A stretch of 64,000 nucleotides of DNA. It comes from Candidatus Levyibacteriota bacterium (GTDB lineage Bacteria > Patescibacteriota > Microgenomatia > Levybacterales > UBA12049). Numbering within the stretch: the first letter of the stretch is position 1; each line of letters opens with the position of its first letter. Position numbers and translations under genes: made by a program. Below are positions 1-64,000 of the stretch, piece after piece. Below the pieces are notes generated by a model. That model ran no database searches. It worked only from the letters and a program-made list of their open reading frames with translations, and was not told where the DNA came from. Where the stretch lies: positions 2,820 through 66,819 of the forward strand of contig PJMG01000006.1 in NCBI GenBank assembly GCA_003173895.1. The letters run 5' to 3'.

Positions 1-9094: not shown

Positions 9095-9781
9095 ATGGTA
9101 GAAAATGCTGCCCAATCAGTTTATATTCAACCAGAAAAAAACACTACTAGTAAAATTAAAATTATTTTACTCATATCCTTCATACTTTTAATGTGCCTAT
9201 CAATTATTGCTATTTTGTTCTTTATCCACCCTAAGCAGAATACACTCAATACAATAACTAACCAATCACCAAATTCATCAAAAGATCCTACCCAGCAAAT
9301 AAACCTATCTATGCATCAATACCTCACTCAGTGGGTAAATGCACCATATATACCATCTGATACACAATCAAATCTAGTCAAAAATAATAACACCTACTCA
9401 CTTATGTGGCGACGAATAAGTGATATTATCTTAGGAAGACTTATTTTTACTCTTTATTCAAATAATACATTTGACGCTCAACTAAGTATACATTCTAGTA
9501 AGAAAATTGATGTGCTCAATGCTCAACTTGCAAATAGTATAAGTAATATTTACTTTAATCTCAAATCTCCTGTATCATGGAATTGTGGAGAAAATACAAC
9601 AATGGAATTATGTACAAGTTTACTAAAAGAGAATAATGTTCCTTATGAACTTACAGTATATAAATTGCAAGCATTGCAAAATGATGAATTAATTGTGTTA
9701 TGTTCTCTTTCCGAACAAAATCCATTATATGGAACAAAATATTTTTGTTTAGAGAATGATGAAAAACAAATACTTAAATAA
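9095..9781 (+). CDS. membrane-anchored hypothetical protein
   Basis: 228 aa with a single N-terminal TM (IKIILLISFILLMCLSIIAILFFI); overlaps the next gene by 26 nt. Confidence 0.6.
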   Translation: MVENAAQSVYIQPEKNTTSKIKIILLISFILLMCLSIIAILFFIHPKQNTLNTITNQSPNSSKDPTQQINLSMHQYLTQWVNAPYIPSDTQSNLVKNNNTYSLMWRRISDIILGRLIFTLYSNNTFDAQLSIHSSKKIDVLNAQLANSISNIYFNLKSPVSWNCGENTTMELCTSLLKENNVPYELTVYKLQALQNDELIVLCSLSEQNPLYGTKYFCLENDEKQILK

Positions 9782-12290
9782 TAAATTGGTTTTTATATTA
9801 GGTGTATGCTTTCTGCTTATATGCATGTTTGTGGCTATACCAAAAAAAGCGCAGGCACAACCTGCATGTAATTATGGGTTAGGTGGAAGCTGTGAGGTCA
9901 CATGTCCGAATGGTACAGGTTCGGCAGGGATTCAAGATTGTCCTCAGATTGGCGGAGGAATCAGCGAACAATGTTGTGTTGCTTTTCAATATGATTGTGA
10001 TAGTGGTACAGGACCAGGGTATTGTAATAGTCCTAATCAACAGTGTATCCTTACAAATGGATATTTCTATTCTTGTCAAACAACTTGTAACGGTACTTGC
10101 TTTTCTGGAAATGGATGTCCAGGAGGATATTCTCAATCAGGTTCTTGTGCTCTACGCACAAGTCAAAATTCACCTTTAATACAACGCACTTGTTGTGTAG
10201 CTAATGGTGGTGGACCAACTCCCCCTCCTACTTGTAATGGGCAAACGGTTTGTGGAGGGTGGGTAAATCCAGGAGCTAATACTACTTGTGCTGGAAATAA
10301 TTCTCATAGAAATTGTACTACCACTTTTACTAACTGTACTCAAAGTAGCTTTACTCAATATCGTACAGTTAATAGCTGTACAGCAGGACATACTTGTTAT
10401 ACCGATGGTACTTGTCATTTAACTAATTGCACTACTGGTGAAGTAAATTGTGGTGCTTGTGGAGGAGGTACTCAACCTGCCAATACATGTAATAATACTA
10501 ATTCTAATCCTGGAGGTAGAACCTGTCATCATAACGGTCCTGCAGGCTGTCTGAATCAAGTAACTTTTCGAGCTACTGACTGTTCATATTCATATAATAC
10601 CTGTAATAACACATATACATGTCCTGCTGGAAGTACAGGTCATACAAACTGTACTACTACTTTAACAGTACGTTTATTTATAGATTATAACCATAACGGA
10701 GTTAAAGATGGTGAAGATCCTTACTACACTGCTGCAAATGTATCAGTTAGATTGGCGTGGAATGGAGGTAGTAATACCTCAGCCTTTGATAATACAGGAA
10801 CTCATACTTTTACAGTCCAGTCCAATAATTACACACTTTCACTAGTAGGAGTCCCAGGAAATTATAGAATTATCAGTAGGAATCCATATCCTATTGGCAT
10901 GGGCCCTGCTGCGACTGTAAATCTGGCTATTACTCCACTATATTCTATTTCAGGAACTGTTTATGATGATACTAATAAAAATAAAATATTTGATCCTAAT
11001 TGTGGAAATCCTAACCCTTCTCTTTGTGATCATGGAGTAAATCAAGGAGGAGTTACTATGGTTTTTAAAGATGATGGATCTAAAACTACGGCTGCTATAA
11101 ATGGAGATGGTACATTTAATTCTGGTACTACACTCGAATCAGGAACTTATACTGTGAATTATACTTTGCCTAATGGTAATGAATGGGAAATGTCTTATCC
11201 TATACCTGCTACATTAATCATAGATGTAGGTAAACCAGGAACTTCTCGCCCCTGTAATGATGGAACCTATAATGATGTAGCTTGTGATGGAACTGGTAAC
11301 ATAACAGGTGCTGACTTTGGTATTACGAATGAATATCCTTCTCATGTAGGAATCTGTACTGATCAGAGAGATGATAATGGTTTTACCGATCCCTTACCTC
11401 AACCTCCTGGTTCTACGGCTGCCTGTGGAAACTATTCTCTAAATGGTACCTCTTATCCACTGGTAATGAGTTATGCAGATATTTGTCCCACTAATGCTGG
11501 TACAGGTATAATTTTTTCAGGCAATCAGGATCCATTTTTTGGTCAAGGAGCAGCCTCTAAAACAAATTGGAGTGTGGGAAATACTACTTATCCTGAAAAT
11601 TATACACCCGCTCAACCTGGAGTGATAACTACATCTTATGATTATTTAGTGGGATTAGCACAATCTTCAGGAATAGATTTTACTAACCCTAGTAATGAGC
11701 TTATAACTTATTGTGATTTAAATAACTGTACTTTACCCTCGAACTTACCAAATGGTGTTTATTTCGCTGATGGAGATGTTAATTTAAATGCATATACTTT
11801 TCCAAGTAATAAAGAATATGTAATTTTAGTGAATGGAAATTTAACTATAAATGGAAATATCTTACTTCCTACAGGATCAGATGCTATTTTTGCAGTTAGC
11901 GGAAATATTATTATTCCACCGACTGTGGGAGAAACTGATCCTACATCATCTGACGCTGATATCGAAGGACTCTACTCTGCTGGGGGATCAGTTCTGATAG
12001 AATCTGCTGCTACTCCCATTCAACCATGTAACAATGACGCTAGTGCTATCGATAAAAGATTAAATATTTATGGTAGTATGAATGCTAATACTAAACAAGT
12101 AGGCGGATCTGTCCAGAATCAGAGAGATCTTTGTGTCTCTGATGTCATTTGTCCTACTTATATGGTTAGTATCGGTGATGGAAATCCTGATGGAAATAGA
12201 GTCGGCGCAGGCACTGGTGTTTCATATATTCTTAATGCTCCCCAATTCATCATGCATAAGAATTATTTCTACCAGGAAGTAAACCCATAA
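9756..12290 (+). CDS. large secreted Cys-rich adhesin-like protein (SdrD-B/CarboxypepD_reg-like segments, beta-helix-like C-terminus)
   Basis: signal peptide ..AIPKKAQA; ~300-aa Cys-dense N-terminal half; VRLFIDYNHNGVKDGEDPYY and ISGTVYDDTNKNKIFDP calcium-type motifs; repetitive LTINGNILLP/VSGNIIIPP C-terminal part. Confidence 0.7.
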   Translation: MMKNKYLNNKLVFILGVCFLLICMFVAIPKKAQAQPACNYGLGGSCEVTCPNGTGSAGIQDCPQIGGGISEQCCVAFQYDCDSGTGPGYCNSPNQQCILTNGYFYSCQTTCNGTCFSGNGCPGGYSQSGSCALRTSQNSPLIQRTCCVANGGGPTPPPTCNGQTVCGGWVNPGANTTCAGNNSHRNCTTTFTNCTQSSFTQYRTVNSCTAGHTCYTDGTCHLTNCTTGEVNCGACGGGTQPANTCNNTNSNPGGRTCHHNGPAGCLNQVTFRATDCSYSYNTCNNTYTCPAGSTGHTNCTTTLTVRLFIDYNHNGVKDGEDPYYTAANVSVRLAWNGGSNTSAFDNTGTHTFTVQSNNYTLSLVGVPGNYRIISRNPYPIGMGPAATVNLAITPLYSISGTVYDDTNKNKIFDPNCGNPNPSLCDHGVNQGGVTMVFKDDGSKTTAAINGDGTFNSGTTLESGTYTVNYTLPNGNEWEMSYPIPATLIIDVGKPGTSRPCNDGTYNDVACDGTGNITGADFGITNEYPSHVGICTDQRDDNGFTDPLPQPPGSTAACGNYSLNGTSYPLVMSYADICPTNAGTGIIFSGNQDPFFGQGAASKTNWSVGNTTYPENYTPAQPGVITTSYDYLVGLAQSSGIDFTNPSNELITYCDLNNCTLPSNLPNGVYFADGDVNLNAYTFPSNKEYVILVNGNLTINGNILLPTGSDAIFAVSGNIIIPPTVGETDPTSSDADIEGLYSAGGSVLIESAATPIQPCNNDASAIDKRLNIYGSMNANTKQVGGSVQNQRDLCVSDVICPTYMVSIGDGNPDGNRVGAGTGVSYILNAPQFIMHKNYFYQEVNP

Positions 12291-12304
12291 AAAAATTAAT
12301 CTCT

Positions 12305-12412
12305 GTCATCCTGAGTGACCCGCTTCGCCGAAGCGATAGCGAGGCGAGAACGAAAAATCTTTATCTTGGAAAGACTTAAGTATATAGATCCTTCGCTGAG
12401 GCTCAGGATGAC
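12305..12412. repeat. 108-bp MITE-like element with perfect 11-bp terminal inverted repeats (GTCATCCTGAG / CTCAGGATGAC)
   Basis: read directly; left half is near-identical (rev-comp) to 21952-22007; fills the gap between convergent stops at 12290 and 12420. Confidence 0.75.
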
Positions 12413-12419
12413 ATATTAT

Positions 12420-12971
12420 TTATTTTTTCATTAAAGTGAAGTTGAGGTTAGAGGGGATTTCGTTTTTATTAGAATCTAACATTTTTAATTCTGTATTATT
12501 TACTTTTAAATAATATTCCGTCTGATTAGAGTTATTCGGATTTAGTTGATAAATCAAAGCATTAGGATTATTTTTCATTCCATTTGTATAAGTCCAATTC
12601 CCCACTTCATCAAAAGGTTTTACATTTCTACCTAAATAAACTAATTCCAAGCTATAAGTCGTGGGTTTTAAGGTATTAGGATTTTGATAAAGAGTTAACG
12701 TAGTTTGAATTCCTTCACAGTCAGCGCAAGGGAATTTACCAGTATAAATTCCTACTATATTCGAATTAGCATTTTTAGTAGGAGCAAAAATAGTTTTATG
12801 TGCTAAGAGGAAGATTAAAAATCCAAAAATAATAACTAGAACCACGATTAAAATCTTAAAATTCTTATTTAATTCTCTTTTTAGAAAATTATTATTATTT
12901 TGTTTAGAAATCACTTTCTTTTTAGCAGAAGAATTTTTAATATTTTTATTTTTTTTAATTTCCTTTTTCAT
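12420..12971 (-). CDS. NlpE N-terminal domain-like (copper-resistance/envelope-stress lipoprotein family) protein, membrane anchored
   Basis: motif GIYTGKFPCADCEGIQTTLTLY matches the NlpE_N Y-x-G-x-LPCADCxGI signature; N-terminal TM. Confidence 0.6.
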   Translation of the reverse strand: MKKEIKKNKNIKNSSAKKKVISKQNNNNFLKRELNKNFKILIVVLVIIFGFLIFLLAHKTIFAPTKNANSNIVGIYTGKFPCADCEGIQTTLTLYQNPNTLKPTTYSLELVYLGRNVKPFDEVGNWTYTNGMKNNPNALIYQLNPNNSNQTEYYLKVNNTELKMLDSNKNEIPSNLNFTLMKK

Positions 12972-13083
12972 TTGAACTTTTGCCTGTCCGCCTTAGCTTT
13001 AGCGATGGCGGAATTTTTTCATTTTAATCTCTATATTTATCAAAGTATATTTTTACATAATTTGCAATAGATAATTAGGAAAT

Positions 13084-13110
13084 GAGATTCTTCGTTTCAC
13101 TTAGAATGAC
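13084..13110. repeat. short unit of GTCATCCTGAG/CGAAGGATC hairpin repeat family
   Basis: GAGATTCTTCGTTTCACTTAGAATGAC. Confidence 0.6.
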
Positions 13111-13175
13111 AAAAGATAAAGCAAGTAGGAATGTACTTTTAAGTAGCAAAATACATGCTACGAGCTGAGTATAAA

Positions 13176-13202
13176 GATCCTTTCGCTGAAGCTCAGGATG
13201 AC
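13176..13202. repeat. short unit of GTCATCCTGAG/CGAAGGATC hairpin repeat family
   Basis: GATCCTTTCGCTGAAGCTCAGGATGAC, 26 nt downstream of the stop of 13228..14724. Confidence 0.65.
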
Positions 13203-13227
13203 GAAAATAGTTTATAATGACAAGAAT

Positions 13228-14724
13228 TTATTGGCAGGCGAATTGGACGGGTGGAGATAAGGGAGAAAAATTAGCAGAATTAGCTGAGGTAGAATAAGAA
13301 TATTGCGCATAATAAGTAGCACCAGTGGTAACGATATAGCCAGTAGTTAGAGATTGAGACTGAGTAGGATTAGCAGGATTAAGTGTAGTATTTAAAACCT
13401 GATTTCCTTGACTCGCGTATGTCATCACTAAATTATAGCTTTGAGCGTTTTGTAAATTAGACTGCGTATTATAATTTATAGTCACTTGCCAATTACCATT
13501 TTGCTGACCATTACAGGAAACATTAATAGTCGATCCACTAGGCGCTGATAACTGCTGCTGCGCATTAATAGTAAGTAAATTATTAGCAGATGGCGCTGTG
13601 AGAGTAAGAATATTTGATTGAGAGTAAGGCTGACCATTAGACCATAAATAAGCTTGAACATCATAAGACTGACCTGAATTAGCATTATTCCAAACCCAAC
13701 TTACCCCATCAGTGGCTGAAATATTTCCATTTATTTGATTAAAAGTACCTGTCCCTGTAGGACGAGTCGCTAACGTTATATAAGAATTAGGAGGAATGCT
13801 ACCATTTATATTTATAGTTCCTGAAATACCTGTAATAGCTGGTGCAGGTGGATTAGCTGTGGAACTAATAGCCAAATTAATATTGGATGAAGGCGCTGTT
13901 AAAGTTTGTAAACTACTACTGCTAATCAAAGATCCAGTACTACTTATTAAATTAGCTTGTATTTGATAAGTTTGACCTGAAATAGCACTACTCCACGACC
14001 AATTCACGCCATCTGTAGCAGACAGATTAGTCACTGCATTAATTAAGTTATTCGAATTATTTTGCTCAACCACTATATTAATATAGCTACCTGCAGGGAT
14101 ATAACCATCTAAATGAACATTTCCATTGATGGATGTGTTAGTAGTTTGAGGTGATTTTTGTTCTGAAACCAATGGTAAAACTATAGTATCAGCTGGTGCA
14201 GAGACAGAATTTATAGATGACTGTTCTATTACTTTTCCGCTTACCTTAATAGTGGCTTTAATATCATAGTTAGTACCACTATCAGCATCACTCCAATCCC
14301 AAGGAATATTACCACTTTGCGGCACTAATCCACTCACCACATCACTAAATTCAGCTTTACCACTAGGTCTAGCAGCTATAGCTAAGTACGAACCTGCTGG
14401 TGCATAACCTTCGAAATTTATTACACCAGAAATACTAGCAGGTGGCGCAGGTGTAGGTGTGATTATTTGTGTTTGATTTTTAGTAAAATATGTAAGACCA
14501 TTTTTACTATTAAAAAATATTAACCATACAATTGCGACTATTAAAATTATACTCACTACTCCTAAGAGTATAAGTAGTGGATTTAAAAACTTATTTTCCT
14601 TCTCTTCTTCTGTTTCAGTTGATGTGGAAGGTGGAGTTACTGGTGGAGGTGGTGTTTGTACAGGCTCCGTTGATATAATTGGAGCCGAATTATTTAAATT
14701 ATTATTTCCATCAGAGGGTTGCAT
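13228..14724 (-). CDS. membrane-anchored surface protein with three tandem ~95-aa repeats
   Basis: Pro-rich N-terminus, TM (LLILLGVVSIILIVAIVWLIFF), then three repeats each with GY.P.GSY.., W.W.., SG..Y.., ..LTAPS.. landmarks. Confidence 0.7.
   Translation of the reverse strand: MQPSDGNNNLNNSAPIISTEPVQTPPPPVTPPSTSTETEEEKENKFLNPLLILLGVVSIILIVAIVWLIFFNSKNGLTYFTKNQTQIITPTPAPPASISGVINFEGYAPAGSYLAIAARPSGKAEFSDVVSGLVPQSGNIPWDWSDADSGTNYDIKATIKVSGKVIEQSSINSVSAPADTIVLPLVSEQKSPQTTNTSINGNVHLDGYIPAGSYINIVVEQNNSNNLINAVTNLSATDGVNWSWSSAISGQTYQIQANLISSTGSLISSSSLQTLTAPSSNINLAISSTANPPAPAITGISGTININGSIPPNSYITLATRPTGTGTFNQINGNISATDGVSWVWNNANSGQSYDVQAYLWSNGQPYSQSNILTLTAPSANNLLTINAQQQLSAPSGSTINVSCNGQQNGNWQVTINYNTQSNLQNAQSYNLVMTYASQGNQVLNTTLNPANPTQSQSLTTGYIVTTGATYYAQYSYSTSANSANFSPLSPPVQFACQ
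13564..14433 (-). repeat. three tandem diverged domain repeats (coding)
   Basis: aa 98-186, 198-287 and 299-387 align: ISGVINFEGYAPAGSY / INGNVHLDGYIPAGSY / ISGTININGSIPPNSY etc. Confidence 0.7.
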
Positions 14725-14776
14725 TATTTAATAATGGCTGATTAACAACTGAAGTGTCAAGAGTTAAGAAAATTAC

Positions 14777-14974
14777 TTAAAGTACGTTTATTCTTTTATT
14801 AATTTTATGAGAATGAGATACTGTAGGTTTTATTAATTCTCTTCTTTTACATTCTTCATCATGTTCTAAAAGTAAATCACTCTTTTTAAGAAGTGAACTT
14901 GCGAAGCGTTCAGGTTTACCTGAAAAAACTCTTAGTTGTTTTCCACATTTTTGACAAATAAGTAAAGCTTGCAT
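14777..14974 (-). CDS. small hypothetical protein (possible Cys-pair motif)
   Basis: 65 aa; TTGACA-N17-TATATT promoter upstream on the minus strand (near 15010). Confidence 0.35.
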   Translation of the reverse strand: MQALLICQKCGKQLRVFSGKPERFASSLLKKSDLLLEHDEECKRRELIKPTVSHSHKINKRINVL

Positions 14975-15140
14975 AAAAGTATAAATAAAATATATCTTAA
15001 TAAGTATTCTATGTCAATAGATTGTCGCCAAAAAAATGACATCATTCAATGTGTGTGTGTTTTTATCTAGACAATAATTCTTTTAACAGTGAGTTATAAC
15101 ATGTACAAACATTTTTAATATAGTTATAATACCCTTATTC

Positions 15141-15926
15141 ATGAGTAAAATTATTGATTATCTAGCCAAACTCGAACTCTCAGATATGGAAGCCCGCTCT
15201 TATTTGAAACTCCTGGAAACTGGTCCTATAACTGTCAGTGAGTTTGCTCGCTTAATGAATATTAGACGAACTACAGCTTATCTTTATACAGATCCATTAG
15301 TAAGTAAGGGTTTAGTCATAAAAATAGTTAAAGGTAGTAAAAAACTTATCGCTCCTACACCTCCTGAAAACATAGAAGGGTTAATTGAACAGAAATTAAA
15401 TACAGCTCAATCTCTAAAAGAGACATTTCCCAAAATATTAGAAGAAATTAAGAATGAATATCAAATATTCCAAGATAATACTAATGTAGAAATTAAATTT
15501 TATAAGGGGATATATCATGCTAGAAATATTTATTTAGAAGCATTAAAAGCAGATGAATTTCGATCATACATGAAAATTGATAAAAGAGAACCTTTATTCC
15601 CTAGTAATGCTAGTGTGTTTAGTGAGGCTTTTAAAGAGAATAATAAACTTAAAATATGGGAGATTATTTATGATCCTGAATCTTCAGCAGTACCGTCTAA
15701 AGAATCTAGATCTCATATAGGTAGATATTTTTATAAATATATGCCAAAAGGTAAAAAATTAAGTTCTGAAGATATTCTTATTTATGATGGAAAAGTCGCT
15801 GTTATTAATTTTAGAGGAGGTAAAACTAGTATAGTTCTACAAAGTAAGGATTTATATAATAATTTTAAAGAAATATTTGAACTTTTATGGGATGTGCTTC
15901 CAGAACCTCCTAATCCAGATCTATAA
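15141..15926 (+). CDS. TrmB-family transcriptional regulator
   Basis: N-terminal wHTH LELSDMEARSYLKLLETGPITVSEFARLMNIRRTTAYLYTDPLVSKGLV. Confidence 0.65.
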   Translation: MSKIIDYLAKLELSDMEARSYLKLLETGPITVSEFARLMNIRRTTAYLYTDPLVSKGLVIKIVKGSKKLIAPTPPENIEGLIEQKLNTAQSLKETFPKILEEIKNEYQIFQDNTNVEIKFYKGIYHARNIYLEALKADEFRSYMKIDKREPLFPSNASVFSEAFKENNKLKIWEIIYDPESSAVPSKESRSHIGRYFYKYMPKGKKLSSEDILIYDGKVAVINFRGGKTSIVLQSKDLYNNFKEIFELLWDVLPEPPNPDL

Positions 15927-15940
15927 TATAATTTATTCAT

Positions 15941-16714
15941 CTACAAGAGAGGTTTTTGAGAATAGACTAAAGAATAAGTAGTAAAACCGTTACTCTTTCT
16001 TTTGGGATATATTTTAAGAAAGGATTTTACTAATGCGCTTTTTAATTCTTCTTTTTGTTCTTTATTTATATGTGCACTTCTACTAACGTTTAAGACATAA
16101 TTAGCAATAATATCTAAAGGCGCACTTGTCTTTATGGAAATTTCTTTTTTTTGTGGAGATTTTAAATTTGTTTTAGCACTTTTTAAATCTTCTAAGAATT
16201 GTGGGCAAGTCCATAATCCCCACTCTCCTCTATCTATACCATATTTATCAAAAGTTTCTTTAATGACATCTTTTAGAGGGATATCCCATTCATACATTCT
16301 CCAACCAATACATAATACCCCACCGGGTTTGAGAGCTTTAGCACAACGTTTAATAATTTCTTGGGGATTGGAGAATAAATGAAATGATTCAAATGCAATG
16401 ATAAGGTTATATTTATTAACTCCAAAATCAAAATCATCTACAGATTTATGATGCCAAATTACTTGTTTACTTTCATCTTTGGCTTTAGCCATTTCAATCA
16501 TTTTTTTCGATATATCAATTCCCTCAATAGAATGAGTAAATTTAGTTAAGGCTAGAGGTAAATCTCCGGAACCACACCCAAGATCAATAATGGTATCATT
16601 TGATTTAATATTAAAGGTTTTACCTATGAGATTTATATACTTTTCAGGCAATAAAGGAGTAAACGTGTAATATTCTTCAGCAATTGTATCAAACATTTGT
16701 ACTTTCTCTTGCAT
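15941..16714 (-). CDS. class I SAM-dependent methyltransferase
   Basis: motif I IIDLGCGSGDL, post-I IEGIDIS, YNLIIAFESFHLF, LKPGGVLCI. Confidence 0.8.
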   Translation of the reverse strand: MQEKVQMFDTIAEEYYTFTPLLPEKYINLIGKTFNIKSNDTIIDLGCGSGDLPLALTKFTHSIEGIDISKKMIEMAKAKDESKQVIWHHKSVDDFDFGVNKYNLIIAFESFHLFSNPQEIIKRCAKALKPGGVLCIGWRMYEWDIPLKDVIKETFDKYGIDRGEWGLWTCPQFLEDLKSAKTNLKSPQKKEISIKTSAPLDIIANYVLNVSRSAHINKEQKEELKSALVKSFLKIYPKRKSNGFTTYSLVYSQKPLL

Positions 16715-16912
16715 ATATAAAATTATAACTATTTATTTAATAGGATAATATCTGTTACCTATATAAAAATTATTTAAGTTGTTTTTATAGAAACAATAAA
16801 TAGAAATAAATTTTACTATTTGTAAAATAAAAAGTCTACATTTAAGAATTTTATAATCCTCATTTGACAACTTTTAAGTTTTCTATCATAGTGATTTTAG
16901 GGGGTGATTTAA

Positions 16913-17125
16913 TTGATAAAATTATTTTTGAAACTGCGAAAAAAAGTAATTAGTTATTTAAAATTACATGCAGAATTTAATGCTTTCATTCATGCATTGG
17001 GTGGAATTGGAGTTGGAATTTTAATAGCCTCTCCCCTAGCTAATCCACATCCTGTTAGATGGGCATTGGTTTTCTTAGGAATTAGTTTAGCCGGACATTT
17101 ATACGCTTTAGGCGCTAAAAAGTAA
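16913..17125 (+). CDS. small membrane protein
   Basis: 70 aa, TTG start preceded by SD AGGGGGTGA (16899-16907); two hydrophobic helices; ATGA overlap with the next gene. Confidence 0.5.
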   Translation: MIKLFLKLRKKVISYLKLHAEFNAFIHALGGIGVGILIASPLANPHPVRWALVFLGISLAGHLYALGAKK

Positions 17126-17934
17126 TGAAAAAAATAATTTTAATAATTATTAGTATTTTACTACTAGTAGGAATTTATTTTGTAATATTTAATCAATTTA
17201 TTTTTAAAAATCAAACTGGGAATAATGTTTTATCACCTACCCAACTAACTTCTTTACAGAACATAAACTGGAGTAAAGCGCAAGAAACGTCTCAACAAAC
17301 ATTTTATGGATTAATTTCAGGTAGACTTTATACTTTTAGTATATCTTCAAATGAAGCACAAATACAAACATTCGAAAATAAAGCAGAATTATCTAAATTA
17401 GGTTTTATTTTAGATTCTAATTTAGCAGCCAGCGGACCAGGTTCTAATATATGGGGTTATAAAAAAGTAACAAATGGGAAAACGCAAATTATTCTTTTTT
17501 CCTATCGAACTAGACCTAGTTCTAATAAACCCGATGAGCCATTACAGTTTAACTGTCCATGCGCTGTAGATTTAAATATTTTTATTAGTGATTCTTTTTC
17601 TATGACTACTTCTTTAACTCCAACTTCTTCAACATTACCAAATCCTGCATCTGAAAATTGTATTCAAAAAGGTGGAACTTTAAGAATTTTAAAGCGTGGT
17701 GATGGTGGCGAATATGGCTTATGTGATTTTGGAGATAATATGGCATGTGAAGAATGGGCTTTGCTTCGTGGACAATGTCCAGTAGGAGGTTTAAAAACTA
17801 CTGGCTATGATAATATTCAACAAATGTACTGTGCGTGGTTAGGTGGAAAAACACTAGCAGTACCTAATGCTAAATGTACTCTACCTTCTGGAAAAACCTG
17901 TAGTGTGGATGATGTTTATAATGGCAAATGTTAG
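17125..17934 (+). CDS. membrane-anchored protein with C-terminal DUF333 (putative hemolysin-like) domain
   Basis: NPASENCIQKGGTLRILKRGDGGEYGLCDFGDNMACEEWALLRGQC matches the DUF333 Cys pattern. Confidence 0.6.
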   Translation: MKKIILIIISILLLVGIYFVIFNQFIFKNQTGNNVLSPTQLTSLQNINWSKAQETSQQTFYGLISGRLYTFSISSNEAQIQTFENKAELSKLGFILDSNLAASGPGSNIWGYKKVTNGKTQIILFSYRTRPSSNKPDEPLQFNCPCAVDLNIFISDSFSMTTSLTPTSSTLPNPASENCIQKGGTLRILKRGDGGEYGLCDFGDNMACEEWALLRGQCPVGGLKTTGYDNIQQMYCAWLGGKTLAVPNAKCTLPSGKTCSVDDVYNGKC

Positions 17935-18194
17935 AGGTAAATTTCATCTATATAACACCAAGTAAATTCTTCTCCAGGTGAAACTGATTTCATAATAGGA
18001 TGATTAGTCGCTTTAAAATGTTTGGTAGCGTGTTTATTTTTAGATTGATCACAGCAACCCACATGACCACAGGTTAAACATTGTCTTAAATTTACCCAAG
18101 TATCACCAGTTTTTATACACTCTTCACAAAGAGTAGTATCATGGGGTGGAAAATCTTTAATTTGATCTTTATGAGTACAAACTTTATCCGCCAT
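17931..18194 (-). CDS. UBP-type zinc-finger protein
   Basis: CEEC..WVNLRQCLTCGHVGCCDQSKNKHATKHFKATNHP, the zf-UBP Cys/His pattern; 3' end overlaps the convergent gene by 4 nt. Confidence 0.7.
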   Translation of the reverse strand: MADKVCTHKDQIKDFPPHDTTLCEECIKTGDTWVNLRQCLTCGHVGCCDQSKNKHATKHFKATNHPIMKSVSPGEEFTWCYIDEIYL

Positions 18195-18249
18195 AAATTT
18201 AATGTAATCCTAAATTATAGAAATTGCAATTATTAAAGTATAAGATATT

Positions 18250-19032
18250 TTATCTATCTCGTCTCGAAGATAATTGTAGAAAAAGATTATTTTGATCTTC
18301 AGTTTTTCTTAAATCTTGATTTCCAAAGTTCTTAAATGTTATTTGTTTACTAAAATCTCTTCCGTACATTATTATAAATTCCTCTAATGCTATGTGCATT
18401 GGTTTAATATAACCTTCTAACGTATATGCTTCTAATTCAAAAGTTCTACTTGAATCTATCCCGGCTCTATTTTCAACTCTTTGTCTACATATTTCCGGTG
18501 GAACCTGAAGATAAACTAACGTAGTATTTAAAAAAGAATTTTCTGTAATTCTTTTAAAATTAAAATCAAACTTATTCCATTGATTTTCCGTTATTCTACC
18601 ATTATTAAAGTGAGATCTAAGATATGTCCAACTACCAACTAGTCCAAAATCTATAAGAGGTGTTTTATTTTCTAGTTTAGCTTTTTCTATTTGTTCTCGT
18701 AATAAATTTACTCTTTTACTAAATAAACTTATTTCAAAATCAAAAATTATTTGTTGATTTTTGGCTAAATCATCAGCATCAGTATATTTTTTAGTATTTA
18801 TTAAATCCAATGATTTTAAATAGTTTATTCTTTGAATTTCTGGTAAAGTTAAAAAGAGTTCATCTGAAGCAATATTATAAAAATCTGATATTTTACTTAA
18901 TGGCTCATCAATTGTACTCTTACCACTTCCTATATTACCTATTAATAATATAGATGCGTTCGGAGAAAGTGGAGATAACTCTTCTAATCGATTAATCTTT
19001 ATTTCAGAGTATTTCTGCGCATCTATAGCCAT
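18250..19032 (-). CDS. P-loop kinase, deoxynucleoside-kinase-like
   Basis: Walker A LLIGNIGSGKST; later RQRVENRAGIDSSR resembles the dNK ERS/R-x-R lid. Confidence 0.5.
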   Translation of the reverse strand: MAIDAQKYSEIKINRLEELSPLSPNASILLIGNIGSGKSTIDEPLSKISDFYNIASDELFLTLPEIQRINYLKSLDLINTKKYTDADDLAKNQQIIFDFEISLFSKRVNLLREQIEKAKLENKTPLIDFGLVGSWTYLRSHFNNGRITENQWNKFDFNFKRITENSFLNTTLVYLQVPPEICRQRVENRAGIDSSRTFELEAYTLEGYIKPMHIALEEFIIMYGRDFSKQITFKNFGNQDLRKTEDQNNLFLQLSSRRDR

Positions 19033-19072
19033 AAGCGCAAATGTATCATATTATTCTAGGATAAGCAAGGAT

Positions 19073-20590
19073 TTACCTCTTTCTATTATTAATAGTAAAA
19101 AATGATATAACACTGCTTAAAAATGCTAGAGCTGCATTAATTCCCATAGCCCACTTATAACTATTTATAAATGATCTATCAATAATTTCCTTAGCTATCA
19201 TTTTATTTTCCATATTCAAGTTTTTAGGTATATTAATACCTCCTAATTTATTAGCTTGAGATAAAATTATCTGCTTTGTATTTATATTCAAACTTGAATT
19301 TAAGATTTGGGTTTTTAAACTGTTTTCAAAAAGTGATAATGCGATCGCTCCTAATAGTGCTACTGCGAAAAGTCCAGCTATTCTAGCCACAGCATTATTT
19401 ACTCCTGAGGCTGCTCCACTGTATTTTTCATCCACTGCTAGTGCTGATTTAGTTAAAGGCGCGATAACAATCGACATTCCTAAACCAAATAGAATAAGTC
19501 CAGGTAAAATTTGAGTGAAATAATTTACATTTAAACCGACTAGAGTTAATAAAAACATACCAATCGAAACTATAAAAGGCCCTACGATCATAGGAAATCT
19601 TGGGCCTATTTTATCTGCTAAGGTACCACCATATCCTGATAAAAAAGTAATCAATAAAATGCTAGGGAGTGTGGCAAATCCTGCCTCAAGTGGGGTGTAA
19701 CCTTGAATTTGTTGAAGATTTAAAACTAAGAAAAATACTACTCCAGAAAGTGCAAAATATAAAAATAATGTGGCTAAGTTAGCGCCTGTCACAAGTGGTG
19801 ATTTAAAAATACTAAGTGGAACTAATGGTTCTTTTTCTCGAGTTTGCCAGAATATAAAAGTTATAAATAAGATTAAGCCCAATGTTAAACTTACTAATAT
19901 AAATGGATTACTCCATCCTAGATCTGATCCAGAAATAAGCCCATAAGTTAAACCTAAAAGTGAAAGAAAAATTAAAATAGAACCTATTAAATCAATTTTA
20001 GTTGATTCCAGATTTCGACTCTCAGGAATATATTTATAAGCGAGAATCAAGGCAATAATTCCTAATGGAATATTAATATAAAAAATAGATGGCCAATTAA
20101 AATATTGAACTAAGTAGCCTCCTAAAAATGGTCCTAATGCTGCTACTCCACCCGCAAATCCTGACCAGATTCCAATGGCTCTTCCTCTAAAATCTTTTTT
20201 AAATGAAGAATCAATAATACTTAAACTCCCTGGAACCATCATAGCTCCACCAATTCCTTGTAGTGCTCGAAAAAAAGCTAATTCTGTAATGGAAGTGGAA
20301 ATGCTACAAAGAAATGAAGAAAAAATAAAAAGACCAATTCCATACATAAAAATTCTTTTTCTACCAAAACGATCGCCTAAACTACCTGCGATTAAAATAA
20401 GCGAACATAACATTAAAGCATATCCATTAATTACCCACTGGATTTCCGAAAGGCTGGCATTAAGTTTATTTTGCAGTGTAGGAATAGCTATATTAACTAC
20501 AGTCCCATCTAAGAATGCCATTCCAGAAGCTAAAATAGTAGCGATCAATAATAGCTTACCTTCAATATTTTTAGTAGTATATTGTTTCAT
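19073..20590 (-). CDS. MFS transporter, DHA2 (EmrB/QacA-like, 14-TM) family
   Basis: 505 aa, about 14 TM, MFS motif GSLGDRFGRKRIF. Confidence 0.85.
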   Translation of the reverse strand: MKQYTTKNIEGKLLLIATILASGMAFLDGTVVNIAIPTLQNKLNASLSEIQWVINGYALMLCSLILIAGSLGDRFGRKRIFMYGIGLFIFSSFLCSISTSITELAFFRALQGIGGAMMVPGSLSIIDSSFKKDFRGRAIGIWSGFAGGVAALGPFLGGYLVQYFNWPSIFYINIPLGIIALILAYKYIPESRNLESTKIDLIGSILIFLSLLGLTYGLISGSDLGWSNPFILVSLTLGLILFITFIFWQTREKEPLVPLSIFKSPLVTGANLATLFLYFALSGVVFFLVLNLQQIQGYTPLEAGFATLPSILLITFLSGYGGTLADKIGPRFPMIVGPFIVSIGMFLLTLVGLNVNYFTQILPGLILFGLGMSIVIAPLTKSALAVDEKYSGAASGVNNAVARIAGLFAVALLGAIALSLFENSLKTQILNSSLNINTKQIILSQANKLGGINIPKNLNMENKMIAKEIIDRSFINSYKWAMGINAALAFLSSVISFFTINNRKR

Positions 20591-20591
20591 T

Positions 20592-21866
20592 TTATTTACC
20601 CAAAGTTAAAAACATTCCAATCGCTGCTAAACCCATACCTATAAATGTTATTAATACAAACATATTTGATAACCAACCACTTTTATATTTCCCCATTATT
20701 TTAGAATTGTTACCAATTAGAAAGATTATAAAAATTAGAGGCACTGCCACTACTCCATTTATAACTGCTGTAAAAACTAAAGCTTGAAAGGGATTAATAC
20801 CTATAAAATTAATTAGAAGACCAATTAATGTAGCTATAGTTATAACTCCATAAAATCCATGCGCTCTTTTTAACTTTAGATTTAATCCTTCCCGCCATTT
20901 TACTGCTTCAGAGAATGCGTATGCTCCTGAACCTGCCAAAACTGGCACAGATAATAAACCTAACCCAACAATTCCCACTCCAAAAATCAGTTTAGCCACA
21001 AATCCTGAATTAGGAAAAGTTTTAACTAAGGGTTGAAGAGCTGCTGCCGCATCAGACGCTGTTTTAATATTAGTTACTCCATGACTATTTAAGACAGTTG
21101 CAGCCACTACTATAATAGCCCATGTCGCAATTTCTGAAACGACCATACCTAAAAAGGTATCTATTCTTAAATCTTTTATAAAATGCCAATTAATACGTGG
21201 TTTACCATCCTTTTTTAATAAATGATCTACTCTCTCCTCTTCAGTTTCCTCCGATGCTTGCCAAAAAAACATATAAGGAGAAATCGTAGTTCCCAAAACG
21301 CCAATAATTATAAAGAGAAATTGAAAATTAAACTCAATATGTGGAATAAAAGTAGCTTTTAAAATAGTCATCCATGGTTGTTTAACTATAAAAAGCGTTA
21401 AGGGATAGGCTAAAAGCGAAAGACATAAATACTTTAGAATTTTAGAGTAAACTTTGTAGGAAGTAAAAATCTCTAGAATCAACATGAGTGCAGTAAAAAG
21501 TAGAGTTAAAATTACAAAAGGAACAGGAATGATTAGATTAGTGGCAGCAGCCATAGCACCGATATCCGCACCTATATTAATAGTATTGGCTATAAGTACT
21601 AATAAAACGACTGCGTAAAGAACAGTCTTACTATAATGATCCCTTACTACTGCTGCTATCCCTCGTCCAGTTACTGCACCAATTCTGGCACTGACTTCCT
21701 GAACTGCTGTTTGGAGAGGAAGCATAAATATGGCTGTCCAAAGCTGGCCATAACCAAATTGCGCGCCTGTTTGAGAATATGTAGCAATACCTGATGGATC
21801 ATCATCAGCAGCACCAGTAATAATTCCTGGTCCTAAAATTTTTAATAAATCCTTTAGTTTTTTCAT
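20592..21866 (-). CDS. NRAMP-family divalent metal cation transporter
   Basis: ILGPGIITGAADDDPSGIATYSQTGAQFGY, about 11 TM, 424 aa. Confidence 0.8.
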   Translation of the reverse strand: MKKLKDLLKILGPGIITGAADDDPSGIATYSQTGAQFGYGQLWTAIFMLPLQTAVQEVSARIGAVTGRGIAAVVRDHYSKTVLYAVVLLVLIANTINIGADIGAMAAATNLIIPVPFVILTLLFTALMLILEIFTSYKVYSKILKYLCLSLLAYPLTLFIVKQPWMTILKATFIPHIEFNFQFLFIIIGVLGTTISPYMFFWQASEETEEERVDHLLKKDGKPRINWHFIKDLRIDTFLGMVVSEIATWAIIVVAATVLNSHGVTNIKTASDAAAALQPLVKTFPNSGFVAKLIFGVGIVGLGLLSVPVLAGSGAYAFSEAVKWREGLNLKLKRAHGFYGVITIATLIGLLINFIGINPFQALVFTAVINGVVAVPLIFIIFLIGNNSKIMGKYKSGWLSNMFVLITFIGMGLAAIGMFLTLGK

Positions 21867-21951
21867 GGGATTAGTTTAATTGTGGAATACTTAAGAATAA
21901 ATTGCAAGAAAAGGAAAGAGAAAAAAATTGTTTATTAAATTTCTAAAAGAC

Positions 21952-22007
21952 GAGATTCTTCTCTCTCGCCTCGATTCGATTCGGCGAAGCGGGTCGTTCA
22001 GAATGAC
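21952..22007. repeat. long unit of GTCATCCTGAG/CGAAGGATC repeat family
   Basis: GAGATTCTTCTCTCTCGCCTCGATTCGATTCGGCGAAGCGGGTCGTTCAGAATGAC, close to rev-comp of 12305-12360; 7 nt downstream of the stop at 22015. Confidence 0.75.
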
Positions 22008-22014
22008 AAAGAGT

Positions 22015-22605
22015 TTAGGAGGACATGGTGGTTTCTTCTCTAGCTGTTTTTAACATTTTTGCAAACCATATTAATTGTTCTAACATATTTTTAGCCGTAT
22101 CCTCTGCACTTTCAAAAGCACCAGGTTTTAAATTTCCATTCTCATCTACCATAGTCCAAGAAAAAGGAAAATGAACTCCATTTCGGATAGGTACCATTTG
22201 TAATTCTATGACTACTTGTCTTAATTGCTGTACGGCGCGAGTTCCTGCTGCAATTCCTCCATAACTTATAAAAGCTACTGGTTTATTATGCCATTGGGCA
22301 AAAACATAATCGATAGCATTTTTTAAAACCGCACTGTAACCATGATTATATTCAGGAGTTACCATAATATATGCATCACCCTCACCTATTTTTTCCGCCC
22401 ATTTGGCTGCTAAATCTAAAGTGTATTTTCCTTTAGAAGCATTTGGAGACATAGGTTCATTAAAAAAAGGAAGCGGCCAATTTCTTAAATCAATTAACTC
22501 CGCTTCTACTCCCTCCATTTTAGATAATTTCTCAAAAATCCACTTTGCAGGTTTTTCTGAAAATCTATTTGGTCGAGTCGATCCAATGATTACTTGAATT
22601 TTCAT
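22015..22605 (-). CDS. NADPH-dependent FMN reductase family protein
   Basis: MKIQVIIGSTRPNRFS.., YIMVTPEYNHGYSAVLKNAIDY. Confidence 0.8.
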   Translation of the reverse strand: MKIQVIIGSTRPNRFSEKPAKWIFEKLSKMEGVEAELIDLRNWPLPFFNEPMSPNASKGKYTLDLAAKWAEKIGEGDAYIMVTPEYNHGYSAVLKNAIDYVFAQWHNKPVAFISYGGIAAGTRAVQQLRQVVIELQMVPIRNGVHFPFSWTMVDENGNLKPGAFESAEDTAKNMLEQLIWFAKMLKTAREETTMSS

Positions 22606-22716
22606 AAGAATATATTTAAAATATCACTAATACTTTATTTTGTAAAGTACTTACAAAAAATAAAGTATCAACATATAACTATATTAAAAATTAGTAGTAA
22701 ATTATAAACATAAAAT

Positions 22717-23028
22717 ATGATTGATAAAAATGTAAGAGATCAATGTGGTGTAGCTAAAACTTTAAAAATTATGGGTGGTAAATGGACATTTTTAATACTA
22801 CATAATTTATTTGAAGGTAAAAAAAGATTTGGAGAATTAGAAAGATCTATGTTAGGAATCAGTCCCAAAACTCTATCAGAAAGATTAACATTATTAGAAA
22901 AAGAAAAAATAATATCTAAGAAAGTTTTTGCTGAAATTCCTCTTCACGTTGAATATTCATTAACAGAAAAAGGAAAATCATTAAAAAATATATTTAAACA
23001 AATGGCTAAATGGGGAGAAAAAAATTAA
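22717..23028 (+). CDS. HxlR-family transcriptional regulator
   Basis: GGKWTFLILHNLFEGKKRFGELERSMLGISPKTLSERLTLLEKEKII..VEYSLTEKG. Confidence 0.85.
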   Translation: MIDKNVRDQCGVAKTLKIMGGKWTFLILHNLFEGKKRFGELERSMLGISPKTLSERLTLLEKEKIISKKVFAEIPLHVEYSLTEKGKSLKNIFKQMAKWGEKN

Positions 23029-23030
23029 AC

Positions 23031-23064
23031 AAACAGATGGAGTTTGTATACCATCCGTCTGTTT
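23031..23064. terminator. hairpin between convergent genes (possible bidirectional terminator)
   Basis: AAACAGATGG ..loop.. CCA(TCCG)TCTGTTT: 7+3 bp stem with a bulge; weak T-run. Confidence 0.35.
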
Positions 23065-23078
23065 AGGGAAACACATTG

Positions 23079-23306
23079 TTACATGCCTCCACTATTGTTT
23101 TGATCTGTATCATTCATCATATCGGAACTCTCACTTTGATCAGTAGAAGTTTCTTCAGATGAATTTTGGCTTCTAGCTTGGCCACCTTTTTTACCTAATG
23201 CACTCATATCTTGTTTAGAAGAACTTGCCTTCCCTCCTTTACTAGCAATATCTCTTTGCTTTTGTGGATCCATAGAGCCAAATCCTTTTTTACTATTATC
23301 TGCCAT
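23079..23306 (-). CDS. KGG-repeat general stress protein
   Basis: GFGSMDPQKQRDIASKGGKAS..GKKGGQA; I place the start at ATG 23306 (SD GGGGGTGA 6 nt upstream); the track's 23315 start is a GTG inside the SD. Confidence 0.7.
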   Translation of the reverse strand: MADNSKKGFGSMDPQKQRDIASKGGKASSSKQDMSALGKKGGQARSQNSSEETSTDQSESSDMMNDTDQNNSGGM

Positions 23307-23398
23307 TTTTTTCACCCCCTCTCATAACTATAATTTATTAAAAACCAATACGATAAAATATGAATAAAAGTGAGGTAAAGAGTAAGTAAGAAAAGTAG

Positions 23399-23953
23399 TT
23401 ATTTGTAAGGACCTTTTATGATATTTAACTCTCCTCGCCCTATTTCATCAGTATCCATTCCATAACCTTGAACCCAGACATCAGGAATACTAAAACCAAT
23501 ATAATCAGGTATAAATCTAACTTTTCGTCTTTCTGGTTTATCTAAAAGTACAAAAGTTTCAACAGACTTAGGATCTTTTTTAAGAAAAATGTTTTTTACA
23601 AATTCTAAACTTTTTCCAGTATCACAAATATCATCGATTAAAAGTAGATTTCTGTTTTTAATATTAATATCTATATCTAAAATCATTTCTGGCTCTTGAA
23701 TGGCAGTAGTACCGTGCATGTAACTTTTCACTCTTATAAAAGAAAGTTCTATATCTGTTAATCCCATCTTATGAAGTTTAATCAATAGATTAGTAGTTAC
23801 TATAGCAGCACCCTTTAAAATTCCAACGATAATTAATTTTTTATCTTTATATTTTTTAACTAAATCTTTAGCCAATTCATTAATTCTATCTTCAATTTCC
23901 TTCTCAGAAATTATAATTTCACTTATTTTATACTCATCAGGAGTTTTAAACAT
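23399..23953 (-). CDS. hpt: hypoxanthine phosphoribosyltransferase
   Basis: PRPP-binding loop LLLIDDICDTGKSL, KGAAIVTTNLL, 184 aa; TGGTATAAT extended -10 lies 6 nt from the ATG. Confidence 0.85.
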   Translation of the reverse strand: MFKTPDEYKISEIIISEKEIEDRINELAKDLVKKYKDKKLIIVGILKGAAIVTTNLLIKLHKMGLTDIELSFIRVKSYMHGTTAIQEPEMILDIDINIKNRNLLLIDDICDTGKSLEFVKNIFLKKDPKSVETFVLLDKPERRKVRFIPDYIGFSIPDVWVQGYGMDTDEIGRGELNIIKGPYK

Positions 23954-24007
23954 AGCTAGATTATACCAAACTAGCTAAAGAAGTATGAATCAAAATTCTG
24001 TTAAGAG

Positions 24008-24053
24008 AAGGGGTGGCGCGAGTGGAAGGGAACCCGCGACAGGACTCCAGCAG
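24008..24053. repeat. GC-rich dispersed element (family X, short form)
   Basis: AAGGGGTGGCGCGAGTGGAAGGGAACCCGCGACAGGACTCCAGCAG; matches both ends of the 3575-3700 element. Confidence 0.55.
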
Positions 24054-24102
24054 AAGTTAAGAAAATTACATTACAAAATAATCCAGGATCACAAAATGAA
24101 GT

Positions 24103-24372
24103 TTATGAAAGATCTTTGTCTAGCTCTTCTATATCATCTTCTAAATCCGGTTCTATTTCTTTAGCTTTCTCTTTCATCTTAGTTTTTAAATCAGTTATAT
24201 AACTTTTAGCTTGAGTTTTAGCAGTTTTTAAAGCAGACTTAAGTTTTTGCTGGTTCTTTTTATCCTTTAAAGCTAAAGTCGTAGCTACTGCTATTCCTGC
24301 CCCCACTACAGCTCCTGTCAAACCTACTCCTATTACCCTTCCTTTGTTATTTTTTTCATTTTTATCTATCAT
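24103..24372 (-). CDS. YtxH-like small stress protein
   Basis: N-terminal Gly/Ala-rich TM (GVGLTGAVVGAGIAVATTLAL) plus a Lys-rich helical tail; SD AGGGGGTGAG 7 nt upstream. Confidence 0.5.
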   Translation of the reverse strand: MIDKNEKNNKGRVIGVGLTGAVVGAGIAVATTLALKDKKNQQKLKSALKTAKTQAKSYITDLKTKMKEKAKEIEPDLEDDIEELDKDLS

Positions 24373-24388
24373 ACCTACTCACCCCCTA

Positions 24389-24631
24389 TTATCTATGTAT
24401 TAATCTTCCTAAGAAAATTAAAATTGCAGCACCTATTACTGCTACTATTAAACTATATAAATTAAATCCAGTCACACCAGGCGCACCAAAAGCATTAAAT
24501 ATAAATCCACCAATTAATGCTCCTATTATTCCTAAAATTATATCTTCTATAAGCCCATGACTACTTGCCATTATTATATCTGCTAGCCACCCTGCAGCAG
24601 CTCCAAAAATAATCCACAGTAAAATATTCAT
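24389..24631 (-). CDS. GlsB/YeaQ/YmgE-family stress-response membrane protein
   Basis: MNILLWIIFGAAAGWLADIIM.. typical transglycosylase-associated family, 80 aa. Confidence 0.8.
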   Translation of the reverse strand: MNILLWIIFGAAAGWLADIIMASSHGLIEDIILGIIGALIGGFIFNAFGAPGVTGFNLYSLIVAVIGAAILIFLGRLIHR

Positions 24632-24706
24632 AAATATATGATATTTGCTTGCTATGAATATTTAATGTTTATTAGGTAATAACTTAGTAAGAGAGTATAT
24701 GAAGTA

Positions 24707-26143
24707 TTAGAATAAATTCCAGAGAGCTTGATTAGTTATCTCGTGATGATAGATGACTTCAGAATTTTTAACTCTAGTTCCTAATTCACGAGGTGAACGA
24801 TCTGCCGCTAGCTGTTTAAAATAGGCATATTTTTCTTTATTATCAGAACCTAAAATTTTTCCTACAAAATCACTTGCTTTGAATAATTTTAAAGCATCAC
24901 TAATAGTTCCAGGTAAAAATCTAAGTCTATCTCGTTTGCTTTCATCCTTTTTTAATTTTTCACCTTCTAAACCTGTTTTAAGTAAAGTATAAAACCATAA
25001 ATATGGATTAGTATCTGGAGCTACTGAGCGAATTTCTATTCTCGCAGTTTTCTGATTTCCTACTGGAATTCTAATCATCGAACCTCGATCAATAGGCGAA
25101 ACTTTTATTTGATTTGGCGCTTCGAAATGTGGATCAAGTCTTCGGTAAGCATTAACACTGGAATTTAAAACTAAACAAATCTCCGGTGCATGATTTAAAA
25201 GTTTTAAAATAAAATCCCAAGCGAGTGGAGATAAACTTTCTTCTCCAGACTTTTCATAAAAAGCATTCCTTCCATTTTTAGACAGGGAAAAATTCGTATG
25301 CATACCACTACCATTAATTCCCATTATGGGTTTGGGTAAAAAAGAAGCAGTCATACCCATTTTATTAGCCACTTGGCGACAAACTAATTTATAAAGTTGA
25401 ATTTGATCAGCAGCACGAACTATATCTGTATAAGAAAAATTCATTTCGAACTGAGATGGTGCTACTTCTGGATGATCTTTTTCATTTTTAAAACCCATGG
25501 CTCTTTGTGCCTCTGCACATGAATCGATAAACTGTCTAAGTTTATCCATAGGAAGTGAATGATAATATCCTCCAGTAGTAATCAGCTTAAACCCAATTTT
25601 TTCATCATACTCTGCCTCAGCATTCATTCCATCCAGTAAAAACCCTTCTATCTCAGCCGAAGCATTTGCAGTAAAACCCTTTTTAGTTTTTAAATCATTG
25701 GCATATTTTTGTAAAAGACCACGAAAATCAGATTCATATTGAGTTTTATCTCTACCTAACACGTTAGCAAACATAATAACTTTCCCAGGGCCAAATAAAT
25801 CAGATGGAAGCCACATAAAACTTCCCCAATCAATAGAAAGTCTCAAGTCAGATTCGCTTTGAGCAGTAAAACCTCGGATAGAAGATCCATCAAAAGTCAA
25901 ATTATCTGAAGAATCGAGTAAAAACTTCTTATCATAATCCAGCATGTGAAATCTACCTTCTATATCGGAAAAACAAAGAGTTATGGCTTTAATTCTTTTC
26001 TCTTTTTTTAAGTATTCTCTATATTCTTCTTCTAATTTTTCTGGAGCAAGAGTAAATCTCTTTTCTTTGGCGGCTAAATTTCTTTCTTCTAACTCATCAT
26101 AAGGAATTTCTAAAAAGTTTTTTAATTTATTTTCCTCAAACAT
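24707..26143 (-). CDS. glnA: glutamine synthetase
   Basis: FDGSSIRGF, HPEVAPSQFE, KPIMGINGSGMHTNFS, NAYRRL, IRIP; 478 aa. Confidence 0.85.
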   Translation of the reverse strand: MFEENKLKNFLEIPYDELEERNLAAKEKRFTLAPEKLEEEYREYLKKEKRIKAITLCFSDIEGRFHMLDYDKKFLLDSSDNLTFDGSSIRGFTAQSESDLRLSIDWGSFMWLPSDLFGPGKVIMFANVLGRDKTQYESDFRGLLQKYANDLKTKKGFTANASAEIEGFLLDGMNAEAEYDEKIGFKLITTGGYYHSLPMDKLRQFIDSCAEAQRAMGFKNEKDHPEVAPSQFEMNFSYTDIVRAADQIQLYKLVCRQVANKMGMTASFLPKPIMGINGSGMHTNFSLSKNGRNAFYEKSGEESLSPLAWDFILKLLNHAPEICLVLNSSVNAYRRLDPHFEAPNQIKVSPIDRGSMIRIPVGNQKTARIEIRSVAPDTNPYLWFYTLLKTGLEGEKLKKDESKRDRLRFLPGTISDALKLFKASDFVGKILGSDNKEKYAYFKQLAADRSPRELGTRVKNSEVIYHHEITNQALWNLF

Positions 26144-26149
26144 AAAATT

Positions 26150-26178
26150 AATTTAACAATATTTATATTAGTTGTCAA
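26150..26178 (-). promoter_or_regulatory. glnA promoter, leaderless configuration
   Basis: minus strand TTGACA (26173-26178), 17-nt spacer, TAAATT (26150-26155), 6 nt to the ATG. Confidence 0.55.
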
Positions 26179-26504
26179 TAAGTTTATTATAAATAATTTA
26201 TAAATTAATATAAAAATATATAATCATGAGAAGCAAGCAGATGTATATTTTAAACAGCATTGAAAGTTTGCTTTGTATTAATTTTATAATTTAGCTCAAG
26301 TTTGGTAGCAAACTTTCAAGAGCGAGAATGATAACTAAATATTAATTTCAAATAAATGTTTTCGAGTGTCTTTTAAAATATACTCTGCGAGTTTAAAAGC
26401 TAAAGGAAATACTCGACAGGACCCCGTGATAATGTTGAACCACTTATCTAAAAAGAATATAATATATTTGGAAAGAGCTAAAAGATTATTAAATTTAGCT
26501 AATC

Positions 26505-27755
26505 ATGAATATTAATAGATCATTTGTGGGGAAAATTGCGCTGGTATTTCTTGGATTGTTTTTAATCCAGTTGGTAATTGGTATTTTTATACTCTACTCT
26601 ATTTCCATGCGCCAAACCCAAACATATCTGCAAAATACTACCAAGCGTATCGAAGATGATATTTCCTATACTAAAAACGGTTGGGATTTATCCAGATATA
26701 ATGCCGATCCTAATGTTCCAGATACATACCCCATTTATATTTTAGGTACTGACGGATATGTCATAGATCGTTGGAAACCTATCCATGGATTTCTGGATAC
26801 CTCAGATATAAAACACTTACTCATATATAATTCCCCACAAACTATAACTACTAGTAGTCAACAAACTTGGAGAATTTATTCCAAACAAATTTTAAATAAC
26901 GGACATTTTCTGGGAGTTATTACTGTAGCTATATATAACCCACAAAAAGATCAAATTAAAAGTCTAGATGAACGACTTTTTGATGCAGTAAATATAATTA
27001 ATTCCAAATTAATTATAAAAAATAATAGTATTGATGTAAGTCAAATTGATAGTCGCGATATTAGTTATGACATTTCTTTTCAAGTGACAGATCAATATAA
27101 TAAAATCGTAGCTAAAAATAACAATACTAATATTATTGATAGACTACCTAATTATATAGATCTAAGTTATATTGGTAGCATTTTAAATAGTCCTCAAACA
27201 CAACAAATCTCTGACTCTAAAACTCAACAAAGATTTCTATTTCTTACTTCTCCTCTAGTTTATAACAATAATATTATGGGTGTATTAGTGGTAGGCAAAT
27301 CAATTTCTGAGATTAATGATTTGGTTAATAGTTTTATACTAGCAGAAACTATTTTAGGACTGATTATTTATAGTTTAGGCACTTTTATATTAATAAAACT
27401 TTCTAGACCTTATTTTACCACTGAAGCAGAAGTAGAAGAGTTTCATGAAGTGAATAAGATAAGCTTTGATAAGAAAACTGGGACTCTTTTATTTGACGCT
27501 ATGGAAATTACTATTCCCTACGCTACCAATCAATATTATATGTGTGAAGCTCTATTTTCTAATCCTAAGAAACACTGGGAAACTGATGAATTATTAGAGA
27601 AATTCGGTGATTTAGATATGGAACATAGTCGAAAGGTATATGATGCTATGGTCATAATTAATAAAAAAGTTCAATCAATTATTGGTGATAAGTTAATTAT
27701 TCTTCACGATAAAGTTTATCAAATAAATCCATTTTTAGCCTCAAAAATCGCTTGA
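26505..27755 (+). CDS. membrane-bound one-component regulator: 2-TM sensor region plus C-terminal OmpR/PhoB-type winged-helix domain
   Basis: TM1 aa 10-33, ~240-aa extracytoplasmic region, TM2 (ILGLIIYSLGTFILIKL), then ISFDKKTGTLLFDAMEITIPYATNQYYMCEALFSNPKKHWETDELLEKFG..KVYQINP resembling Trans_reg_C. Confidence 0.5.
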   Translation: MNINRSFVGKIALVFLGLFLIQLVIGIFILYSISMRQTQTYLQNTTKRIEDDISYTKNGWDLSRYNADPNVPDTYPIYILGTDGYVIDRWKPIHGFLDTSDIKHLLIYNSPQTITTSSQQTWRIYSKQILNNGHFLGVITVAIYNPQKDQIKSLDERLFDAVNIINSKLIIKNNSIDVSQIDSRDISYDISFQVTDQYNKIVAKNNNTNIIDRLPNYIDLSYIGSILNSPQTQQISDSKTQQRFLFLTSPLVYNNNIMGVLVVGKSISEINDLVNSFILAETILGLIIYSLGTFILIKLSRPYFTTEAEVEEFHEVNKISFDKKTGTLLFDAMEITIPYATNQYYMCEALFSNPKKHWETDELLEKFGDLDMEHSRKVYDAMVIINKKVQSIIGDKLIILHDKVYQINPFLASKIA

Positions 27756-27820
27756 GTCACAGTTGATTCACTTAGAATCTAACATGATTCACCAGACTTG
27801 TTTATATACTGACATCAATT

Positions 27821-28072
27821 ATGAACAAATTGCTGTCACAATCTTATGCCTTTAACGAAAAAGCTGTAATTTTCCTAGTCGTAATTGGAGCTATTTTTAT
27901 AGTACTAAGTAGTATTTTTATTCAAAAAGAAGATTCACAAAATAATATGCACTATTTATTAGGTAAATTTATTGCTCCTTATTCTGTAAATTTTTCTATT
28001 AAGAATTCTACTACTAGTAAAAGTGGCTGCAAACCAACTTTAGTAGGCAGAGTTATAGTAAATAATTGTTAA
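27821..28072 (+). CDS. small membrane protein
   Basis: 83 aa with one TM (AVIFLVVIGAIFIVLSSIFI); weak support. Confidence 0.35.
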   Translation: MNKLLSQSYAFNEKAVIFLVVIGAIFIVLSSIFIQKEDSQNNMHYLLGKFIAPYSVNFSIKNSTTSKSGCKPTLVGRVIVNNC

Positions 28073-28076
28073 ATTT

Positions 28077-28538
28077 ATGTTAATTACAGATATTTATAAT
28101 CCAAACATATCACCTATTTTAGACACTATTAGTGTTAAAGAAGCTCTGGAAATTTTAATAGATAAACATTTTAACGGTGTAGTTGTTTTAGATAAAAATG
28201 ATAAATTAGTCGGAATTTTTTCTCTCCAAGATCTAGCTGCTGCTATAGTACCTGAAGATTTTACAGAAAATGCAGTTTTAGCTGAAGCACTTTATAAACC
28301 GAATTTTTTCCATGATTGTTGCCAGGAAATTAAAAATAAAAAGGTTTCTGACATTATGAGAAAAGATTTCATTATCGCTACACCTCAAACACCTGTCATG
28401 GAGATAGCTGCAGATTTCCTAAAAAATGATCTATATATAGTACCTGTTTGCGAAAACGGTAAAGTAATCGGTATAGTAACTCGTTCAGAAATTAAAAAAG
28501 CTCTCGCTTTAGGAATGGGAGTTTCCTCTAAAAAATAA
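28077..28538 (+). CDS. CBS-domain pair protein
   Basis: two CBS motifs (VVLDKNDKLVGIFSLQDL; VPVCENGKVIGIVTRSEI). Confidence 0.8.
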   Translation: MLITDIYNPNISPILDTISVKEALEILIDKHFNGVVVLDKNDKLVGIFSLQDLAAAIVPEDFTENAVLAEALYKPNFFHDCCQEIKNKKVSDIMRKDFIIATPQTPVMEIAADFLKNDLYIVPVCENGKVIGIVTRSEIKKALALGMGVSSKK

Positions 28539-28544
28539 ACTACT

Positions 28545-29873
28545 ATGATTCAAACACACTTAACTATACTTTCTTTTATTTCAATTGCCATCATCTTAAC
28601 AGTTTATGCATTTTTAATTACGGAGAAACTAAATAAAGTTATTGTTTCTATCTTAGGCGCTACACTTTTAATCATTCTACAAGTTTTTAAAACAGCTTCT
28701 GATACTTCCCAAAATGGAGGTTTTGCATTCATAGGTAAAAATTTAGATGTTTTATTTTTCGTCATTGGCATGATGATTTTAGTAGGAATAGTTAAAGAAT
28801 CAGGTTTTTTCGAAAGTATAGCTATTTGGCTGGCTAAAAAAGTTAAAGGTAATCCTACTCTTCTTTTAGTGGCTATTTCTTATTTAACTTTCTTCATGAC
28901 TGTATTTTTATCTAATATCCCAACTATTTTAATCATGTTACCAGTACTTTTAATCCTAATTAAAGAGTTAAAACTGCCTGCACTCCCCTATTTAATCTCA
29001 GTTATTACTATGGGTAATATCGCTGGCGCAGCTACACCATTTTCAGATCCTACTACATATTATCAATCTAAAACCGTAGGCTTATCTTTCATAGAAGTTA
29101 TTAGTAATTCTGGTTTTATAGCTTTAGTTCTCTCTGTAGCTTCTGTAAGCTATATAAGTTTTGTTTTTAGAAAACAATTAGCAGCGGTTAAAGTGAATCC
29201 AAAAGATGTAGCTTTATTTGATCCTAAAGCAGCTATAAAAGATAAAAAAATCTTAAAATTTGGTCTTCCTTTATTAGCTATTTCTATACTTCTTATGATT
29301 ATGAAAGATACTATAGCTTCTTTAACCGGAATAACTTTAGATAATGCTACAGTTGTTTTAACTGCGGCTTTCGTAGCAATGCTTATTTTCAACAAATCAC
29401 CTAAAGATATTTTTACCAATATAGTTGATTTTGAGATTATTTTCTTCTTTATGGGACTTTTTATCGTCGTTGGTTCATTACAACAAACAGGAGTTGTTCA
29501 AGCTTTGGCTGCAGGATTAGTCGCTCTTTCCCATCGTAACGATGTGATCCTGCAGCTATTAATAACTTCTGGATCTGGCGTTTTATCTATGTTTATAGAT
29601 AACGTACCTTATAACATTACTATGGTTAGCGCTATCCAAGCTATGGGAAAAATTGGAATTACCATTTATCCTCTCTGGTGGGCACTTAATCTCGGAACAT
29701 CTTTAGGTGGAGCTGGATCTCCTATAGGTGCAGCATGTAATGTAGTAGCTTTAGGTCTAGCTGATAAAGAAAAAATTCATATCAAATTTGGAAAATACTT
29801 ATTAGTTGGCTTCCCCTTAGTTCTTATCAATAGTTTAATTACATTTTTAATTATCTGGCTTCGCTATCACTAA
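28545..29873 (+). CDS. ArsB/NhaD-superfamily (SLC13/citrate-transporter-like) permease
   Basis: 442 aa polytopic; MFIDNVPYNITMV and LGGAGSPIGAACNV motifs; in an operon with the CBS and TrkH-like genes. Confidence 0.7.
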   Translation: MIQTHLTILSFISIAIILTVYAFLITEKLNKVIVSILGATLLIILQVFKTASDTSQNGGFAFIGKNLDVLFFVIGMMILVGIVKESGFFESIAIWLAKKVKGNPTLLLVAISYLTFFMTVFLSNIPTILIMLPVLLILIKELKLPALPYLISVITMGNIAGAATPFSDPTTYYQSKTVGLSFIEVISNSGFIALVLSVASVSYISFVFRKQLAAVKVNPKDVALFDPKAAIKDKKILKFGLPLLAISILLMIMKDTIASLTGITLDNATVVLTAAFVAMLIFNKSPKDIFTNIVDFEIIFFFMGLFIVVGSLQQTGVVQALAAGLVALSHRNDVILQLLITSGSGVLSMFIDNVPYNITMVSAIQAMGKIGITIYPLWWALNLGTSLGGAGSPIGAACNVVALGLADKEKIHIKFGKYLLVGFPLVLINSLITFLIIWLRYH

Positions 29874-29874
29874 T

Positions 29875-31476
29875 ATGGCAAATAAAATTTTTAAAAACTT
29901 TTTTGATATTTTATCTCATTTTTCAGCAACTCAATTGTCAGTTATTTCATTTTTACTTATGTCTTTAATTGGTGGACTTTTAATTTGGTCTACTGAAAGA
30001 AATCGCATAGTTACAGAAGAAGTACCTGCTGCTCAAAAAGTTATCGTTTATCAAAAAGTAAATAATAATTTAGTTACTAATCCACAGGAACAAATTTATA
30101 CTTTTACTAAACCTCAAAAACAAAAAGGGGAAAATTTCATTGATACACTTTTTACAGCTGTTTCTGCTCTTTGCGTTACTGGGCTTAATTCAACTGATTT
30201 TTCTAGATTTACCATCTATGGACAGATTATAACTATGATTTTAATTCAAATGGGAGGTCTGGGAATCATTCTTTTTACCTCTATTTTCGCTATGAGCGTG
30301 GCTAGGGGTTTATCAGAACATGCTAATTTTAGGAAACTCATGTCAGGAATCTTAGATACCAATGAAAATTCTGTTCGAGATATGATTAAGCATGTAGTCA
30401 TTTATACATTTTTATTTGAAGGGCTGGCTACTCTGATAATGGGGTTACATTTACAATTTTCTAACGCTGGCAAACTATTAAATGGTATAAATCCCTGGTG
30501 GTGGTCACTATTTCACTCAGTCTCTGCTTTTAATAACGCCGGATTTGGTTTATTAAATAATAATTTATCTAGCTTTGTAACAGATCCTGTTATTAACTTA
30601 ACTATAGCTGGTCTTATCATTTTAGGAGGACTTGGTTATCCTGTTTTAATAGGTATTCATGTTTTTATGCGCGGCAAACTTATTCGTAAAAAAGATCGCG
30701 AACAAAAGAAATTAATCGCTGATATGCAGTCCGTTTCTGCTTCATCTGTTCAAATTCGGGTAGCACTTGTGGGAACGGTTTTGTTATTAGCTCTAGGTAC
30801 TATATTCCCACTTTTGGAAGAATCACATAAAGCATTACTTAGTCACTATACTCTCTCTCAACAGATCTTAATTACTTTTTTCCAAAGCGTTTCTACTCGT
30901 ACAGCTGGATTTAATACTATTGATATAGGATTATTAGGTATTGCTACTCTCTTTTTATACATACTTTTAATGTACATTGGTACTAATCCTGCCGGTACAG
31001 GTGGAGGTATAAAAATACCAACTGTAGCTGTGCTGTATGGATATTTAAAAGATTGGTTCTCTAAACCTGGTCAACCTATAAAATTACTCGGGAAAAATGT
31101 TAGTAAATTCGCAGTTTCTCACGCGATTAGATTATTCTTCTTAAGTATCATAACTATTTCTATAATTACGTTTACAATTTGTTTTATCGAAGGCAAATGG
31201 CTTATTACACCAGATCCACTTTTCAGTTTTATGAAAATATTATTTGAAGTAGTTTCTGCTTTTGGTACAGTAGGTCTTTCTATGGGCTTCCCTGGAGGAG
31301 TAGCCAGTTTTTCAGCGATTTTAAGCCCTGTTTCTAAACTTTTAATTATTATTACTATGCTTATAGGTCGACTAGGACCACTTACTATTTTAGCTTCACT
31401 TCCTTGGAAAAAAGAGCCAAGTGAAAAAGAATTAAGTCCAGATTTCCCCGACGCTCAGAGGATACAGATTGGATAA
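29875..31476 (+). CDS. TrkH/KtrB-family potassium transporter
   Basis: selectivity-filter-like motifs CVTGLNS, NNAGFGL, RTAGFNT, GTNPAGTGGGIKIPT, AFGTVGLSMG. Confidence 0.8.
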   Translation: MANKIFKNFFDILSHFSATQLSVISFLLMSLIGGLLIWSTERNRIVTEEVPAAQKVIVYQKVNNNLVTNPQEQIYTFTKPQKQKGENFIDTLFTAVSALCVTGLNSTDFSRFTIYGQIITMILIQMGGLGIILFTSIFAMSVARGLSEHANFRKLMSGILDTNENSVRDMIKHVVIYTFLFEGLATLIMGLHLQFSNAGKLLNGINPWWWSLFHSVSAFNNAGFGLLNNNLSSFVTDPVINLTIAGLIILGGLGYPVLIGIHVFMRGKLIRKKDREQKKLIADMQSVSASSVQIRVALVGTVLLLALGTIFPLLEESHKALLSHYTLSQQILITFFQSVSTRTAGFNTIDIGLLGIATLFLYILLMYIGTNPAGTGGGIKIPTVAVLYGYLKDWFSKPGQPIKLLGKNVSKFAVSHAIRLFFLSIITISIITFTICFIEGKWLITPDPLFSFMKILFEVVSAFGTVGLSMGFPGGVASFSAILSPVSKLLIIITMLIGRLGPLTILASLPWKKEPSEKELSPDFPDAQRIQIG

Positions 31477-31480
31477 ATAA

Positions 31481-31975
31481 TTATTCTGTAAGTGCAAAAA
31501 ATTCTATATTATAGGGAAAACCCTCAAAATCTGCTTGTTGTTCAAGATCTTTATTATATGTAATTATAAGTTTTTGCGTTTGTATTTTCCCACTTTTAAG
31601 AAATTTTACAATAGGGATTTCTTCTAGATTATTCTCTCTTTCTATAATCACTTGACCTTTTTTCTTAGCAATACTAAAATATCTTTTTTTTAAAAACCTA
31701 ACTGTATCATCATGATCAATTTCTCCCACTACAGGCTGATTACTTCCTACTTTTTCTACAAATGCTTCTAATAAACTTTTCCCAAGATTTTTTCTTCTTA
31801 AGTTTGAATCTACTATTACATGATCTAAACGCCAATGATCTTCTTCCCACAAATAGTTAAGTTCACCTAGAGATTTCTCTCCTTTAAGAACTCTCAATGT
31901 ATCATAATCTCTTATTTCACTTCCAAGCATTTCTTGTGTACCTGGAATATAATCAATTTTTATATCTGGTGACAT
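31481..31975 (-). CDS. GNAT-like acetyltransferase (weak)
   Basis: VDSNLRRKNLGKSLLEAF resembles GNAT motif A; start moved to ATG 31975 because the track N-terminus overlaps terminator 31992-32027; TGATACAAT extended -10 lies 8 nt upstream. Confidence 0.45.
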   Translation of the reverse strand: MSPDIKIDYIPGTQEMLGSEIRDYDTLRVLKGEKSLGELNYLWEEDHWRLDHVIVDSNLRRKNLGKSLLEAFVEKVGSNQPVVGEIDHDDTVRFLKKRYFSIAKKKGQVIIERENNLEEIPIVKFLKSGKIQTQKLIITYNKDLEQQADFEGFPYNIEFFALTE

Positions 31976-31991
31976 ATTCACACATTGTATC

Positions 31992-32027
31992 AAAAACACA
32001 CAATCTTTTTCTCGACTGTGTGTTTTT
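31992..32027 (-). terminator. intrinsic terminator of the DUF1059-like gene
   Basis: perfect 11-bp arms AAAAACACACA / TGTGTGTTTTT with a 14-nt loop; T-run on the minus-strand reading; 20 nt after the stop at 32048. Confidence 0.6.
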
Positions 32028-32047
32028 AAAAGATTTCTAACTATTAA

Positions 32048-32308
32048 TTACATCGCTGGTTGTTCCATAACTTCCTGAACATTTGCCTCCAGCATTTGAC
32101 TCATTTCTTCTTCAGATGGAACTGGTTGACCAGGATGCTTTTCTGTAAAATGTTTAGTTCCCATATCACCTTTCATCATATCCTTAAATTTCATGATGGC
32201 TTCTTCACGAGTGGCTGCGTCCATAGTCATTTTATCTCCACAAGTACATGTAAATTCAAATTTCTTCATTTTTAGTCCGTTAGATAATTTCATATCTAAT
32301 GGATTCAA
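32048..32308 (-). CDS. DUF1059-like small protein
   Basis: MKKFEFTCTCGDKMTMDAATREEAIMKFKDMM..; AGGAGGTGA lies at 32309-32317, so the exact start (TTG 32308, ATG 32293 or 32269) is uncertain. Confidence 0.5.
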   Translation of the reverse strand: MNPLDMKLSNGLKMKKFEFTCTCGDKMTMDAATREEAIMKFKDMMKGDMGTKHFTEKHPGQPVPSEEEMSQMLEANVQEVMEQPAM

Positions 32309-32377
32309 TCACCTCCTCTCTTCTTACATTAAGCATTAAAAAATGTACTAAGTCAAGTAATAAATAGGTAATTATTC

Positions 32378-32462
32378 GTCGTCGCGAGCGACTATAAGGA
32401 GCGTGGCCATCTTAATAGGATTATATGAGATTGCTTTGTAATTTTATGATCTCGCAATGAAG
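32378..32462. repeat. pair of inverted hairpin-repeat units (CGCGAG/CTCGCA variant)
   Basis: GTCGTCGCGAGCGACTATAAGGAGCGTGGCCATC ... GAGATTGCTTTGTAATTTTATGATCTCGCAATGAAG; 28 nt downstream of the stop at 32490. Confidence 0.5.
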
Positions 32463-32489
32463 AAGATAAAATTTCGTATTTTACACTAT

Positions 32490-33347
32490 TTATTTTGGTA
32501 AAGATGGGTAGTTAATTTTGATATCATTTGCGGTAAAAAATAAACATTGCCTAGCTAGTGCATTAGCGAAAACTCCTGCTTTTTTAAACGATTTAGTTTT
32601 ATAAAAAGAGTAAGCAAAACCTGCTGAAAAAATATCTCCAGAACCCACAGAATCGATTATATCTTTTTCTAACACAATCTCTGTAGGAATATTTAATATT
32701 TTTTTATTATCCAAGATTGTTACTCCTTTTTCTCCTTTAGTAATCGCAGTAATTATGTTATATTTCTTCGACCAATCTTTAGATAAATTTTCAATATTTG
32801 GGTAATCTGCTTCGGATAAAATCATTAAATCAAATAAAGGTAATATTTCATTTGCTTCTTTAAACATTCTTTTTTCGACCATGTTTTTTTTATTAATAGT
32901 TCTAAAATATCCTTGTGGTAATAGAACTTTTAGAGCATTTTTAGGAATTTTTTTTATTAAACTTTCAATATAGTTCGTTGAGAAGTTAGGTAAGATTGGA
33001 GAGATAAAAAGTATCTCAGTTTCTCCTAAAATTTCTTCAATTTGTGAATTTATCTCAACTGGATAGGCATAAATTTCATTGAACACTTTTTGTGTTCGCA
33101 TATTATTTTTCGTAATGTTTTCATAAACTAAAGTCTTAGACATTTTTTGACTTAAATTATATAAGGACTCAGTTTTATAAACTCTTAAAAAATCTTCGCC
33201 ATAAGAGGCTATTATTTTTACTTTACAATCCAGCAATTGTTTAAAGATTTTATCCATGAAGATCGCAGGACTGCCAGCTGCGATATACGAAGAATTTTCA
33301 GATTCATTTTTATCTATATCCACATGTCCTACTATAGTTATGTTCAT
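32490..33347 (-). CDS. PfkB-family carbohydrate kinase
   Basis: C-terminal signature DSVGSGDIFSAGFAY; 285 aa. Confidence 0.7.
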   Translation of the reverse strand: MNITIVGHVDIDKNESENSSYIAAGSPAIFMDKIFKQLLDCKVKIIASYGEDFLRVYKTESLYNLSQKMSKTLVYENITKNNMRTQKVFNEIYAYPVEINSQIEEILGETEILFISPILPNFSTNYIESLIKKIPKNALKVLLPQGYFRTINKKNMVEKRMFKEANEILPLFDLMILSEADYPNIENLSKDWSKKYNIITAITKGEKGVTILDNKKILNIPTEIVLEKDIIDSVGSGDIFSAGFAYSFYKTKSFKKAGVFANALARQCLFFTANDIKINYPSLPK

Positions 33348-33405
33348 TTAAATAATATTATAGAATTATGAATTACGAATCAAGAAGTATAACTTTTGTT
33401 AAGGA

Positions 33406-33571
33406 GCAATTTGTCTTTTCAATTTTTGGTGAATTGGAATTTTCTCTTTAAATAAATTTAGAAGTTAAATTAAGTCTAGTGAGAAAATTCCACTAGTGAA
33501 GTCCGAAGATTTATTTAAAAATCTAAATCAACTTTCCCTGAACGCCACCAAAAATTGCGAAAGCAAACTGC
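33406..33571. repeat. 166-bp long-hairpin element (structured RNA or MITE)
   Basis: outer arms 33406-33431 / 33546-33571 (21/26 complementary); perfect inner 12-bp arms TGGAATTTTCTC (33435-33446) / GAGAAAATTCCA (33481-33492). Confidence 0.5.
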
Positions 33572-33589
33572 TATAACTTAATAAATAAA

Positions 33590-33609
33590 GATCCTTCGTT
33601 CCACTCAGG
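33590..33609. repeat. truncated unit of the hairpin repeat family
   Basis: GATCCTTCGTTCCACTCAGG, 22 nt downstream of the HK stop (33632). Confidence 0.45.
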
Positions 33610-33631
33610 CCATAGCTCTTGAGCCCCAGAC

Positions 33632-35086
33632 TCATAGAGATGATGAAACTGGGAGAGAAAAATAGAATGTAGAACCCTTACCTTCTGAACTTTCCACCCA
33701 CAGCTTACCTTTATGCAGTTTAATTATTTGACTAGAAATATATAAACCCAAACCTAATCCTGGATAAGTCTCATGACCTCGTACTTGATAAAATCGATCA
33801 AATATTTTCTTGTGAGCAATCTTAGGTATACCTATTCCAAAATCTTTCACATAAATTTCGATAGTATTTTTTTTAGGACGAGAACCGATAATAATATCTT
33901 TATCTGCTTTAGAATATTTAATAGCATTCGTAACTAAATTCGTAAGTACTTGTCTTATTCTTTCTTTATCAGCATACACATATAGTTTAGTATGCCAGTC
34001 TAATTTAAGCTTATGGAATGTGGTAGGTTGTAAGTCTTCTACTATTTCTTTCGCTAATTCTTTAACTAAGAACTTTTCCTTTTCTACTTTTAAACCACCT
34101 TTATAAAGTCTAGTAACGTCTAATAATTCTTTAACTAGATCTGTTAATTTATTTAGTTGAAGGTCAATTTTTTTAATTACTTTCTCTGATTCGGAATCCT
34201 GAGATTTTTGAAATCTCTTTTTCAAAATTTGCGCGAAAACAGTAGCAGATGTTAGAGGTGTTTTTAATTCATGAGAAGCCATATTAATAAAATCATCTTT
34301 TTTCTCCTCTAATTCTCTTTGAATAGTAATATCATTTATAATTTCTGCAGCAGCAATTATTTTTCCTTTCTTGTTAAGAATAGGAGCAGCACTAACTTGT
34401 AAAAATGTTTTTTTTCCATCTTTTTTTTGAATAGTTATGTTTTCGTTTTTTAATTTTTTCCCTTTTAATGCTGTTAATATAGGAGCTTGAGAAGCATTTA
34501 ATGGTTTATTATTAATTTCCGCATTTAAAAGTAATTCTTCACCATATATAAATTCTGTAGGAATTTTCATATCAATTATATTTTCCAGTTGTTTATTTTG
34601 GTGAATAACTTTACCAGTAGCATCGGAAATAATTATTCCTACTGGTAGTTGTTCTACAATAGTTTCCAACTGCTTTCTGCCATCTGCTTCTTTTTCGATT
34701 AAACTATCTACTGTTTGTTTTAATCCTCCAATTATCGCAGAAAGGCCAAAATATATTAACCCCAAATAAATGGTTGTTTCAACCCCAGCTATAAATTTTC
34801 CATTAGTATAACTTCTAGTTTCAATAATATATAAATAATATAAAATGGTTAAAGTACTAGTCGTAAAACCTCCTATTACTCCATTTCTAAGTGAGAAATA
34901 AATAATTAAGATTACATTAACAAAAATGATATAAGTTCCAACTATGTTAGGATCTTTTAAGATTTTATAAGATAAAAATTCCGATAAAATAAAAACAATA
35001 ATATTAAAGATAAGTGGAAAAAGAAAAGAATAATTTTTTTTACCCAGTTGCTTAATTGGATTTAAATAATCCAATATTTTTATCAT
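33632..35086 (-). CDS. sensor histidine kinase (multi-TM N-terminus, PAS, HisKA, HATPase_c)
   Basis: H-box MASHELKTPLTS; N box LTNLVTNAIKYS; G boxes DFGIGIP, GLGLGLYISSQIIKLHKGKLWVES. Confidence 0.9.
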   Translation of the reverse strand: MIKILDYLNPIKQLGKKNYSFLFPLIFNIIVFILSEFLSYKILKDPNIVGTYIIFVNVILIIYFSLRNGVIGGFTTSTLTILYYLYIIETRSYTNGKFIAGVETTIYLGLIYFGLSAIIGGLKQTVDSLIEKEADGRKQLETIVEQLPVGIIISDATGKVIHQNKQLENIIDMKIPTEFIYGEELLLNAEINNKPLNASQAPILTALKGKKLKNENITIQKKDGKKTFLQVSAAPILNKKGKIIAAAEIINDITIQRELEEKKDDFINMASHELKTPLTSATVFAQILKKRFQKSQDSESEKVIKKIDLQLNKLTDLVKELLDVTRLYKGGLKVEKEKFLVKELAKEIVEDLQPTTFHKLKLDWHTKLYVYADKERIRQVLTNLVTNAIKYSKADKDIIIGSRPKKNTIEIYVKDFGIGIPKIAHKKIFDRFYQVRGHETYPGLGLGLYISSQIIKLHKGKLWVESSEGKGSTFYFSLPVSSSL

Positions 35087-35136
35087 AAAATGTATTTTAC
35101 ACTTATATATATAAAAAATGTGTAAGATTAGTATTT

Positions 35137-36150
35137 CTAATTAACTACTTGACCTAAACTCCAATCGCTATCAAAGTCAGAATTTAAACTTTGTAAAATA
35201 TCTGCTTGTGAAATAATAATTCCCATTTCCCTATTTTGATCCATACTTTGAGTAGTTAAATTTACTGAGCCAATATAAGCTTTAGTGTTATCAATATCTA
35301 TCAATTTCGCATGAATGTAAGGTGATGAAACAGTTTCTACTTCAATTCCGGCATTTTTTAACTGATCCGCTGCATATTTATTAGTGCTAACTTTAGAAAA
35401 ACCAGCTAGAATTACTTTTATCTGAGTACTTTTAGCTTTTTGAGTTAATAAATTTATTATTTGTTTATCATCAATAACTTCTGTTTCTATATCTATAGTT
35501 TTAGCCGCAGAATTTAAAAGTGTAACTAACTTATCTCTAGAATTATCAGGGCTAACTACTAAATTAGAATCTGCGATATTTAAACTTTGACGTTGTGCAT
35601 CTGCATTAAAAATCTGATCAATGGTTTGTGCGTCTGTAGGATTATCATCCATAATGTCATACTCACGATTGGATTTAAAAGATGCTGCAGTTAAATTCTG
35701 ATTCATTATCCAAACTTCATTATTATCAATAACAATTGCCTTTTCATGAGTTAAAGCAAAACTGGGGTTTGTCCAATTTACTGGTATACCATCAGCAGTT
35801 AATTCTGACTTAGCTTTTTCATTTATATTTCCAGCACCAAAAGGATGCTGTTCTAATAAAACATGAACGATTATTCCCCGATCATGAGCAGCCTCAAGCG
35901 CAGAAATTATTTCTTTATCAGATAATAAATACATTTCTAAATCTATTTCTTTTTGCGCATTATTTATGGAATCAATAATAGGAGATCGTCCATCCATGGG
36001 TTGCTCAAAAAGTGTGAGATTATTTTCTGTACCTAAAACTTGAACTGAATGATTATTAAGATTTTGGTGATTAAAAACAAAATAGAGAGAATAAATAAAA
36101 AAACAGAGAACTAAAATTCCTAAATTCTTTTTAAGAAAAGAGCGCATCAA
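35137..36150 (-). CDS. phospholipase D-family protein (two HKD motifs), N-terminally anchored
   Basis: HEKAIVIDNNEVWIMNQNLT and HAKLIDIDNTKAYIGSVNLT. Confidence 0.85.
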   Translation of the reverse strand: MMRSFLKKNLGILVLCFFIYSLYFVFNHQNLNNHSVQVLGTENNLTLFEQPMDGRSPIIDSINNAQKEIDLEMYLLSDKEIISALEAAHDRGIIVHVLLEQHPFGAGNINEKAKSELTADGIPVNWTNPSFALTHEKAIVIDNNEVWIMNQNLTAASFKSNREYDIMDDNPTDAQTIDQIFNADAQRQSLNIADSNLVVSPDNSRDKLVTLLNSAAKTIDIETEVIDDKQIINLLTQKAKSTQIKVILAGFSKVSTNKYAADQLKNAGIEVETVSSPYIHAKLIDIDNTKAYIGSVNLTTQSMDQNREMGIIISQADILQSLNSDFDSDWSLGQVVN

Positions 36151-36263
36151 ATCAGTTTACTATGTTACCGACTTTAGTAACAAGTATTAAGAATTAACTC
36201 GGCACTTATCCCATAACCTCATGTAATGTGATATAATTAGGTTGTCCTGCCTGACTAAATCGC

Positions 36264-37136
36264 ATGAATGAATTTAATTTCGGGCAGTTTTTAAAAAAAT
36301 ACGGTAGTGAGAAAAAATGTTTGGATTACCTCATAAAACTTAAGTGTCCTGATGGTATTTACTGCAAACAATGTGAGAGGGTAAAAAAGTTTACAAAGAT
36401 TAGAACAAGAACTGTCTATCAATGCTCTTGTGGATATCAAGTAAGTCCACTAGTTGGAACAATCTTTGAAAAAAGTAGTACACCTTTAACTTACTGGTTT
36501 TACGCAATCTTCTTGATGTCTAATACCAGATCAGGCATATCAGCAAAACAGTTACAAAGAGAGCTTGGAGTAACTTACAAAACAGCCTGGAGGATGTTTA
36601 AACAAATAAGAATCTTGATGCAATACACGACAGATAAACTTAAAGGAACGATTGAAGTAGATGAAACTTATGTAGGAGGTAAAGGGTGGAATAGAAGATA
36701 TATTCCTAATTTTAATGAGAAACCGAAAGAAGTAGTTTTCGGGATGGTAGAAAGAAATGGGAATGCGAAGCTACTTCATTTACCAGGTAATGGTAGAAGA
36801 CAATTAGTCGAAGAAATTCAAAAAAACATAGATAAAGGCTCCTATATTATCAGTGATCAATATGCAGCATACAATTACGTAACAAAGATTGGTTATACCC
36901 ATGATTTTGTAACTCATCGAAAAGAGTATGTTAGTAAAAAAGATCCGAATGTTTACACACAAAATATCGAGAGCATCTGGTCTCACTTAAAGAGAGGAAT
37001 CTTTGGAGTTTATCGAAAGACTTCCAAGAAATACTTACAGAGTTACGTTAACGAATTTGCTTTTAGATATAACTATAGAAATCAAAATATGTTTGATATA
37101 TTGATTAAACAGTCAATTAATTCTAAAATTAAATAA
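36264..37136 (+). CDS. IS1595-family (ISXO2-like) DDE transposase with N-terminal zinc ribbon
   Basis: CPDGIYCKQCERV..YQCSCGYQVS zinc ribbon; VEVDETYVGGK; ISDQYAAYNYV; YTQNIESIWSHLKRGIFGVYRKTSKKYLQSYVNEFAFRYNYRN. Confidence 0.85.
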   Translation: MNEFNFGQFLKKYGSEKKCLDYLIKLKCPDGIYCKQCERVKKFTKIRTRTVYQCSCGYQVSPLVGTIFEKSSTPLTYWFYAIFLMSNTRSGISAKQLQRELGVTYKTAWRMFKQIRILMQYTTDKLKGTIEVDETYVGGKGWNRRYIPNFNEKPKEVVFGMVERNGNAKLLHLPGNGRRQLVEEIQKNIDKGSYIISDQYAAYNYVTKIGYTHDFVTHRKEYVSKKDPNVYTQNIESIWSHLKRGIFGVYRKTSKKYLQSYVNEFAFRYNYRNQNMFDILIKQSINSKIK

Positions 37137-37190
37137 ATATTCTTACTAATATATTATTTGATTATAAAAAATCAATTATAATATAAGTAT

Positions 37191-37442
37191 ATGATAACCA
37201 AAAAAGAAGATTCTGCAACAAATATTGATTTATCCATAACTAATGGTGATTTAGCTGCATTAAAAGAAGTTAAAAATAAATGGAAATTTAAAAATATTGA
37301 AGATATTTTACGTTTTGCTCTAGCAGTAATGAAAAAGTCTGAAAAGAATAAAATTTATGTAGATGAAAATGGAACTCAGGTAGGATACGTTCCTGCTGAC
37401 AGCATGATAGAAAAAGAAGAAAAACCTTCTCAATCTACTTAA
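37191..37442 (+). CDS. hypothetical protein (IS passenger)
   Basis: 83-aa ORF, TATAAT 8 nt upstream of the ATG. Confidence 0.4.
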   Translation: MITKKEDSATNIDLSITNGDLAALKEVKNKWKFKNIEDILRFALAVMKKSEKNKIYVDENGTQVGYVPADSMIEKEEKPSQST

Positions 37443-37454
37443 TATTATTCTAAT

Positions 37455-37823
37455 ATGACAAAAAACAAAAATGACGAGACATTTCCAACGGATGATTATC
37501 TTAAAAAGGATCAATATACTAAAGAATTTGAAGATTTAAATAAAAGAACAAAGTCACTAGAAGAAAGATTAGGAACTAATGAAAATCTTGCAAAAAGTTT
37601 TTGTGAAGCTGTTGATAGTCAATCTAAAATGAAAGACAGTATAACTGATCACATAGTAGAATTACTCGAAGAAAACCCAAAAGTCCAAGAAGCTCTCCAA
37701 AAACAAGTTAATAAAATAGATAGAAATGCTGTTATGAGTTTAATTAAAAAAATAGGCTTTGCTGGTTGGACTTTAATTATTGCTCTTCTAAGTGGTGGAT
37801 TAGTTTTTATAATTAAAAAATAA
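37455..37823 (+). CDS. tail-anchored hypothetical protein (IS passenger)
   Basis: 122 aa, helical/charged, with C-terminal TM GFAGWTLIIALLSGGLVFIIKK. Confidence 0.5.
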   Translation: MTKNKNDETFPTDDYLKKDQYTKEFEDLNKRTKSLEERLGTNENLAKSFCEAVDSQSKMKDSITDHIVELLEENPKVQEALQKQVNKIDRNAVMSLIKKIGFAGWTLIIALLSGGLVFIIKK

Positions 37824-37824
37824 A

Positions 37825-37941
37825 TTACTTTTTTTTATCAAATGGAGAATGTTTAATAGCCTCTTTAAGTATTAATTCAAATAAATTTTTATCAGCTTTT
37901 CTAGTAGTTTTCTTAAGCTTTTTCTTTTTTTTATTAGGCAT
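37825..37941 (-). CDS. unannotated 38-aa basic protein (below ORF-track cutoff)
   Basis: MPNKKKKKLKKTTRKADKNLFELILKEAIKHSPFDKKK; TTGTTC (37971-37976 rc)-N17-TACAGT (37948-37953 rc) lies 6 nt from the ATG. Confidence 0.4.
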   Translation of the reverse strand: MPNKKKKKLKKTTRKADKNLFELILKEAIKHSPFDKKK

Positions 37942-38020
37942 ACTAAAACTGTAGCACACCTTAACTTTTAGAACAATCTGTGGTTACATGAAGCTTGGGG
38001 ATAAGTGCCATTAACTCCGC

Positions 38021-38050
38021 TTGACAAAAGATAAATTTTAGGTCCATACT
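38021..38050 (+). promoter_or_regulatory. cupredoxin gene promoter, leaderless configuration
   Basis: TTGACA (38021-38026), 18-nt spacer, CATACT (38045-38050), 6 nt to ATG 38057; starts 7 nt outside the IS right end. Confidence 0.5.
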
Positions 38051-38056
38051 AATTTT

Positions 38057-38605
38057 ATGCCAGAGGAAACCATTTCTACTTCAGAACAAAAAACTTATGG
38101 TTATGGAAAAAGACCTCTTTGGCAATGGATTCTTCTTTATGTGGTTATAGGAGCTATTATTTATGGAATTATTTATTATTTTGTTTTCTATAAAAAAGGT
38201 GGTTATAACTATACTTCTGGAAATTCTTATCAATACCCTACTACAGCAGCTCAGCAAGTTACTACGACTCAAACACCAACTGTTTCCATCAGTCCAAGTA
38301 CATCCACTGCTCCCAGTGGAACTATGATAGCCGAAAAAATTACAGTAACAGGAACTGAATTTGCATTTAATCCTTCTACTATAAATGCTAAAGTAAATGA
38401 ACCTATCACAGTTACATTTAAAAATGATGGAACTTATCCACATAATTTCACTATTAGTGAATTAAATGTAAAGACTAAAACTATTCAACCAGGCGAAGAA
38501 GATACCATCACTTTTACACCTACTAAAACTGGTTCATTCATTTATCTCTGCACAGTTCCCGGACATGCTGATCGTGGCATGAAAGGAACATTAATCGTTC
38601 AATAA
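38057..38605 (+). CDS. membrane-anchored type-1 copper cupredoxin (plastocyanin/azurin family)
   Basis: Cu ligands in YPHNF and YLCTVPGHADRGMKG (His, Cys, His, Met); N-terminal TM. Confidence 0.85.
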   Translation: MPEETISTSEQKTYGYGKRPLWQWILLYVVIGAIIYGIIYYFVFYKKGGYNYTSGNSYQYPTTAAQQVTTTQTPTVSISPSTSTAPSGTMIAEKITVTGTEFAFNPSTINAKVNEPITVTFKNDGTYPHNFTISELNVKTKTIQPGEEDTITFTPTKTGSFIYLCTVPGHADRGMKGTLIVQ

Positions 38606-38612
38606 GTCTTCT

Positions 38613-38966
38613 ATGCAAAATGCTAGAATAGTTAATATTTTTCTTCGCTTAAGTATTAGTAGTGTATTTTTTTATGCAGCTATCGCAGCGACTCTTCAAC
38701 CATATAATTGGGTTGGATATATTCCTACTCCATTAAGTACAATTGCGCCGACAAATATTTTACTTTTAGGATTTTCTTTATATCAATTAATTCTAGCTAT
38801 TTGGATTTTAAGTGGATGGAAAACTTTTTATTCTGCTCTATTTTCCAGTCTAACTTTAATAGCAATTATCGTAGCTAATTTTTCAGACATAGATATTTTA
38901 TTTCGTGACTTTGCTATCTTCTTTTCCTCAGTAGCTTTAGCTATCGGGTCATATAAGAAAAAATAA
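38613..38966 (+). CDS. small 4-TM membrane protein
   Basis: 117 aa, hydrophobic; 8 nt after the cupredoxin stop. Confidence 0.5.
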   Translation: MQNARIVNIFLRLSISSVFFYAAIAATLQPYNWVGYIPTPLSTIAPTNILLLGFSLYQLILAIWILSGWKTFYSALFSSLTLIAIIVANFSDIDILFRDFAIFFSSVALAIGSYKKK

Positions 38967-38974
38967 AGTAACTT

Positions 38975-40000
38975 TTAATTATTCCTTTTAGGTTTACGTC
39001 TACCACCCCATTCATCATTTAAATCTTTACTAAAAGTATTTCTTTTTGGTAATAATTTCTTAGACAGAATATTTTCTCTATCTGGAATATAATCACTATT
39101 AATACTTAAACTTTTTAAAAAATTCCAATAGTCATTAGTTAATTCCTCAGGTTGAAGTTTTAAAGTAGAGTTGAAATATTCTTCGCTATTAGGGTCTGAT
39201 TTTTTTTTAAGTCTTATTAGAAAAGCTGGATATTCTTTTTCTTCTAGAACATATTCCACTTCTAAATTTTGTTTAACTCGATCATTTATCGTAATTAATT
39301 CTCTTAAGAAATCTAGTCTTTTTTTAATTTGCCTAAAAGATACCTCTGAATCATTATCTTTAAGCTTCATTGTTAAAAGCACCAATTCATCTATAAAACA
39401 AGCACTCCAAATTAAAGGATTTTCTGTCATTGCTTCATAATTTTCTATTAATTTTAGAATATAATTTAGATTTTGGGTGTCTAAAAATAAATCTGATATA
39501 TGAGTTCCTATGTGAAGAGTACCCCATATGCCTTCTTGAACTTTAAGTTCTATTATTATCCTATTGTGAGAATAATTATCTATAAAACCCTTATAAGGCT
39601 CTCTAAATGACGTCCTTATTCCTGGCAGAGAAGGTGGATTATTCTCCTGCCTTTCATTAAGTATCTCCAAAGCTAACAATCTCTTCCATAGATTTCTTTG
39701 ACGATCTCCTTTTAATCCAACGTTAGATAAAAGATCTATGGCCCTCGCTTGCACTATCCATCCTAATCTTCTGGTTCTTTCTAATTCTGTTTCTTCATCT
39801 ATTTTTATTGTTAAATCATCTACTTGTTCACTAAAATTTAGTAGTTTTTTTAATAGCTCTTTTTGGATATCTGGGTTTAATTCATTAGTGATTTCTTTTG
39901 TTTGTTCATATGTATGATACGTTATATATTGTAGATATGCTGGTCTGTTATCGCGAGAAACATTAATGTTGTTTAATTTTGGAAATGTATCTTCTATCAT
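38975..40000 (-). CDS. hypothetical protein
   Basis: 341-aa ORF, no family recognised. Confidence 0.6.
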   Translation of the reverse strand: MIEDTFPKLNNINVSRDNRPAYLQYITYHTYEQTKEITNELNPDIQKELLKKLLNFSEQVDDLTIKIDEETELERTRRLGWIVQARAIDLLSNVGLKGDRQRNLWKRLLALEILNERQENNPPSLPGIRTSFREPYKGFIDNYSHNRIIIELKVQEGIWGTLHIGTHISDLFLDTQNLNYILKLIENYEAMTENPLIWSACFIDELVLLTMKLKDNDSEVSFRQIKKRLDFLRELITINDRVKQNLEVEYVLEEKEYPAFLIRLKKKSDPNSEEYFNSTLKLQPEELTNDYWNFLKSLSINSDYIPDRENILSKKLLPKRNTFSKDLNDEWGGRRKPKRNN

Positions 40001-40115
40001 AGTTCCGTATTTTACTAAAACTTAAGTTCAATTACAATTTAACTTTTATATTAATTCTCTGTTAAAAAAAAGCCGAGTTTCCTCGACTTTTTTATTTTGA
40101 ATTTTGAAGAAATAT

Positions 40116-40658
40116 TTATTTTCCTTCAACCACTTTAGCCATTTTATCTAGAGATGTAGCCCAACCTTCTCTCATTCCACTCTTTATCATTCCTTCATAC
40201 ATCTGATCATTTTCTGCTGTGTAAATGATAGAAAGTTTAGTCTTTACTTGCCCTTTCGAAGCCATAGGCGAAGTAGGGCCATCTTCCTCAAAATCCTCAA
40301 ACTTTACTAGAACAGTCATTTCTTTTGGCATATCAGGACCTTGTCCTTCTTCTGTAGGATCTATCATGTTACCTTCAGAATCTGAGAAATAATCAGTCAC
40401 GACTAATTTTTCATTTGGAACTATTTCCTTATATATACCAGCACTATACATGTCTTTATCCCACTCTGATCCAGCAGGTCCATGCATAGCGTAAATGTAT
40501 TTACCACCGACTCTAAAATCAACTTTTACAGATGGTGCGTAAAATCCTTCTGGTCCCCACCACTCTTTTACCATTTCAGGATCTGTCCATGCTTTCCAAA
40601 CCATTTCTCTTGGTGCGTTAAAAATGCGTTCAATTATTATTTGTTTTTTCTCATCCAT
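40116..40658 (-). CDS. SRPBCC-superfamily AHSA1 (Aha1-like) domain protein
   Basis: IIIERIFNAPREMVWKAWTDPEMVKEWWGPEGF; start set at ATG 40658 (SD GGGGGTGA 7 nt upstream); the track's 40670 start is a GTG inside the SD. Confidence 0.85.
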   Translation of the reverse strand: MDEKKQIIIERIFNAPREMVWKAWTDPEMVKEWWGPEGFYAPSVKVDFRVGGKYIYAMHGPAGSEWDKDMYSAGIYKEIVPNEKLVVTDYFSDSEGNMIDPTEEGQGPDMPKEMTVLVKFEDFEEDGPTSPMASKGQVKTKLSIIYTAENDQMYEGMIKSGMREGWATSLDKMAKVVEGK

Positions 40659-40682
40659 TTTATCTCTCACCCCCTCTCAAAC

Positions 40683-40725
40683 GTCATCCTGAGTTTCAAC
40701 GAAGGATCTATATTTTCAGAATGAC
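40683..40725. repeat. hairpin-repeat units in the ArsR-AHSA1 intercistronic gap
   Basis: GTCATCCTGAGTTTCAACGAAGGATC plus CAGAATGAC; 3 nt downstream of the ArsR stop. Confidence 0.65.
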
Positions 40726-40727
40726 AA

Positions 40728-41051
40728 TTATTTATCTCGTTTGGTTTTTTCTAACATTTTTTCTAATCTCTCTAATCTATCTTCCCAAAGGTTTCTATAT
40801 TTCTCAAGCCAAGCATCCAAATCTTTAAAAACTTTAGGTGAAAGATTATAAATTCTTTTATTTTTTATAGGTTTTACTTCTACTATTCCTGCATCTGCGA
40901 GAATTTTTAGATGTTTAGAAGTCTGTGGTTGGTTAAGTTTTAATTTTTCTGCTATTTGATTTACTGTGTATGGATTTTTACTAAGAAGTTCAACTATGTT
41001 TAATCTATTCGGCTCCCCAAGTGTATTAAATATAGCAGGATTAATGGTCAT
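40728..41051 (-). CDS. ArsR/SmtB-family transcriptional regulator
   Basis: FNTLGEPNRLNIVELLSKNPYTVNQIAEKLKLNQPQTSKHLKILADAGIV; start moved to ATG 41051 because the track N-terminus (TTG at 41087) lies on the promoter. Confidence 0.85.
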   Translation of the reverse strand: MTINPAIFNTLGEPNRLNIVELLSKNPYTVNQIAEKLKLNQPQTSKHLKILADAGIVEVKPIKNKRIYNLSPKVFKDLDAWLEKYRNLWEDRLERLEKMLEKTKRDK

Positions 41052-41057
41052 AATTAA

Positions 41058-41087
41058 TATATACCATATTAGGAATATTCCTGTCAA
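41058..41087 (-). promoter_or_regulatory. ArsR promoter with embedded 12-bp perfect palindrome AGGAATATTCCT (41071-41082)
   Basis: minus strand TTGACA (41082-41087), 18-nt spacer containing the palindrome, TATATA (41058-41063), 6 nt to ATG 41051. Confidence 0.5.
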
Positions 41088-41093
41088 GGAATA

Positions 41094-41957
41094 TTATCGT
41101 TTGTTTTGAGATTTTTGTAGTATTAAACGAAGAATTAATCCTGAAATATATAAAAAAGCTTCTGTGTCTTCAATGCTTGGAATAAAATTATCGTTATTAC
41201 CAGCATGCCTTCCAAATTCTTTACTAAGTTCTTTATATGAGTTAAATATTTTTTTCCACTCTTTATCTAAACCTAAAGTATCTACTAATTGATTAAAATT
41301 ATTGTCAAAAGATCCCTTAAAAGAATTTAAGTATTCCTGAGTAAGCTTCTCTACTGATTGAAAAGCATTACTAATAGTATCCTTTCTTTTAATTGCGTTT
41401 TGTAGAGACTGAGAATAGTTATCTAAAGCATTCTTATATAGAATTTGAATTTTTTTATTATTCTCTAACCATTTTAAAACATCTTCAATTAATTTTTCAT
41501 CAAATTCTTCTACTCCCTCTGGATAGAATTTCCCATTTCTCCATGTCACACCTAATGATAGTGGTTGATTTAAAGCTAATTGAATAACAGATTCAATATT
41601 TTGAAGCCAACTACCTTTTTCATATTCATTTGAATTATAGAAATAATCGTAAATAACTTCAATTAAAAGTAATGTGTTTTCAAAATTACCTTCTGTAAAA
41701 ATAGCATATGAAGGCATATAAATCTCAAAATTATAAGAACCCCTATTTTTATTTCTAATAATTTCAGTTGGATTATAGTTAAATTCTATAGCAATAAAAT
41801 CAAACATGTTTTTACTATACTCTGTATAATATGGACCATCTTTTTTATCTAAAGGTTCTATTAAGTAATGTTGTACAATATTTATAAAATTAATTTTAAG
41901 TTCTTTTATATTAATTTCTTGACCAAATCTTTTTTTAAAATCAAAAATTTTTCTCAT
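41094..41957 (-). CDS. hypothetical protein
   Basis: 287-aa ORF; helical C-terminal half with FGRHAGNND; no confident family. Confidence 0.6.
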   Translation of the reverse strand: MRKIFDFKKRFGQEINIKELKINFINIVQHYLIEPLDKKDGPYYTEYSKNMFDFIAIEFNYNPTEIIRNKNRGSYNFEIYMPSYAIFTEGNFENTLLLIEVIYDYFYNSNEYEKGSWLQNIESVIQLALNQPLSLGVTWRNGKFYPEGVEEFDEKLIEDVLKWLENNKKIQILYKNALDNYSQSLQNAIKRKDTISNAFQSVEKLTQEYLNSFKGSFDNNFNQLVDTLGLDKEWKKIFNSYKELSKEFGRHAGNNDNFIPSIEDTEAFLYISGLILRLILQKSQNKR

Positions 41958-42040
41958 AGCAAAAGTATTATAATCTTAAATTAAGATATTATCATTATTA
42001 AAAAACTGCCAGCAAAGCCAGCAGTTTTAATATTAAGAAC

Positions 42041-42115
42041 GAGATCCTTCGACTCCTTAGGTTTCACTCAGGATAAGTTCGCTCGGGATGACAATTTTGA
42101 ACAAGACAGAATGAC
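42041..42115. repeat. hairpin-repeat units downstream of the YCII-like gene
   Basis: GAGATCCTTCGACTCCTTAGGTTTCACTCAGGATAAGTTCGCTCGGGATGAC ... CAGAATGAC; ends 4 nt from the stop at 42119. Confidence 0.65.
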
Positions 42116-42118
42116 AAT

Positions 42119-42463
42119 TTATTGTTTAATCATTCCATTCATATCCCACATTTCATGAACATCGATTTCTCCACCTGGTCTATCTAAATGTGGATTATCT
42201 TTTAAGAGATTAACTGCAGTATCAATATCTTCTGCTTGGACGATATCATAGGCCACTAGTGATGCATCTCCTGGCATAACATCACTTTTAGTTAATTTCA
42301 TCGCGTGTGTCACAGGACTTCCTTTATCCACTACAGCATCCCCTACCTTAGCGAACCAATCCATCCATGGCTTCATACCAGCTTGCATTTGTTCTGGTGT
42401 AGCACTTTGCATTTTTTCTCGCTCTTCAGCTGTGGCAAAAAATAAAACTAAAAATTTTTTCAT
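42119..42463 (-). CDS. YCII/DGPF-related small protein (weak)
   Basis: 114 aa, MKKFLVLFFATAEE..SATPEQMQAGMKPWMDWFAKVG; SD GAGGTGA 6 nt upstream. Confidence 0.45.
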   Translation of the reverse strand: MKKFLVLFFATAEEREKMQSATPEQMQAGMKPWMDWFAKVGDAVVDKGSPVTHAMKLTKSDVMPGDASLVAYDIVQAEDIDTAVNLLKDNPHLDRPGGEIDVHEMWDMNGMIKQ

Positions 42464-42545
42464 ATATAATCACCTCGAATTCCTAGATTAAAATCTATAA
42501 ATAATGAGATGCCGAATATTTTTTAGAATATTAGGCGCCTTCACT

Positions 42546-42956
42546 TTACCCTTGAGGTTTATCTGCTTGGAAACCCCAATTAAATCCATATTTATCAGTT
42601 ACCCCACCATAGAAACCAAAAAAAGTTTCTTGAAAAGGTTGAGTTATCTTTCCACCTTCGGATAATTTATTAAAGAATCCTTCTATCTCTTCTTTGGTTC
42701 CGCCACTTAAAGTAAGGGTTACATTAGTTCCCATTTGAACACTATCACCCATCATGATATCTGATGCCATAAGAACTAATCCGTTAGCTTTAAGCTCTGA
42801 GTGCATAACCCAATTTTCTTTGCCTGGCATTTGAGCCGCCATAGGAGAATCACCGACTAAAGAAATATTTAATTCTCCACCTAAGGCGGATTTATAAAAT
42901 TCCATCGCTTCTTTACAATTTCCATTAAATGAAAGATATGGAGTAAGTATCGTCAT
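42546..42956 (-). CDS. VOC-superfamily protein, PhnB-like
   Basis: TPYLSFNGNCKEAMEFYKSALGGEL..HSEL..GVTDKYGFNWGF; SD GGGAGGTGA 6 nt upstream. Confidence 0.8.
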   Translation of the reverse strand: MTILTPYLSFNGNCKEAMEFYKSALGGELNISLVGDSPMAAQMPGKENWVMHSELKANGLVLMASDIMMGDSVQMGTNVTLTLSGGTKEEIEGFFNKLSEGGKITQPFQETFFGFYGGVTDKYGFNWGFQADKPQG

Positions 42957-43003
42957 AATTATTCACCTCCCTTCAAAAAAAGATTAAAAATAAATTCTAA
43001 TAA

Positions 43004-43366
43004 TTATTTCTCGCCTTCCCATGGAGTCATAAGTTGGAAATAGTTTCCGTCTGGATCTGCAAAAGTAGCTATCCACATTTTTTCTAGTTCATAAGGCTCT
43101 TTAATGACTGTAGCACCAATATTTTTTATTCTTTCAAATTCCTCCTTAACTTCTTTAGTTTCAAAATTAAATATTAAACGCTGAGGTTCTTTAGCTTTAT
43201 CTTTCACTTCTGAATGAGCACCAACGCTAAAAAAAACACTTCCTACTGACCAACCATGCCAGTCACCTTCTGCCATGTCTGCTGGCTTACCAAAAACTTT
43301 TTCATAAAAATCAGCTAAGACTTGTGGTTGAGAAGATCCAACCATGATGGAATTTAAATTTAACAT
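43004..43366 (-). CDS. VOC/glyoxalase-family protein
   Basis: 120 aa; FADPDGNYFQLMTPW C-terminal motif. Confidence 0.7.
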   Translation of the reverse strand: MLNLNSIMVGSSQPQVLADFYEKVFGKPADMAEGDWHGWSVGSVFFSVGAHSEVKDKAKEPQRLIFNFETKEVKEEFERIKNIGATVIKEPYELEKMWIATFADPDGNYFQLMTPWEGEK

Positions 43367-43379
43367 AACTAAAACTACT

Positions 43380-43802
43380 TTATAATAAACTAAAAACTAT
43401 CCCCATTACAAGAAGTAAAATTAGGTAATATCCAGCATTTATTAACCAGAGTCTAAAAGATTTATTACCGGCTAAAACTTCATTTAATGTAACTGGTGCT
43501 ATAAATCCTAACCAATTTACAAATCCCACCATAAGTCCCGCTGAGATACCATAAATTTTTAAATATACTGAAGCAAAAATAAGAGCATGATCTAAAATAA
43601 ATGCCATCAAGAGTGCTCCTATAAACATAAGAGTATACATTCTAGCCATCACAGATCCTGAAGCTTTAGAATTATCTGATTTTAGACTAGATAATTTAAT
43701 CCATTTTTTTCCAAAAAGAGGTCCATACCAGAGGAAACCTAAAACCATACTTAAAATAGCATTTATAAGAACTCCTAAATAATCTACAGGGACCATTACC
43801 AT
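43380..43802 (-). CDS. DUF1761 membrane protein
   Basis: GFLWYGPLFGKKWIKL, 4 TM, 140 aa. Confidence 0.7.
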   Translation of the reverse strand: MVMVPVDYLGVLINAILSMVLGFLWYGPLFGKKWIKLSSLKSDNSKASGSVMARMYTLMFIGALLMAFILDHALIFASVYLKIYGISAGLMVGFVNWLGFIAPVTLNEVLAGNKSFRLWLINAGYYLILLLVMGIVFSLL

Positions 43803-43823
43803 AATTTAAATGTATAAATATTT

Positions 43824-44414
43824 TTAGACCTTGTCAATATTTGATTTGTAGTATAAAAGTATATTTCCATTTTTAAACTCGCGAGTTTTAGTAAGTTTTA
43901 AATTTAATTTTTCCTCTAATCCTTCAAATAATTTCGCTCCTTTATTAATAACTACCGGATTTATCATAATTCTAAATTCATCGATTAAGCCTAGTTTAGT
44001 TAAGGAAACTAATAATTTATTACTCCCTAAAATTGCTATGGATTTACCTTCTGTATTTTTTAGTTTTTTAATTTCTTCTTTTACATTTTCAGAAATTAGT
44101 TTCACATTTTTCCAATTTTCTGTTTCCGTTACATGACCTAGTGTACTTGAAACTACTACTTTAGGAAAAGTATTCATTAAGTGTGCAACTATGGCATCAT
44201 TAGGATCTGCAGACTCATTAGGTTGATAAGTAGGCCAAAAAGATTCCATCAGCTGATACGTGATCTTACCAAATAAAATAGTGTCTGCTTCCTTCATTTG
44301 GTCCGCAGCAAATTCGTTAAATTCAGCGTCCACATTATGCCAAGATAAATCATGATCCACTCCTTCAAAAAATCCATCTAAAGAGATCATCATGAATAAA
44401 AATATTTTCCTCAT
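43824..44414 (-). CDS. dihydrofolate-reductase-like (RibD C-terminal domain) protein
   Basis: MRKIFLFMMISLDGFFEG..ILFGKITYQLMESFWP; start moved to ATG 44414 (TATATT 6 nt upstream); the track extension covers repeat and promoter DNA. Confidence 0.8.
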   Translation of the reverse strand: MRKIFLFMMISLDGFFEGVDHDLSWHNVDAEFNEFAADQMKEADTILFGKITYQLMESFWPTYQPNESADPNDAIVAHLMNTFPKVVVSSTLGHVTETENWKNVKLISENVKEEIKKLKNTEGKSIAILGSNKLLVSLTKLGLIDEFRIMINPVVINKGAKLFEGLEEKLNLKLTKTREFKNGNILLYYKSNIDKV

Positions 44415-44467
44415 AAAACTAATATAGCAAAATATAAATGTCTTTGCGAACAAGTTTCTAAACTGGT

Positions 44468-44515
44468 GAAGCAATCTTATCGAGATCGCCACGTCGTAAA
44501 CTCCTCGCGAAGACG
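44468..44515. repeat. hairpin-repeat unit (CTCGCGAAGAC variant)
   Basis: GAAGCAATCTTATCGAGATCGCCACGTCGTAAACTCCTCGCGAAGACG. Confidence 0.45.
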
Positions 44516-44540
44516 TAATAAATCTTTCAATTTTTAACTA

Positions 44541-44569
44541 TTGCTACTTGAATACTTTAGGCCTATAAT
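44541..44569 (+). promoter_or_regulatory. promoter, leaderless configuration
   Basis: TTGCTA, 17-nt spacer, TATAAT (44564-44569), 8 nt to ATG 44578. Confidence 0.5.
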
Positions 44570-44577
44570 CGCTTATT

Positions 44578-44796
44578 ATGGATCCAGAAACCTTTGCTCA
44601 AATTCTGACAACAATTACAGAAGTTGATGAACCTCCATTCGCAGAGACTAATGTACGAAGAGCGTTACGAATATTACAAATTAGAACTGCTTGGTTAGAA
44701 TTTATGGCTAATATTTTTAATAGATTTGATAGTTTTAATCAAATTCAAACTCCTAATCTTTTTATGCAACTCCCTCCTCCCGAAGAACCAAAGTAA
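44578..44796 (+). CDS. hypothetical protein (orphan)
   Basis: 72-aa ORF with its own promoter. Confidence 0.5.
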   Translation: MDPETFAQILTTITEVDEPPFAETNVRRALRILQIRTAWLEFMANIFNRFDSFNQIQTPNLFMQLPPPEEPK

Positions 44797-44802
44797 ATTA
44801 AC

Positions 44803-44831
44803 TTGACTCTAATTTTATCGATTGTTATATT
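44803..44831 (+). promoter_or_regulatory. promoter, leaderless configuration
   Basis: TTGACT, 17-nt spacer, TATATT (44826-44831), 6 nt to ATG 44838. Confidence 0.55.
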
Positions 44832-44837
44832 TAAACT

Positions 44838-45263
44838 ATGGCAGAAGAAGAATATTTAAGCTCCCCTCATCCCCTAGCGGATTTTATGGCTTCAAATATC
44901 ATGAATAAAATGAGACAAAGAGTCTCTACTCCAGAGGGGCAATCTTACACTCTAAATTATGCAGTTTACGATGCTTTAGATCATGCCGTTTGGGCAACTG
45001 ATTCTAAACGTTTTGCTGGAGATCTTATAGAAGAATTAAAGTTAACACCAGATCAAATAACTCAGGGTGGACTTACTTTAAGACTAGAGGATTTTAAGAG
45101 TTGGAAAGATTATTATAGAGAAATGAGTTTTATTATTTTATCTCATCATATAATAACAAATGCTAATCCAGCTGATAAAGCTCTTATTGAAGAAAGATTT
45201 AAGAAAGAATGGGAAATAATGCGCGGTAATTTTCCACTAGACCCTAGAAGAACTTCTAAATAA
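44838..45263 (+). CDS. hypothetical protein (orphan)
   Basis: 141-aa ORF with its own promoter. Confidence 0.55.
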   Translation: MAEEEYLSSPHPLADFMASNIMNKMRQRVSTPEGQSYTLNYAVYDALDHAVWATDSKRFAGDLIEELKLTPDQITQGGLTLRLEDFKSWKDYYREMSFIILSHHIITNANPADKALIEERFKKEWEIMRGNFPLDPRRTSK

Positions 45264-45282
45264 ATATTTATTAATTTGGATC

Positions 45283-45873
45283 TTATTTTAGTATTAATAA
45301 AACAAGGGCTAATACTGCCATACCAAAATCTTCCATTAAAGTAACATAAGTTAGTGGAACTTTTAAAAATGTACCTAAACATGCACATGTAAATTTTTCA
45401 TGTTTTAGAAGTTTTATTAAAACCCCTACTCCGCTAAATATCATGATAATTATTTCCAAAAATAATATTAATTTAATTTGAAAGTTTAATATCATAGTTA
45501 GTGCGAAAAATAATTCGATAAAAGGATATATATAACCATAAGAGTAGATTTTTTGAGCTAAGAGATCATAGGTAGAATAACCTTCAGCAAAACCTGCTAG
45601 ATCTATAAGTTTAAACCCTGAGAAAACTAAGAAAAACCCTATCATAAATGTAGAAATAAAATATTTTAAAGAAAATCCCGCAGCATAAGAAATAGTTAAA
45701 GAAGTCAAAGTAATTAAAGAAATAATTATAATTAAAGGCTTATAATTTTTATTTTTATTTTGTTTTTTACTAGATAAGGACTCTTTCAAAACTAACTTCA
45801 TACCACATTTAGGACACTTACCCGGATTTTTGCTTTCAATTTCCGGATGCATAGGGCATGTATAAATAGGCAT
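45283..45873 (-). CDS. heavy-metal-binding (YTCPMHPE..CPKCGM) domain fused to a MauE/DoxX-like membrane domain
   Basis: N-terminal IYTCPMHPEIESKNPGKCPKCGMKLV; 4-5 TM; FTCACLGTFLKVPL. Confidence 0.65.
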   Translation of the reverse strand: MPIYTCPMHPEIESKNPGKCPKCGMKLVLKESLSSKKQNKNKNYKPLIIIISLITLTSLTISYAAGFSLKYFISTFMIGFFLVFSGFKLIDLAGFAEGYSTYDLLAQKIYSYGYIYPFIELFFALTMILNFQIKLILFLEIIIMIFSGVGVLIKLLKHEKFTCACLGTFLKVPLTYVTLMEDFGMAVLALVLLILK

Positions 45874-45942
45874 AATATTATCATAACATATGAGTCAAAC
45901 TAGATATTTACAATCTATAAAATTTTCTGCGATACTAATTCT

Positions 45943-46536
45943 ATGCACAGAAGAAAATTAAATACTTCTTCAAACACTTTTCTAAAACCTTTTTGGATTA
46001 CTTTAGGCGTTATTATTCTTTTAATTATTTTTTTTATCTTAGGATATCATTTTAGTCGGAAACCATCTTCTACTTCATCTCAAATGTTTGCTGCGCCAAC
46101 TAACACTTATTTATTTGATATAGGAAATAAAAAAATTACGCTAAATAACCATTTATTAGCTTTTAAAAATAGTTCATATAAAGCCAGTCATGGATCTGAA
46201 GTAGCTACTATAACTAACTTAACTATTAATCCCTCAGGAACTAGAGCTACAGCTATATTAATAGATAGCCCTGGAGGAACAGGAACATTTTATTATCTAA
46301 TAGGTGGAGTGTTAAAAAATGGTCAGGAAATATATTCTAAGCCTGTGCTTTTAGGAGATAGAATTAAAATAAAATCACTAAGTGTATATGAACCACAGGC
46401 TCATGATAATGGAATAATTACTGTTCAATATTTAGACAGACCAGCGAGTGCACCTATGCTAACTATGCCTACAATACAAATATTAAAACAATTTGCCTTT
46501 GAGGACAATGGAAATTTAATAGAAGTACTTCATTAA
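45943..46536 (+). CDS. membrane-anchored hypothetical protein
   Basis: 197 aa with N-terminal TM; TTACAA-N17-GATACT 6 nt from the ATG; immediately precedes the MacA-like gene. Confidence 0.55.
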   Translation: MHRRKLNTSSNTFLKPFWITLGVIILLIIFFILGYHFSRKPSSTSSQMFAAPTNTYLFDIGNKKITLNNHLLAFKNSSYKASHGSEVATITNLTINPSGTRATAILIDSPGGTGTFYYLIGGVLKNGQEIYSKPVLLGDRIKIKSLSVYEPQAHDNGIITVQYLDRPASAPMLTMPTIQILKQFAFEDNGNLIEVLH

Positions 46537-46541
46537 ATACT

Positions 46542-47711
46542 ATGATGGGTGAAATTATAGAAAGAATCAAAAAGTATAAAATAATTATAATCGTTCTTAT
46601 CATTTTAGTATTAGTAATTATCTTTAATTTACTTCTAAATTCGTCTTCTACCAATACTATTTACACAGTTAAGCGAGAAAATTTAGTAAATACAGTACTC
46701 ATAAATGGCACTTACACTATAGCTTCTCAAACTTCTGTAAACTCTCCCACTAATGGCGTTATTACTAAATTATATGTTAAAAATGGAACTGAAGTTAAAA
46801 AAGGCGATCCACTTTTTTATGTAAATAGCAGCGCCACTGCGGATCAAATAAAAACAGCCTATGCTAACTATTTAGCAGCAAATAGTCAACTACAAGCAGA
46901 TAATGCTATGTTATATTCTTTACAATCTACTATGTATTCTGCATGGCAGGCCTACATTAATCAAGCTACTAATGCTACTTATCAGAACAATGATGGTAGT
47001 CCTAATAGTACTAACAGGATACAGACTACTTTTACTGTTCCACAGTCTGCATGGTTAGCTGCTGAGGCGAACTACAAAAACCAACAGGTTGTGATTAATA
47101 AAGATCAAGCTGCTCTTTCAAGTGCTTTACAAGCATATAACGAAACTCAAAGTGTAACTGTTACTGCTCCTGCTGCAGGCCAAATAGTTAATTTATCAGC
47201 TGCTCTTAATGATCAAGTATCTGCAGTTTCTTCACAAACTTCTCCTTCAAACAATACTACAATTTCCCCAGTTTTAATAATTGCTGATTTTAGTAATCCA
47301 GTTATAATTTCCTCTGTCGATCAAGTTAATATTCCGCGTCTTAAAATAGGTCAAAAAGCTAGCATAGTTTTTGATGCTTTACCTAATCAAACTTTTACAG
47401 GATCAGTTTCAAGTATTGATACTGCTGGTACTAAAGTACAAGGAACTGTAGATTTTAATGTAAATATTACAGTTAATAATGTCACTTCAATGATTCGACC
47501 TAATATGACTACCTCGGTGACTATAGAGACCGGTCGAGCTGATAATGTTTTAACTATTCCTAATGATGCTATTATTTCTAAAAATGGGAAAACTTATGTG
47601 GAGCTAGAAAATAAAAATCTTTCAGAAGTTACACTCGGGCTTAAAGGACTTACTAAAACAGAAGTTATTAATGGATTATCATCAGGAGATAGAATCATTG
47701 AACAACAATAA
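46542..47711 (+). CDS. efflux periplasmic adaptor (HlyD/MacA family)
   Basis: lipoyl-like GVITKLYVKNGTEVKKGDPLF, long Gln/Ala coiled-coil hairpin, VTAPAAGQIVNL, ALPNQTFTGSVSSID. Confidence 0.75.
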   Translation: MMGEIIERIKKYKIIIIVLIILVLVIIFNLLLNSSSTNTIYTVKRENLVNTVLINGTYTIASQTSVNSPTNGVITKLYVKNGTEVKKGDPLFYVNSSATADQIKTAYANYLAANSQLQADNAMLYSLQSTMYSAWQAYINQATNATYQNNDGSPNSTNRIQTTFTVPQSAWLAAEANYKNQQVVINKDQAALSSALQAYNETQSVTVTAPAAGQIVNLSAALNDQVSAVSSQTSPSNNTTISPVLIIADFSNPVIISSVDQVNIPRLKIGQKASIVFDALPNQTFTGSVSSIDTAGTKVQGTVDFNVNITVNNVTSMIRPNMTTSVTIETGRADNVLTIPNDAIISKNGKTYVELENKNLSEVTLGLKGLTKTEVINGLSSGDRIIEQQ

Positions 47712-47792
47712 GATTAGTTAACAGTGATTTCTGAAATGAATAAAAAAACACATTCTGCGAACTTAAAAAGAGAAATATAAAATTAATAATTT

Positions 47793-49010
47793 ATGCATGA
47801 TCTAAGAACAGCTGCTTTTATCGCTTATAAATCGATTCTAAAAGGAAATAAATCTACATTTATACTTTTAATTTTTATCCTTTCACTATCTTTCTTAAAT
47901 ATGATGTTTATCTCAGGAATTCTAAATGGTTTAGAAAATTTATTTTATCGAACCATTATTAATACTTACGCTTCAGACGTTGCTGTAAATCCGCAGGAAA
48001 AACCTGAATTAAAACAATTTATTTTAAATCAAAATGAAGTTCAAGCCGAAATCCAAAGTATTCCTGGAGTTATAGCTACTACTCGTCGTTATTCTCTAGC
48101 TGGATCCATTTCATTTGATAAAGATAAAAATGGACAGTTTAAAAATGTTTCTGGTGCGATTATAGGTATAGATCCTACTCAAGAGCAGAAAGTTTTAACC
48201 TTAAATAATTTAATAATTTCTGGACATTATTTATCTGATACTGATTCTGATCAAATTTTACTTAGCTCAGCATTAGCAGGAGGATATGGAATTCCAGCTC
48301 CGAGTGATTTAGGTGGAGCTAGAGTCGGAGATAAAGTGCAGATTACCTATTCTAATGGTGTAATGAAAACATATACTATTAAAGGAATTTATAATGATGC
48401 TATAGGTATATTTGAGACATTTATTACCGCTCGAGAAGCAGAATCAGTTCTAAATGTTTATAACAGTGCCTCACAAATTTTGGTAAAAACAGATATAGAT
48501 CATACCCCTATTACTACATATCAAAAGAGAATCCAGCAGCTTCAATCTAATTTAAAAATTCAAACTTATTTAGATTTACTTGGTTCATTTAAATCATTTT
48601 TAGATGCACTTAATTTAATTTCAGTCATCGTTAGTGCTATTAGTGTGTTAGTCGCTGCGATTACTATTTTCGTCATTATTTACGTAAATGCGATTAATAA
48701 ACGTAAACAAATCGGAATTTTAAAAGCTATTGGCATCAGACAAACTATCATCATTTGGTCATATATTTTCCAATCACTTTTTTATGCGCTTTTTGGTGTG
48801 ATTATAGGTTCCTTTATCGTTTTTCTTATAATAACTCCACTTCTGAATAAATATCCTATTAATGTAGAATTTGGCTATCTTTATTTAGTTCATAATCCAA
48901 TAACCATTATAGGTGGTATTATTAGTATGTTTTTAGCCGGATTACTAGCAGGATATTTACCAGCTAGAATTGTCGCTCGCCAAAATATAATTAAAGCTAT
49001 TTGGGGCTAA
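47793..49010 (+). CDS. ABC transporter permease, FtsX/MacB type
   Basis: N-terminal TM, large extracytoplasmic domain, C-terminal FtsX 3-TM with RKQIGILKAIGIRQ. Confidence 0.8.
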   Translation: MHDLRTAAFIAYKSILKGNKSTFILLIFILSLSFLNMMFISGILNGLENLFYRTIINTYASDVAVNPQEKPELKQFILNQNEVQAEIQSIPGVIATTRRYSLAGSISFDKDKNGQFKNVSGAIIGIDPTQEQKVLTLNNLIISGHYLSDTDSDQILLSSALAGGYGIPAPSDLGGARVGDKVQITYSNGVMKTYTIKGIYNDAIGIFETFITAREAESVLNVYNSASQILVKTDIDHTPITTYQKRIQQLQSNLKIQTYLDLLGSFKSFLDALNLISVIVSAISVLVAAITIFVIIYVNAINKRKQIGILKAIGIRQTIIIWSYIFQSLFYALFGVIIGSFIVFLIITPLLNKYPINVEFGYLYLVHNPITIIGGIISMFLAGLLAGYLPARIVARQNIIKAIWG

Positions 49011-49035
49011 AGTCCTGAGCGCAGTCGAAGGAATC
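49011..49035 (+). repeat. truncated hairpin-repeat unit forming the intercistronic spacer
   Basis: AGTCCTGAGCGCAGTCGAAGGAATC directly after the stop at 49010; its GAAGGA sits 6-7 nt before ATG 49038. Confidence 0.6.
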
Positions 49036-49037
49036 TT

Positions 49038-49709
49038 ATGATTACTGTTAAAAATCTAAAAAAAACATATCCTGGGAAAGTTCCTACTCCTGCTTTAAAA
49101 GGACTTAGTTTTATCGTCCAGAGTGGAGAGTTTATTGCTTTAACCGGACGAAGTGGATCAGGCAAATCTACTCTACTTCATCAATTAGGCTTACTAGATA
49201 ATCCTACAGAAGGCAACATAATGATTGATCAAACTGACGTATTAGCACTTTCTGATACTAAAAAAACTTTTTATAGACTTACATCTTTAGGTTATGTTTT
49301 CCAGGAATATGCGTTAGTTGCTGAATTTACGGCGTTAGAAAATGTTTTACTGCCTGCTATGGCTTTAGGAAATCATAATGACCAAAAAGAAAGAGCTAAA
49401 GAACTTTTATCTCTAGTGGGCTTGGAAGAAAGATTAAATTATTATCCTAATGAACTTTCAGGTGGTCAACAGCAGCGTGTGGCTATAGCACGAGCGTTAA
49501 TCAATCATCCTAAAATTCTTTTTGCTGATGAACCAACTGCTAATTTAGATACAGCCTCTTCTAAAACAGTTCTGGACATTTTCTTAAAATTAAATAAAGA
49601 AGAAAAACTCACTATTATTATGGTCACTCATGAACCAGACTATGCTAAATTAGCTCAACGAAATATAGAGCTTCTAGATGGACTGATTATTAAGGATAAA
49701 AAGCAATAA
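49038..49709 (+). CDS. ABC transporter ATP-binding protein (MacB/LolD type)
   Basis: Walker A GRSGSGKST, signature LSGGQQQRVAIARAL, Walker B ILFADEPT. Confidence 0.9.
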   Translation: MITVKNLKKTYPGKVPTPALKGLSFIVQSGEFIALTGRSGSGKSTLLHQLGLLDNPTEGNIMIDQTDVLALSDTKKTFYRLTSLGYVFQEYALVAEFTALENVLLPAMALGNHNDQKERAKELLSLVGLEERLNYYPNELSGGQQQRVAIARALINHPKILFADEPTANLDTASSKTVLDIFLKLNKEEKLTIIMVTHEPDYAKLAQRNIELLDGLIIKDKKQ

Positions 49710-49727
49710 ATTACCTCCTTTAAAATC

Positions 49728-49756
49728 TTGTAAACACCACTGTTGTCTGATATTAT
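49728..49756 (+). promoter_or_regulatory. promoter, leaderless configuration
   Basis: TTGTAA, 17-nt spacer, TATTAT (49751-49756), 8 nt to ATG 49765. Confidence 0.5.
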
Positions 49757-49764
49757 TCAACTTA

Positions 49765-50490
49765 ATGAATAAAACAGAAGCCTTAAGTTATCAATTGTAT
49801 CTGGAACTACCCTATGATCCTACCGGAGAAAGCTATAGATTAGATCAACCTCAAACTGATGGGAGCGAAAATTTAGAGGTAAGAGATCAAGCAGTAGAAT
49901 TCGCCATGATGGAAAAACTTTTAGAACAAACTGCTGATGAAAATGTGAATTGGAAAAATATACTAGCTTCTTTAGATAATGAAAATAGGACTAATCAGCC
50001 TAGTTTATTTAGTCCGGATATACTTACTGCTACACTTAATTTATCTACTTTTAACAAAGTTCAATTTTCTGAAAGTTTCGGCTATCAAGGAAAAAAGCAT
50101 AATTATTCTCGATATGGAAATATGAATACTATCCCAGCTGGAAAGCAAATTCTTAACATGTCACTTCAGCCTTTTTCTGAAGATGTAATTTTACTTCACA
50201 CTATAGTAGGTTTACCAGAAACTAAAGAAAAGAATACTACTTTTAGAAATATCGAATTTACTTATATTCGCTCGAAAAGTACTAACCAACCACTCTATGT
50301 TTCATTGAAAGAACGAAGATCACAAAAACCAGCAGCTTCGATAGAAGATGAACCAACTTTTAATTTCACATTTATATTTCATCCTGAAGAGAATCCTAAA
50401 AATACTTTTCTGGAAATGTCTATAAGTGGAACTCAGAGACCCACACCTTTTCATGGATCATTTTACAACACGAGAAAAAGACTTTCATAA
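49765..50490 (+). CDS. orphan protein 1 (241 aa)
   Basis: long ORF with its own promoter; no recognisable motif. Confidence 0.6.
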   Translation: MNKTEALSYQLYLELPYDPTGESYRLDQPQTDGSENLEVRDQAVEFAMMEKLLEQTADENVNWKNILASLDNENRTNQPSLFSPDILTATLNLSTFNKVQFSESFGYQGKKHNYSRYGNMNTIPAGKQILNMSLQPFSEDVILLHTIVGLPETKEKNTTFRNIEFTYIRSKSTNQPLYVSLKERRSQKPAASIEDEPTFNFTFIFHPEENPKNTFLEMSISGTQRPTPFHGSFYNTRKRLS

Positions 50491-50519
50491 TTGACAATTT
50501 TAAAATAGATGATTATCAT
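50491..50519 (+). promoter_or_regulatory. promoter
   Basis: TTGACA (50491-50496), 17-nt spacer, TATCAT, 12 nt to ATG 50532. Confidence 0.5.
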
Positions 50520-50531
50520 GTTAATGATAAT

Positions 50532-51203
50532 ATGCCACGCAGCGAACTTATATGGCAAGAAGTTAAAGATCGTTTAAATCCTCGTATTATTCATACTAAA
50601 AATCCTGAACAATTTGCTCAAAAAATTGCTAAACATAGTTCTCGTAGAGAATTCATTCCCGAGCTAATAATTATAGAATCTAGTGTAAATCCTTTAACTG
50701 AAGGATTTCAAATGGAAACATATAGAGGCAATAAAACTATTCGCTACAGAGAAAATCCTCCACGTAGAAAAAAAGCTGAAGTAATTCCTCATAATTTATG
50801 TGAACCAACTAGACAAGCTAGTCAAGCTGCGAGAAGAGCTAGAGAAGAGAATTTATTACCGTCTATTTATCAAATAGCCACTTCTGCTAATGCTATAGCC
50901 AGTTTTTTAGATGAGACGGCGGGAGTAAGTAGTAATCTTGGATCTTGGGTAAGTGAAAATAGAATTGCTATTTTAAAAGCATTAAATACAGCTGTTAAAA
51001 GAGAAGATTCTGTTAGAGCAGCTATTAAAAATGAGTTTATTAAAAAAGGTGATCCTGAACCAGGAATTATGGTTCATTATTCACCAGGTTTTGGAGATTT
51101 AATAACACGCCGTATACATGGAGACAGAGAACAAGTATTACAAGTGCTTAATAAAAGCAACAATCCAGCAGCTATAGCTCCCTGGCCATCTAGTGGTAAA
51201 TAG
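50532..51203 (+). CDS. orphan protein 2 (223 aa)
   Basis: long ORF with its own promoter; Arg-rich; no motif recognised. Confidence 0.6.
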   Translation: MPRSELIWQEVKDRLNPRIIHTKNPEQFAQKIAKHSSRREFIPELIIIESSVNPLTEGFQMETYRGNKTIRYRENPPRRKKAEVIPHNLCEPTRQASQAARRAREENLLPSIYQIATSANAIASFLDETAGVSSNLGSWVSENRIAILKALNTAVKREDSVRAAIKNEFIKKGDPEPGIMVHYSPGFGDLITRRIHGDREQVLQVLNKSNNPAAIAPWPSSGK

Positions 51204-51211
51204 TAAGAAAA

Positions 51212-51964
51212 TTAAATAGGATCTTTACTCAATGCTTGTACTGCTAACGGATATAATTGTTTATAGATTTTGGCTCCCGCTTTTGCACCTTTTGCTATAA
51301 AAGGCCCTATGTGATATGACATAATCGTAGGAAGTATATCACCTTCAGCCAACCCATCTAGAGAAGCTAAAATAGTTTCTAAAGAGATTTGGAGTAATTG
51401 GTCTCCGGTAGGATCTTGAAGAAGTGAACTTCTGGCTAATTTTCTCTCGTTAAGTAATGTAGTTTTATTTGCCGCATCTTCTAGTAATCCTAATCGTGTT
51501 CGCCTGCGAAAACTTTCGGGAGATTTGGCTGTTTTTAGTTTTGCTTGTTCACTACCTAATAAAATACCATGAAGGACATTTTCTAAACCATATGAAAAGT
51601 CATACCAAAAAATAAAACCTATCTGAGAATTATCTTTATTAAATTGATTGGATATAGATTCCATGGGTAAGGAGATATTTTCTAGTATTGCCTCAGCAGT
51701 CAATTGAGGGGCTGTAGGTAGTATAGTCTTATACAATAAGCTTTTTTCTTTAAAATAACGTATTATTTTATTCTTATTTCTATAAATAGAATGAGTTATC
51801 TCTTGTATTAATGGCTCTCCCATTTCCTGTGTAAAATCCTGTATAGTAGATAAATTAGGATCTATTAATTGCCCTAAAGATGAACGTTCAGCAACTATGT
51901 CGCTTCTTTCACTCGTTGTAAGAGGAGACCAGAGATCTCCTAGACCGAATAGTTTTTCTGCCAT
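51212..51964 (-). CDS. orphan protein 3 (250 aa)
   Basis: long ORF with its own promoter; predicted mostly helical. Confidence 0.6.
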   Translation of the reverse strand: MAEKLFGLGDLWSPLTTSERSDIVAERSSLGQLIDPNLSTIQDFTQEMGEPLIQEITHSIYRNKNKIIRYFKEKSLLYKTILPTAPQLTAEAILENISLPMESISNQFNKDNSQIGFIFWYDFSYGLENVLHGILLGSEQAKLKTAKSPESFRRRTRLGLLEDAANKTTLLNERKLARSSLLQDPTGDQLLQISLETILASLDGLAEGDILPTIMSYHIGPFIAKGAKAGAKIYKQLYPLAVQALSKDPI

Positions 51965-51975
51965 AACCTGAGATC

Positions 51976-52003
51976 ACTTTAGCATATATTCTAGAATTGT
52001 CAA
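51976..52003 (-). promoter_or_regulatory. promoter
   Basis: minus strand TTGACA (51998-52003), 16-nt spacer, TAAAGT (51976-51981), 11 nt to the ATG. Confidence 0.5.
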
Positions 52004-52032
52004 TCTTAATTGGAGCTTACAGCCAGGCAAAT

Positions 52033-53664
52033 CTAATCTTTTGGAGGATCTAATCTTCTAGTAATATCATTAATTAGTCTTTCTACTACATATTCAGGAA
52101 CTCTGTCTTCTTCTGCTAAAGTTTGACAGTGACCCCATACTGTTAAATCAACTCCATCTATAAGTCCAGATAAATGTTCATTCTCATGGAAAGCTGTTGG
52201 TTGATTTACATTGTAATCATATTCTTCTCTTAATCTTTTAGCTAATTCTTGAACTTGCTTACTACTTAGATTAACTCCAATACTTGCTGCTCTTAATAAA
52301 GATACAAATTGTTGTACTTCTTTAGAATATCTTTGATCAGTTAAAAAAACTTTTAATCTTTGTGTATTTTGTGCTGAATAAGCAGTATTTTCACCTTTAT
52401 TATTAAGACCATCTAATCTAGCTGGTTGAATATTTAAATTCATACCATCAATATAGTTTAAAGCTACTAAATATACTTTTTCTCGTATTCCGTGCCACCC
52501 TACTCTAAATCTCTCAGTTGAAGCTACAAAAACTCCTTTTTCAGGATCAATAGAATAATTTCCTGTTATTCCTCTAGATACCATTTCTCTAGCTGTACTC
52601 TGCAATTTTGTTTTAGTGTCTATATCCAATTGATCAAAAAGAGTCATATTACCATCGATTATCACAGGAATTCCTCTTTTTAAATGAGCAGCTGTAGTGG
52701 CTTTTCCGATATTTGCTATTTGAGAATCATCAAATGTACAAGTAGCATAGTCATCGATTCTTAAACGACCCTCAGTAATCATAGTATAAATATCAGCTGC
52801 AAGCATTGTATCTGTAACCGCTGGTGCCATAGGTGTATTAAGATTAACTACTCTATACACATCTGTTAAATTTTCAGGTACAGAAGGTGGAATTTTAGTC
52901 AGCTCTAGATATTGTTTACTTGTTCCAACTGATACAATTCGAGCTTTAAAAGGTAAACCTAAAGCATTAACCATTTTTACATAATCATTGTACATTCTAA
53001 TAAAATATTTTAGTCTATCTGAAGTACTTACTCCTCGTCCAGGATCTTCAAAAATAAGAATTTGTCCCCCTTCAGGCAAAACATTAGACATAGCATGGAA
53101 AGCTCTACTATATAAATCTAAAAATGTGGTTCCTGAGGAAACTAAAATAGGATCTGAACTATCCCTTTTATCCATATGTCTTAATATATTACGCAAAAGA
53201 AGTATATCAGGAGTTCCAGCACCTCTTTGTTCAGCTTCATGTCTTATGATATCACTATCTAGCATTTCTACTACACCTACTGTAGCTCGTGAAGAATGAT
53301 TATTAGGTTCTAGATAAGGATTGATTCCAAAAAATGTATCTCTATTAAAGAATGGCATACTTGCCAGCTTATCTAAATGAGCTCCTGTTCTACCACAACC
53401 TATATCCCAAACTGTTAAGTGTATATCAGTAGCACCTAATACATGTTTAAGATCAAAATCTTCAATATAATTCTCTGCAGTAGGAACAAATAATCTTTCT
53501 ATTGGACCACCAATTACACTAATTTCTATATCAGTAAGCCTGGTTAATAAACTTTGATAAGCCTCACTATCACTAAATGCAGCTAGTATCCTTTGTTGAG
53601 GAGTAGGTGTATTTTCGCCTGGATTAACAGGCATTTGGTTTGGATTATTTAGTAATTCTCCCAT
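52033..53664 (-). CDS. orphan protein 4: class-I SAM-methyltransferase-like N-terminal region plus ~320-aa unknown C-terminal region
   Basis: LTVWDIGCGRTGAHL (motif I-like), PDILLLRNILRHM, LPEGGQILIFE; the remainder is unassigned. Confidence 0.45.
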   Translation of the reverse strand: MGELLNNPNQMPVNPGENTPTPQQRILAAFSDSEAYQSLLTRLTDIEISVIGGPIERLFVPTAENYIEDFDLKHVLGATDIHLTVWDIGCGRTGAHLDKLASMPFFNRDTFFGINPYLEPNNHSSRATVGVVEMLDSDIIRHEAEQRGAGTPDILLLRNILRHMDKRDSSDPILVSSGTTFLDLYSRAFHAMSNVLPEGGQILIFEDPGRGVSTSDRLKYFIRMYNDYVKMVNALGLPFKARIVSVGTSKQYLELTKIPPSVPENLTDVYRVVNLNTPMAPAVTDTMLAADIYTMITEGRLRIDDYATCTFDDSQIANIGKATTAAHLKRGIPVIIDGNMTLFDQLDIDTKTKLQSTAREMVSRGITGNYSIDPEKGVFVASTERFRVGWHGIREKVYLVALNYIDGMNLNIQPARLDGLNNKGENTAYSAQNTQRLKVFLTDQRYSKEVQQFVSLLRAASIGVNLSSKQVQELAKRLREEYDYNVNQPTAFHENEHLSGLIDGVDLTVWGHCQTLAEEDRVPEYVVERLINDITRRLDPPKD

Positions 53665-53724
53665 AATATTTTGCCTTAAAGCCGTATGCGAATATTATCC
53701 TATATTACGACTAAATTAACCCAT

Positions 53725-53753
53725 ATTATATAATAATGTCTAAAAAATGTCAA
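53725..53753 (-). promoter_or_regulatory. perfect-consensus promoter of orphan 4
   Basis: minus strand TTGACA (53748-53753), 17-nt spacer, TATAAT (53725-53730); 60-nt leader (the only long leader in the block). Confidence 0.6.
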
Positions 53754-53914
53754 CACTATGCGACAGCTCTCTTATTCTAGAAAAGAGTGAATTTTCTAAT
53801 TTTTACAGTACAATATAGCACTGGTGGAAAGAAGTTTTTTACTTTAAAATTTGAGATTTTTATTTTTTTTAAACGGGTTGCGAAGTGGAAACTAATCTTA
53901 AAATATGTCCTATA

Positions 53915-54301
53915 TTATTGACCGGGCTCCTTTTCTAACGCCTCTACTATGAGTTGTCTTAACTCTTCTTTATCCAAAGTTCTTGAATAGTCCCCTATTT
54001 CAACTTTCCATGTAGTTTCATCTACTCTAGTTACACCTGTAGGTTCTGTAGGTAAATAACTCCATCCAGGATTTTCAGTAAATTCAGTAAATAATTTAGC
54101 TATTTCTGGATTAATGGCTAAACTTATAACTGTACTACCCACTTTAGCATCAAGTGCTTGCATTAAAAGACTTAAACTAATATTTTTACCCTCTCCAACT
54201 GGAATTAAAACAGGTCTTTGTGAATCTATTGAAATATCATTTAGCCAATCTGGTAACTTACCTGCCCTAATTAATGGGTGTTCATTTTCATTAGCTGACA
54301 T
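53915..54301 (-). CDS. orphan protein 5 (128 aa)
   Basis: ORF; no motif recognised. Confidence 0.5.
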   Translation of the reverse strand: MSANENEHPLIRAGKLPDWLNDISIDSQRPVLIPVGEGKNISLSLLMQALDAKVGSTVISLAINPEIAKLFTEFTENPGWSYLPTEPTGVTRVDETTWKVEIGDYSRTLDKEELRQLIVEALEKEPGQ

Positions 54302-54373
54302 ATGGATATTTTAGCAAAATTAAATTTTGTTTTCTATTAAAGTATATATTCTCAGTTAATTTTATTACTCGCG

Positions 54374-54898
54374 CTAAGATTCTAATTCAATAAGTCCTTT
54401 GTCGCTATCAATTTTAACCATATTTAAGAGAGTTGTTGCGTCTTCAAGTCTTTGTCTTGCTTTTTCTAATTCTGTTTCTGCTGATGTAACTCCTGTTTTA
54501 GCAGAATCCATTTCGTATTCAGCTTCTTTTACGACTGCTACAATATTTTCTCTTGCAAGACGCTTAAACAATTTATCGGCGTAGGGAAATTTTAATTCTA
54601 ATAATCTAGTGAGGAATAAAGTTTCTTCAACTGTTGCACGTCTATTTATTAATGGAGATAAATCAAACGAATTTCCTCCTTGAGCTTCTGATTGAATCAG
54701 AAAAACTCCTTTAATTTCGCCGTCTCCATATCTAGGAGACGCAAAAAGATTTAGATTCACTGGTTGTGATAAGTATGAAATACCTGGAATTTGATACGTA
54801 ACGTTAAATTGTTCAGCTCCAGGAGTTCCTAAAATGCGCAATTTTTCCGCTTCTGTTTGGAAATCTTGATTTGGTAGTGAATATTTTTCTATTGACAT
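54374..54898 (-). CDS. orphan protein 6 (174 aa, C-terminal coiled-coil-like)
   Basis: ORF with its own promoter; C-terminus AETELEKARQRLEDATTLLNMV. Confidence 0.55.
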   Translation of the reverse strand: MSIEKYSLPNQDFQTEAEKLRILGTPGAEQFNVTYQIPGISYLSQPVNLNLFASPRYGDGEIKGVFLIQSEAQGGNSFDLSPLINRRATVEETLFLTRLLELKFPYADKLFKRLARENIVAVVKEAEYEMDSAKTGVTSAETELEKARQRLEDATTLLNMVKIDSDKGLIELES

Positions 54899-54907
54899 AA
54901 CTTATTG

Positions 54908-54936
54908 ACTATACTATATCTTGTAATTGTATTCAA
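54908..54936 (-). promoter_or_regulatory. promoter, near-leaderless
   Basis: minus strand TTGAAT (54931-54936), 17-nt spacer, TATAGT (54908-54913), 9 nt to the ATG. Confidence 0.5.
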
Positions 54937-54995
54937 GTTCCTAGACATATTAATTAGTGTAACCATTAATAACTTCATTTCAATGATTTACTGAA

Positions 54996-55583
54996 TTACG
55001 AACCTTTGCTTAAAGCTAGGAGTACCAATGGCCCTGATGGCTCTTTGGTATTATCACTAGTTTCCCCTTTTGCGAACGTGCTATATACTTGACCTACCAT
55101 AGGTTGAGTATCTCCAGATGCTTGAATTAAACTTGGATCTTTAGAAATCATTTGTCCTACTACATTCATACCCCACCAACTATCATTTAAAGCCTCTTGT
55201 CCAGGCATTAATACTTGTTTTTGCACATCATATATTAAAGCATTAGAATTCCCATTTAGTGAATAAACGTTTACTATTAAATCTCTCTCATCTCTACCTG
55301 ACTGACGAGAGGTAATAGGATAATTTCTAGCTACTCTAATTTTTATACCCTGATTAACTAATTTCAGATTATGTAAATCAACCTCTTCTATTCTACCTAC
55401 TTCACCAGCCAGATTTTCTGGTGTGGGAATAAAATGACTATGATTTGCTTCTGAACAAGCTGTAAGCAGCATATCTGCTAACATGGGTAGTCCTAGAGTT
55501 ACTGCAGTACCCCATTTTAAAAATCCTCTTCTATCCATGGTTCTTTTAGGTGTAATTTGCTTTTCTGCTTCTGAATTTAACAT
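54996..55583 (-). CDS. orphan protein 7: predicted Tat-signal lipoprotein
   Basis: twin-arginine motif DRRGFLKWG, h-region TAVTLGLPMLADMLL, lipobox LLTAC; SD GGAG 11 nt upstream; 3 nt after the upstream gene. Confidence 0.6.
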   Translation of the reverse strand: MLNSEAEKQITPKRTMDRRGFLKWGTAVTLGLPMLADMLLTACSEANHSHFIPTPENLAGEVGRIEEVDLHNLKLVNQGIKIRVARNYPITSRQSGRDERDLIVNVYSLNGNSNALIYDVQKQVLMPGQEALNDSWWGMNVVGQMISKDPSLIQASGDTQPMVGQVYSTFAKGETSDNTKEPSGPLVLLALSKGS

Positions 55584-55586
55584 GCT

Positions 55587-56219
55587 TTATATTTCTCCTC
55601 TCTCTGCTCTTAATTGAGCCTGATCTCTATTAGCTATAACGTGATGTGTTATTATTTCTGGTTGATCAACATATCCTAATATTCCTCTATCTGCTACCAA
55701 ATCATATTTCTCTTTCACAGTGGAAAGTTTTGATAAGGCTACAGCTGCTGTTCTGGCAGAATCAATAATTATTTTTGCTACTGTTTCACCAGTACACCAT
55801 ACTTCATATTGTCTTTCTTTTCCTATTTTCTCTGGATGACTTGCTCCAAATCTAGTATGACGAATAAGATCATTATTGTTATAAGTGTGAACATTTTCTG
55901 TATTAAGATCCCCGTAGATGGCGTTAATAAGGAATTTAACAGAACTATTTATAGCTAATCCTATACCATCTTCTCCTGCAATAGTGAAGATTGCTACCAT
56001 TGCTGGTGTCCAAGTTGGATAATATTCTCCAAAGTCGTTAAAAAGATCATCAACTGCAGCTAATATTGCCTCACCATAATGTACTTCTCCTCCTTGAGAT
56101 AATAATTCTAAAAAGTGTTTTTCAATTCGTTGGTTTAGTGCAGTTACAGGTTTTTTTATAGTACCAAGCTCACTTTGATAGCTAACTTCCCCTTTAGCTA
56201 AATCAGCTAAATATCCCAT
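55587..56219 (-). CDS. orphan protein 8 (210 aa), co-transcribed with the Tat lipoprotein gene
   Basis: ORF; 3-nt gap to 54996..55583. Confidence 0.55.
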   Translation of the reverse strand: MGYLADLAKGEVSYQSELGTIKKPVTALNQRIEKHFLELLSQGGEVHYGEAILAAVDDLFNDFGEYYPTWTPAMVAIFTIAGEDGIGLAINSSVKFLINAIYGDLNTENVHTYNNNDLIRHTRFGASHPEKIGKERQYEVWCTGETVAKIIIDSARTAAVALSKLSTVKEKYDLVADRGILGYVDQPEIITHHVIANRDQAQLRAERGEI

Positions 56220-56252
56220 AGCTACTTCTGCATATTCAGCCTGCTCTGGATT

Positions 56253-56495
56253 TCAGGTCATTTCTACATGATAGTGAGGTGAATATTTTATAGGTAAATT
56301 TAGTTGATCAGTTTGAGCGGTAAGTTGAGGATGCATATCTCGGTAATACCCTCCTCTATATTCTGTACCATCTATTTTATTAAATATACTTACATCTTTA
56401 AAAATATCATTTACTTGAGAAAAGGTAGGATTACCTAATTTACCACGGAGAATTTCTTTTCGTCCACGAGGTCCCTGATTTGGTTCTACTGACAT
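56253..56495 (-). CDS. orphan protein 9 (80 aa)
   Basis: start moved to ATG 56495 (MSVEPNQGPRGRK..); the track start (TTG 56531) lies on the -35 box. Confidence 0.5.
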   Translation of the reverse strand: MSVEPNQGPRGRKEILRGKLGNPTFSQVNDIFKDVSIFNKIDGTEYRGGYYRDMHPQLTAQTDQLNLPIKYSPHYHVEMT

Positions 56496-56502
56496 GCGCA
56501 AT

Positions 56503-56540
56503 ATAATAACACCTATTATTTCAAAATGCAAATTATAGGA
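56503..56540 (-). promoter_or_regulatory. leaderless promoter with upstream TCCTATAAT box
   Basis: minus strand TCCTATAAT (56532-56540) TTGCAT (56526-56531), 17-nt spacer, TATTAT (56503-56508), 7 nt to the ATG. Confidence 0.55.
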
Positions 56541-56642
56541 TTAGGTTTATTTCACAGGATAAGTTTTAGCAAAGTTATACACCATTTTTTGTGAATGTTT
56601 ATCCCAATCTCCAGAAAAGGATGAGTGATTATGTTTAATTCG

Positions 56643-57515
56643 CTATTTTCTGATTGATCTAACCAGAGGATATCTTTCAGCGACTTGTGGAAGACTATAG
56701 GTTTTTGCTCGTAATGCTCTTATAAATTCTGGACCCCAAGGTGTTAATTCTCCAAGCCTAGTATCTTCATTATTTAAAACATTCTCTGAAAGAAATTTAG
56801 TTAAAAAAATAGTTACAATATATATAACTAAAGGATTACTAACTACATCAGGTAGAGAAACATCTAAGGGGCTTATGGGATGAAAGTCGAAAGGTAAACC
56901 TGTGACACGAGATACTGCGAGAGCTGTAAAAAGTAAAACTCCAGCTAAATCTCCTTTATTAATAGTTGTTAGATGTTTTATTCCAAGATCAGTTATTCCC
57001 TCAATTAAAGCCTGATTTATAACAGAAGCTCTGACAGCAGTATTTCTAAGAGTCTCATCTTTTTTATGAGTTTCATCATTTATTCTCTGTTGAACCAAAG
57101 TTATTACACCATTACCCCAACGAGCTCCATGAGGAATTCTTCTCTCATTCATTGCTTCTAACTCTGCTCTACTTATAGGTTTCTCACCTGTAGCAACTGC
57201 TTCACCTGTACCAGCATTTCCTGCTAATCCACTAATTTGTATGCCAAAATTATTTCTCTGTACATTTGTATCAACACCTATTGTAATTTTCCCTAAACCA
57301 AAAGATCGACAAGCAGTTGCCATACGATCAAAATCAATTACTATTTCCTCTGACATTTCTTTTGGAGCAATATTCGTTAACCCTTCAATTTCAAATGTAA
57401 TGGTTTTTTTACCTGGATCTGAAATTGTAATATTTCCTGCTTCAGTTAGTTCTCTTAATGTAAGGGTTCTTTGTTCTCTTAATGGGCCATTTTGTTCAGG
57501 TGAGGAATTAGACAT
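56643..57515 (-). CDS. orphan protein 10 (290 aa) with two C-proximal TM segments
   Basis: GDLAGVLLFTALAVSRVTGLPF and VVSNPLVIYIVTIFLTKFL hydrophobic segments. Confidence 0.6.
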   Translation of the reverse strand: MSNSSPEQNGPLREQRTLTLRELTEAGNITISDPGKKTITFEIEGLTNIAPKEMSEEIVIDFDRMATACRSFGLGKITIGVDTNVQRNNFGIQISGLAGNAGTGEAVATGEKPISRAELEAMNERRIPHGARWGNGVITLVQQRINDETHKKDETLRNTAVRASVINQALIEGITDLGIKHLTTINKGDLAGVLLFTALAVSRVTGLPFDFHPISPLDVSLPDVVSNPLVIYIVTIFLTKFLSENVLNNEDTRLGELTPWGPEFIRALRAKTYSLPQVAERYPLVRSIRK

Positions 57516-57521
57516 AGAGGA

Positions 57522-57559
57522 ACTTTACCAAAAAATTTTGGACATGTCAATTATAGGAC
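57522..57559 (-). promoter_or_regulatory. leaderless promoter with upstream GTCCTATAA box
   Basis: minus strand GTCCTATAATTGACA (57545-57559), 17-nt spacer, TAAAGT (57522-57527), 6 nt to the ATG. Confidence 0.6.
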
Positions 57560-57706
57560 AGTTTCTCTAAAACATATAAGTGTTTTTTTAAATAAAACTC
57601 AGATAATTGCTCCAGGCCAAACGAGTCAGAAATATAACCTAAGTTACATAGTATTTATAATGCTGTAAAACAAGGTGATTTTAGTACTGCTTTAAAAGAA
57701 ATAATT

Positions 57707-59404
57707 TTATTCTTCCAAAGATGAGTGTACAGGATCTGCGAATAATTTTTGCAATAGTTTTAGTAAATCTGCGTCAATACCATTTGGTAGACGATTTGCA
57801 CGTTCTGCCATCGCAACTAAATTTGTTACTACATCAAATTCTTTATTAAAATGGATAGGATCCTTATATAGATCTCCATACCGTTCTGGGAAAACTATAC
57901 CCCCCATAATCATACCAAGTGTATGTATCCTTATTTGTATATGTCGATTGTATCCGTATTCATTATGATCATAAATTTTAAATATAGGAGACAGATTAGG
58001 TTGCTCTTTTTCTATTTCACTTGCTAATGATAAATAGTTATAGATAAATAGCGATTTTAACTGATTTAATGTGTCTGCATCTTTAGATCTCCTTCCTGCA
58101 AAGGTGGGCGCTTTTCTTTTATTCTCTATTTCATCTAATCCAATAAGATGAGGCATCTTATGTCTTCCTTTGATCACAGAATCTAAACTTTTTAACCCAT
58201 ATGCTATATTATTCAACTCTTCTGCTGGAGTAGCGTTAGTATTTATTGATGCATTAGCTTTTATATACTCATTTACTCTTTTTACACTTTCATCATCTGG
58301 TAAACTTTCTAATGTGTCATTTCCAGGAGTAAAAGCACGCGCTATATCTCTTACTGTCATTAATAAGTAATGAGGAGTTCCACCCATAGGAAATGTAATA
58401 TATACAGAATTAATAGAGGGCATGTTTATGTCTCTTGGTAACATTTGCATCATTTTTTCTAGCCTGGGAGATGTACGTACCATAATATTTATACCCATAC
58501 GTTCTCTATCACGAAGAGAAAGAACCAGAACATCGTGAGCAATAGCAATAACTTCTTCTTCACTAGTGTATCCATATGGACGCTTTATTTCATTTTCTTG
58601 TAAGCTTTTTAATACATTTTCTGCTGATTTTGTCTTTTGCCATAATTTTTCTCGCGATGCTTTAGCTTTCCTTATACTTTGATCTATAGCAGCTTTAGCA
58701 TATGCGGTATCCGGAGTGTATGAAACTCTATCGTCTTCTCTTTGCCCATGAAAAGTTGCCAGACTTTGTGCATAAGTAAACCATTCTGAAAGAGCTTCAT
58801 TATTCATAGAGGATATATGGGTTTTGGCATAACGATAAATTGCTCTTTGTATATAAGGGTTAATTTTTCTTTCATCCATTTCATCTATATTCACATTATA
58901 GATATCCACAGTTTCCTGATTTATATCTTTGAGTATACTTGTTAAAACAATAGGTTTTGGTTCTTCCTGTCCTACCGGTCCTTTTTCAGAAAACGAAATG
59001 GCTACACAATTACCATAAGTAGGAATTTCTGTTATTACAATATTAAGACCCAAATGAGGAAGCATTTTCTCCAATGCCTCTTGAGTAGTTATATTACTAT
59101 TCTTTGCATAAGCATCAGCATATGAGTTAACTGTGTTAAAAACATTTTGTACAAACTTATTTTTTTCCTCTTCTATATTATCCCCTTCTGAAGGAGATAA
59201 GGTAGGTAAACCATCTAAGATACGTGCAATATGTATAAATTGGTATCCAATACGACGTAAAGAAGTAATAGTTTCTCCTTGTATTAAATTCTTTTCTCTA
59301 CTTAGATTATTTAGATAAGTAATTACACCACTTGTACCATCAATTCCTTCTAATCTTCTATCAATATTTGTTAATACTTGTTTTACTTGTCTGTTTTCAG
59401 TCAT
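57707..59404 (-). CDS. orphan protein 11 (565 aa)
   Basis: long ORF with its own promoter; no motif recognised, no P-loop. Confidence 0.65.
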   Translation of the reverse strand: MTENRQVKQVLTNIDRRLEGIDGTSGVITYLNNLSREKNLIQGETITSLRRIGYQFIHIARILDGLPTLSPSEGDNIEEEKNKFVQNVFNTVNSYADAYAKNSNITTQEALEKMLPHLGLNIVITEIPTYGNCVAISFSEKGPVGQEEPKPIVLTSILKDINQETVDIYNVNIDEMDERKINPYIQRAIYRYAKTHISSMNNEALSEWFTYAQSLATFHGQREDDRVSYTPDTAYAKAAIDQSIRKAKASREKLWQKTKSAENVLKSLQENEIKRPYGYTSEEEVIAIAHDVLVLSLRDRERMGINIMVRTSPRLEKMMQMLPRDINMPSINSVYITFPMGGTPHYLLMTVRDIARAFTPGNDTLESLPDDESVKRVNEYIKANASINTNATPAEELNNIAYGLKSLDSVIKGRHKMPHLIGLDEIENKRKAPTFAGRRSKDADTLNQLKSLFIYNYLSLASEIEKEQPNLSPIFKIYDHNEYGYNRHIQIRIHTLGMIMGGIVFPERYGDLYKDPIHFNKEFDVVTNLVAMAERANRLPNGIDADLLKLLQKLFADPVHSSLEE

Positions 59405-59418
59405 AACTATTTTTTGAG

Positions 59419-59447
59419 AGTATACTGTAGTTAATAATAATTATCAA
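59419..59447 (-). promoter_or_regulatory. promoter
   Basis: minus strand TTGATA (59442-59447), 17-nt spacer, TATACT (59419-59424), 14 nt to the ATG. Confidence 0.5.
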
Positions 59448-59538
59448 CTATTAATAATATAGGTGGTTTAAATTTGGTGAATCTATTTAGATTTATAGTT
59501 TGCGTCAATTAATGTAGCGGGAAATTTAAATTATAAAT

Positions 59539-59886
59539 TTATACTTTAACTCTTATAAAATAGAACTCACTGGCTTCATTTCCATTAGCTTCTATCTTAT
59601 GCATAGAATTGGCATGTACGATAATAACATCATCCTTTTTATATTCTATTTGCTCTTCTTCGCAGAAATAATTACCTGTGCCTTTTATAACTATACATAC
59701 TTCATCCATATTTTCATGTTTATGCCAATCCCAAACTTGTCCAGGTTTTAAAAAACCTTTAGTAATGGCTTCCAGATTCTCTGTAGTCAGATGATGAGGG
59801 TAGACTAATGTTTTTCTGGAATTTGGCACATCATGAATGGCCTCAAAAGGTATATCATCTATATTAAGTTTTAAGAATTTCTTCAT
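59539..59886 (-). CDS. cupin_2-domain protein
   Basis: cupin motif 1 PGQVWDWHKHENMDEVCIVIKGTG; motif 2 DDVIIVHANSMHKIEAN. Confidence 0.8.
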   Translation of the reverse strand: MKKFLKLNIDDIPFEAIHDVPNSRKTLVYPHHLTTENLEAITKGFLKPGQVWDWHKHENMDEVCIVIKGTGNYFCEEEQIEYKKDDVIIVHANSMHKIEANGNEASEFYFIRVKV

Positions 59887-59934
59887 TAAATAAAGTATAG
59901 CAAAATTTATGAGGATTTATTTTTACTTAAGATA

Positions 59935-60327
59935 TTAATTACGTCGTTCTCCTTCAACTGATTGAAGTATACTTATTTTACCTCCTCTACGTATTCTTAC
60001 CCAATACCAATCAGGATTTCTTCGTACTCCTTCTCCTCCACCTTCGGGATAGTCAAAATACTCCACGCTATACTTAGTGCGTTCAGAGCCTAAGAAGTTC
60101 AGAAAGGGTTTACCTGTTCCACGTCTTCTAACTTCCATACGACTCTTATGATATCCATATCTTTCACCACCACTAAAAAAATCCATTATAGCCTTACCAC
60201 TATTAACATCAACCTTAATGTGATTATATGGGTGTCTATCAGGATCACGTACATCTCCTGTTTCAAATGTTATATCCCATGGTTGTCCCATTTCAAGAAG
60301 AACCATTAATAACTCTGGATTTGGCAT
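59935..60327 (-). CDS. orphan protein 13 (130 aa, Arg/Gly-rich)
   Basis: ORF with its own promoter. Confidence 0.55.
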   Translation of the reverse strand: MPNPELLMVLLEMGQPWDITFETGDVRDPDRHPYNHIKVDVNSGKAIMDFFSGGERYGYHKSRMEVRRRGTGKPFLNFLGSERTKYSVEYFDYPEGGGEGVRRNPDWYWVRIRRGGKISILQSVEGERRN

Positions 60328-60334
60328 AAAGAGA

Positions 60335-60363
60335 ATTTTACTAAATAGTTATTTAAAAAACAA
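60335..60363 (-). promoter_or_regulatory. promoter, leaderless configuration
   Basis: minus strand TTGTTT (60358-60363), 17-nt spacer, TAAAAT (60335-60340), 7 nt to the ATG. Confidence 0.45.
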
Positions 60364-60442
60364 GAAGAATTAAAAAAATTCCTATCACATTAAAGAGGAA
60401 ATATGATACAGTAGAAATGCTAAAAGTTATAAGTAAAGTAAA

Positions 60443-60601
60443 ATGAATGGTGTTGAAGTAACTGCTATTATTACAATTATTGCTTTCTCGATTAGAGGAA
60501 TGATTTCATTAGTAGTTATTATTTGGGGAGGGAAAAAAGTGAAAAAATATTTTGATAAGAAAAATAGTATAGTAGAAAACCATAATCAAGATAAATTATA
60601 A
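60443..60601 (+). CDS. unannotated 52-aa single-TM protein (below ORF-track cutoff)
   Basis: MNGVEVTAIITIIAFSIRGMISLVVIIWGGKKVKKYFDKKNSIVENHNQDKL: TM helix then basic tail; more plausible than the antisense track ORF 60519..60737. Confidence 0.35.
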   Translation: MNGVEVTAIITIIAFSIRGMISLVVIIWGGKKVKKYFDKKNSIVENHNQDKL

Positions 60602-60667
60602 AAAGAATGCCCCACAGGCTGTTGGTTATATCCTCAATCTTATCTACTGTACAATAATTATTAGCGT

Positions 60668-60967
60668 ATGCTAAGATTTTTATGGATGGCAAATGTACCA
60701 GAAACCGATAAATGTCCCGGTTTAGATTATTCTCCAATACAACCAGTTATTATTGATATTGCATTTGGCGATGGACGAATAAATAGAATTTTTTGGGGGA
60801 AAGTAGGACAACTGCTAGGAATTAATAAAAGAAGATTTCCAAAAGGACAATGTGGAGCTGGTCGATTGGGCAATGAAATGATAACTTCAAACAATCCAAA
60901 TGGTTCAATTCTACGAGCAGATTGTGCTAGTTGCAGTAGAAGAACTGAAGTAAGAAGAATTCAATAA
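60668..60967 (+). CDS. orphan small Cys-containing protein (99 aa; start uncertain, alternative ATG 60686)
   Basis: ORF; TACAAT-like box about 12 nt upstream. Confidence 0.45.
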   Translation: MLRFLWMANVPETDKCPGLDYSPIQPVIIDIAFGDGRINRIFWGKVGQLLGINKRRFPKGQCGAGRLGNEMITSNNPNGSILRADCASCSRRTEVRRIQ

Positions 60968-60994
60968 TTTTTAAAAAGTAAATTTTGAGAATTA

Positions 60995-61696
60995 TTAATG
61001 GGAGATTTTTTTACTATAGTCTTCAGCAATTCTACTAATCTCTTCTATGTGTCTATTTATTAAGTTTTGCATAGTTCTTCTATCTATTACTGTTAATAAA
61101 TTTTGCGCATCACCTGCTATAGCACCTACAAACCTTTCCGCTACTTCTTTTAATAATGGCAGTTGTCTTAAAAGTCTTTCTCTCTCTTCTGAATCAATAC
61201 CTTTATCATTTTTTATGATCTCCGGTAATGCTTCCTCAAATCGCCTGGAAGCGGAACGAATAAAATGACTACCAAGCCCTTCGATTAAACCTACAGCTAT
61301 ATCCGAAGTGGTTCTAACTCGTCTATCACCTGAAACAGGAGGAACAGGAACTACTGCAGTGGACTGATTTTCTGAAGTCTCTGATGACGGTAGCGGTATC
61401 TGATTAGTAATATGATGTAATAAGGGTTCATTAACTTGACGGCCTAATTCAGCAGCTGTAAGTGATTGAAGTAATTGAACTTCACGTCCAGTAGTTAATC
61501 CCAATAAAGTAGGCATATGATATGCATCCAGAAGAACACCTGCAGGTTGGTATGCTAACTGTGCAGCCATCTCAATCCCTCTAAGTTCTGCGTCTGATAT
61601 AGTTCCTTTTATAGTAGTAATAGTATCTTCAACCCTTCTAACTGTTCCTTGTACTCTTTCTGTTAAATTTTTACCTAATTTTCTAAGATCTTCCAT
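60995..61696 (-). CDS. orphan protein 14 (233 aa)
   Basis: ORF with its own promoter; helical, Arg/Glu-rich. Confidence 0.6.
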   Translation of the reverse strand: MEDLRKLGKNLTERVQGTVRRVEDTITTIKGTISDAELRGIEMAAQLAYQPAGVLLDAYHMPTLLGLTTGREVQLLQSLTAAELGRQVNEPLLHHITNQIPLPSSETSENQSTAVVPVPPVSGDRRVRTTSDIAVGLIEGLGSHFIRSASRRFEEALPEIIKNDKGIDSEERERLLRQLPLLKEVAERFVGAIAGDAQNLLTVIDRRTMQNLINRHIEEISRIAEDYSKKISH

Positions 61697-61710
61697 ATAT
61701 TCTAGAACGA

Positions 61711-61739
61711 AATGTACACCTCCAAAGTACTCTTGTCAA
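61711..61739 (-). promoter_or_regulatory. promoter (divergent pair, minus member)
   Basis: minus strand TTGACA (61734-61739), 17-nt spacer, TACATT (61711-61716), 14 nt to the ATG. Confidence 0.55.
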
Positions 61740-61754
61740 TAGCTTGGTTAAAAT

Positions 61755-61783
61755 TTGACAACTACGATTTTATGTCCTATAAT
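61755..61783 (+). promoter_or_regulatory. promoter (divergent pair, plus member), leaderless
   Basis: TTGACA (61755-61760), 17-nt spacer ending ..GTCC, TATAAT (61778-61783), 8 nt to ATG 61792. Confidence 0.6.
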
Positions 61784-61791
61784 TCTGCCCT

Positions 61792-62418
61792 ATGAGTGAA
61801 TCTTTTAACCCCCATGCAGCTTATGAAAAATGGCGTCAATCTCTACCCGATTATTCTGTAGGCTTAAGAGGTCAAAGTTCCCAATTCAACGAGACTATTC
61901 TAGAACATGGTTTTGATAAACGCAGATGGTATTTTGCTATTAATCTTTCTGAACTAGATTGGGATGGGATGAGAGAAATTAGAGGAGAACTTCATGACTG
62001 GTTTGACTATTTAGTACGCTTTGGAAAAGAAGCTAGTACTAATAAATCAAGAGAAATTACTTTGGATACTCCAGAACAATGTTTAACTTATTTCAGTCAA
62101 CATCCTCAAGAGTATATATCACTTTTGTTATTAAAATTTCCTGGAATTAGAGGATGGTATCATTCACATAATATAATTAGAGTGAGCTTAGGCGGTGAAG
62201 AACAACAAACATTTCAACATAAACTCTCTCGTAACTTTATAGTTAAAGATCTTTATTTAAACCAATCAGACTTTGAAAGAGTGCGAGAGGAATTAGTTAA
62301 AAGAGGGTTAGATCTTAATGATCCGAAATATAAAGATATTATGACCAATAAACTTTCTCGTTTAATGTTAAGAAAAGTGTTAAGTGAAATAACACATCTT
62401 GAGAGTTCTGAGAGATAA
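61792..62418 (+). CDS. orphan protein 15 (208 aa)
   Basis: ORF with a consensus promoter. Confidence 0.6.
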   Translation: MSESFNPHAAYEKWRQSLPDYSVGLRGQSSQFNETILEHGFDKRRWYFAINLSELDWDGMREIRGELHDWFDYLVRFGKEASTNKSREITLDTPEQCLTYFSQHPQEYISLLLLKFPGIRGWYHSHNIIRVSLGGEEQQTFQHKLSRNFIVKDLYLNQSDFERVREELVKRGLDLNDPKYKDIMTNKLSRLMLRKVLSEITHLESSER

Positions 62419-62426
62419 AACAAAGC

Positions 62427-63044
62427 TTAATTAACTCCGTTTTTACCTTCTTTTATCATTATTATTGCGTAAGGTTGATCTTTAATTAAGTTTAATAATT
62501 CTGGATTTTCATAAAAATGAGCGCTACCCGCCTGTAAAATAAGTTTTCTTCTTAAATATCTATATCTGAATTTTCGTAAAGTATCTTTTATAGTAGCATT
62601 GAGTGAATCATTTCGTTGTAGTGCTTTTAAATTCGATTCTTTTTGTTTTTCCAAAGCTATATTTGTTAGATGTAACCTTTCTTGCATTGAAATTCCGAGC
62701 TCTTCTGATGCTGTAGTTGCTGCATTGGATTCTTCTTGTAAAGCGTCAGATTCATCGTATTTTTTTATATCATCCCACCCTATCGTTTTAGTCCCAAATT
62801 TTACTCCAAATTCTCTTCTACTTAATCTCCATGGATATCTTCTTCCTTTTTCGCGCCCTTCAATAGCTAGTAAATGTCCTAAACCAGTATGTTCTTTTAT
62901 TATTCTATTTTCATTTTGAACTGAGTCTGCGTCTTCATGATTAAGTCCAATACAAATAACTCGGGCTTTTTTAAGCGGAACGTTAGCTGAATAAATAGTA
63001 TATGCTTCTTGATTCATAGAGAAAATTTTATCATAGGATTGCAA
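62427..63044 (-). CDS. orphan protein 16: possible Tiki/ChaN/TraB-superfamily fold (weak)
   Basis: ARVICIGLNHEDADSVQNE..LLAIEG and LILQAGSAHFYENPELL resemble the GxxH...E / GxxH(L/F) motif pair of that superfamily; overlaps the upstream gene by 14 nt. Confidence 0.35.
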   Translation of the reverse strand: MQSYDKIFSMNQEAYTIYSANVPLKKARVICIGLNHEDADSVQNENRIIKEHTGLGHLLAIEGREKGRRYPWRLSRREFGVKFGTKTIGWDDIKKYDESDALQEESNAATTASEELGISMQERLHLTNIALEKQKESNLKALQRNDSLNATIKDTLRKFRYRYLRRKLILQAGSAHFYENPELLNLIKDQPYAIIMIKEGKNGVN

Positions 63045-63825
63045 TTGGATTACCTTCTAGATCCACAGGTAGTAAACCTTTTTTAATAAGCAGTTGAGCG
63101 GCAAATCTAAAGCGAGGTTGTAACAATTCGTATAAATATAAAGGAACTACGATAACTTCACAAGATTTTCCATTTGTAAATGTTAATGTATATTTGACAC
63201 TATTGGCTATACTATATTCTCCACGCCTTACCTGTGGTTTAGAAGTATAATTGAGTTTTTGATTTTCCACAGCCATTACTGGAAAGATATAGTAAGGATC
63301 TTCTGGAAAATGGCGTTCTTTGTCAGCTAAATCATATATAAAAGTAGTTAATCTGTTAAAAGGTCCTTTAGATTCACAGGTATACAATTCTGCTCGTTGC
63401 ACATTTTGTATACCTACATGCTTAGACACATGCTTAAAATATGCTTTATGCCAACCTCTTCTTTCTACTAAAAATGCTGTATTAGCCAGATCATGTCTTT
63501 GCCTAGAAGTAAAAGTACCGTTGAGATATGTTTGAACAGTTTCTTCATGAATTTGTTTTTCTTCGTCAGTAAGCTGAGTTAAAATCGCAGCTTCATGAAA
63601 TCCTGGAGCTTTAACATTACATATGGTTCTTATTCCTATATGATTCCCACTTAAATAATATAAGTCTTGTGTATCAGTTTGTATAGGATTATACTCTCTC
63701 TTTCTTCTCATCCCTAGTCGTAGCAGAGTTTCCCCCATAACATTAACTTCTCCTGATTTTGTTTTGAAAGGAGGACGCACATTACCTGATTCCTGATTTC
63801 TAATGAGAAATTCTACTAGTGGCAT
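63031..63825 (-). CDS. orphan protein 17 (264 aa), first gene of a two-gene operon
   Basis: ORF with a leaderless consensus promoter; 14-nt overlap with 62427..63044. Confidence 0.6.
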   Translation of the reverse strand: MPLVEFLIRNQESGNVRPPFKTKSGEVNVMGETLLRLGMRRKREYNPIQTDTQDLYYLSGNHIGIRTICNVKAPGFHEAAILTQLTDEEKQIHEETVQTYLNGTFTSRQRHDLANTAFLVERRGWHKAYFKHVSKHVGIQNVQRAELYTCESKGPFNRLTTFIYDLADKERHFPEDPYYIFPVMAVENQKLNYTSKPQVRRGEYSIANSVKYTLTFTNGKSCEVIVVPLYLYELLQPRFRFAAQLLIKKGLLPVDLEGNPIAIL

Positions 63826-63831
63826 GCAATG

Positions 63832-64000: not shown

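Follow-up and report, generated by a model that had tools for sequence, protein, structure and literature searches.

A 108-bp inverted-repeat element between convergent Patescibacteria genes read as a dimer of GTC-tagged hairpin repeats

Introduction

What kind of element fills the short space between two convergent genes in a low-GC Patescibacteria MAG? In the 64-kb stretch of this genome studied here (hereafter the window, meaning the whole stretch of DNA that was analysed; 31% GC), positions 12305-12412 begin and end in inverted repeats, and a preliminary description of the locus, which called it MITE-like, suggested that these 108 bp could be a non-autonomous mobile element, a bidirectional terminator, or both at once. 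The same outline is also offered by hairpin repeats of bacterial genomes, whose copies are frequently paired in inverted orientation.

Among these repeats, the CGTC-tagged REPs carry a CGTC or TGTC (or CCTC) tag, stems of 8-9 bp beginning with AT, loops of 4-5 nt and a short tail (PMC3733652). They occur mostly as dimers with the tags outside (HH), often heterodimers, with spacers of 20-100 nt; copies between convergent genes are separated by less than 20 bp from either ORF end, and some CGTC copies are found in frame inside genes (PMC3733652). The family includes dRS3 of Neisseria and RPE-4/-6 of Rickettsia (PMC3733652). In Neisseria, SsnA is a 94-aa single-domain GIY-YIG nuclease (Chenal 2025) that binds and cuts the NTS sequence, CGTCATTCCCGCGMAVGCGGGAATCYRG, as ssDNA only and on one strand only (PMC11893778). 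Cleavage of NTS depends on the GTC trinucleotide 5′ of the palindrome, and binding by SsnA above all on the C just 3′ of it; ssn genes are typically flanked by SRM motifs in an IS-like arrangement (PMC11893778).

Here we describe the anatomy of the 12305-12412 locus, its relatives in the window and in other genomes, and the genes found with them, and we weigh the explanations that these observations allow.

Results

Position, repeats and folding of the locus

The locus sits between two convergent stop codons, starting 14 nt after the stop at 12290 and ending 7 nt before the stop at 12420. The 11 bp at its left end, GTCATCCTGAG (12305-12315), form the perfect reverse complement of the 11 bp at its right end, CTCAGGATGAC (12402-12412), so both the placement and the perfect inverted repeats of the preliminary description are confirmed. 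With up to one mismatch, the GTCATCCTGAG 11-mer occurs six times in the 64-kb window, against 0.48 occurrences expected and with none of 100 shuffles reaching six; four of the six are exact.

The recurrence of both parts of the element elsewhere in the window, also noted at that stage, holds as well. The left part is a near copy of the reverse complement of about 21952-22007, with 49 of 63 aligned columns identical over 21949-22010, mostly within the unit defined below. The right 26 nt (12387-12412) are found again at 40683-40708 and, differing by one indel and one mismatch, at 13176-13202. The intergenic stretch between 12290 and 12420 (~129-135 nt) folds into one long hairpin, which stands out from shuffled sequences both as RNA (z = -4.6 for the plus strand and -5.6 for the minus strand) and as DNA (z = -4.1). 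An Rfam search returned no family matching the 108-bp element.

Two facing units

Unit architecture was read from every GTCAT in the window. The recurrent short unit is oriented and consists of a (T/C)GTC tag, a stem starting with AT, a loop, a complementary arm ending in AT, and then a C. In one sub-type, referred to here as the G.A sub-type, the stem has the form ATCCTGAG(N)/(N')CGAAGGAT and contains a tandem G.A mismatch. The locus itself has three parts, a long unit, a 27-nt spacer and a short unit, arranged as an HH dimer with the tags outside (Table 1). What looked like terminal inverted repeats are the heads of the two units, each comprising the tag and the 5′ arm, because the 108 bp consists of two inverted units. 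Each unit type also occurs in solitary form in the window, at 13176-13202, 13086-13110 and 21954-22007.

The right unit is an exact match to the pattern GTCATCCTGAG-N4-8-CGAAGGATCT, and its stem combines seven Watson-Crick pairs with the tandem G.A. In the left unit the 5′ arm (ATCCTGAG, 12308-12315) is intact and the 3′ arm (CGAAAAAT, 12351-12358) has decayed from CGAAGGAT through two G>A changes (AAAAT); its own stem can no longer be closed, and the loop measures 35 nt. The flanks of the left unit are nevertheless those of the short units, GTCATCCTGAG ... CGAAAAATC, with a CGAAxxATC-type end. Tags read TGTC at 12304-12307 (+) and 12413-12410 (-), and CGTC at 13202 and 40683, while AT..AT stem ends are present in all units. 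Taken alone, the short units are weak hairpins, at -1 to -3.5 kcal/mol (DNA, nearest-neighbour) and z of about -1.4 to +0.5.

Table 1 Repeat units, their parts and neighbouring genes, by position in the window
Feature	Position	Strand	Description
HH dimer of two classical NTS-like units	4644..4704	.	in frame within Wzy_C/TPR ORF 3202..5613
NTS-like unit	4645-4668	+	GTC-ATTCCCGC-GAAG-GCGGGAAT-C, perfect hairpin
NTS-like unit	4679-4703	-	GTC-ATCCCCGA-CCTGA-TCGGGGAT-C, perfect hairpin
Convergent gene, left	9756..12290	+	844 aa, SdrD_B-like surface protein (weak similarity); stop 14 nt before left tag
Left long unit	12305..12359	+	tag GTC 12305-12307, T at 12304; conserved C 12359
Nested module	12317..12349	+	33 nt, GACCCGCTTCGCCGAAGCGATAGCGAGGCGAGA; fills loop of left unit
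Spacer	12360..12386	.	27 nt; in the long-hairpin fold, partial pairing within itself and to the unit tails
Right short unit	12387..12412	-	GTC-ATCCTGAGC-CTCA-GCGAAGGAT-C; intact
Convergent gene, right	12420..12971	-	183 aa, NlpE N-terminal domain; stop 7 nt from right tag
Singleton short unit	13086..13110	-	compensated stem ATTCT/AGAAT
Singleton short unit	13176..13202	-	25 nt past stop of ORF 13228..14724
Second long unit	21954..22007	-	ATTCT/AGAAT stem (compensated) and same 33-nt module as left unit
Degenerate unit	33590..33613	-	CCTGAGTGGAACGAAGGATC, tag lost; downstream of histidine kinase gene 33632..35086
HH heterodimer, 43 nt	40683..40725	.	short unit 40683-40708 (+) and inverted ATTCT-type head 40716-40725 (-) without 3′ arm
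Complex/nested unit and isolated head	42043..42092 and 42106..42115	-	just past stop of ORF 42119..42463

Related units in the window

Units were also counted under a generic definition, namely GTC followed by ATNNN and, no more than 50 nt on, by the reverse complement of this 5-mer and a C. Nine such units are present in the 64-kb window, compared with 1.9 in dinucleotide shuffles (shuffle maximum 5). Two of the nine, in AT-rich coding sequence, look like chance occurrences. The GTC 5′ of the palindrome and the C 3′ of it are kept in every window unit except 33590-33613, where the GTC is lost. The second long unit follows the stop of an FMN reductase gene (22015..22605) by 7 nt. In the heterodimer at 40683-40725, the loop-closing pair of the short unit is T-A instead of C-G, and intact versions of this heterodimer were found in a Curtissbacteria MAG (locus L101, 1699-1745 and 2773-2831).

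The dimer inside the Wzy_C/TPR gene is built of classical NTS-like units. The two hairpins have energies of -8.9 (4645-4668) and -8.4 kcal/mol (4679-4703; both as DNA), and 4644-4671 (TGTCATTCCCGCGAAGGCGGGAATCTAT) agrees with 26 of the 28 positions of the Neisseria NTS consensus. With the published SRM search pattern, HGTCWYN(0-2)YYVSBRHN(0-5)WNVSBRGN(0-2)RNCYNB (PMC11893778), the sole matches in the window are 4644-4671 (+) and 4676-4704 (-), where 0.05 are expected. Neither unit of 12305-12412 matches this pattern, because the stem carries the tandem G.A mismatch.

The ~20 residues that the 4644-4704 dimer encodes (IVIPAKAGIYAEGSPIRSG) are missing from the closest Wzy_C homologs, and their site is a variable loop between conserved membrane segments of Wzy_C. 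Judged against these homologs, the dimer appears as an insertion-like difference for the repeat family. Homologues of the Wzy_C/TPR protein bear names such as Levybacteria, Microgenomates and Patescibacteria, which, taken with the 31% GC, assigns the window to a Microgenomates-like Patescibacteria MAG. The two closest usable relatives (L126 and L127; Wzy_C 59-63% identical, 31% GC, 26.7 kb in total) contain no units and no site syntenic to 12305-12412. The next homolog of the 844-aa protein (38% identity) belongs to an organism of 48% GC, where its neighbours differ and units are absent, and protein-guided scans for relatives, with RpoD on genome contigs and the 844-aa protein on metagenome contigs, found none.

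The nested 33-nt module

The module that fills the loop of the left unit folds alone at -8.6 kcal/mol (DNA). A metagenome scan located it in seven contigs (L128-L134; 37-45% GC), inside outer stems that differ from one another and are unrelated. In two of them, L128 and L133, it lies within another GTC-tagged unit, GTCATTGCGAGCGACT-(module)-AGGAGCGTGGCAATC, that is itself part of an HH dimer. Window positions 32383-32470 are a decayed homologue of this dimer without the module, with an ATA loop instead. Since the module is found inside unrelated stems and is absent from 32383-32470, it has been gained or lost separately from the units, in hairpin loops. Enlarged unit loops are also common in another Patescibacteria MAG (L072).

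Distribution and arrangement in other genomes

A scan of one genome per species with the pattern GTCATCCTGAG-N4-8-CGAAGGATCT recovered the exact short unit in genomes of more than 15 phyla, at least 120 stretches in all; chance alone would give about one match in 596 Gb. Among the matches listed, the hosts include Chloroflexota, Acidobacteriota, Bacteroidota, Bacillota, Planctomycetota, Omnitrophota, Gemmatimonadota, Nitrospirota, Cyanobacteria, Verrucomicrobiota and several classes of Pseudomonadota; Patescibacteria are represented there by Saccharibacteria and Curtissbacteria. The locus at 12305-12412 belongs to a dispersed repeat family that is very probably mobile or expanding.

In 120 stretches among the matches listed (842 kb), 317 generic units were counted, and neighbouring pairs within 150 nt comprise 78 HH, 16 TT and 6 HT arrangements. 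The median spacer of these 78 HH dimers is ~27 nt, and the spacer at 12360-12386 has 27 nt. The base preceding the tag (-1) is T in 125 of 154 cases (77 HH dimers among the matches listed). Also among the matches listed, the loop-closing pair is Watson-Crick in 139 of 150 units, G-C and T-A variants included, and half of the units possess a GCGNAGC core. This core is a known extra-stable DNA mini-hairpin motif (PMC13037366), and its presence in half of the units points to structure at the DNA level. The flanks of HH dimers elsewhere tend to extend the inverted repeat, with a few dimers or cassettes (e.g. L099) lying inside perfect outer palindromes; extensions and outer palindromes of this kind were also noted by Di Nocera (PMC3733652).

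Small GIY-YIG genes flanked by units

At 4 of the 120 listed loci, a GIY-YIG gene (Pfam PF01541, 93-96 aa) lies directly between or beside units whose tags point outside. These loci belong to a member of the Chloroflexota (L099), to Hymenobacter (L063), to a member of the Cyclobacteriaceae (L007) and to an alphaproteobacterium (L061). All GIY-YIG matches in the 842 kb of listed loci adjoin units, and E-values of 4e-18 and 5e-15 against PF01541 were obtained for unit-flanked genes. By Pfam domain, size and context, the four flanked proteins were assigned as Ssn-like, making them candidate relatives of SsnA/cd10448. A PDB search yielded a single weak match, the UPF0213 GIY-YIG protein 1zg2 (E = 0.002), and the PDB and NCBIfam searches gave no more precise name. 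In their layout, the unit-GIY-YIG-unit loci reproduce for the G.A sub-type the published NTS-ssnA-NTS arrangement.

In the 64-kb window, no GIY-YIG gene was detected by regex, by tblastn or by HMM over ORFs of at least 50 aa, and in viral contigs none of 93 unit-carrying stretches has an adjacent GIY-YIG gene. The putative partnership with an Ssn-type GIY-YIG nuclease is drawn from other genomes and not from this window.

Alternative explanations

The preliminary description implied a unitary MITE, that is, a 108-bp non-autonomous IS derivative moved whole by a DDE transposase through its 11-bp TIRs. The perfect inverted termini and the intergenic position agree with such an element, and the window does contain an IS1595-family DDE transposase gene (36264..37136), but this gene, the only transposase in the window, has no related ends. 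Neither the window nor the 134 loci examined contains a further full-length copy, and the 27-nt spacer is unique; moreover, the halves occur independently of each other, and the supposed TIR is common to singleton units. Target-site duplications are likewise lacking at 12305-12412, where the flanks (...AATCTCT / ATATTAT...) share no direct repeat, and 77 comparable HH dimers elsewhere show zero or one junction direct repeat for each k from 2 to 8, which amounts to at most one of the 77. We regard movement as a unitary MITE as extremely improbable. The outward-facing tags do match the geometry of the unit-GIY-YIG-unit cassettes of other genomes, and in this respect the locus can fairly be called a non-autonomous relative of a mobile cassette. 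A REP doublet mobilised by RAYT (TnpA_REP, an IS200-like Y1 transposase), known as a REPIN, would share the architecture of two inverted REPs able to fold into one hairpin, and the RAYT system works with ssDNA hairpins that carry a guide tetranucleotide on their 5′ side (PMC6006769). The tag here is GTC/TGTC and not GTAG, however, and the genes flanked by this unit type are GIY-YIG; Pfam scans of window ORFs of at least 100 aa found no Y1 transposase, and Di Nocera et al. (2013) found no transposase associated with CGTC-type REPs (PMC3733652). A REPIN origin is in our view very unlikely.

It is also conceivable that the locus arose for the purpose of ending transcripts, as a bidirectional intrinsic terminator or 3′-end stabiliser whose similarity to repeats is secondary. 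Its site exactly between convergent stops and its 13-bp outer stem followed by U-rich sequence on both strands speak for this, as does the fact that seven of the eight intergenic window units read in the sense of a gene ending 2-26 nt upstream; both isolated heads do so too, and a location mostly 3′ of ORFs has been reported for REPs elsewhere (PMC3733652). Yet a consensus terminator scan of 11800-13400 found none, and the T-run on the right is made of the Lys-Lys-stop codons of the convergent gene. Members of the family also occur inside an ORF (4644-4704) and upstream of a start codon (40683-40725), and the 42043-42092 unit lies before a separate, strong terminator-like hairpin (U6 tail, -17.4 kcal/mol, z = -6.6). 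The sense orientation fits a role at the RNA level but equally a bias at the DNA level, because the same sense-oriented intergenic units are all on the G-rich strand. Finally, that one and the same sequence is found in more than 15 phyla speaks for a partner that recognises this sequence and not for a generic hairpin. An origin as a terminator or stabiliser is, on balance, unlikely.

With a probability of roughly 0.7, we instead read 12305-12412 as an HH dimer of GTC-tagged units of the CGTC/TGTC-REP superfamily, to which dRS3/NTS, RPE-4/-6 and SRM belong.

Discussion

The 12305-12412 locus represents no new type of transposon; it falls within a known repeat class, as an ordinary member. With the Neisseria NTS/SRM repeats it shares the GTC 5′ of an AT..AT palindrome that is followed by C, the oriented, dispersed and mostly intergenic occurrence of the units, and, for its unit type in four other genomes, the cassettes around a ~94-aa single-domain GIY-YIG gene. 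It differs from them in its stems (ATCCTGAG/CGAAGGAT with the tandem G.A), in the one nested 33-nt module, and in a Patescibacteria host with no ssn gene seen within 64 kb. The resemblance to CGTC-REP 1-4, RPE-4/-6 included, covers the tag, the AT stem start, the short tail, the predominance of HH dimers and heterodimers with 20-100-nt spacers, the position less than 20 bp past both convergent stops and the occasional in-frame copies. In contrast to the published CGTC-REP 1-4 stems of 8-9 perfect base pairs with loops of 4-5 nt, the stem of the present units is interrupted by G.A/A.G and one loop has 35 nt; and whereas five phyla are listed in PMC3733652, the G.A unit type was found here in more than 15, Patescibacteria included.

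More distant comparisons are instructive in the same way. The REPIN/BIME elements of E. coli and Pseudomonas are likewise inverted hairpin doublets located 3′ of genes and proposed to act as ssDNA hairpin substrates, but they bear a GTAG tag and depend on a Y1 HUH transposase instead of a GIY-YIG protein. MITEs such as Correia/NEMIS, RUP and Nezha are small and intergenic, have inverted termini and form a long hairpin in transcripts; unlike the present dimer, they move as one piece, make TSDs and share ends with DDE-type IS, none of which was found here.

If the analogy with NTS holds, each unit, when single-stranded, would form a hairpin to be recognised by an Ssn-type GIY-YIG nuclease, which would cut the DNA a few nucleotides upstream of the tag on its 5′ side. 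Spread or maintenance of the family would then rely on single-strand chemistry and not on DDE transposition, and the 12305-12412 dimer may be related to the unit-ssn-unit cassette while lacking its gene. In this locus each tag is placed 7-14 nt past a stop and has the same sense as the gene that ends there. A large hairpin would thus form the end of either convergent mRNA, and stabilisation or attenuation of these transcripts may follow as a side effect that is plausible but unproven.

A bolder version of this scheme, which we consider doubtful, is that HH dimers are gene-less derivatives of unit-ssn-unit cassettes mobilised in trans, the GIY-YIG nuclease driving a hairpin-guided, TSD-free spread that would include smaller modules inserted in loops. 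If true, it would represent a transposition-like mechanism not yet described, and would account for the identity of a unit with 21 specified bases across more than 15 phyla, among them the Patescibacteria with their reduced genomes.

What had appeared to be a novel MITE is refiled as a dimer of a known and very widespread hairpin repeat. Three points may be of use to specialists. One is the nested 33-nt module, found in the loops of unrelated hairpins. Another is the G.A sub-type (GTCATCCTGAG-loop-CGAAGGATC), which falls outside the SRM pattern and yet borders small GIY-YIG genes and has an identical sequence in more than 15 phyla. The third is that a Patescibacteria genome carries such repeats, among them a near-perfect Neisseria-type NTS in frame in a membrane-protein gene.

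Repeat loci in the window

Among the HH dimers, in which two inverted GTC-tagged units carry their tags outside, the one in the Wzy_C/TPR gene has a unit identical to the consensus of NTS, the Neisseria repeat cut by the GIY-YIG nuclease SsnA, at 26 of 28 positions. The approximately 20 residues encoded by this dimer are absent from the two closest Wzy_C/TPR homologues, and its position inside the ORF is similar to that of the in-frame RPEs of Rickettsia. The heterodimer has lost the 3′ arm of its second unit (ATTCT-type), and its intact equivalents are found in a Curtissbacteria MAG (L101, 1699-1745 and 2773-2831). In the decayed dimer, the tag has been changed by mutation to GTCGTC. The homologous unit at this locus lacks the 33-nt module, which is also present in several low-GC metagenome contigs (L128-L134), in the loops of unrelated hairpins.

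Coordinates of repeat and hairpin features in the window
Feature	Position	Strand	Remarks
HH dimer, two classical NTS-like units	4644-4704		In frame within ORF 3202..5613 (Wzy_C/TPR membrane protein)
33-nt module GACCCGCTTCGCCGAAGCnnnAGCGAGGCGAGA	12317-12349 and 21963-21994		In hairpin loops
Decayed HH dimer, other GTC-tagged type, GTCATTGCGAGCGACT...AGGAGCGTGGCAATC	32383-32470
HH heterodimer, 43 nt	40683-40725		Between ArsR-type gene stop and AHSA1-like gene start
Terminator-like hairpin CUGCUGGC-UUU-GCUGGCAG + U6	about 41999-42024	-	Strong fold

All five singleton units are on the - strand, which is the G-rich strand; GC skew of the + strand is negative nearly throughout (1-64000).

Other hairpins and genes

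The terminator-like hairpin (-17.4 kcal/mol, z = -6.6) lies immediately downstream of the repeat unit 42043-42092 and was not detected by the consensus terminator scan. A GC-rich hairpin without a GTC tag, TCCGCC...GGCGGA (12988-13012), is located immediately upstream of the NlpE-like gene; it may represent either a unit that has decayed or a structure in the 5′ UTR.

Elsewhere, an Rfam DUF3800-IX RNA (RF02968; 5737-5806(+), 61 bits, E = 7e-11) adjoins a DUF3800 gene (5809..6426(-)) at its 3′ end; the RNA and the gene are on opposite strands. An IS1595-family DDE transposase gene (36264-37136(+); Pfam PF12762, E = 1.5e-35) has no recognisable terminal inverted repeats nearby, and the 64-kb window (1-64000) contains no tRNA genes.

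Units in other genomes and viruses

The exact G.A-type unit, the short-unit sub-type with a tandem G.A mismatch in its stem, was found in 93 IMG/VR viral-contig stretches (L135-L227), none of which has a GIY-YIG gene adjoining it. One viral contig (L178, 8594-8969) carries five copies in a tandem array spaced by about 87 nt.

Perfect outer palindromes of 12-16 nt, reaching past the tags, enclose both a unit-GIY-YIG-unit cassette in a Chloroflexota stretch (L099, 3300-3800) and an HH dimer in L011 (926-1057). This arrangement suggests either insertion into pre-existing palindromes or that the true ends of these elements are longer.

What the first reader, a model, noticed from the sequence alone, without database searches (positions are those of the whole stretch)
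12305..49035. Hairpin repeat family (GTCATCCTGAG..CGAAGGATC and variants) positioned immediately 3' of stop codons in a fixed orientation
Copies lie at 12305-12412, 13084-13110, 13176-13202, 21952-22007, 33590-33609, 40683-40725, 42041-42115 and 49011-49035. Variants lie at 32378-32462, 44468-44515 and (intragenic) 4645-4703. Most start 1-28 nt after a stop codon, for example 49010, 40728, 42119, 22015, 13228, 33632 and 32490. In the sense of the upstream gene they read GTCATCCTGAG...CGAAGGATC, which can pair ATCCT with AGGAT. That matches REP/BIME-like 3'-UTR elements (terminator, mRNA stabiliser or protein-binding site) better than random debris.
Basis: partly seen in the sequence, partly recalled or inferred. 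Interest (0 to 1): 0.55.

Follow-up and report, generated by a model that had tools for sequence, protein, structure and literature searches.

The report
GTCAT hairpin repeats: Ssn-nuclease motifs
The small hairpin repeats behind genes in this low-GC (Patescibacteria-like) contig are real, but they belong to a known superfamily (CGTC-tagged REPs, also called Ssn-related motifs) that serves as single-stranded-DNA recognition sites for tiny GIY-YIG nucleases, so they are not a new RNA signal.

Summary
The repeats exist at the stated coordinates and are far above chance (GTCATCCTGAG: 6 hits against 0.48 expected; four covariance-model hits at E<=4e-5). Each unit has an unpaired (C/T)GTC tag, a 5-bp stem starting AT, a conserved GA..GA internal loop, a 2-bp apical stem with a 3-4 nt loop, then an unpaired C. 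Covariation supports the stem.

The same 25-nt motif occurs in nearly every bacterial phylum and in viral contigs. It flanks small single-domain GIY-YIG genes: 70 of 80 metagenomic loci, at 20-fold local enrichment. This matches the Ssn/SRM system (Chenal 2025) and the CGTC-tagged REPs (Di Nocera 2013: dRS3, RPE-4/-6). Position just behind stop codons, inverted dimers and in-frame intragenic copies are already published for those families.

The published SRM search string misses this sequence class (0/70), so it is a new member of a known kind.

The "fixed sense orientation" largely reflects dimer geometry (tags outward, 114 against 22). Across taxa, unpartnered copies show no bias (19 against 15).

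No copy looks like a terminator, and most stems are weak as RNA. The window holds no ssn gene, so activity in this genome is untested.

The parts
4645..4668 (+). Copy K, GTCATTCCCGCGAAGGCGGGAATC. Classical NTS / CGTC-1-type unit with an 8-bp stem and 4-nt loop. Left arm of a tags-outward doublet lying in frame inside ORF 3202..5613.
   Evidence: Matches the published SRM search string (2 hits against 0.04 expected). Identical to the Neisseria NTS consensus at 26 of 28 positions. CM E 0.05. DNA fold -8.9 kcal/mol, z -4.8.
4679..4703 (-). Copy L, GTCATCCCCGACCTGATCGGGGATC. 8-bp stem, 5-nt loop. Right arm of the intragenic doublet.
   Evidence: Matches the published SRM string. CM E 0.09. Fold z -5.0. 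The two closest homologues lack the insertion.
12305..12359 (+). Copy A. Long variant with a ~36-nt apical insert (GACCCGCTTCGCCGAAGCGATAGCGAGGCGAGA) and a decayed 3' arm (AAAAATC). Starts 14 nt after the stop of ORF 9756..12290. Left arm of a doublet.
   Evidence: Sequence. 37 nt at 86% complementary to copy E (I1).
12387..12412 (-). Copy B, GTCATCCTGAGCCTCAGCGAAGGATC. Intact. Starts 7 nt after the stop of the NlpE-domain ORF 12420..12971(-). Right arm of a doublet.
   Evidence: CM 41.7 bits, E 1e-7..
13086..13110 (-). Copy C, GTCATTCTAAGTGAAACGAAGAATC. Intact. The apical GTGAAAC is the AT-rich equivalent of GCGAAGC.
   Evidence: CM E 5e-6. The same loop occurs in the copy flanking the Saccharibacteria ssn gene in L125.
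13176..13202 (-). Copy D, GTCATCCTGAGCTTCAGCGAAAGGATC. Intact. Starts 25 nt after the stop of ORF 13228..14724(-).
   Evidence: CM E 4e-5..
21954..22007 (-). Copy E. Long variant with the same apical insert as A. Basal stem intact (ATTCT/AGAAT). Starts 7 nt after the stop of the FMN-reductase ORF 22015..22605(-).
   Evidence: CM E 3 because of the insert.
32378..32411 (+). Copy M1, GTCGTCGCGAGCGACTATAAGGAGCGTGGCCATC. Decayed unit of the GCGAG stem class. Left arm of a doublet.
   Evidence: Sequence. The related ATTGCGAG..GCAATC class flanks Ssn genes in L269, L276 and L284.
32430..32462 (-). Copy M2, TTCATTGCGAGATCATAAAATTACAAAGCAATC. The tag is mutated (TTC). Starts 27 nt after the stop of the PfkB ORF 32490..33347(-). 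Right arm of a doublet.
   Evidence: Sequence. Fold pairs ATTGC with GCAAT.
33590..33609 (-). Copy F, CCTGAGTGGAACGAAGGATC. 5'-truncated: the tag and the AT pair are lost. Lies 22 nt after the stop of the histidine-kinase ORF 33632..35086(-).
   Evidence: CM E 0.3, model positions 8-24 only.
40683..40708 (+). Copy G, GTCATCCTGAGTTTCAACGAAGGATC. Intact. Antisense to both flanking genes. Left arm of a doublet.
   Evidence: CM 36.8 bits, E 1e-6.
40711..40725 (-). Copy H, the half site GTCATTCTGAAAATA. Starts 2 nt after the stop of the ArsR-type ORF 40728..41087(-). Right arm of a doublet.
   Evidence: Sequence. CM E 5.
42041..42115 (-). Copy I. Composite of one half site (GTCATTCTG..) and a nested unit (GTCATCCCGAGCGAACTT-ATCCTGAGTGAAACCTAAGGAGTCGAAGGATC). 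Starts 3 nt after the stop of ORF 42119..42463(-). My own reading of the sequence finds a G-U-containing hairpin plus T-run just downstream at about 41994-42031. The terminator scan did not flag it.
   Evidence: Sequence. CM E 0.14. for the scan.
44485..44515 (-). Copy N, CGTCTTCGCGAGGAGTTTACGACGTGGCGATC. GCGAG-class unit in a divergent intergenic / 5' region. The adjacent 44468-44476 (+), GAAGCAATC, looks like a 3' half site.
   Evidence: Sequence. The RibD_C domain of ORF 43824..44492 starts only at residue 28, so the real start codon is probably downstream of the repeat.
49011..49035 (+). Copy J, AGTCCTGAGCGCAGTCGAAGGAATC. Decayed, with AT lost after the tag. Fills the 27-nt gap between FtsX-like ORF 47793..49010 and ABC ATPase ORF 49038..49709.
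   Evidence: CM E 0.04. Pfam.

Best explanation
These are about 15 copies at 11 loci (7 intact, the rest decayed) of CGTC/TGTC-tagged palindromic repeats, also called Ssn-related motifs (SRM).

Unit anatomy, 5' to 3' on the functional strand:
- an unpaired (C/T)GTC tag;
- a 5-bp stem that always begins A-T, T-A;
- a conserved GA..GA internal loop, which probably forms tandem sheared G.A pairs;
- a 2-bp apical stem closed by a GNA or 4-nt loop;
- an unpaired C(T).
Copies K and L instead have the plain 8-bp stem of the Neisseria NTS.

Mechanism. The unit works as DNA. When that strand is single-stranded (replication, transformation, conjugation, repair) it folds into the hairpin. A ~95-residue single-domain GIY-YIG nuclease of the Ssn family then recognises it. 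In the characterised homologues, Ssn needs the C after the palindrome to bind and the GTC tag to cut a few bases upstream. It ignores dsDNA, RNA and the complementary strand.

In genomes that carry the system, the nuclease gene sits between two copies with tags facing outward. Gene-less doublets with the same geometry, and their single-arm remnants, are scattered through the chromosome.

Why they sit behind stop codons. The first few tens of bases behind a stop codon are where insertions do least harm. That explains the stop-proximal position and the excess in convergent over divergent spacers. Stop-proximal arms of doublets read sense because of the doublet geometry.

Shown here: existence, architecture, covariation, pan-bacterial spread, linkage to GIY-YIG genes elsewhere, position, and one in-frame intragenic insertion.
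Inferred: ssDNA cleavage by a cognate Ssn for this sequence class, how the repeats spread, and whether the system is still active in this genome.
For: Structure:
- In loci retrieved by protein similarity (so unbiased for stem sequence), the third stem pair is T-A 92, C-G 45, G-C 9, A-T 2 out of 161 unique copies.
- On alignment A2, 95.3% of cells pair against 85.0 +/- 0.7 in shuffles (0 of 500 reach it).
- There are 57 double-sided changes against 13 expected. Slid registers pair only 18-46%.
- GA..GA lies just inside the stem in 139 of 155 copies, without being imposed by the search.
- The apical loop is CGNAGC in most copies. That gives d(GCGNAGC), which I recall as the very stable GNA-triloop DNA mini-hairpin of Hirao and Yoshizawa (from memory).

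Linkage to the nuclease:
- The motif flanks GIY-YIG ORFs (Pfam PF01541, E 3e-16 and 5e-17) on both sides in L156 (Gracilibacteria), L125 (Saccharibacteria) and L138 (Cyclobacteriaceae).
- Of 80 metagenomic loci encoding homologues, 70 have a GTCAT-hairpin-ATC within 300 nt and 46 have one on both sides.
- Density is 4.45 per kb near the gene against 0.22 per kb beyond 600 nt.
- Upstream copies are mostly sense and downstream copies mostly antisense to ssn, that is, tags outward.
- All stem classes seen in the window (TCCT, TTCT, TTGC, long-stem NTS-like) occur next to this Ssn clade.

Literature:
- The NTS is CGTCATTCCCGCGMAVGCGGGAATCYRG. GTC is needed for cleavage and the C after the palindrome for binding. 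SsnA cuts ssDNA only. The NTS-ssnA-NTS architecture is described (PMC11893778).
- CGTC REPs have stems starting AT, one dominant inverted dimer type, positions under 20 bp from ORF 3' ends, and intragenic copies. They include dRS3 and RPE-4/-6 (PMC3733652).

Window:
- K and L match the published SRM string.
- All 4 doublets have tags outward.
- Across taxa, convergent spacers outnumber divergent ones 41 to 14.
Against: - No Ssn/GIY-YIG gene is found in the 64 kb by tblastn at E<=10, by motif scans or by Pfam on about 70 ORFs. The rest of the genome could not be retrieved.
- The main class does not match the published SRM search string: 0 of 70.
- I could not directly test that the flanking GIY-YIG proteins fall in cd10448 or are homologous to N. 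meningitidis SsnA. NCBIfam and PDB gave nothing.
- Nearest-neighbour energies for the main class are weak as DNA, -1 to -3.5 kcal/mol. The structure therefore rests on covariation and on non-canonical G.A and GNA motifs.
- The 5-of-5 sense orientation of single-orientation loci in this window is not predicted by the model. It is marginal, p about 0.03-0.06.
- About 40 kb from two other Patescibacteria carry no copies, so presence is patchy.
Confidence: 0.75

Rival explanations
1. RNA-level 3'-UTR elements. The hairpins are transcribed at the ends of mRNAs and act as terminators, 3'-exonuclease barriers or RNA-protein binding sites. Di Nocera et al. also suggested it for REPs in general.
For: In the window, 9 of 11 loci start 0-27 nt after a stop codon. 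All five single-orientation intergenic loci are sense. Across taxa, copies lie nearer a stop than a start (130 against 80). Within 30 nt of a stop, sense outnumbers antisense 40 to 20, p=0.013.
Against: The cross-taxon bias disappears for copies without an inverted partner (19 against 15, p=0.6). Dimer geometry explains it. No copy has a T-run and none overlaps a terminator-like site. My own reading finds a hairpin plus T-run downstream of copy I, which the scan did not flag. RNA folding energies are weak. There is no G-U excess. SsnA does not bind RNA. Copy G and the left arms of doublets are antisense. Rfam has no match.
Confidence: 0.12
2. Inert relics. The copies here are decaying remnants of a past expansion and the genome no longer encodes a partner nuclease, so they have no present function.
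For: About half of the copies are truncated, tag-mutated or have mismatched stems (A, F, H, I, J, M1, M2, N). No ssn gene lies in 64 kb. Copies differ from each other in loops and stems. Two related Patescibacteria loci lack the repeats.
Against: Seven copies keep tag, stem and 3' C intact. A and E share a specific 37-nt apical insert at 86%, which suggests fairly recent copying. Several stem classes co-exist. Only about 64 kb of the genome was seen.
Confidence: 0.3
3. REPIN/MITE-type elements mobilised by a transposase: a RAYT/IS200-like Y1 enzyme, or the IS1595 transposase present in the window.
For: Palindromic units with an unpaired tag, organised as inverted doublets, resemble REPINs. An IS1595-family transposase ORF lies at 36264..37136.
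Against: The tag is (C/T)GTC, not GTAG. No Y1 transposase was found among the ORFs scanned. No SRM-like inverted repeats surround the IS1595 gene. No target-site duplications flank the four doublets. Di Nocera et al. found that CGTC repeats never flank transposase genes. In my 80 loci the repeats flank GIY-YIG genes.
Confidence: 0.04

Closest known systems
Ssn-related motifs (SRM) / Neisseria Transformation Sequence with SsnA GIY-YIG ssDNases (Chenal et al., Nat Commun 2025, PMC11893778)
   Same: Directional hairpin repeat with a GTC tag 5' of the palindrome and a C right after it. The palindrome starts AT. Copies are mostly extragenic. They flank a ~95-aa single-domain GIY-YIG gene on both sides. 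Distribution across bacteria is very wide. Copies K and L are near-identical to the NTS itself.
   Different: The main class here has a 5-bp stem, a GA..GA internal loop and a mini-hairpin instead of a continuous 8-bp stem. The published search string HGTCWYN(0-2)YYVSBRHN(0-5)WNVSBRGN(0-2)RNCYNB misses it (0 of 70 copies; 1 of 80 Ssn loci). Its cognate enzyme is uncharacterised. No ssn gene lies in this window.
CGTC-tagged REPs, families CGTC-1 to -4, including Neisseria dRS3 and Rickettsia RPE-4/RPE-6 (Di Nocera et al., BMC Genomics 2013, PMC3733652)
   Same: CGTC or TGTC tag. Stems begin with complementary A and T. There is a short unpaired 3' tail. One inverted dimer type dominates. Copies lie within about 20 bp of ORF 3' ends in unidirectional and convergent spacers. 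In-frame intragenic dimers encode about 20-30 residues. There is no transposase.
   Different: The described families have 8-9 bp continuous stems and 4-5 nt loops, and were found in 5 phyla. The class here has an interrupted stem and a triloop or tetraloop. It occurs in Patescibacteria, Chloroflexota, Acidobacteriota, Firmicutes and others, and in viral contigs.
GTAG-tagged REP / REPIN with RAYT (Y1 HUH) transposases
   Same: Works alike in outline. A tagged ssDNA hairpin is recognised by a small dedicated nuclease whose single-copy gene is bracketed by the repeats. Gene-less inverted doublets are scattered behind genes.
   Different: Different tag (GTAG). Different enzyme fold (HUH/Y1 rather than GIY-YIG). 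REP sequences are species-specific, whereas this 25-nt consensus is shared across phyla.
Bpu elements of Cycas/Ginkgo mitochondria (Chaw et al. 2008; consensus quoted in PMC8297867)
   Same: A 36-bp dispersed element that shares the 18-nt core TCCTGAGCGTAGCGAAGG (basal stem, GA, GCGTAGC, GA, stem) with the bacterial consensus.
   Different: It has no GTCAT tag. It has AAGG terminal direct repeats and occurs in an organelle. The relationship is untested and could be convergence on a stable mini-hairpin.

Membership tests
Ssn-related motifs (SRM/NTS) | Semi-palindrome of 20-50 nt able to form a hairpin | tested here: met
   Covariation in stem pairs 3-5 and in the apical pairs. The predicted fold gives the same structure.
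Ssn-related motifs (SRM/NTS) | Conserved unpaired GTC immediately 5' of the palindrome, giving orientation (required for cleavage in N. meningitidis) | tested here: met
   GTC is invariant in alignment A2. It is present in copies A, B, C, D, E, G, H, I, K, L, M1 and N. It is lost or mutated in F, J and M2.
Ssn-related motifs (SRM/NTS) | C immediately 3' of the palindrome (most critical base for SsnA binding) | tested here: met
   ATC is invariant in A2 and present in all intact window copies.
Ssn-related motifs (SRM/NTS) | Match to the published degenerate search string | tested here: not met
   Only K and L match. None of the 70 copies of the CCTGAG class match, and 1 of 80 Ssn loci. I treat the string as a search heuristic derived from 29 genomes, not as the definition. 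This is the reason for 'new member' rather than 'already known'.
Ssn-related motifs (SRM/NTS) | Repeats bracket a single-domain ~95-aa GIY-YIG (Ssn) gene | tested here: met
   Met for the sequence class in other genomes: L125, L138, L156; 70 of 80 loci, 46 of 80 on both sides, 20-fold local enrichment; Pfam GIY-YIG. In this window no such gene is present, so it is unresolved for this genome.
Ssn-related motifs (SRM/NTS) | Flanking GIY-YIG protein belongs to CDD cd10448 / is homologous to N. meningitidis SsnA | not testable with these tools
   No CDD library and no SsnA sequence were available. NCBIfam and PDB searches were uninformative. Size, single domain and gene context fit.
Ssn-related motifs (SRM/NTS) | Cognate Ssn cleaves the motif as ssDNA only, one strand only | not testable with these tools
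   Needs biochemistry. Shown only for four homologues in PMC11893778.
CGTC-tagged REPs (Di Nocera 2013) | Unpaired CGTC (or TGTC) tag at one end | tested here: met
   The base before GTC is T or C in every tagged window copy, and mostly T or C in A2.
CGTC-tagged REPs (Di Nocera 2013) | Stem begins with complementary A and T in first and second position | tested here: met
   Pairs 6-28 (A-T) and 7-27 (T-A) occur in 70 of 70 sequences. They were partly imposed by the retrieval pattern. They are also present in K and L.
CGTC-tagged REPs (Di Nocera 2013) | Continuous stem of 8-9 bp with loop of 4-5 nt (families CGTC-1 to -4) | tested here: not met
   Met by K and L only. The main class has 5 bp, then GA..GA, then 2 bp, then a 3-4 nt loop. 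It is therefore a further family of the superfamily.
CGTC-tagged REPs (Di Nocera 2013) | One inverted dimer type predominates | tested here: met
   Tags outward in 114 cases against 22 inward across 240 loci. All 4 window doublets have tags outward.
CGTC-tagged REPs (Di Nocera 2013) | Located close to the 3' ends of ORFs, in unidirectional and convergent spacers | tested here: met
   Window gaps are 0-27 nt. Convergent 41 against divergent 14. Nearer a stop 130 against nearer a start 80.
GTAG REP / REPIN-RAYT | GTAG-type tag and a RAYT (Y1 HUH) gene bracketed by the repeats | tested here: not met
   The tag is (C/T)GTC. No Y1 transposase was found among the window ORFs scanned. The repeats bracket GIY-YIG genes instead.
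Intrinsic terminators | G+C-rich hairpin followed by a T/U run | tested here: not met
   None of the 12 terminator-like sites in 12-23 kb and 32-50 kb coincides with a copy. The tails are CTATAT, CTCATT and similar.
MITEs | Terminal inverted repeats flanked by a target-site duplication and matching an IS in the genome | tested here: not met
   No direct repeats flank the four doublets. The IS1595 gene in the window has no related ends.
Rfam RNA families | Score at or above a family's gathering threshold | tested here: not met
   The only window hit is the unrelated DUF3800-IX. Nothing credible appears at E<=10 over 12280-13230.

The most novel reading that the evidence does not exclude
GTCAT-YCT-GA-[mini-hairpin]-GA-RAT-C is an unrecognised, essentially pan-bacterial and phage-borne class of Ssn substrates, with its own Ssn clade and a new cleavage specificity. 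Its 18-nt core recurs in the Bpu dispersed elements of Cycas and Ginkgo mitochondria. On this reading, one ssDNA-hairpin / GIY-YIG system would have moved between bacterial phyla, viruses and an organelle. A weaker alternative is that in this lineage the copies have been co-opted as transcript-end or ribosome-binding elements. That would explain the 5-of-5 sense orientation and copy J supplying an SD-like AAGGA.
Probability: 0.15. Interest if true: 0.6.

Novelty: new member of a known kind. Interest (0 to 1): 0.33.

Why it matters
1. The finding is real but belongs to a described system. It should not be pursued as a new RNA element.
2. The published SRM search string misses a very widespread class and its Ssn clade (0 of 70 copies; 66 of 80 loci against 1 of 80). 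Published counts of SRM-bearing genomes are therefore likely underestimates, especially outside Proteobacteria, for example in Patescibacteria, Chloroflexota, Acidobacteriota and Firmicutes.
3. Ssn enzymes are being developed as site-specific ssDNA cutters. This class offers a well-defined candidate substrate/enzyme pair, for example the L125 or L156 protein with GTCATTCTGAGYGAARCGAAGAATC.
4. These repeats create spurious ORFs and in-frame insertions (VILSEAKDL, VIPAKAGI and similar). Annotators should recognise them.

Tried and rejected
- Rfam at gathering threshold on the window, and at E<=10 on 12280-13230, found nothing related.
- Literature search by literal motif strings returned only primers and the Cycas Bpu paper. 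A search on 'GCGAAGC hairpin' was not useful.
- Retrieving the source contig by exact protein look-up failed three times. The contig is an NCBI record of 76,714 bp that is not in that index.
- For orthologous-spacer comparison I used the Nramp gene next to copy E. The best relatives are about 80% identical, but the two contigs examined are not syntenic and carry no repeats or ssn gene. No presence/absence test of insertion was possible.
- A loose hairpin scan (GTC[AG]T plus any 5 pairs including G-T) found fewer hits than in shuffles (41 against about 70) and was abandoned for stricter definitions.
- The terminator hypothesis was rejected.
- Derivation from an IS1595 MITE was rejected.
- A hammerhead-like reading (GUC ... 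CUGAG ... CGAA) was considered and dropped. The core lacks CUGAUGA and GAAA, and Rfam finds no ribozyme.
- A link between the DUF3800-IX RNA and the repeats was rejected on sequence.
- NCBIfam and PDB gave no naming for the flanking GIY-YIG proteins.

Full report
**Observation.** The window is about 31% G+C and has no tRNA genes.

The motif GTCATCCTGAG occurs 6 times with up to 1 mismatch, against 0.48 expected. The 3' half CGAAGGATC alone is not enriched. Reading each listed locus gives about 15 units at 11 loci:
- K 4645-4668(+) and L 4679-4703(-)
- A 12305-12359(+) and B 12387-12412(-)
- C 13086-13110(-) and D 13176-13202(-)
- E 21954-22007(-)
- M1 32378-32411(+) and M2 32430-32462(-)
- F 33590-33609(-)
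- G 40683-40708(+) and H 40711-40725(-)
- I 42041-42115(-)
- N 44485-44515(-)
- J 49011-49035(+)

A strict architectural scan (GTCAT, at least 5 Watson-Crick pairs, then ATC) finds 9 sites against 1.8 +/- 1.2 in dinucleotide shuffles. A covariance model built only from copies in other genomes finds B, G, C and D at E between 1e-7 and 4e-5. It finds J, K, L, I and F at E between 0.04 and 0.3, and nothing new. Gaps between stop codons and the 5' tag are 0-27 nt at nine loci.

**Anatomy.** The units share this layout: an unpaired (C/T)GTC; a stem that begins A-T, T-A; then, in the main class, three more pairs (YCT/AGR); GA; a 2-bp apical stem with a 3-4 nt loop; GA; and an unpaired C, usually followed by T.
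- K and L have a plain 8-bp stem instead.
- A and E carry the same ~36-nt apical insert (37 nt, 86% alike).
- F, H, J, M2 and the 3' arm of A are decayed.
- Four loci are inverted doublets with both tags facing outward (A/B, K/L, M1/M2, G/H).

**Spread.** It also hit the limit in one-genome-per-species GTDB contigs. The genome hits include Patescibacteria (Paceibacterota, Saccharibacteria, Gracilibacteria, Komeilibacteria), Chloroflexota, Acidobacteriota, Bacteroidota, Firmicutes, Nitrospirota, Planctomycetota, Verrucomicrobiota, Cyanobacteria-related Melainabacteria and several proteobacterial classes.

About 120 chance matches would be expected in the whole 596-Gb collection for equiprobable bases (my arithmetic). 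The hits are not chance, for three reasons:
- Many loci carry 2-4 copies, often as inverted pairs.
- The Y and R positions covary: T-A plus C-G account for 310 of 319 copies.
- The free loop is CGNAGC in more than half.

**Structure.** I avoided circularity by using 80 loci retrieved through a protein, not through the repeat. There the third stem pair is T-A 92, C-G 45, G-C 9, A-T 2 out of 161 unique copies, and the fifth is T-A 146, C-G 9.

On a 70-sequence alignment, 95.3% of cells pair against 85.0 +/- 0.7 in shuffles (0 of 500 reach it). There are 57 double-sided changes against 13 expected, and only 18-46% pairing when the 3' partner is slid. The apical 2-bp stem also covaries (G-C 58, A-T 7). 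GA..GA lies just inside the basal stem in 139 of 155 copies without being imposed.

G-T pairs are as rare as A-C mismatches. The apical GCGNAGC is, from my memory of Hirao and Yoshizawa, the unusually stable GNA-triloop DNA mini-hairpin. Nearest-neighbour energies are weak for the main class (RNA -2 to -8, DNA -1 to -3.5 kcal/mol) and strong for K and L.

**Identity.** Two papers already describe this superfamily.

Di Nocera et al. 2013 (PMC3733652) defined 'CGTC-tagged REPs'. Their features:
- The tag is CGTC or TGTC.
- Stems start with complementary A and T.
- There is a short 3' tail.
- One dominant inverted dimer type.
- Positions under 20 bp from ORF 3' ends in unidirectional and convergent spacers.
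- In-frame intragenic copies.
- No associated transposase.
- The family includes Neisseria dRS3 and Rickettsia RPE-4/-6.

Chenal et al. 2025 (PMC11893778) showed that the oriented dRS3 form is the recognition site of SsnA. They call this form the NTS, CGTCATTCCCGCGMAVGCGGGAATCYRG. SsnA is a 94-aa single-domain GIY-YIG nuclease that binds and cuts only single-stranded DNA. The GTC is needed for cleavage and the C after the palindrome for binding. It has no activity on dsDNA, RNA or the reverse strand. Homologues across bacteria are bracketed by 'Ssn-related motifs' (SRM).

Copy K equals the NTS at 26 of 28 positions. K and L are the only window matches to the published SRM search string.

**Does the main class belong?** The published string matches 0 of 70 copies of the CCTGAG class. 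The gene linkage still holds:
- tblastn with a GIY-YIG ORF found next to the repeats in L156 picked up further homologues in L125 and L138. Each is flanked on both sides by the motif. Both intact proteins hit Pfam GIY-YIG.
- A metagenome scan with their alignment returned 80 loci. Of these, 70 have a GTCAT-hairpin-ATC within 300 nt and 46 have one on both sides.
- Density is 4.45 per kb near the gene against 0.22 per kb further away.
- Stems are TTCT 100, TCCT 64, TGCT 14, TTGC 6. Upstream copies are mainly sense and downstream copies mainly antisense, so tags face outward.
- The ATTGCGAG class (as in M and N) and a long-stem NTS-like copy also occur beside this clade.

The class is therefore a further SRM/CGTC family with its own Ssn clade. 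I could not test cd10448 membership or homology to Neisseria SsnA directly.

**Position and orientation.** I used crude ORF calls on 240 loci, so stop positions are reliable but start positions less so.
- Copies prefer convergent over divergent spacers (41 against 14).
- They lie nearer a stop than a start (130 against 80).
- Within 30 nt of a stop, sense copies outnumber antisense 40 to 20 (p=0.013).
- Splitting by the presence of an opposite-strand partner within 150 nt shows that dimer geometry explains the bias. Dimers have tags outward 114 against 22. Partnered copies give 21 sense against 5 antisense. Unpartnered copies give 19 against 15 (p=0.6).
- In the window, the five loci with single-orientation copies are all sense (p about 0.03). 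That is suggestive but not robust.
- No copy coincides with a terminator-like site.

**This genome.** The closest named relatives of two window proteins are Patescibacteria: Nramp at 79% identity, and O-antigen-ligase-like proteins from Levybacteria, Saccharimonadales and Microgenomates.

No GIY-YIG or Y1 transposase gene is present in the window (Pfam). The remaining 12.7 kb of the contig and the rest of the genome could not be fetched. Whether the copies still have a partner here is open. Half of them are visibly decayed, but A and E share a specific insert, which argues for relatively recent copying.

**Verdict.** It is a member of a known superfamily whose stop-proximal position is already published and whose demonstrated partner acts on ssDNA, not RNA. 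The one modestly new point is that this pan-bacterial sequence class and its Ssn clade fall outside the published SRM search definition.

Noticed in passing
window 5737-5806 (+), next to ORF 5809..6426 (-): Rfam DUF3800-IX RNA motif (61 bits, gathering score 36.8). It abuts the stop codon of a DUF3800 gene (Pfam E 4e-17) but lies on the opposite strand, so it is convergent with the gene. It is unrelated in sequence to the hairpin repeats.
   Followed up: partly
window 4645-4703 inside ORF 3202..5613 (+): The K/L doublet is an in-frame insertion of about 20 residues (VIPAKAGIYAEGSPIRSGMT). It sits in a variable loop between the Wzy_C domain and the TPR region of an O-antigen-ligase-like protein. 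The two closest homologues (59% identity) lack it. This mirrors Rickettsia RPE-4/-6 insertions.
   Followed up: yes
window 49011-49035 (+): Decayed copy J fills the whole 27-nt gap between the FtsX-like and ABC-ATPase genes of a HlyD-FtsX-ABC operon. Its 3' arm (CGAAGGAATC) lies where the Shine-Dalgarno of the downstream gene should be. This is a possible exaptation of the repeat as a ribosome-binding site.
   Followed up: no
literature: Cycas/Ginkgo mitochondrial Bpu element consensus AAGGTTATCCCTTTCCTGAGCGTAGCGAAGGGAAGG: It shares an 18-nt core, TCCTGAGCGTAGCGAAGG, with the bacterial consensus GTCATCCTGAGCGNAGCGAAGGATC. Homology versus convergence on the GA/GCGNAGC mini-hairpin was not tested.
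   Followed up: partly
window 12305-12359 and 21954-22007: Two copies 9.6 kb apart carry the same ~36-nt insert in the apical loop (GACCCGCTTCGCCGAAKCGAWWSCGAGGCGAGA), which is itself rich in short palindromes. It is either a nested second hairpin element or an extended apical stem variant.
   Followed up: partly
window 36264-37136 (+): IS1595-family (ISXO2-like DDE) transposase ORF. No clear terminal inverted repeats were found and none relate to the hairpin family.
   Followed up: partly
window 12985-13015: GC-rich hairpin GTCCGCC-N14-GGCGGA just upstream of the start of the NlpE-domain gene 12420..12971(-). It begins with GTC but lacks the AT pair and the 3' C. It overlaps a chance-level Ocean-V hit (E 2.2). 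Its identity is unclear.
   Followed up: no
window 51212-59404 (-): A run of about ten minus-strand ORFs, including proteins of 543 and 565 aa, has no Pfam match. The 543-aa protein has no relative at E<=1e-50 among 5.8 billion clustered proteins other than itself.
   Followed up: no
L001-L120 (IMG/VR viral contigs): The exact motif is common in contigs classified as viral: 155 copies in 120 stretches, with the scan truncated. None of these stretches encodes an Ssn homologue. Whether phages carry the sites as passengers, decoys or targets is unknown.
   Followed up: partly

Follow-up and report, generated by a model that had tools for sequence, protein, structure and literature searches.

Two questions are raised by the gene at 54996..55583 of the 64-kb window (the whole stretch of DNA analyzed here): is its product a genuine lipoprotein with a twin-arginine (Tat) signal, and is the signal-less protein encoded just upstream a functional partner? 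A sequence-only reading of the locus had proposed a two-gene operon in which the Tat-signal lipoprotein lies 3 nt downstream of a 210-aa open reading frame (ORF) at 55587..56219, whose product would be a hitch-hiker or a chaperone. We arrived instead, with a probability of about 0.55, at a bicistronic unit of an ultra-small, as yet uncultivated bacterium of the CPR in which a first gene broken by an in-frame TGA is followed by a gene for a genuine Tat-type lipoprotein, the two not forming a functional pair. The observation is largely correct as far as the sequence goes, except that the upstream gene was mis-delimited; the Tat-lipoprotein reading is plausible and finds support in homologues.

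The window is a segment of a bacterial chromosome of 31 to 34% GC that encodes a sigma-70 factor, GlnA, Nramp, TrkH, MFS and ABC transporters, and a histidine kinase. GlnA was 72 to 80% identical to proteins from Paceibacterota, Levybacteria, and Daviesbacteria MAGs, the nearest being those labelled Paceibacterota and Microgenomatia, and these identities identify the organism as a CPR/Patescibacteria bacterium. TatA and TatC have been reported in some Microgenomatia, Paceibacteria, and Saccharimonadia, with Tat patchy across the CPR (PMC9166423). A Pfam scan of 60 window ORFs (all but three of those of at least 100 aa, plus one of 92 aa) detected no tatA or tatC in the 64-kb window, as had been noted before, and no lgt or lspA. 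Also encoded are NlpE- and DUF333-domain proteins (12420-12971, minus strand; 17125-17934, plus strand), which are lipoproteins in other bacteria; here they had Lys-rich n-regions, very hydrophobic transmembrane (TM) anchors, and no lipobox Cys. Since the usual lipoprotein families are without a lipobox in this window, lipoprotein processing may be little used or absent in the organism.

The 195-aa ORF begins with MLNSEAEKQITPKRTMDRRGFLKWGTAVTLGLPMLADMLLTAC, followed by SEANHSH, and comprises the following features, in which the earlier description of a twin-arginine motif, an h-region, and a lipobox was confirmed:

54996..55583, minus strand: second cistron, a 195-aa precursor of a putative Tat-type lipoprotein
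55458..55583, minus strand: signal peptide, residues 1-42, with an n-region of 17 residues
55515..55535, minus strand: Tat motif D-R-R-G-F-L-K, residues 17-23 (RR at 18-19)
55455..55469, minus strand: lipobox L-L-T-A-C, with Cys as residue 43
54999..55457, minus strand: mature domain, Cys43 to Ser195, 153 aa
55595..55601, minus strand: Shine-Dalgarno (SD)-like AGAGGAG within the 3' end of the first cistron, finishing 11 nt before the lipoprotein ATG

At the boundary of the n- and h-regions, DRRGFLK agrees with the Tat consensus S/T-R-R-x-F-L-K at 6 of 7 positions, with Asp replacing Ser/Thr, and at the end of the h-region L-T-A-C fits the pattern [LVI][ASTVI][GAS]C. No other window ORF of at least 60 aa combined an RR motif with a lipobox. 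Lower hydrophobicity of the h-region is an established trait of Tat signals. The mean Kyte-Doolittle value of this h-region was 1.12, compared with 3.1 to 3.3 in four of the five other N-terminal anchors of the window and 1.96 in the fifth, that of a cupredoxin protein; the presence of one Asp and one Pro within the h-region counts against a Tat signal. The Pfam TAT_signal profile (PF10518) aligned its positions 2-16 with residues 16-30 (E 0.0005 to 0.004), scoring 17.6 bits when the full-length protein was scanned and 20.4 bits when only its first 50 residues were, both below the gathering cutoff of 22.7; it gave 12.7 bits or no match on the homologues, and no TIGR/NCBIfam Tat model (including TIGR01409) matched the signal. 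Proteins of the window are Lys biased (R/(K+R) = 0.36) and native n-regions carry nearly all Lys, versus RR followed by G-F-L-K here. Codon usage marked both the lipoprotein gene (z = -0.56) and the first cistron (z = +0.70) as native to the genome; with GC content and codon usage like those of the window at large, the signal was not freshly imported. A foreign or recently transferred gene was therefore rejected on the basis of these values, together with the lack of any match to a phage family (PHROG) and scans of viral contigs that came back empty. Of the alternatives offered earlier, a real Tat substrate or a decayed or foreign signal, the foreign one falls away, and the recurrence of the motif in homologues and the weakly hydrophobic h-region speak for a genuine signal of the Tat lipoprotein type, rather than one arisen by chance. 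As a separate observation, the cupredoxin/plastocyanin-like copper protein (38057-38605, plus strand), a classic Tat candidate, has an N-terminal TM anchor with a KR pair, not RR, and yet no Tat motif.

Among about 15 billion predicted proteins, the family of the lipoprotein numbers four. When 1.84 billion representatives were searched exhaustively with phmmer and a profile search was added, only three relatives emerged, at 37 to 44% identity: P0004 and P0005 from phmmer and P0008 from the profile search, a word-indexed search having returned only the query protein. Two further proteins from the exhaustive search (P0006 and P0007) are repetitive and were treated as spurious, and scans of viral contigs, genome contigs, and metagenome contigs found no more relatives of either the lipoprotein or the first-cistron family. 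P0005 (176 aa, from a contig of 54% GC) has the N terminus ISRRRLFGGAFVTVAAMTLWLSGC / MSQEKISRRRLFGGAFVTVAAMTLWLSGC with the motif SRRRLF, and P0008 (195 aa, from farmland soil) has LSRRAFLAILAGGAVVVMTGC / MKRSDTQAEHKAQSGLSRRAFLAILAGGAVVVMTGC with SRRAFL. The called P0004 starts at an internal Met, upstream of which its frame runs on as ...EIRISRGALLAATAAGALWLAGC. The lipobox Cys was invariant in all four members, with L-S-G-C, M-T-G-C, and L-A-G-C as the homologue lipoboxes, and RR was retained in each of the three copies with an intact start (the window protein, P0005, and P0008). Because signal peptides diverge fast and these proteins are only 37 to 43% identical, the recurrence of [S/D]-R-R-x-[F/L]-[L/F] is the best available evidence for a functional motif; the family being one of four, the sample behind this argument is n = 3 plus 1.

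The remaining copy, on contig L084 (3169-3813), is 82% identical to P0008 from the Cys onward, and its motif reads SRGALL. Nucleotide alignment against the P0008 gene revealed that the codon for the second Arg had changed from CGC to GGC (RR to RG), the start from ATG to ACG, and the SD from AGGAGA to GCAGAGA, while the promoter hexamers and the mature domain were still intact. The whole signal of this copy seems defunct; either the signal peptide is decaying, or the protein has become a cytoplasmic form translated from an internal Met.

In the mature domain, the four sequences share the motifs DER-L-N, LPG, WW-N, D-S, G-T--VG--Y-T---GE, and P-GP-V--A, and the window ORF is intact and keeps every family-invariant residue. 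The four-member comparison yielded no invariant Cys, His, or Met, and hence no hint of a metal or redox cofactor; in its cofactor part, the suggestion that Tat export implies a folded or cofactor-bearing cargo finds no support. The domain is predicted to be beta rich. AlphaFold2 models were of low confidence (pLDDT of 30.7 from the single sequence and 51.7 from four sequences), and profile searches of the PDB for a related fold were empty or insignificant.

The signal-less upstream gene extends beyond the 210 codons first assigned to it, as laid out here:

55587..56495, minus strand: first cistron, a 302-codon frame from ATG at 56495 to TAA at 55587, with one in-frame TGA and no signal peptide or TM segment
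56253..56255, minus strand: the in-frame TGA (codon 81), aligned with TGG (Trp) in the homologue P0003
55587..56219, minus strand: 210-aa ORF, a 3' fragment covering the 3' two-thirds of the first cistron
56253..56531, minus strand: 92-aa ORF directly upstream, in the same frame as the 210-aa ORF and parted from it only by the TGA

Among 5.8 billion clustered proteins, the 210-aa ORF had one relative, P0003, a 292-aa protein encoded on a 2.2-kb contig (L001; Logan SRR22387911). P0003 was 52% identical to the 302-codon frame from end to end, the part upstream of the TGA included; roughly its first 85 residues matched the 92-aa ORF, and in tblastn it crossed the TGA in a single HSP (56471..55605, 50% identity, E 1.5e-88). 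At the stop itself, HVEMT*NPEQAEYAEVAMGYLADLAKG in the window aligns with HVEMTWTPDQLEYVEVAFGYLADLAKG in P0003, in which that codon is TGG. The start Met of the 210-aa ORF corresponds to an internal Phe of P0003 (VAMGYLADL versus VAFGYLADL), and the 11-codon stretch separating the TGA from this ATG has kept its conservation as protein (NPEQAEYAEVA versus TPDQLEYVEVA). Given a frame split by a TGA and a homologue that aligns across it, the 210-aa "partner" is the C-terminal fragment of one interrupted gene. Neither the 210-aa fragment nor the fused 302-aa sequence nor P0003 matched any Pfam, NCBIfam, PHROG, or PDB entry, and, as judged from its sequence, the first cistron represents a very rare, uncharacterized cytoplasmic protein family. 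The annotation is corrected accordingly: the "210-aa gene" and the "92-aa gene" are one interrupted gene, which removes the basis for the partner or chaperone model.

The TGA at 56253-56255 may have arisen by a recent nonsense mutation, may be a sequencing or assembly error that went uncorrected, or may act as a leaky stop. No independent contig covering the TGA was found in our searches, the Logan contig L002 ending 9 nt upstream of the lipoprotein gene, and the products of 80, 92, 210, and 290 aa had no record elsewhere. Stop codons in the window comprised 52 TAA, 8 TAG, and 4 TGA, with TGA closing 3 of 63 genes. The other three TGA stops are soon followed by further stops, and with these ordinary stops so backed the standard code applies; 56253-56255 was also the sole place in the window where a single TGA joins two long open segments. 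A change of code (TGA as Trp or Gly) was rejected on both grounds. Selenocysteine insertion or programmed recoding was rejected as well, since the sequence 3' of the TGA forms no hairpin beyond chance (z = -0.18), no Rfam family was found within 51-61 kb, and the homologue has Trp rather than Cys at this position.

How such a unit would be expressed is suggested by the gene starts and by one further feature:

56503..56532, minus strand: sigma-70-like promoter TTTGCA-18-TATTAT with an upstream TG, a consensus match only

With its -10 hexamer ending 7 nt short of the ATG at 56495, this candidate promoter would imply a leaderless or near-leaderless transcript for the first-cistron unit. A -10-like hexamer ending 4 to 13 nt before the start was found for 27 of the 63 window genes, versus 12% at random positions, and many of these boxes also had TTGACA at the right -35 distance; an SD-like motif preceded 5 of 63 genes, equal to the random background of 8%. 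Promoter-abutting starts elsewhere on the minus strand include those at 57522-57550, 54908-54936, 54308-54336, and 51976-52003. Expression in this CPR genome may thus be mostly leaderless or near-leaderless, as the consensus matches suggest. Within the orphan block at 52-60 kb, every gene but that for the 195-aa protein had a promoter-like site at its start, and the 195-aa gene was the sole carrier of an SD, in line with the earlier description of it as the only block gene with a classical one. Lack of its own promoter combined with the sole SD of the block is what is expected of the second cistron of an operon, and its ATG lies 3 nt past the TAA of the upstream frame, exactly as described. 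The two-gene operon accordingly stands as regards spacing and a shared unit, although promoter and operon structure are putative, being consensus matches only, and its first gene is the 302-codon frame with a TGA and not the 210-aa ORF.

The putative shared transcription was not accompanied by conserved neighborhood. The lipoprotein and the 302-aa gene were adjacent in none of the three contexts of lipoprotein homologues (contigs L083, L084, and L085) and not in the one context of a first-cistron homologue (L001). On L083, close to a dcw cluster, genes for a DUF1761 protein and a PIF1-type helicase flank a solitary lipoprotein homologue; L084 and L085 contained no relative of the 302-aa protein; and in L001, P0003 is followed by an unrelated 328-aa ORFan. 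With neither family's relatives keeping the pairing, the hitch-hiker or chaperone idea is not supported, and the adjacency of the two genes in the window is probably local happenstance, to judge from these contexts, rather than a conserved functional pair. On L001 itself, the genes, P0003 included, have a promoter abutting the start codon, as in the window. Both contig ends (1-29 and 2133-2157) resemble the 3' ends of tRNA genes (T-loops GGTTCGAATCC and GGTTCAAGTCC), one per strand and with the 3' ends toward the gene pair; ARAGORN called no tRNA there because these ends are truncated, and a tRNA cluster may be the site of the two-ORFan insert.

In the bicistronic reading that we prefer, transcription would start at the promoter abutting the first ATG (56495), and the 210-aa fragment would be made at best by re-initiation or read-through; the second cistron lacks a separate promoter and therefore depends on a ribosome-binding site, and one is present. 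The lipoprotein precursor would fold in the cytoplasm and be recognized by a TatAC translocase via the S/D-R-R-x-F/L-L/F motif, after which Lgt would lipid modify Cys43, signal peptidase II would cleave, and the mature protein would stay anchored on the outside of the cell's single membrane. In view of the missing conserved metal or redox ligands, use of Tat would reflect export of a pre-folded, not a cofactor-bearing, protein.

The main competing account of the signal is that of an ordinary Sec-dependent lipoprotein with an SPII signal, in which the two Arg simply supply the positive charge of the n-region and the resemblance to a Tat motif is fortuitous. We consider it possible but doubtful. 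Many RR-containing signals are known to use Sec, and the subthreshold Tat profile scores, the RG in place of RR in one homologue, the patchiness of Tat in the CPR, and the lack of conserved cofactor ligands would all be in keeping with it; but that a Lys-rich genome should place RR and then G-F-L-K in this signal, that the motif recurs in both other intact homologues despite 37 to 43% identity, and that the h-region is far less hydrophobic than the Sec-type anchors of the window argue for Tat, and the lone RG copy is also without a start codon and SD. It is unlikely that the signal is instead a relic, a decaying or non-exported remnant in an organism without Tat and/or Lgt/Lsp and in an operon that is itself decaying, its first gene having been broken already. 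The premature stop upstream, a window without genes for Tat or lipoprotein processing, the missing lipobox in the usual lipoprotein families, and the L084 homologue as an example of how the family's signal can decay would agree with such a course, against which stand an intact ORF with all of its family-invariant residues, native codon usage, and the retention of the full RRxFLK motif, lipobox, and SD together.

With respect to the first cistron, the proposal that the upstream signal-less protein serves as a Tat hitch-hiker cargo or as a signal-binding (REMP-type) chaperone for the lipoprotein now appears very improbable. The 3-nt spacing and shared transcription unit that suggested it do resemble known systems (HyaA/HyaB, DmsA/DmsD, TorA/TorD, and NapA/NapD), in which a signal-less protein is likewise encoded beside a Tat-signal protein in one transcription unit; in contrast to those pairs, there was here no homology (TorD/DmsD, NapD, HyaE, and all other families, Pfam included, gave no match), no conserved co-occurrence (an unrelated 328-aa gene next to P0003 and no such gene near P0005, P0004, or P0008), an upstream frame interrupted by TGA, and a cargo without cofactor ligands. 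Site-specific read-through or incipient reassignment, with the TGA decoded as Trp and an intact first cistron translationally coupled to the lipoprotein gene, also seems improbable. UGA, which tRNA-Trp misreads, is the leakiest of the stop codons, P0003 carries Trp at the exact position, the 11 codons past the TGA are conserved at the protein level, and TGA is rare in the genome (3 of 63 genes); on the other side, the three other TGA codons act as true stops, no further TGA-joined frame was found across 64 kb, no structure lies downstream of this one, and the base following it is A and not the C of leaky contexts. The most far-reaching combination, that the 195-aa protein founds an undescribed, very rare family of Tat-exported surface lipoproteins, possibly as a pre-folded factor of host or partner contact, and that in addition the upstream TGA is read as Trp, is a long shot when both parts are taken jointly.

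Tat-type lipoprotein signals are of a known kind, and what is new here is the family, a very rare one, found to bear such a signal in a CPR genome. As in the Tat-dependent lipoproteins known from Streptomyces and other Actinobacteria and from haloarchaea, the protein combines a motif of the S/T-R-R-x-F-L-K type, a long n-region, a mildly hydrophobic h-region rich in Ala, Gly, and Thr, and a lipobox Cys, and in a monoderm-type envelope the product would likewise be located on the outside of the cell membrane. Unlike them, its mature domain has no detectable characterized relative, its Pfam TAT_signal score is subthreshold, and its host is a CPR bacterium with putative Tat and Lgt/Lsp. If export is Tat dependent, the protein would be a concrete candidate substrate, showing that a minimal CPR cell has kept the ability to export a protein already folded and to anchor it by a lipid, and would be of use to those studying episymbiont surfaces; if the TGA is read as Trp, it would be a first hint of site-specific decoding of UGA as Trp in a code-11 CPR lineage. 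The finding opens no major question.

Several minor observations concern the surrounding sequence. The sigma-70 factor (907-3153, plus strand; 748 aa) has regions 1.2 to 4 all within residues 487-736, preceded by an N-terminal extension of about 480 aa in which no domain was detected. The orphan stretch (49765-63825) is longer than the block previously described and consists of about 16 consecutive ORFs without a Pfam match, except for one cupin (59539-59886); its GC content and codon usage are still typical of the window. A perfect consensus promoter (TTGACA-17-TATAAT; 53725-53753, minus strand) lies about 60 nt upstream of a 543-aa ORF (52033-53664), one of a handful in the block whose transcripts would carry a true 5' leader; DIGCGRTG in the N-terminal part of its product recalls SAM-methyltransferase motif I, with no profile match in support. 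An IS1595-family transposase (DDE_Tnp_IS1595 plus zinc ribbon; 36264-37136, plus strand) shows that a mobile element lies some 15 kb away from the orphan block.
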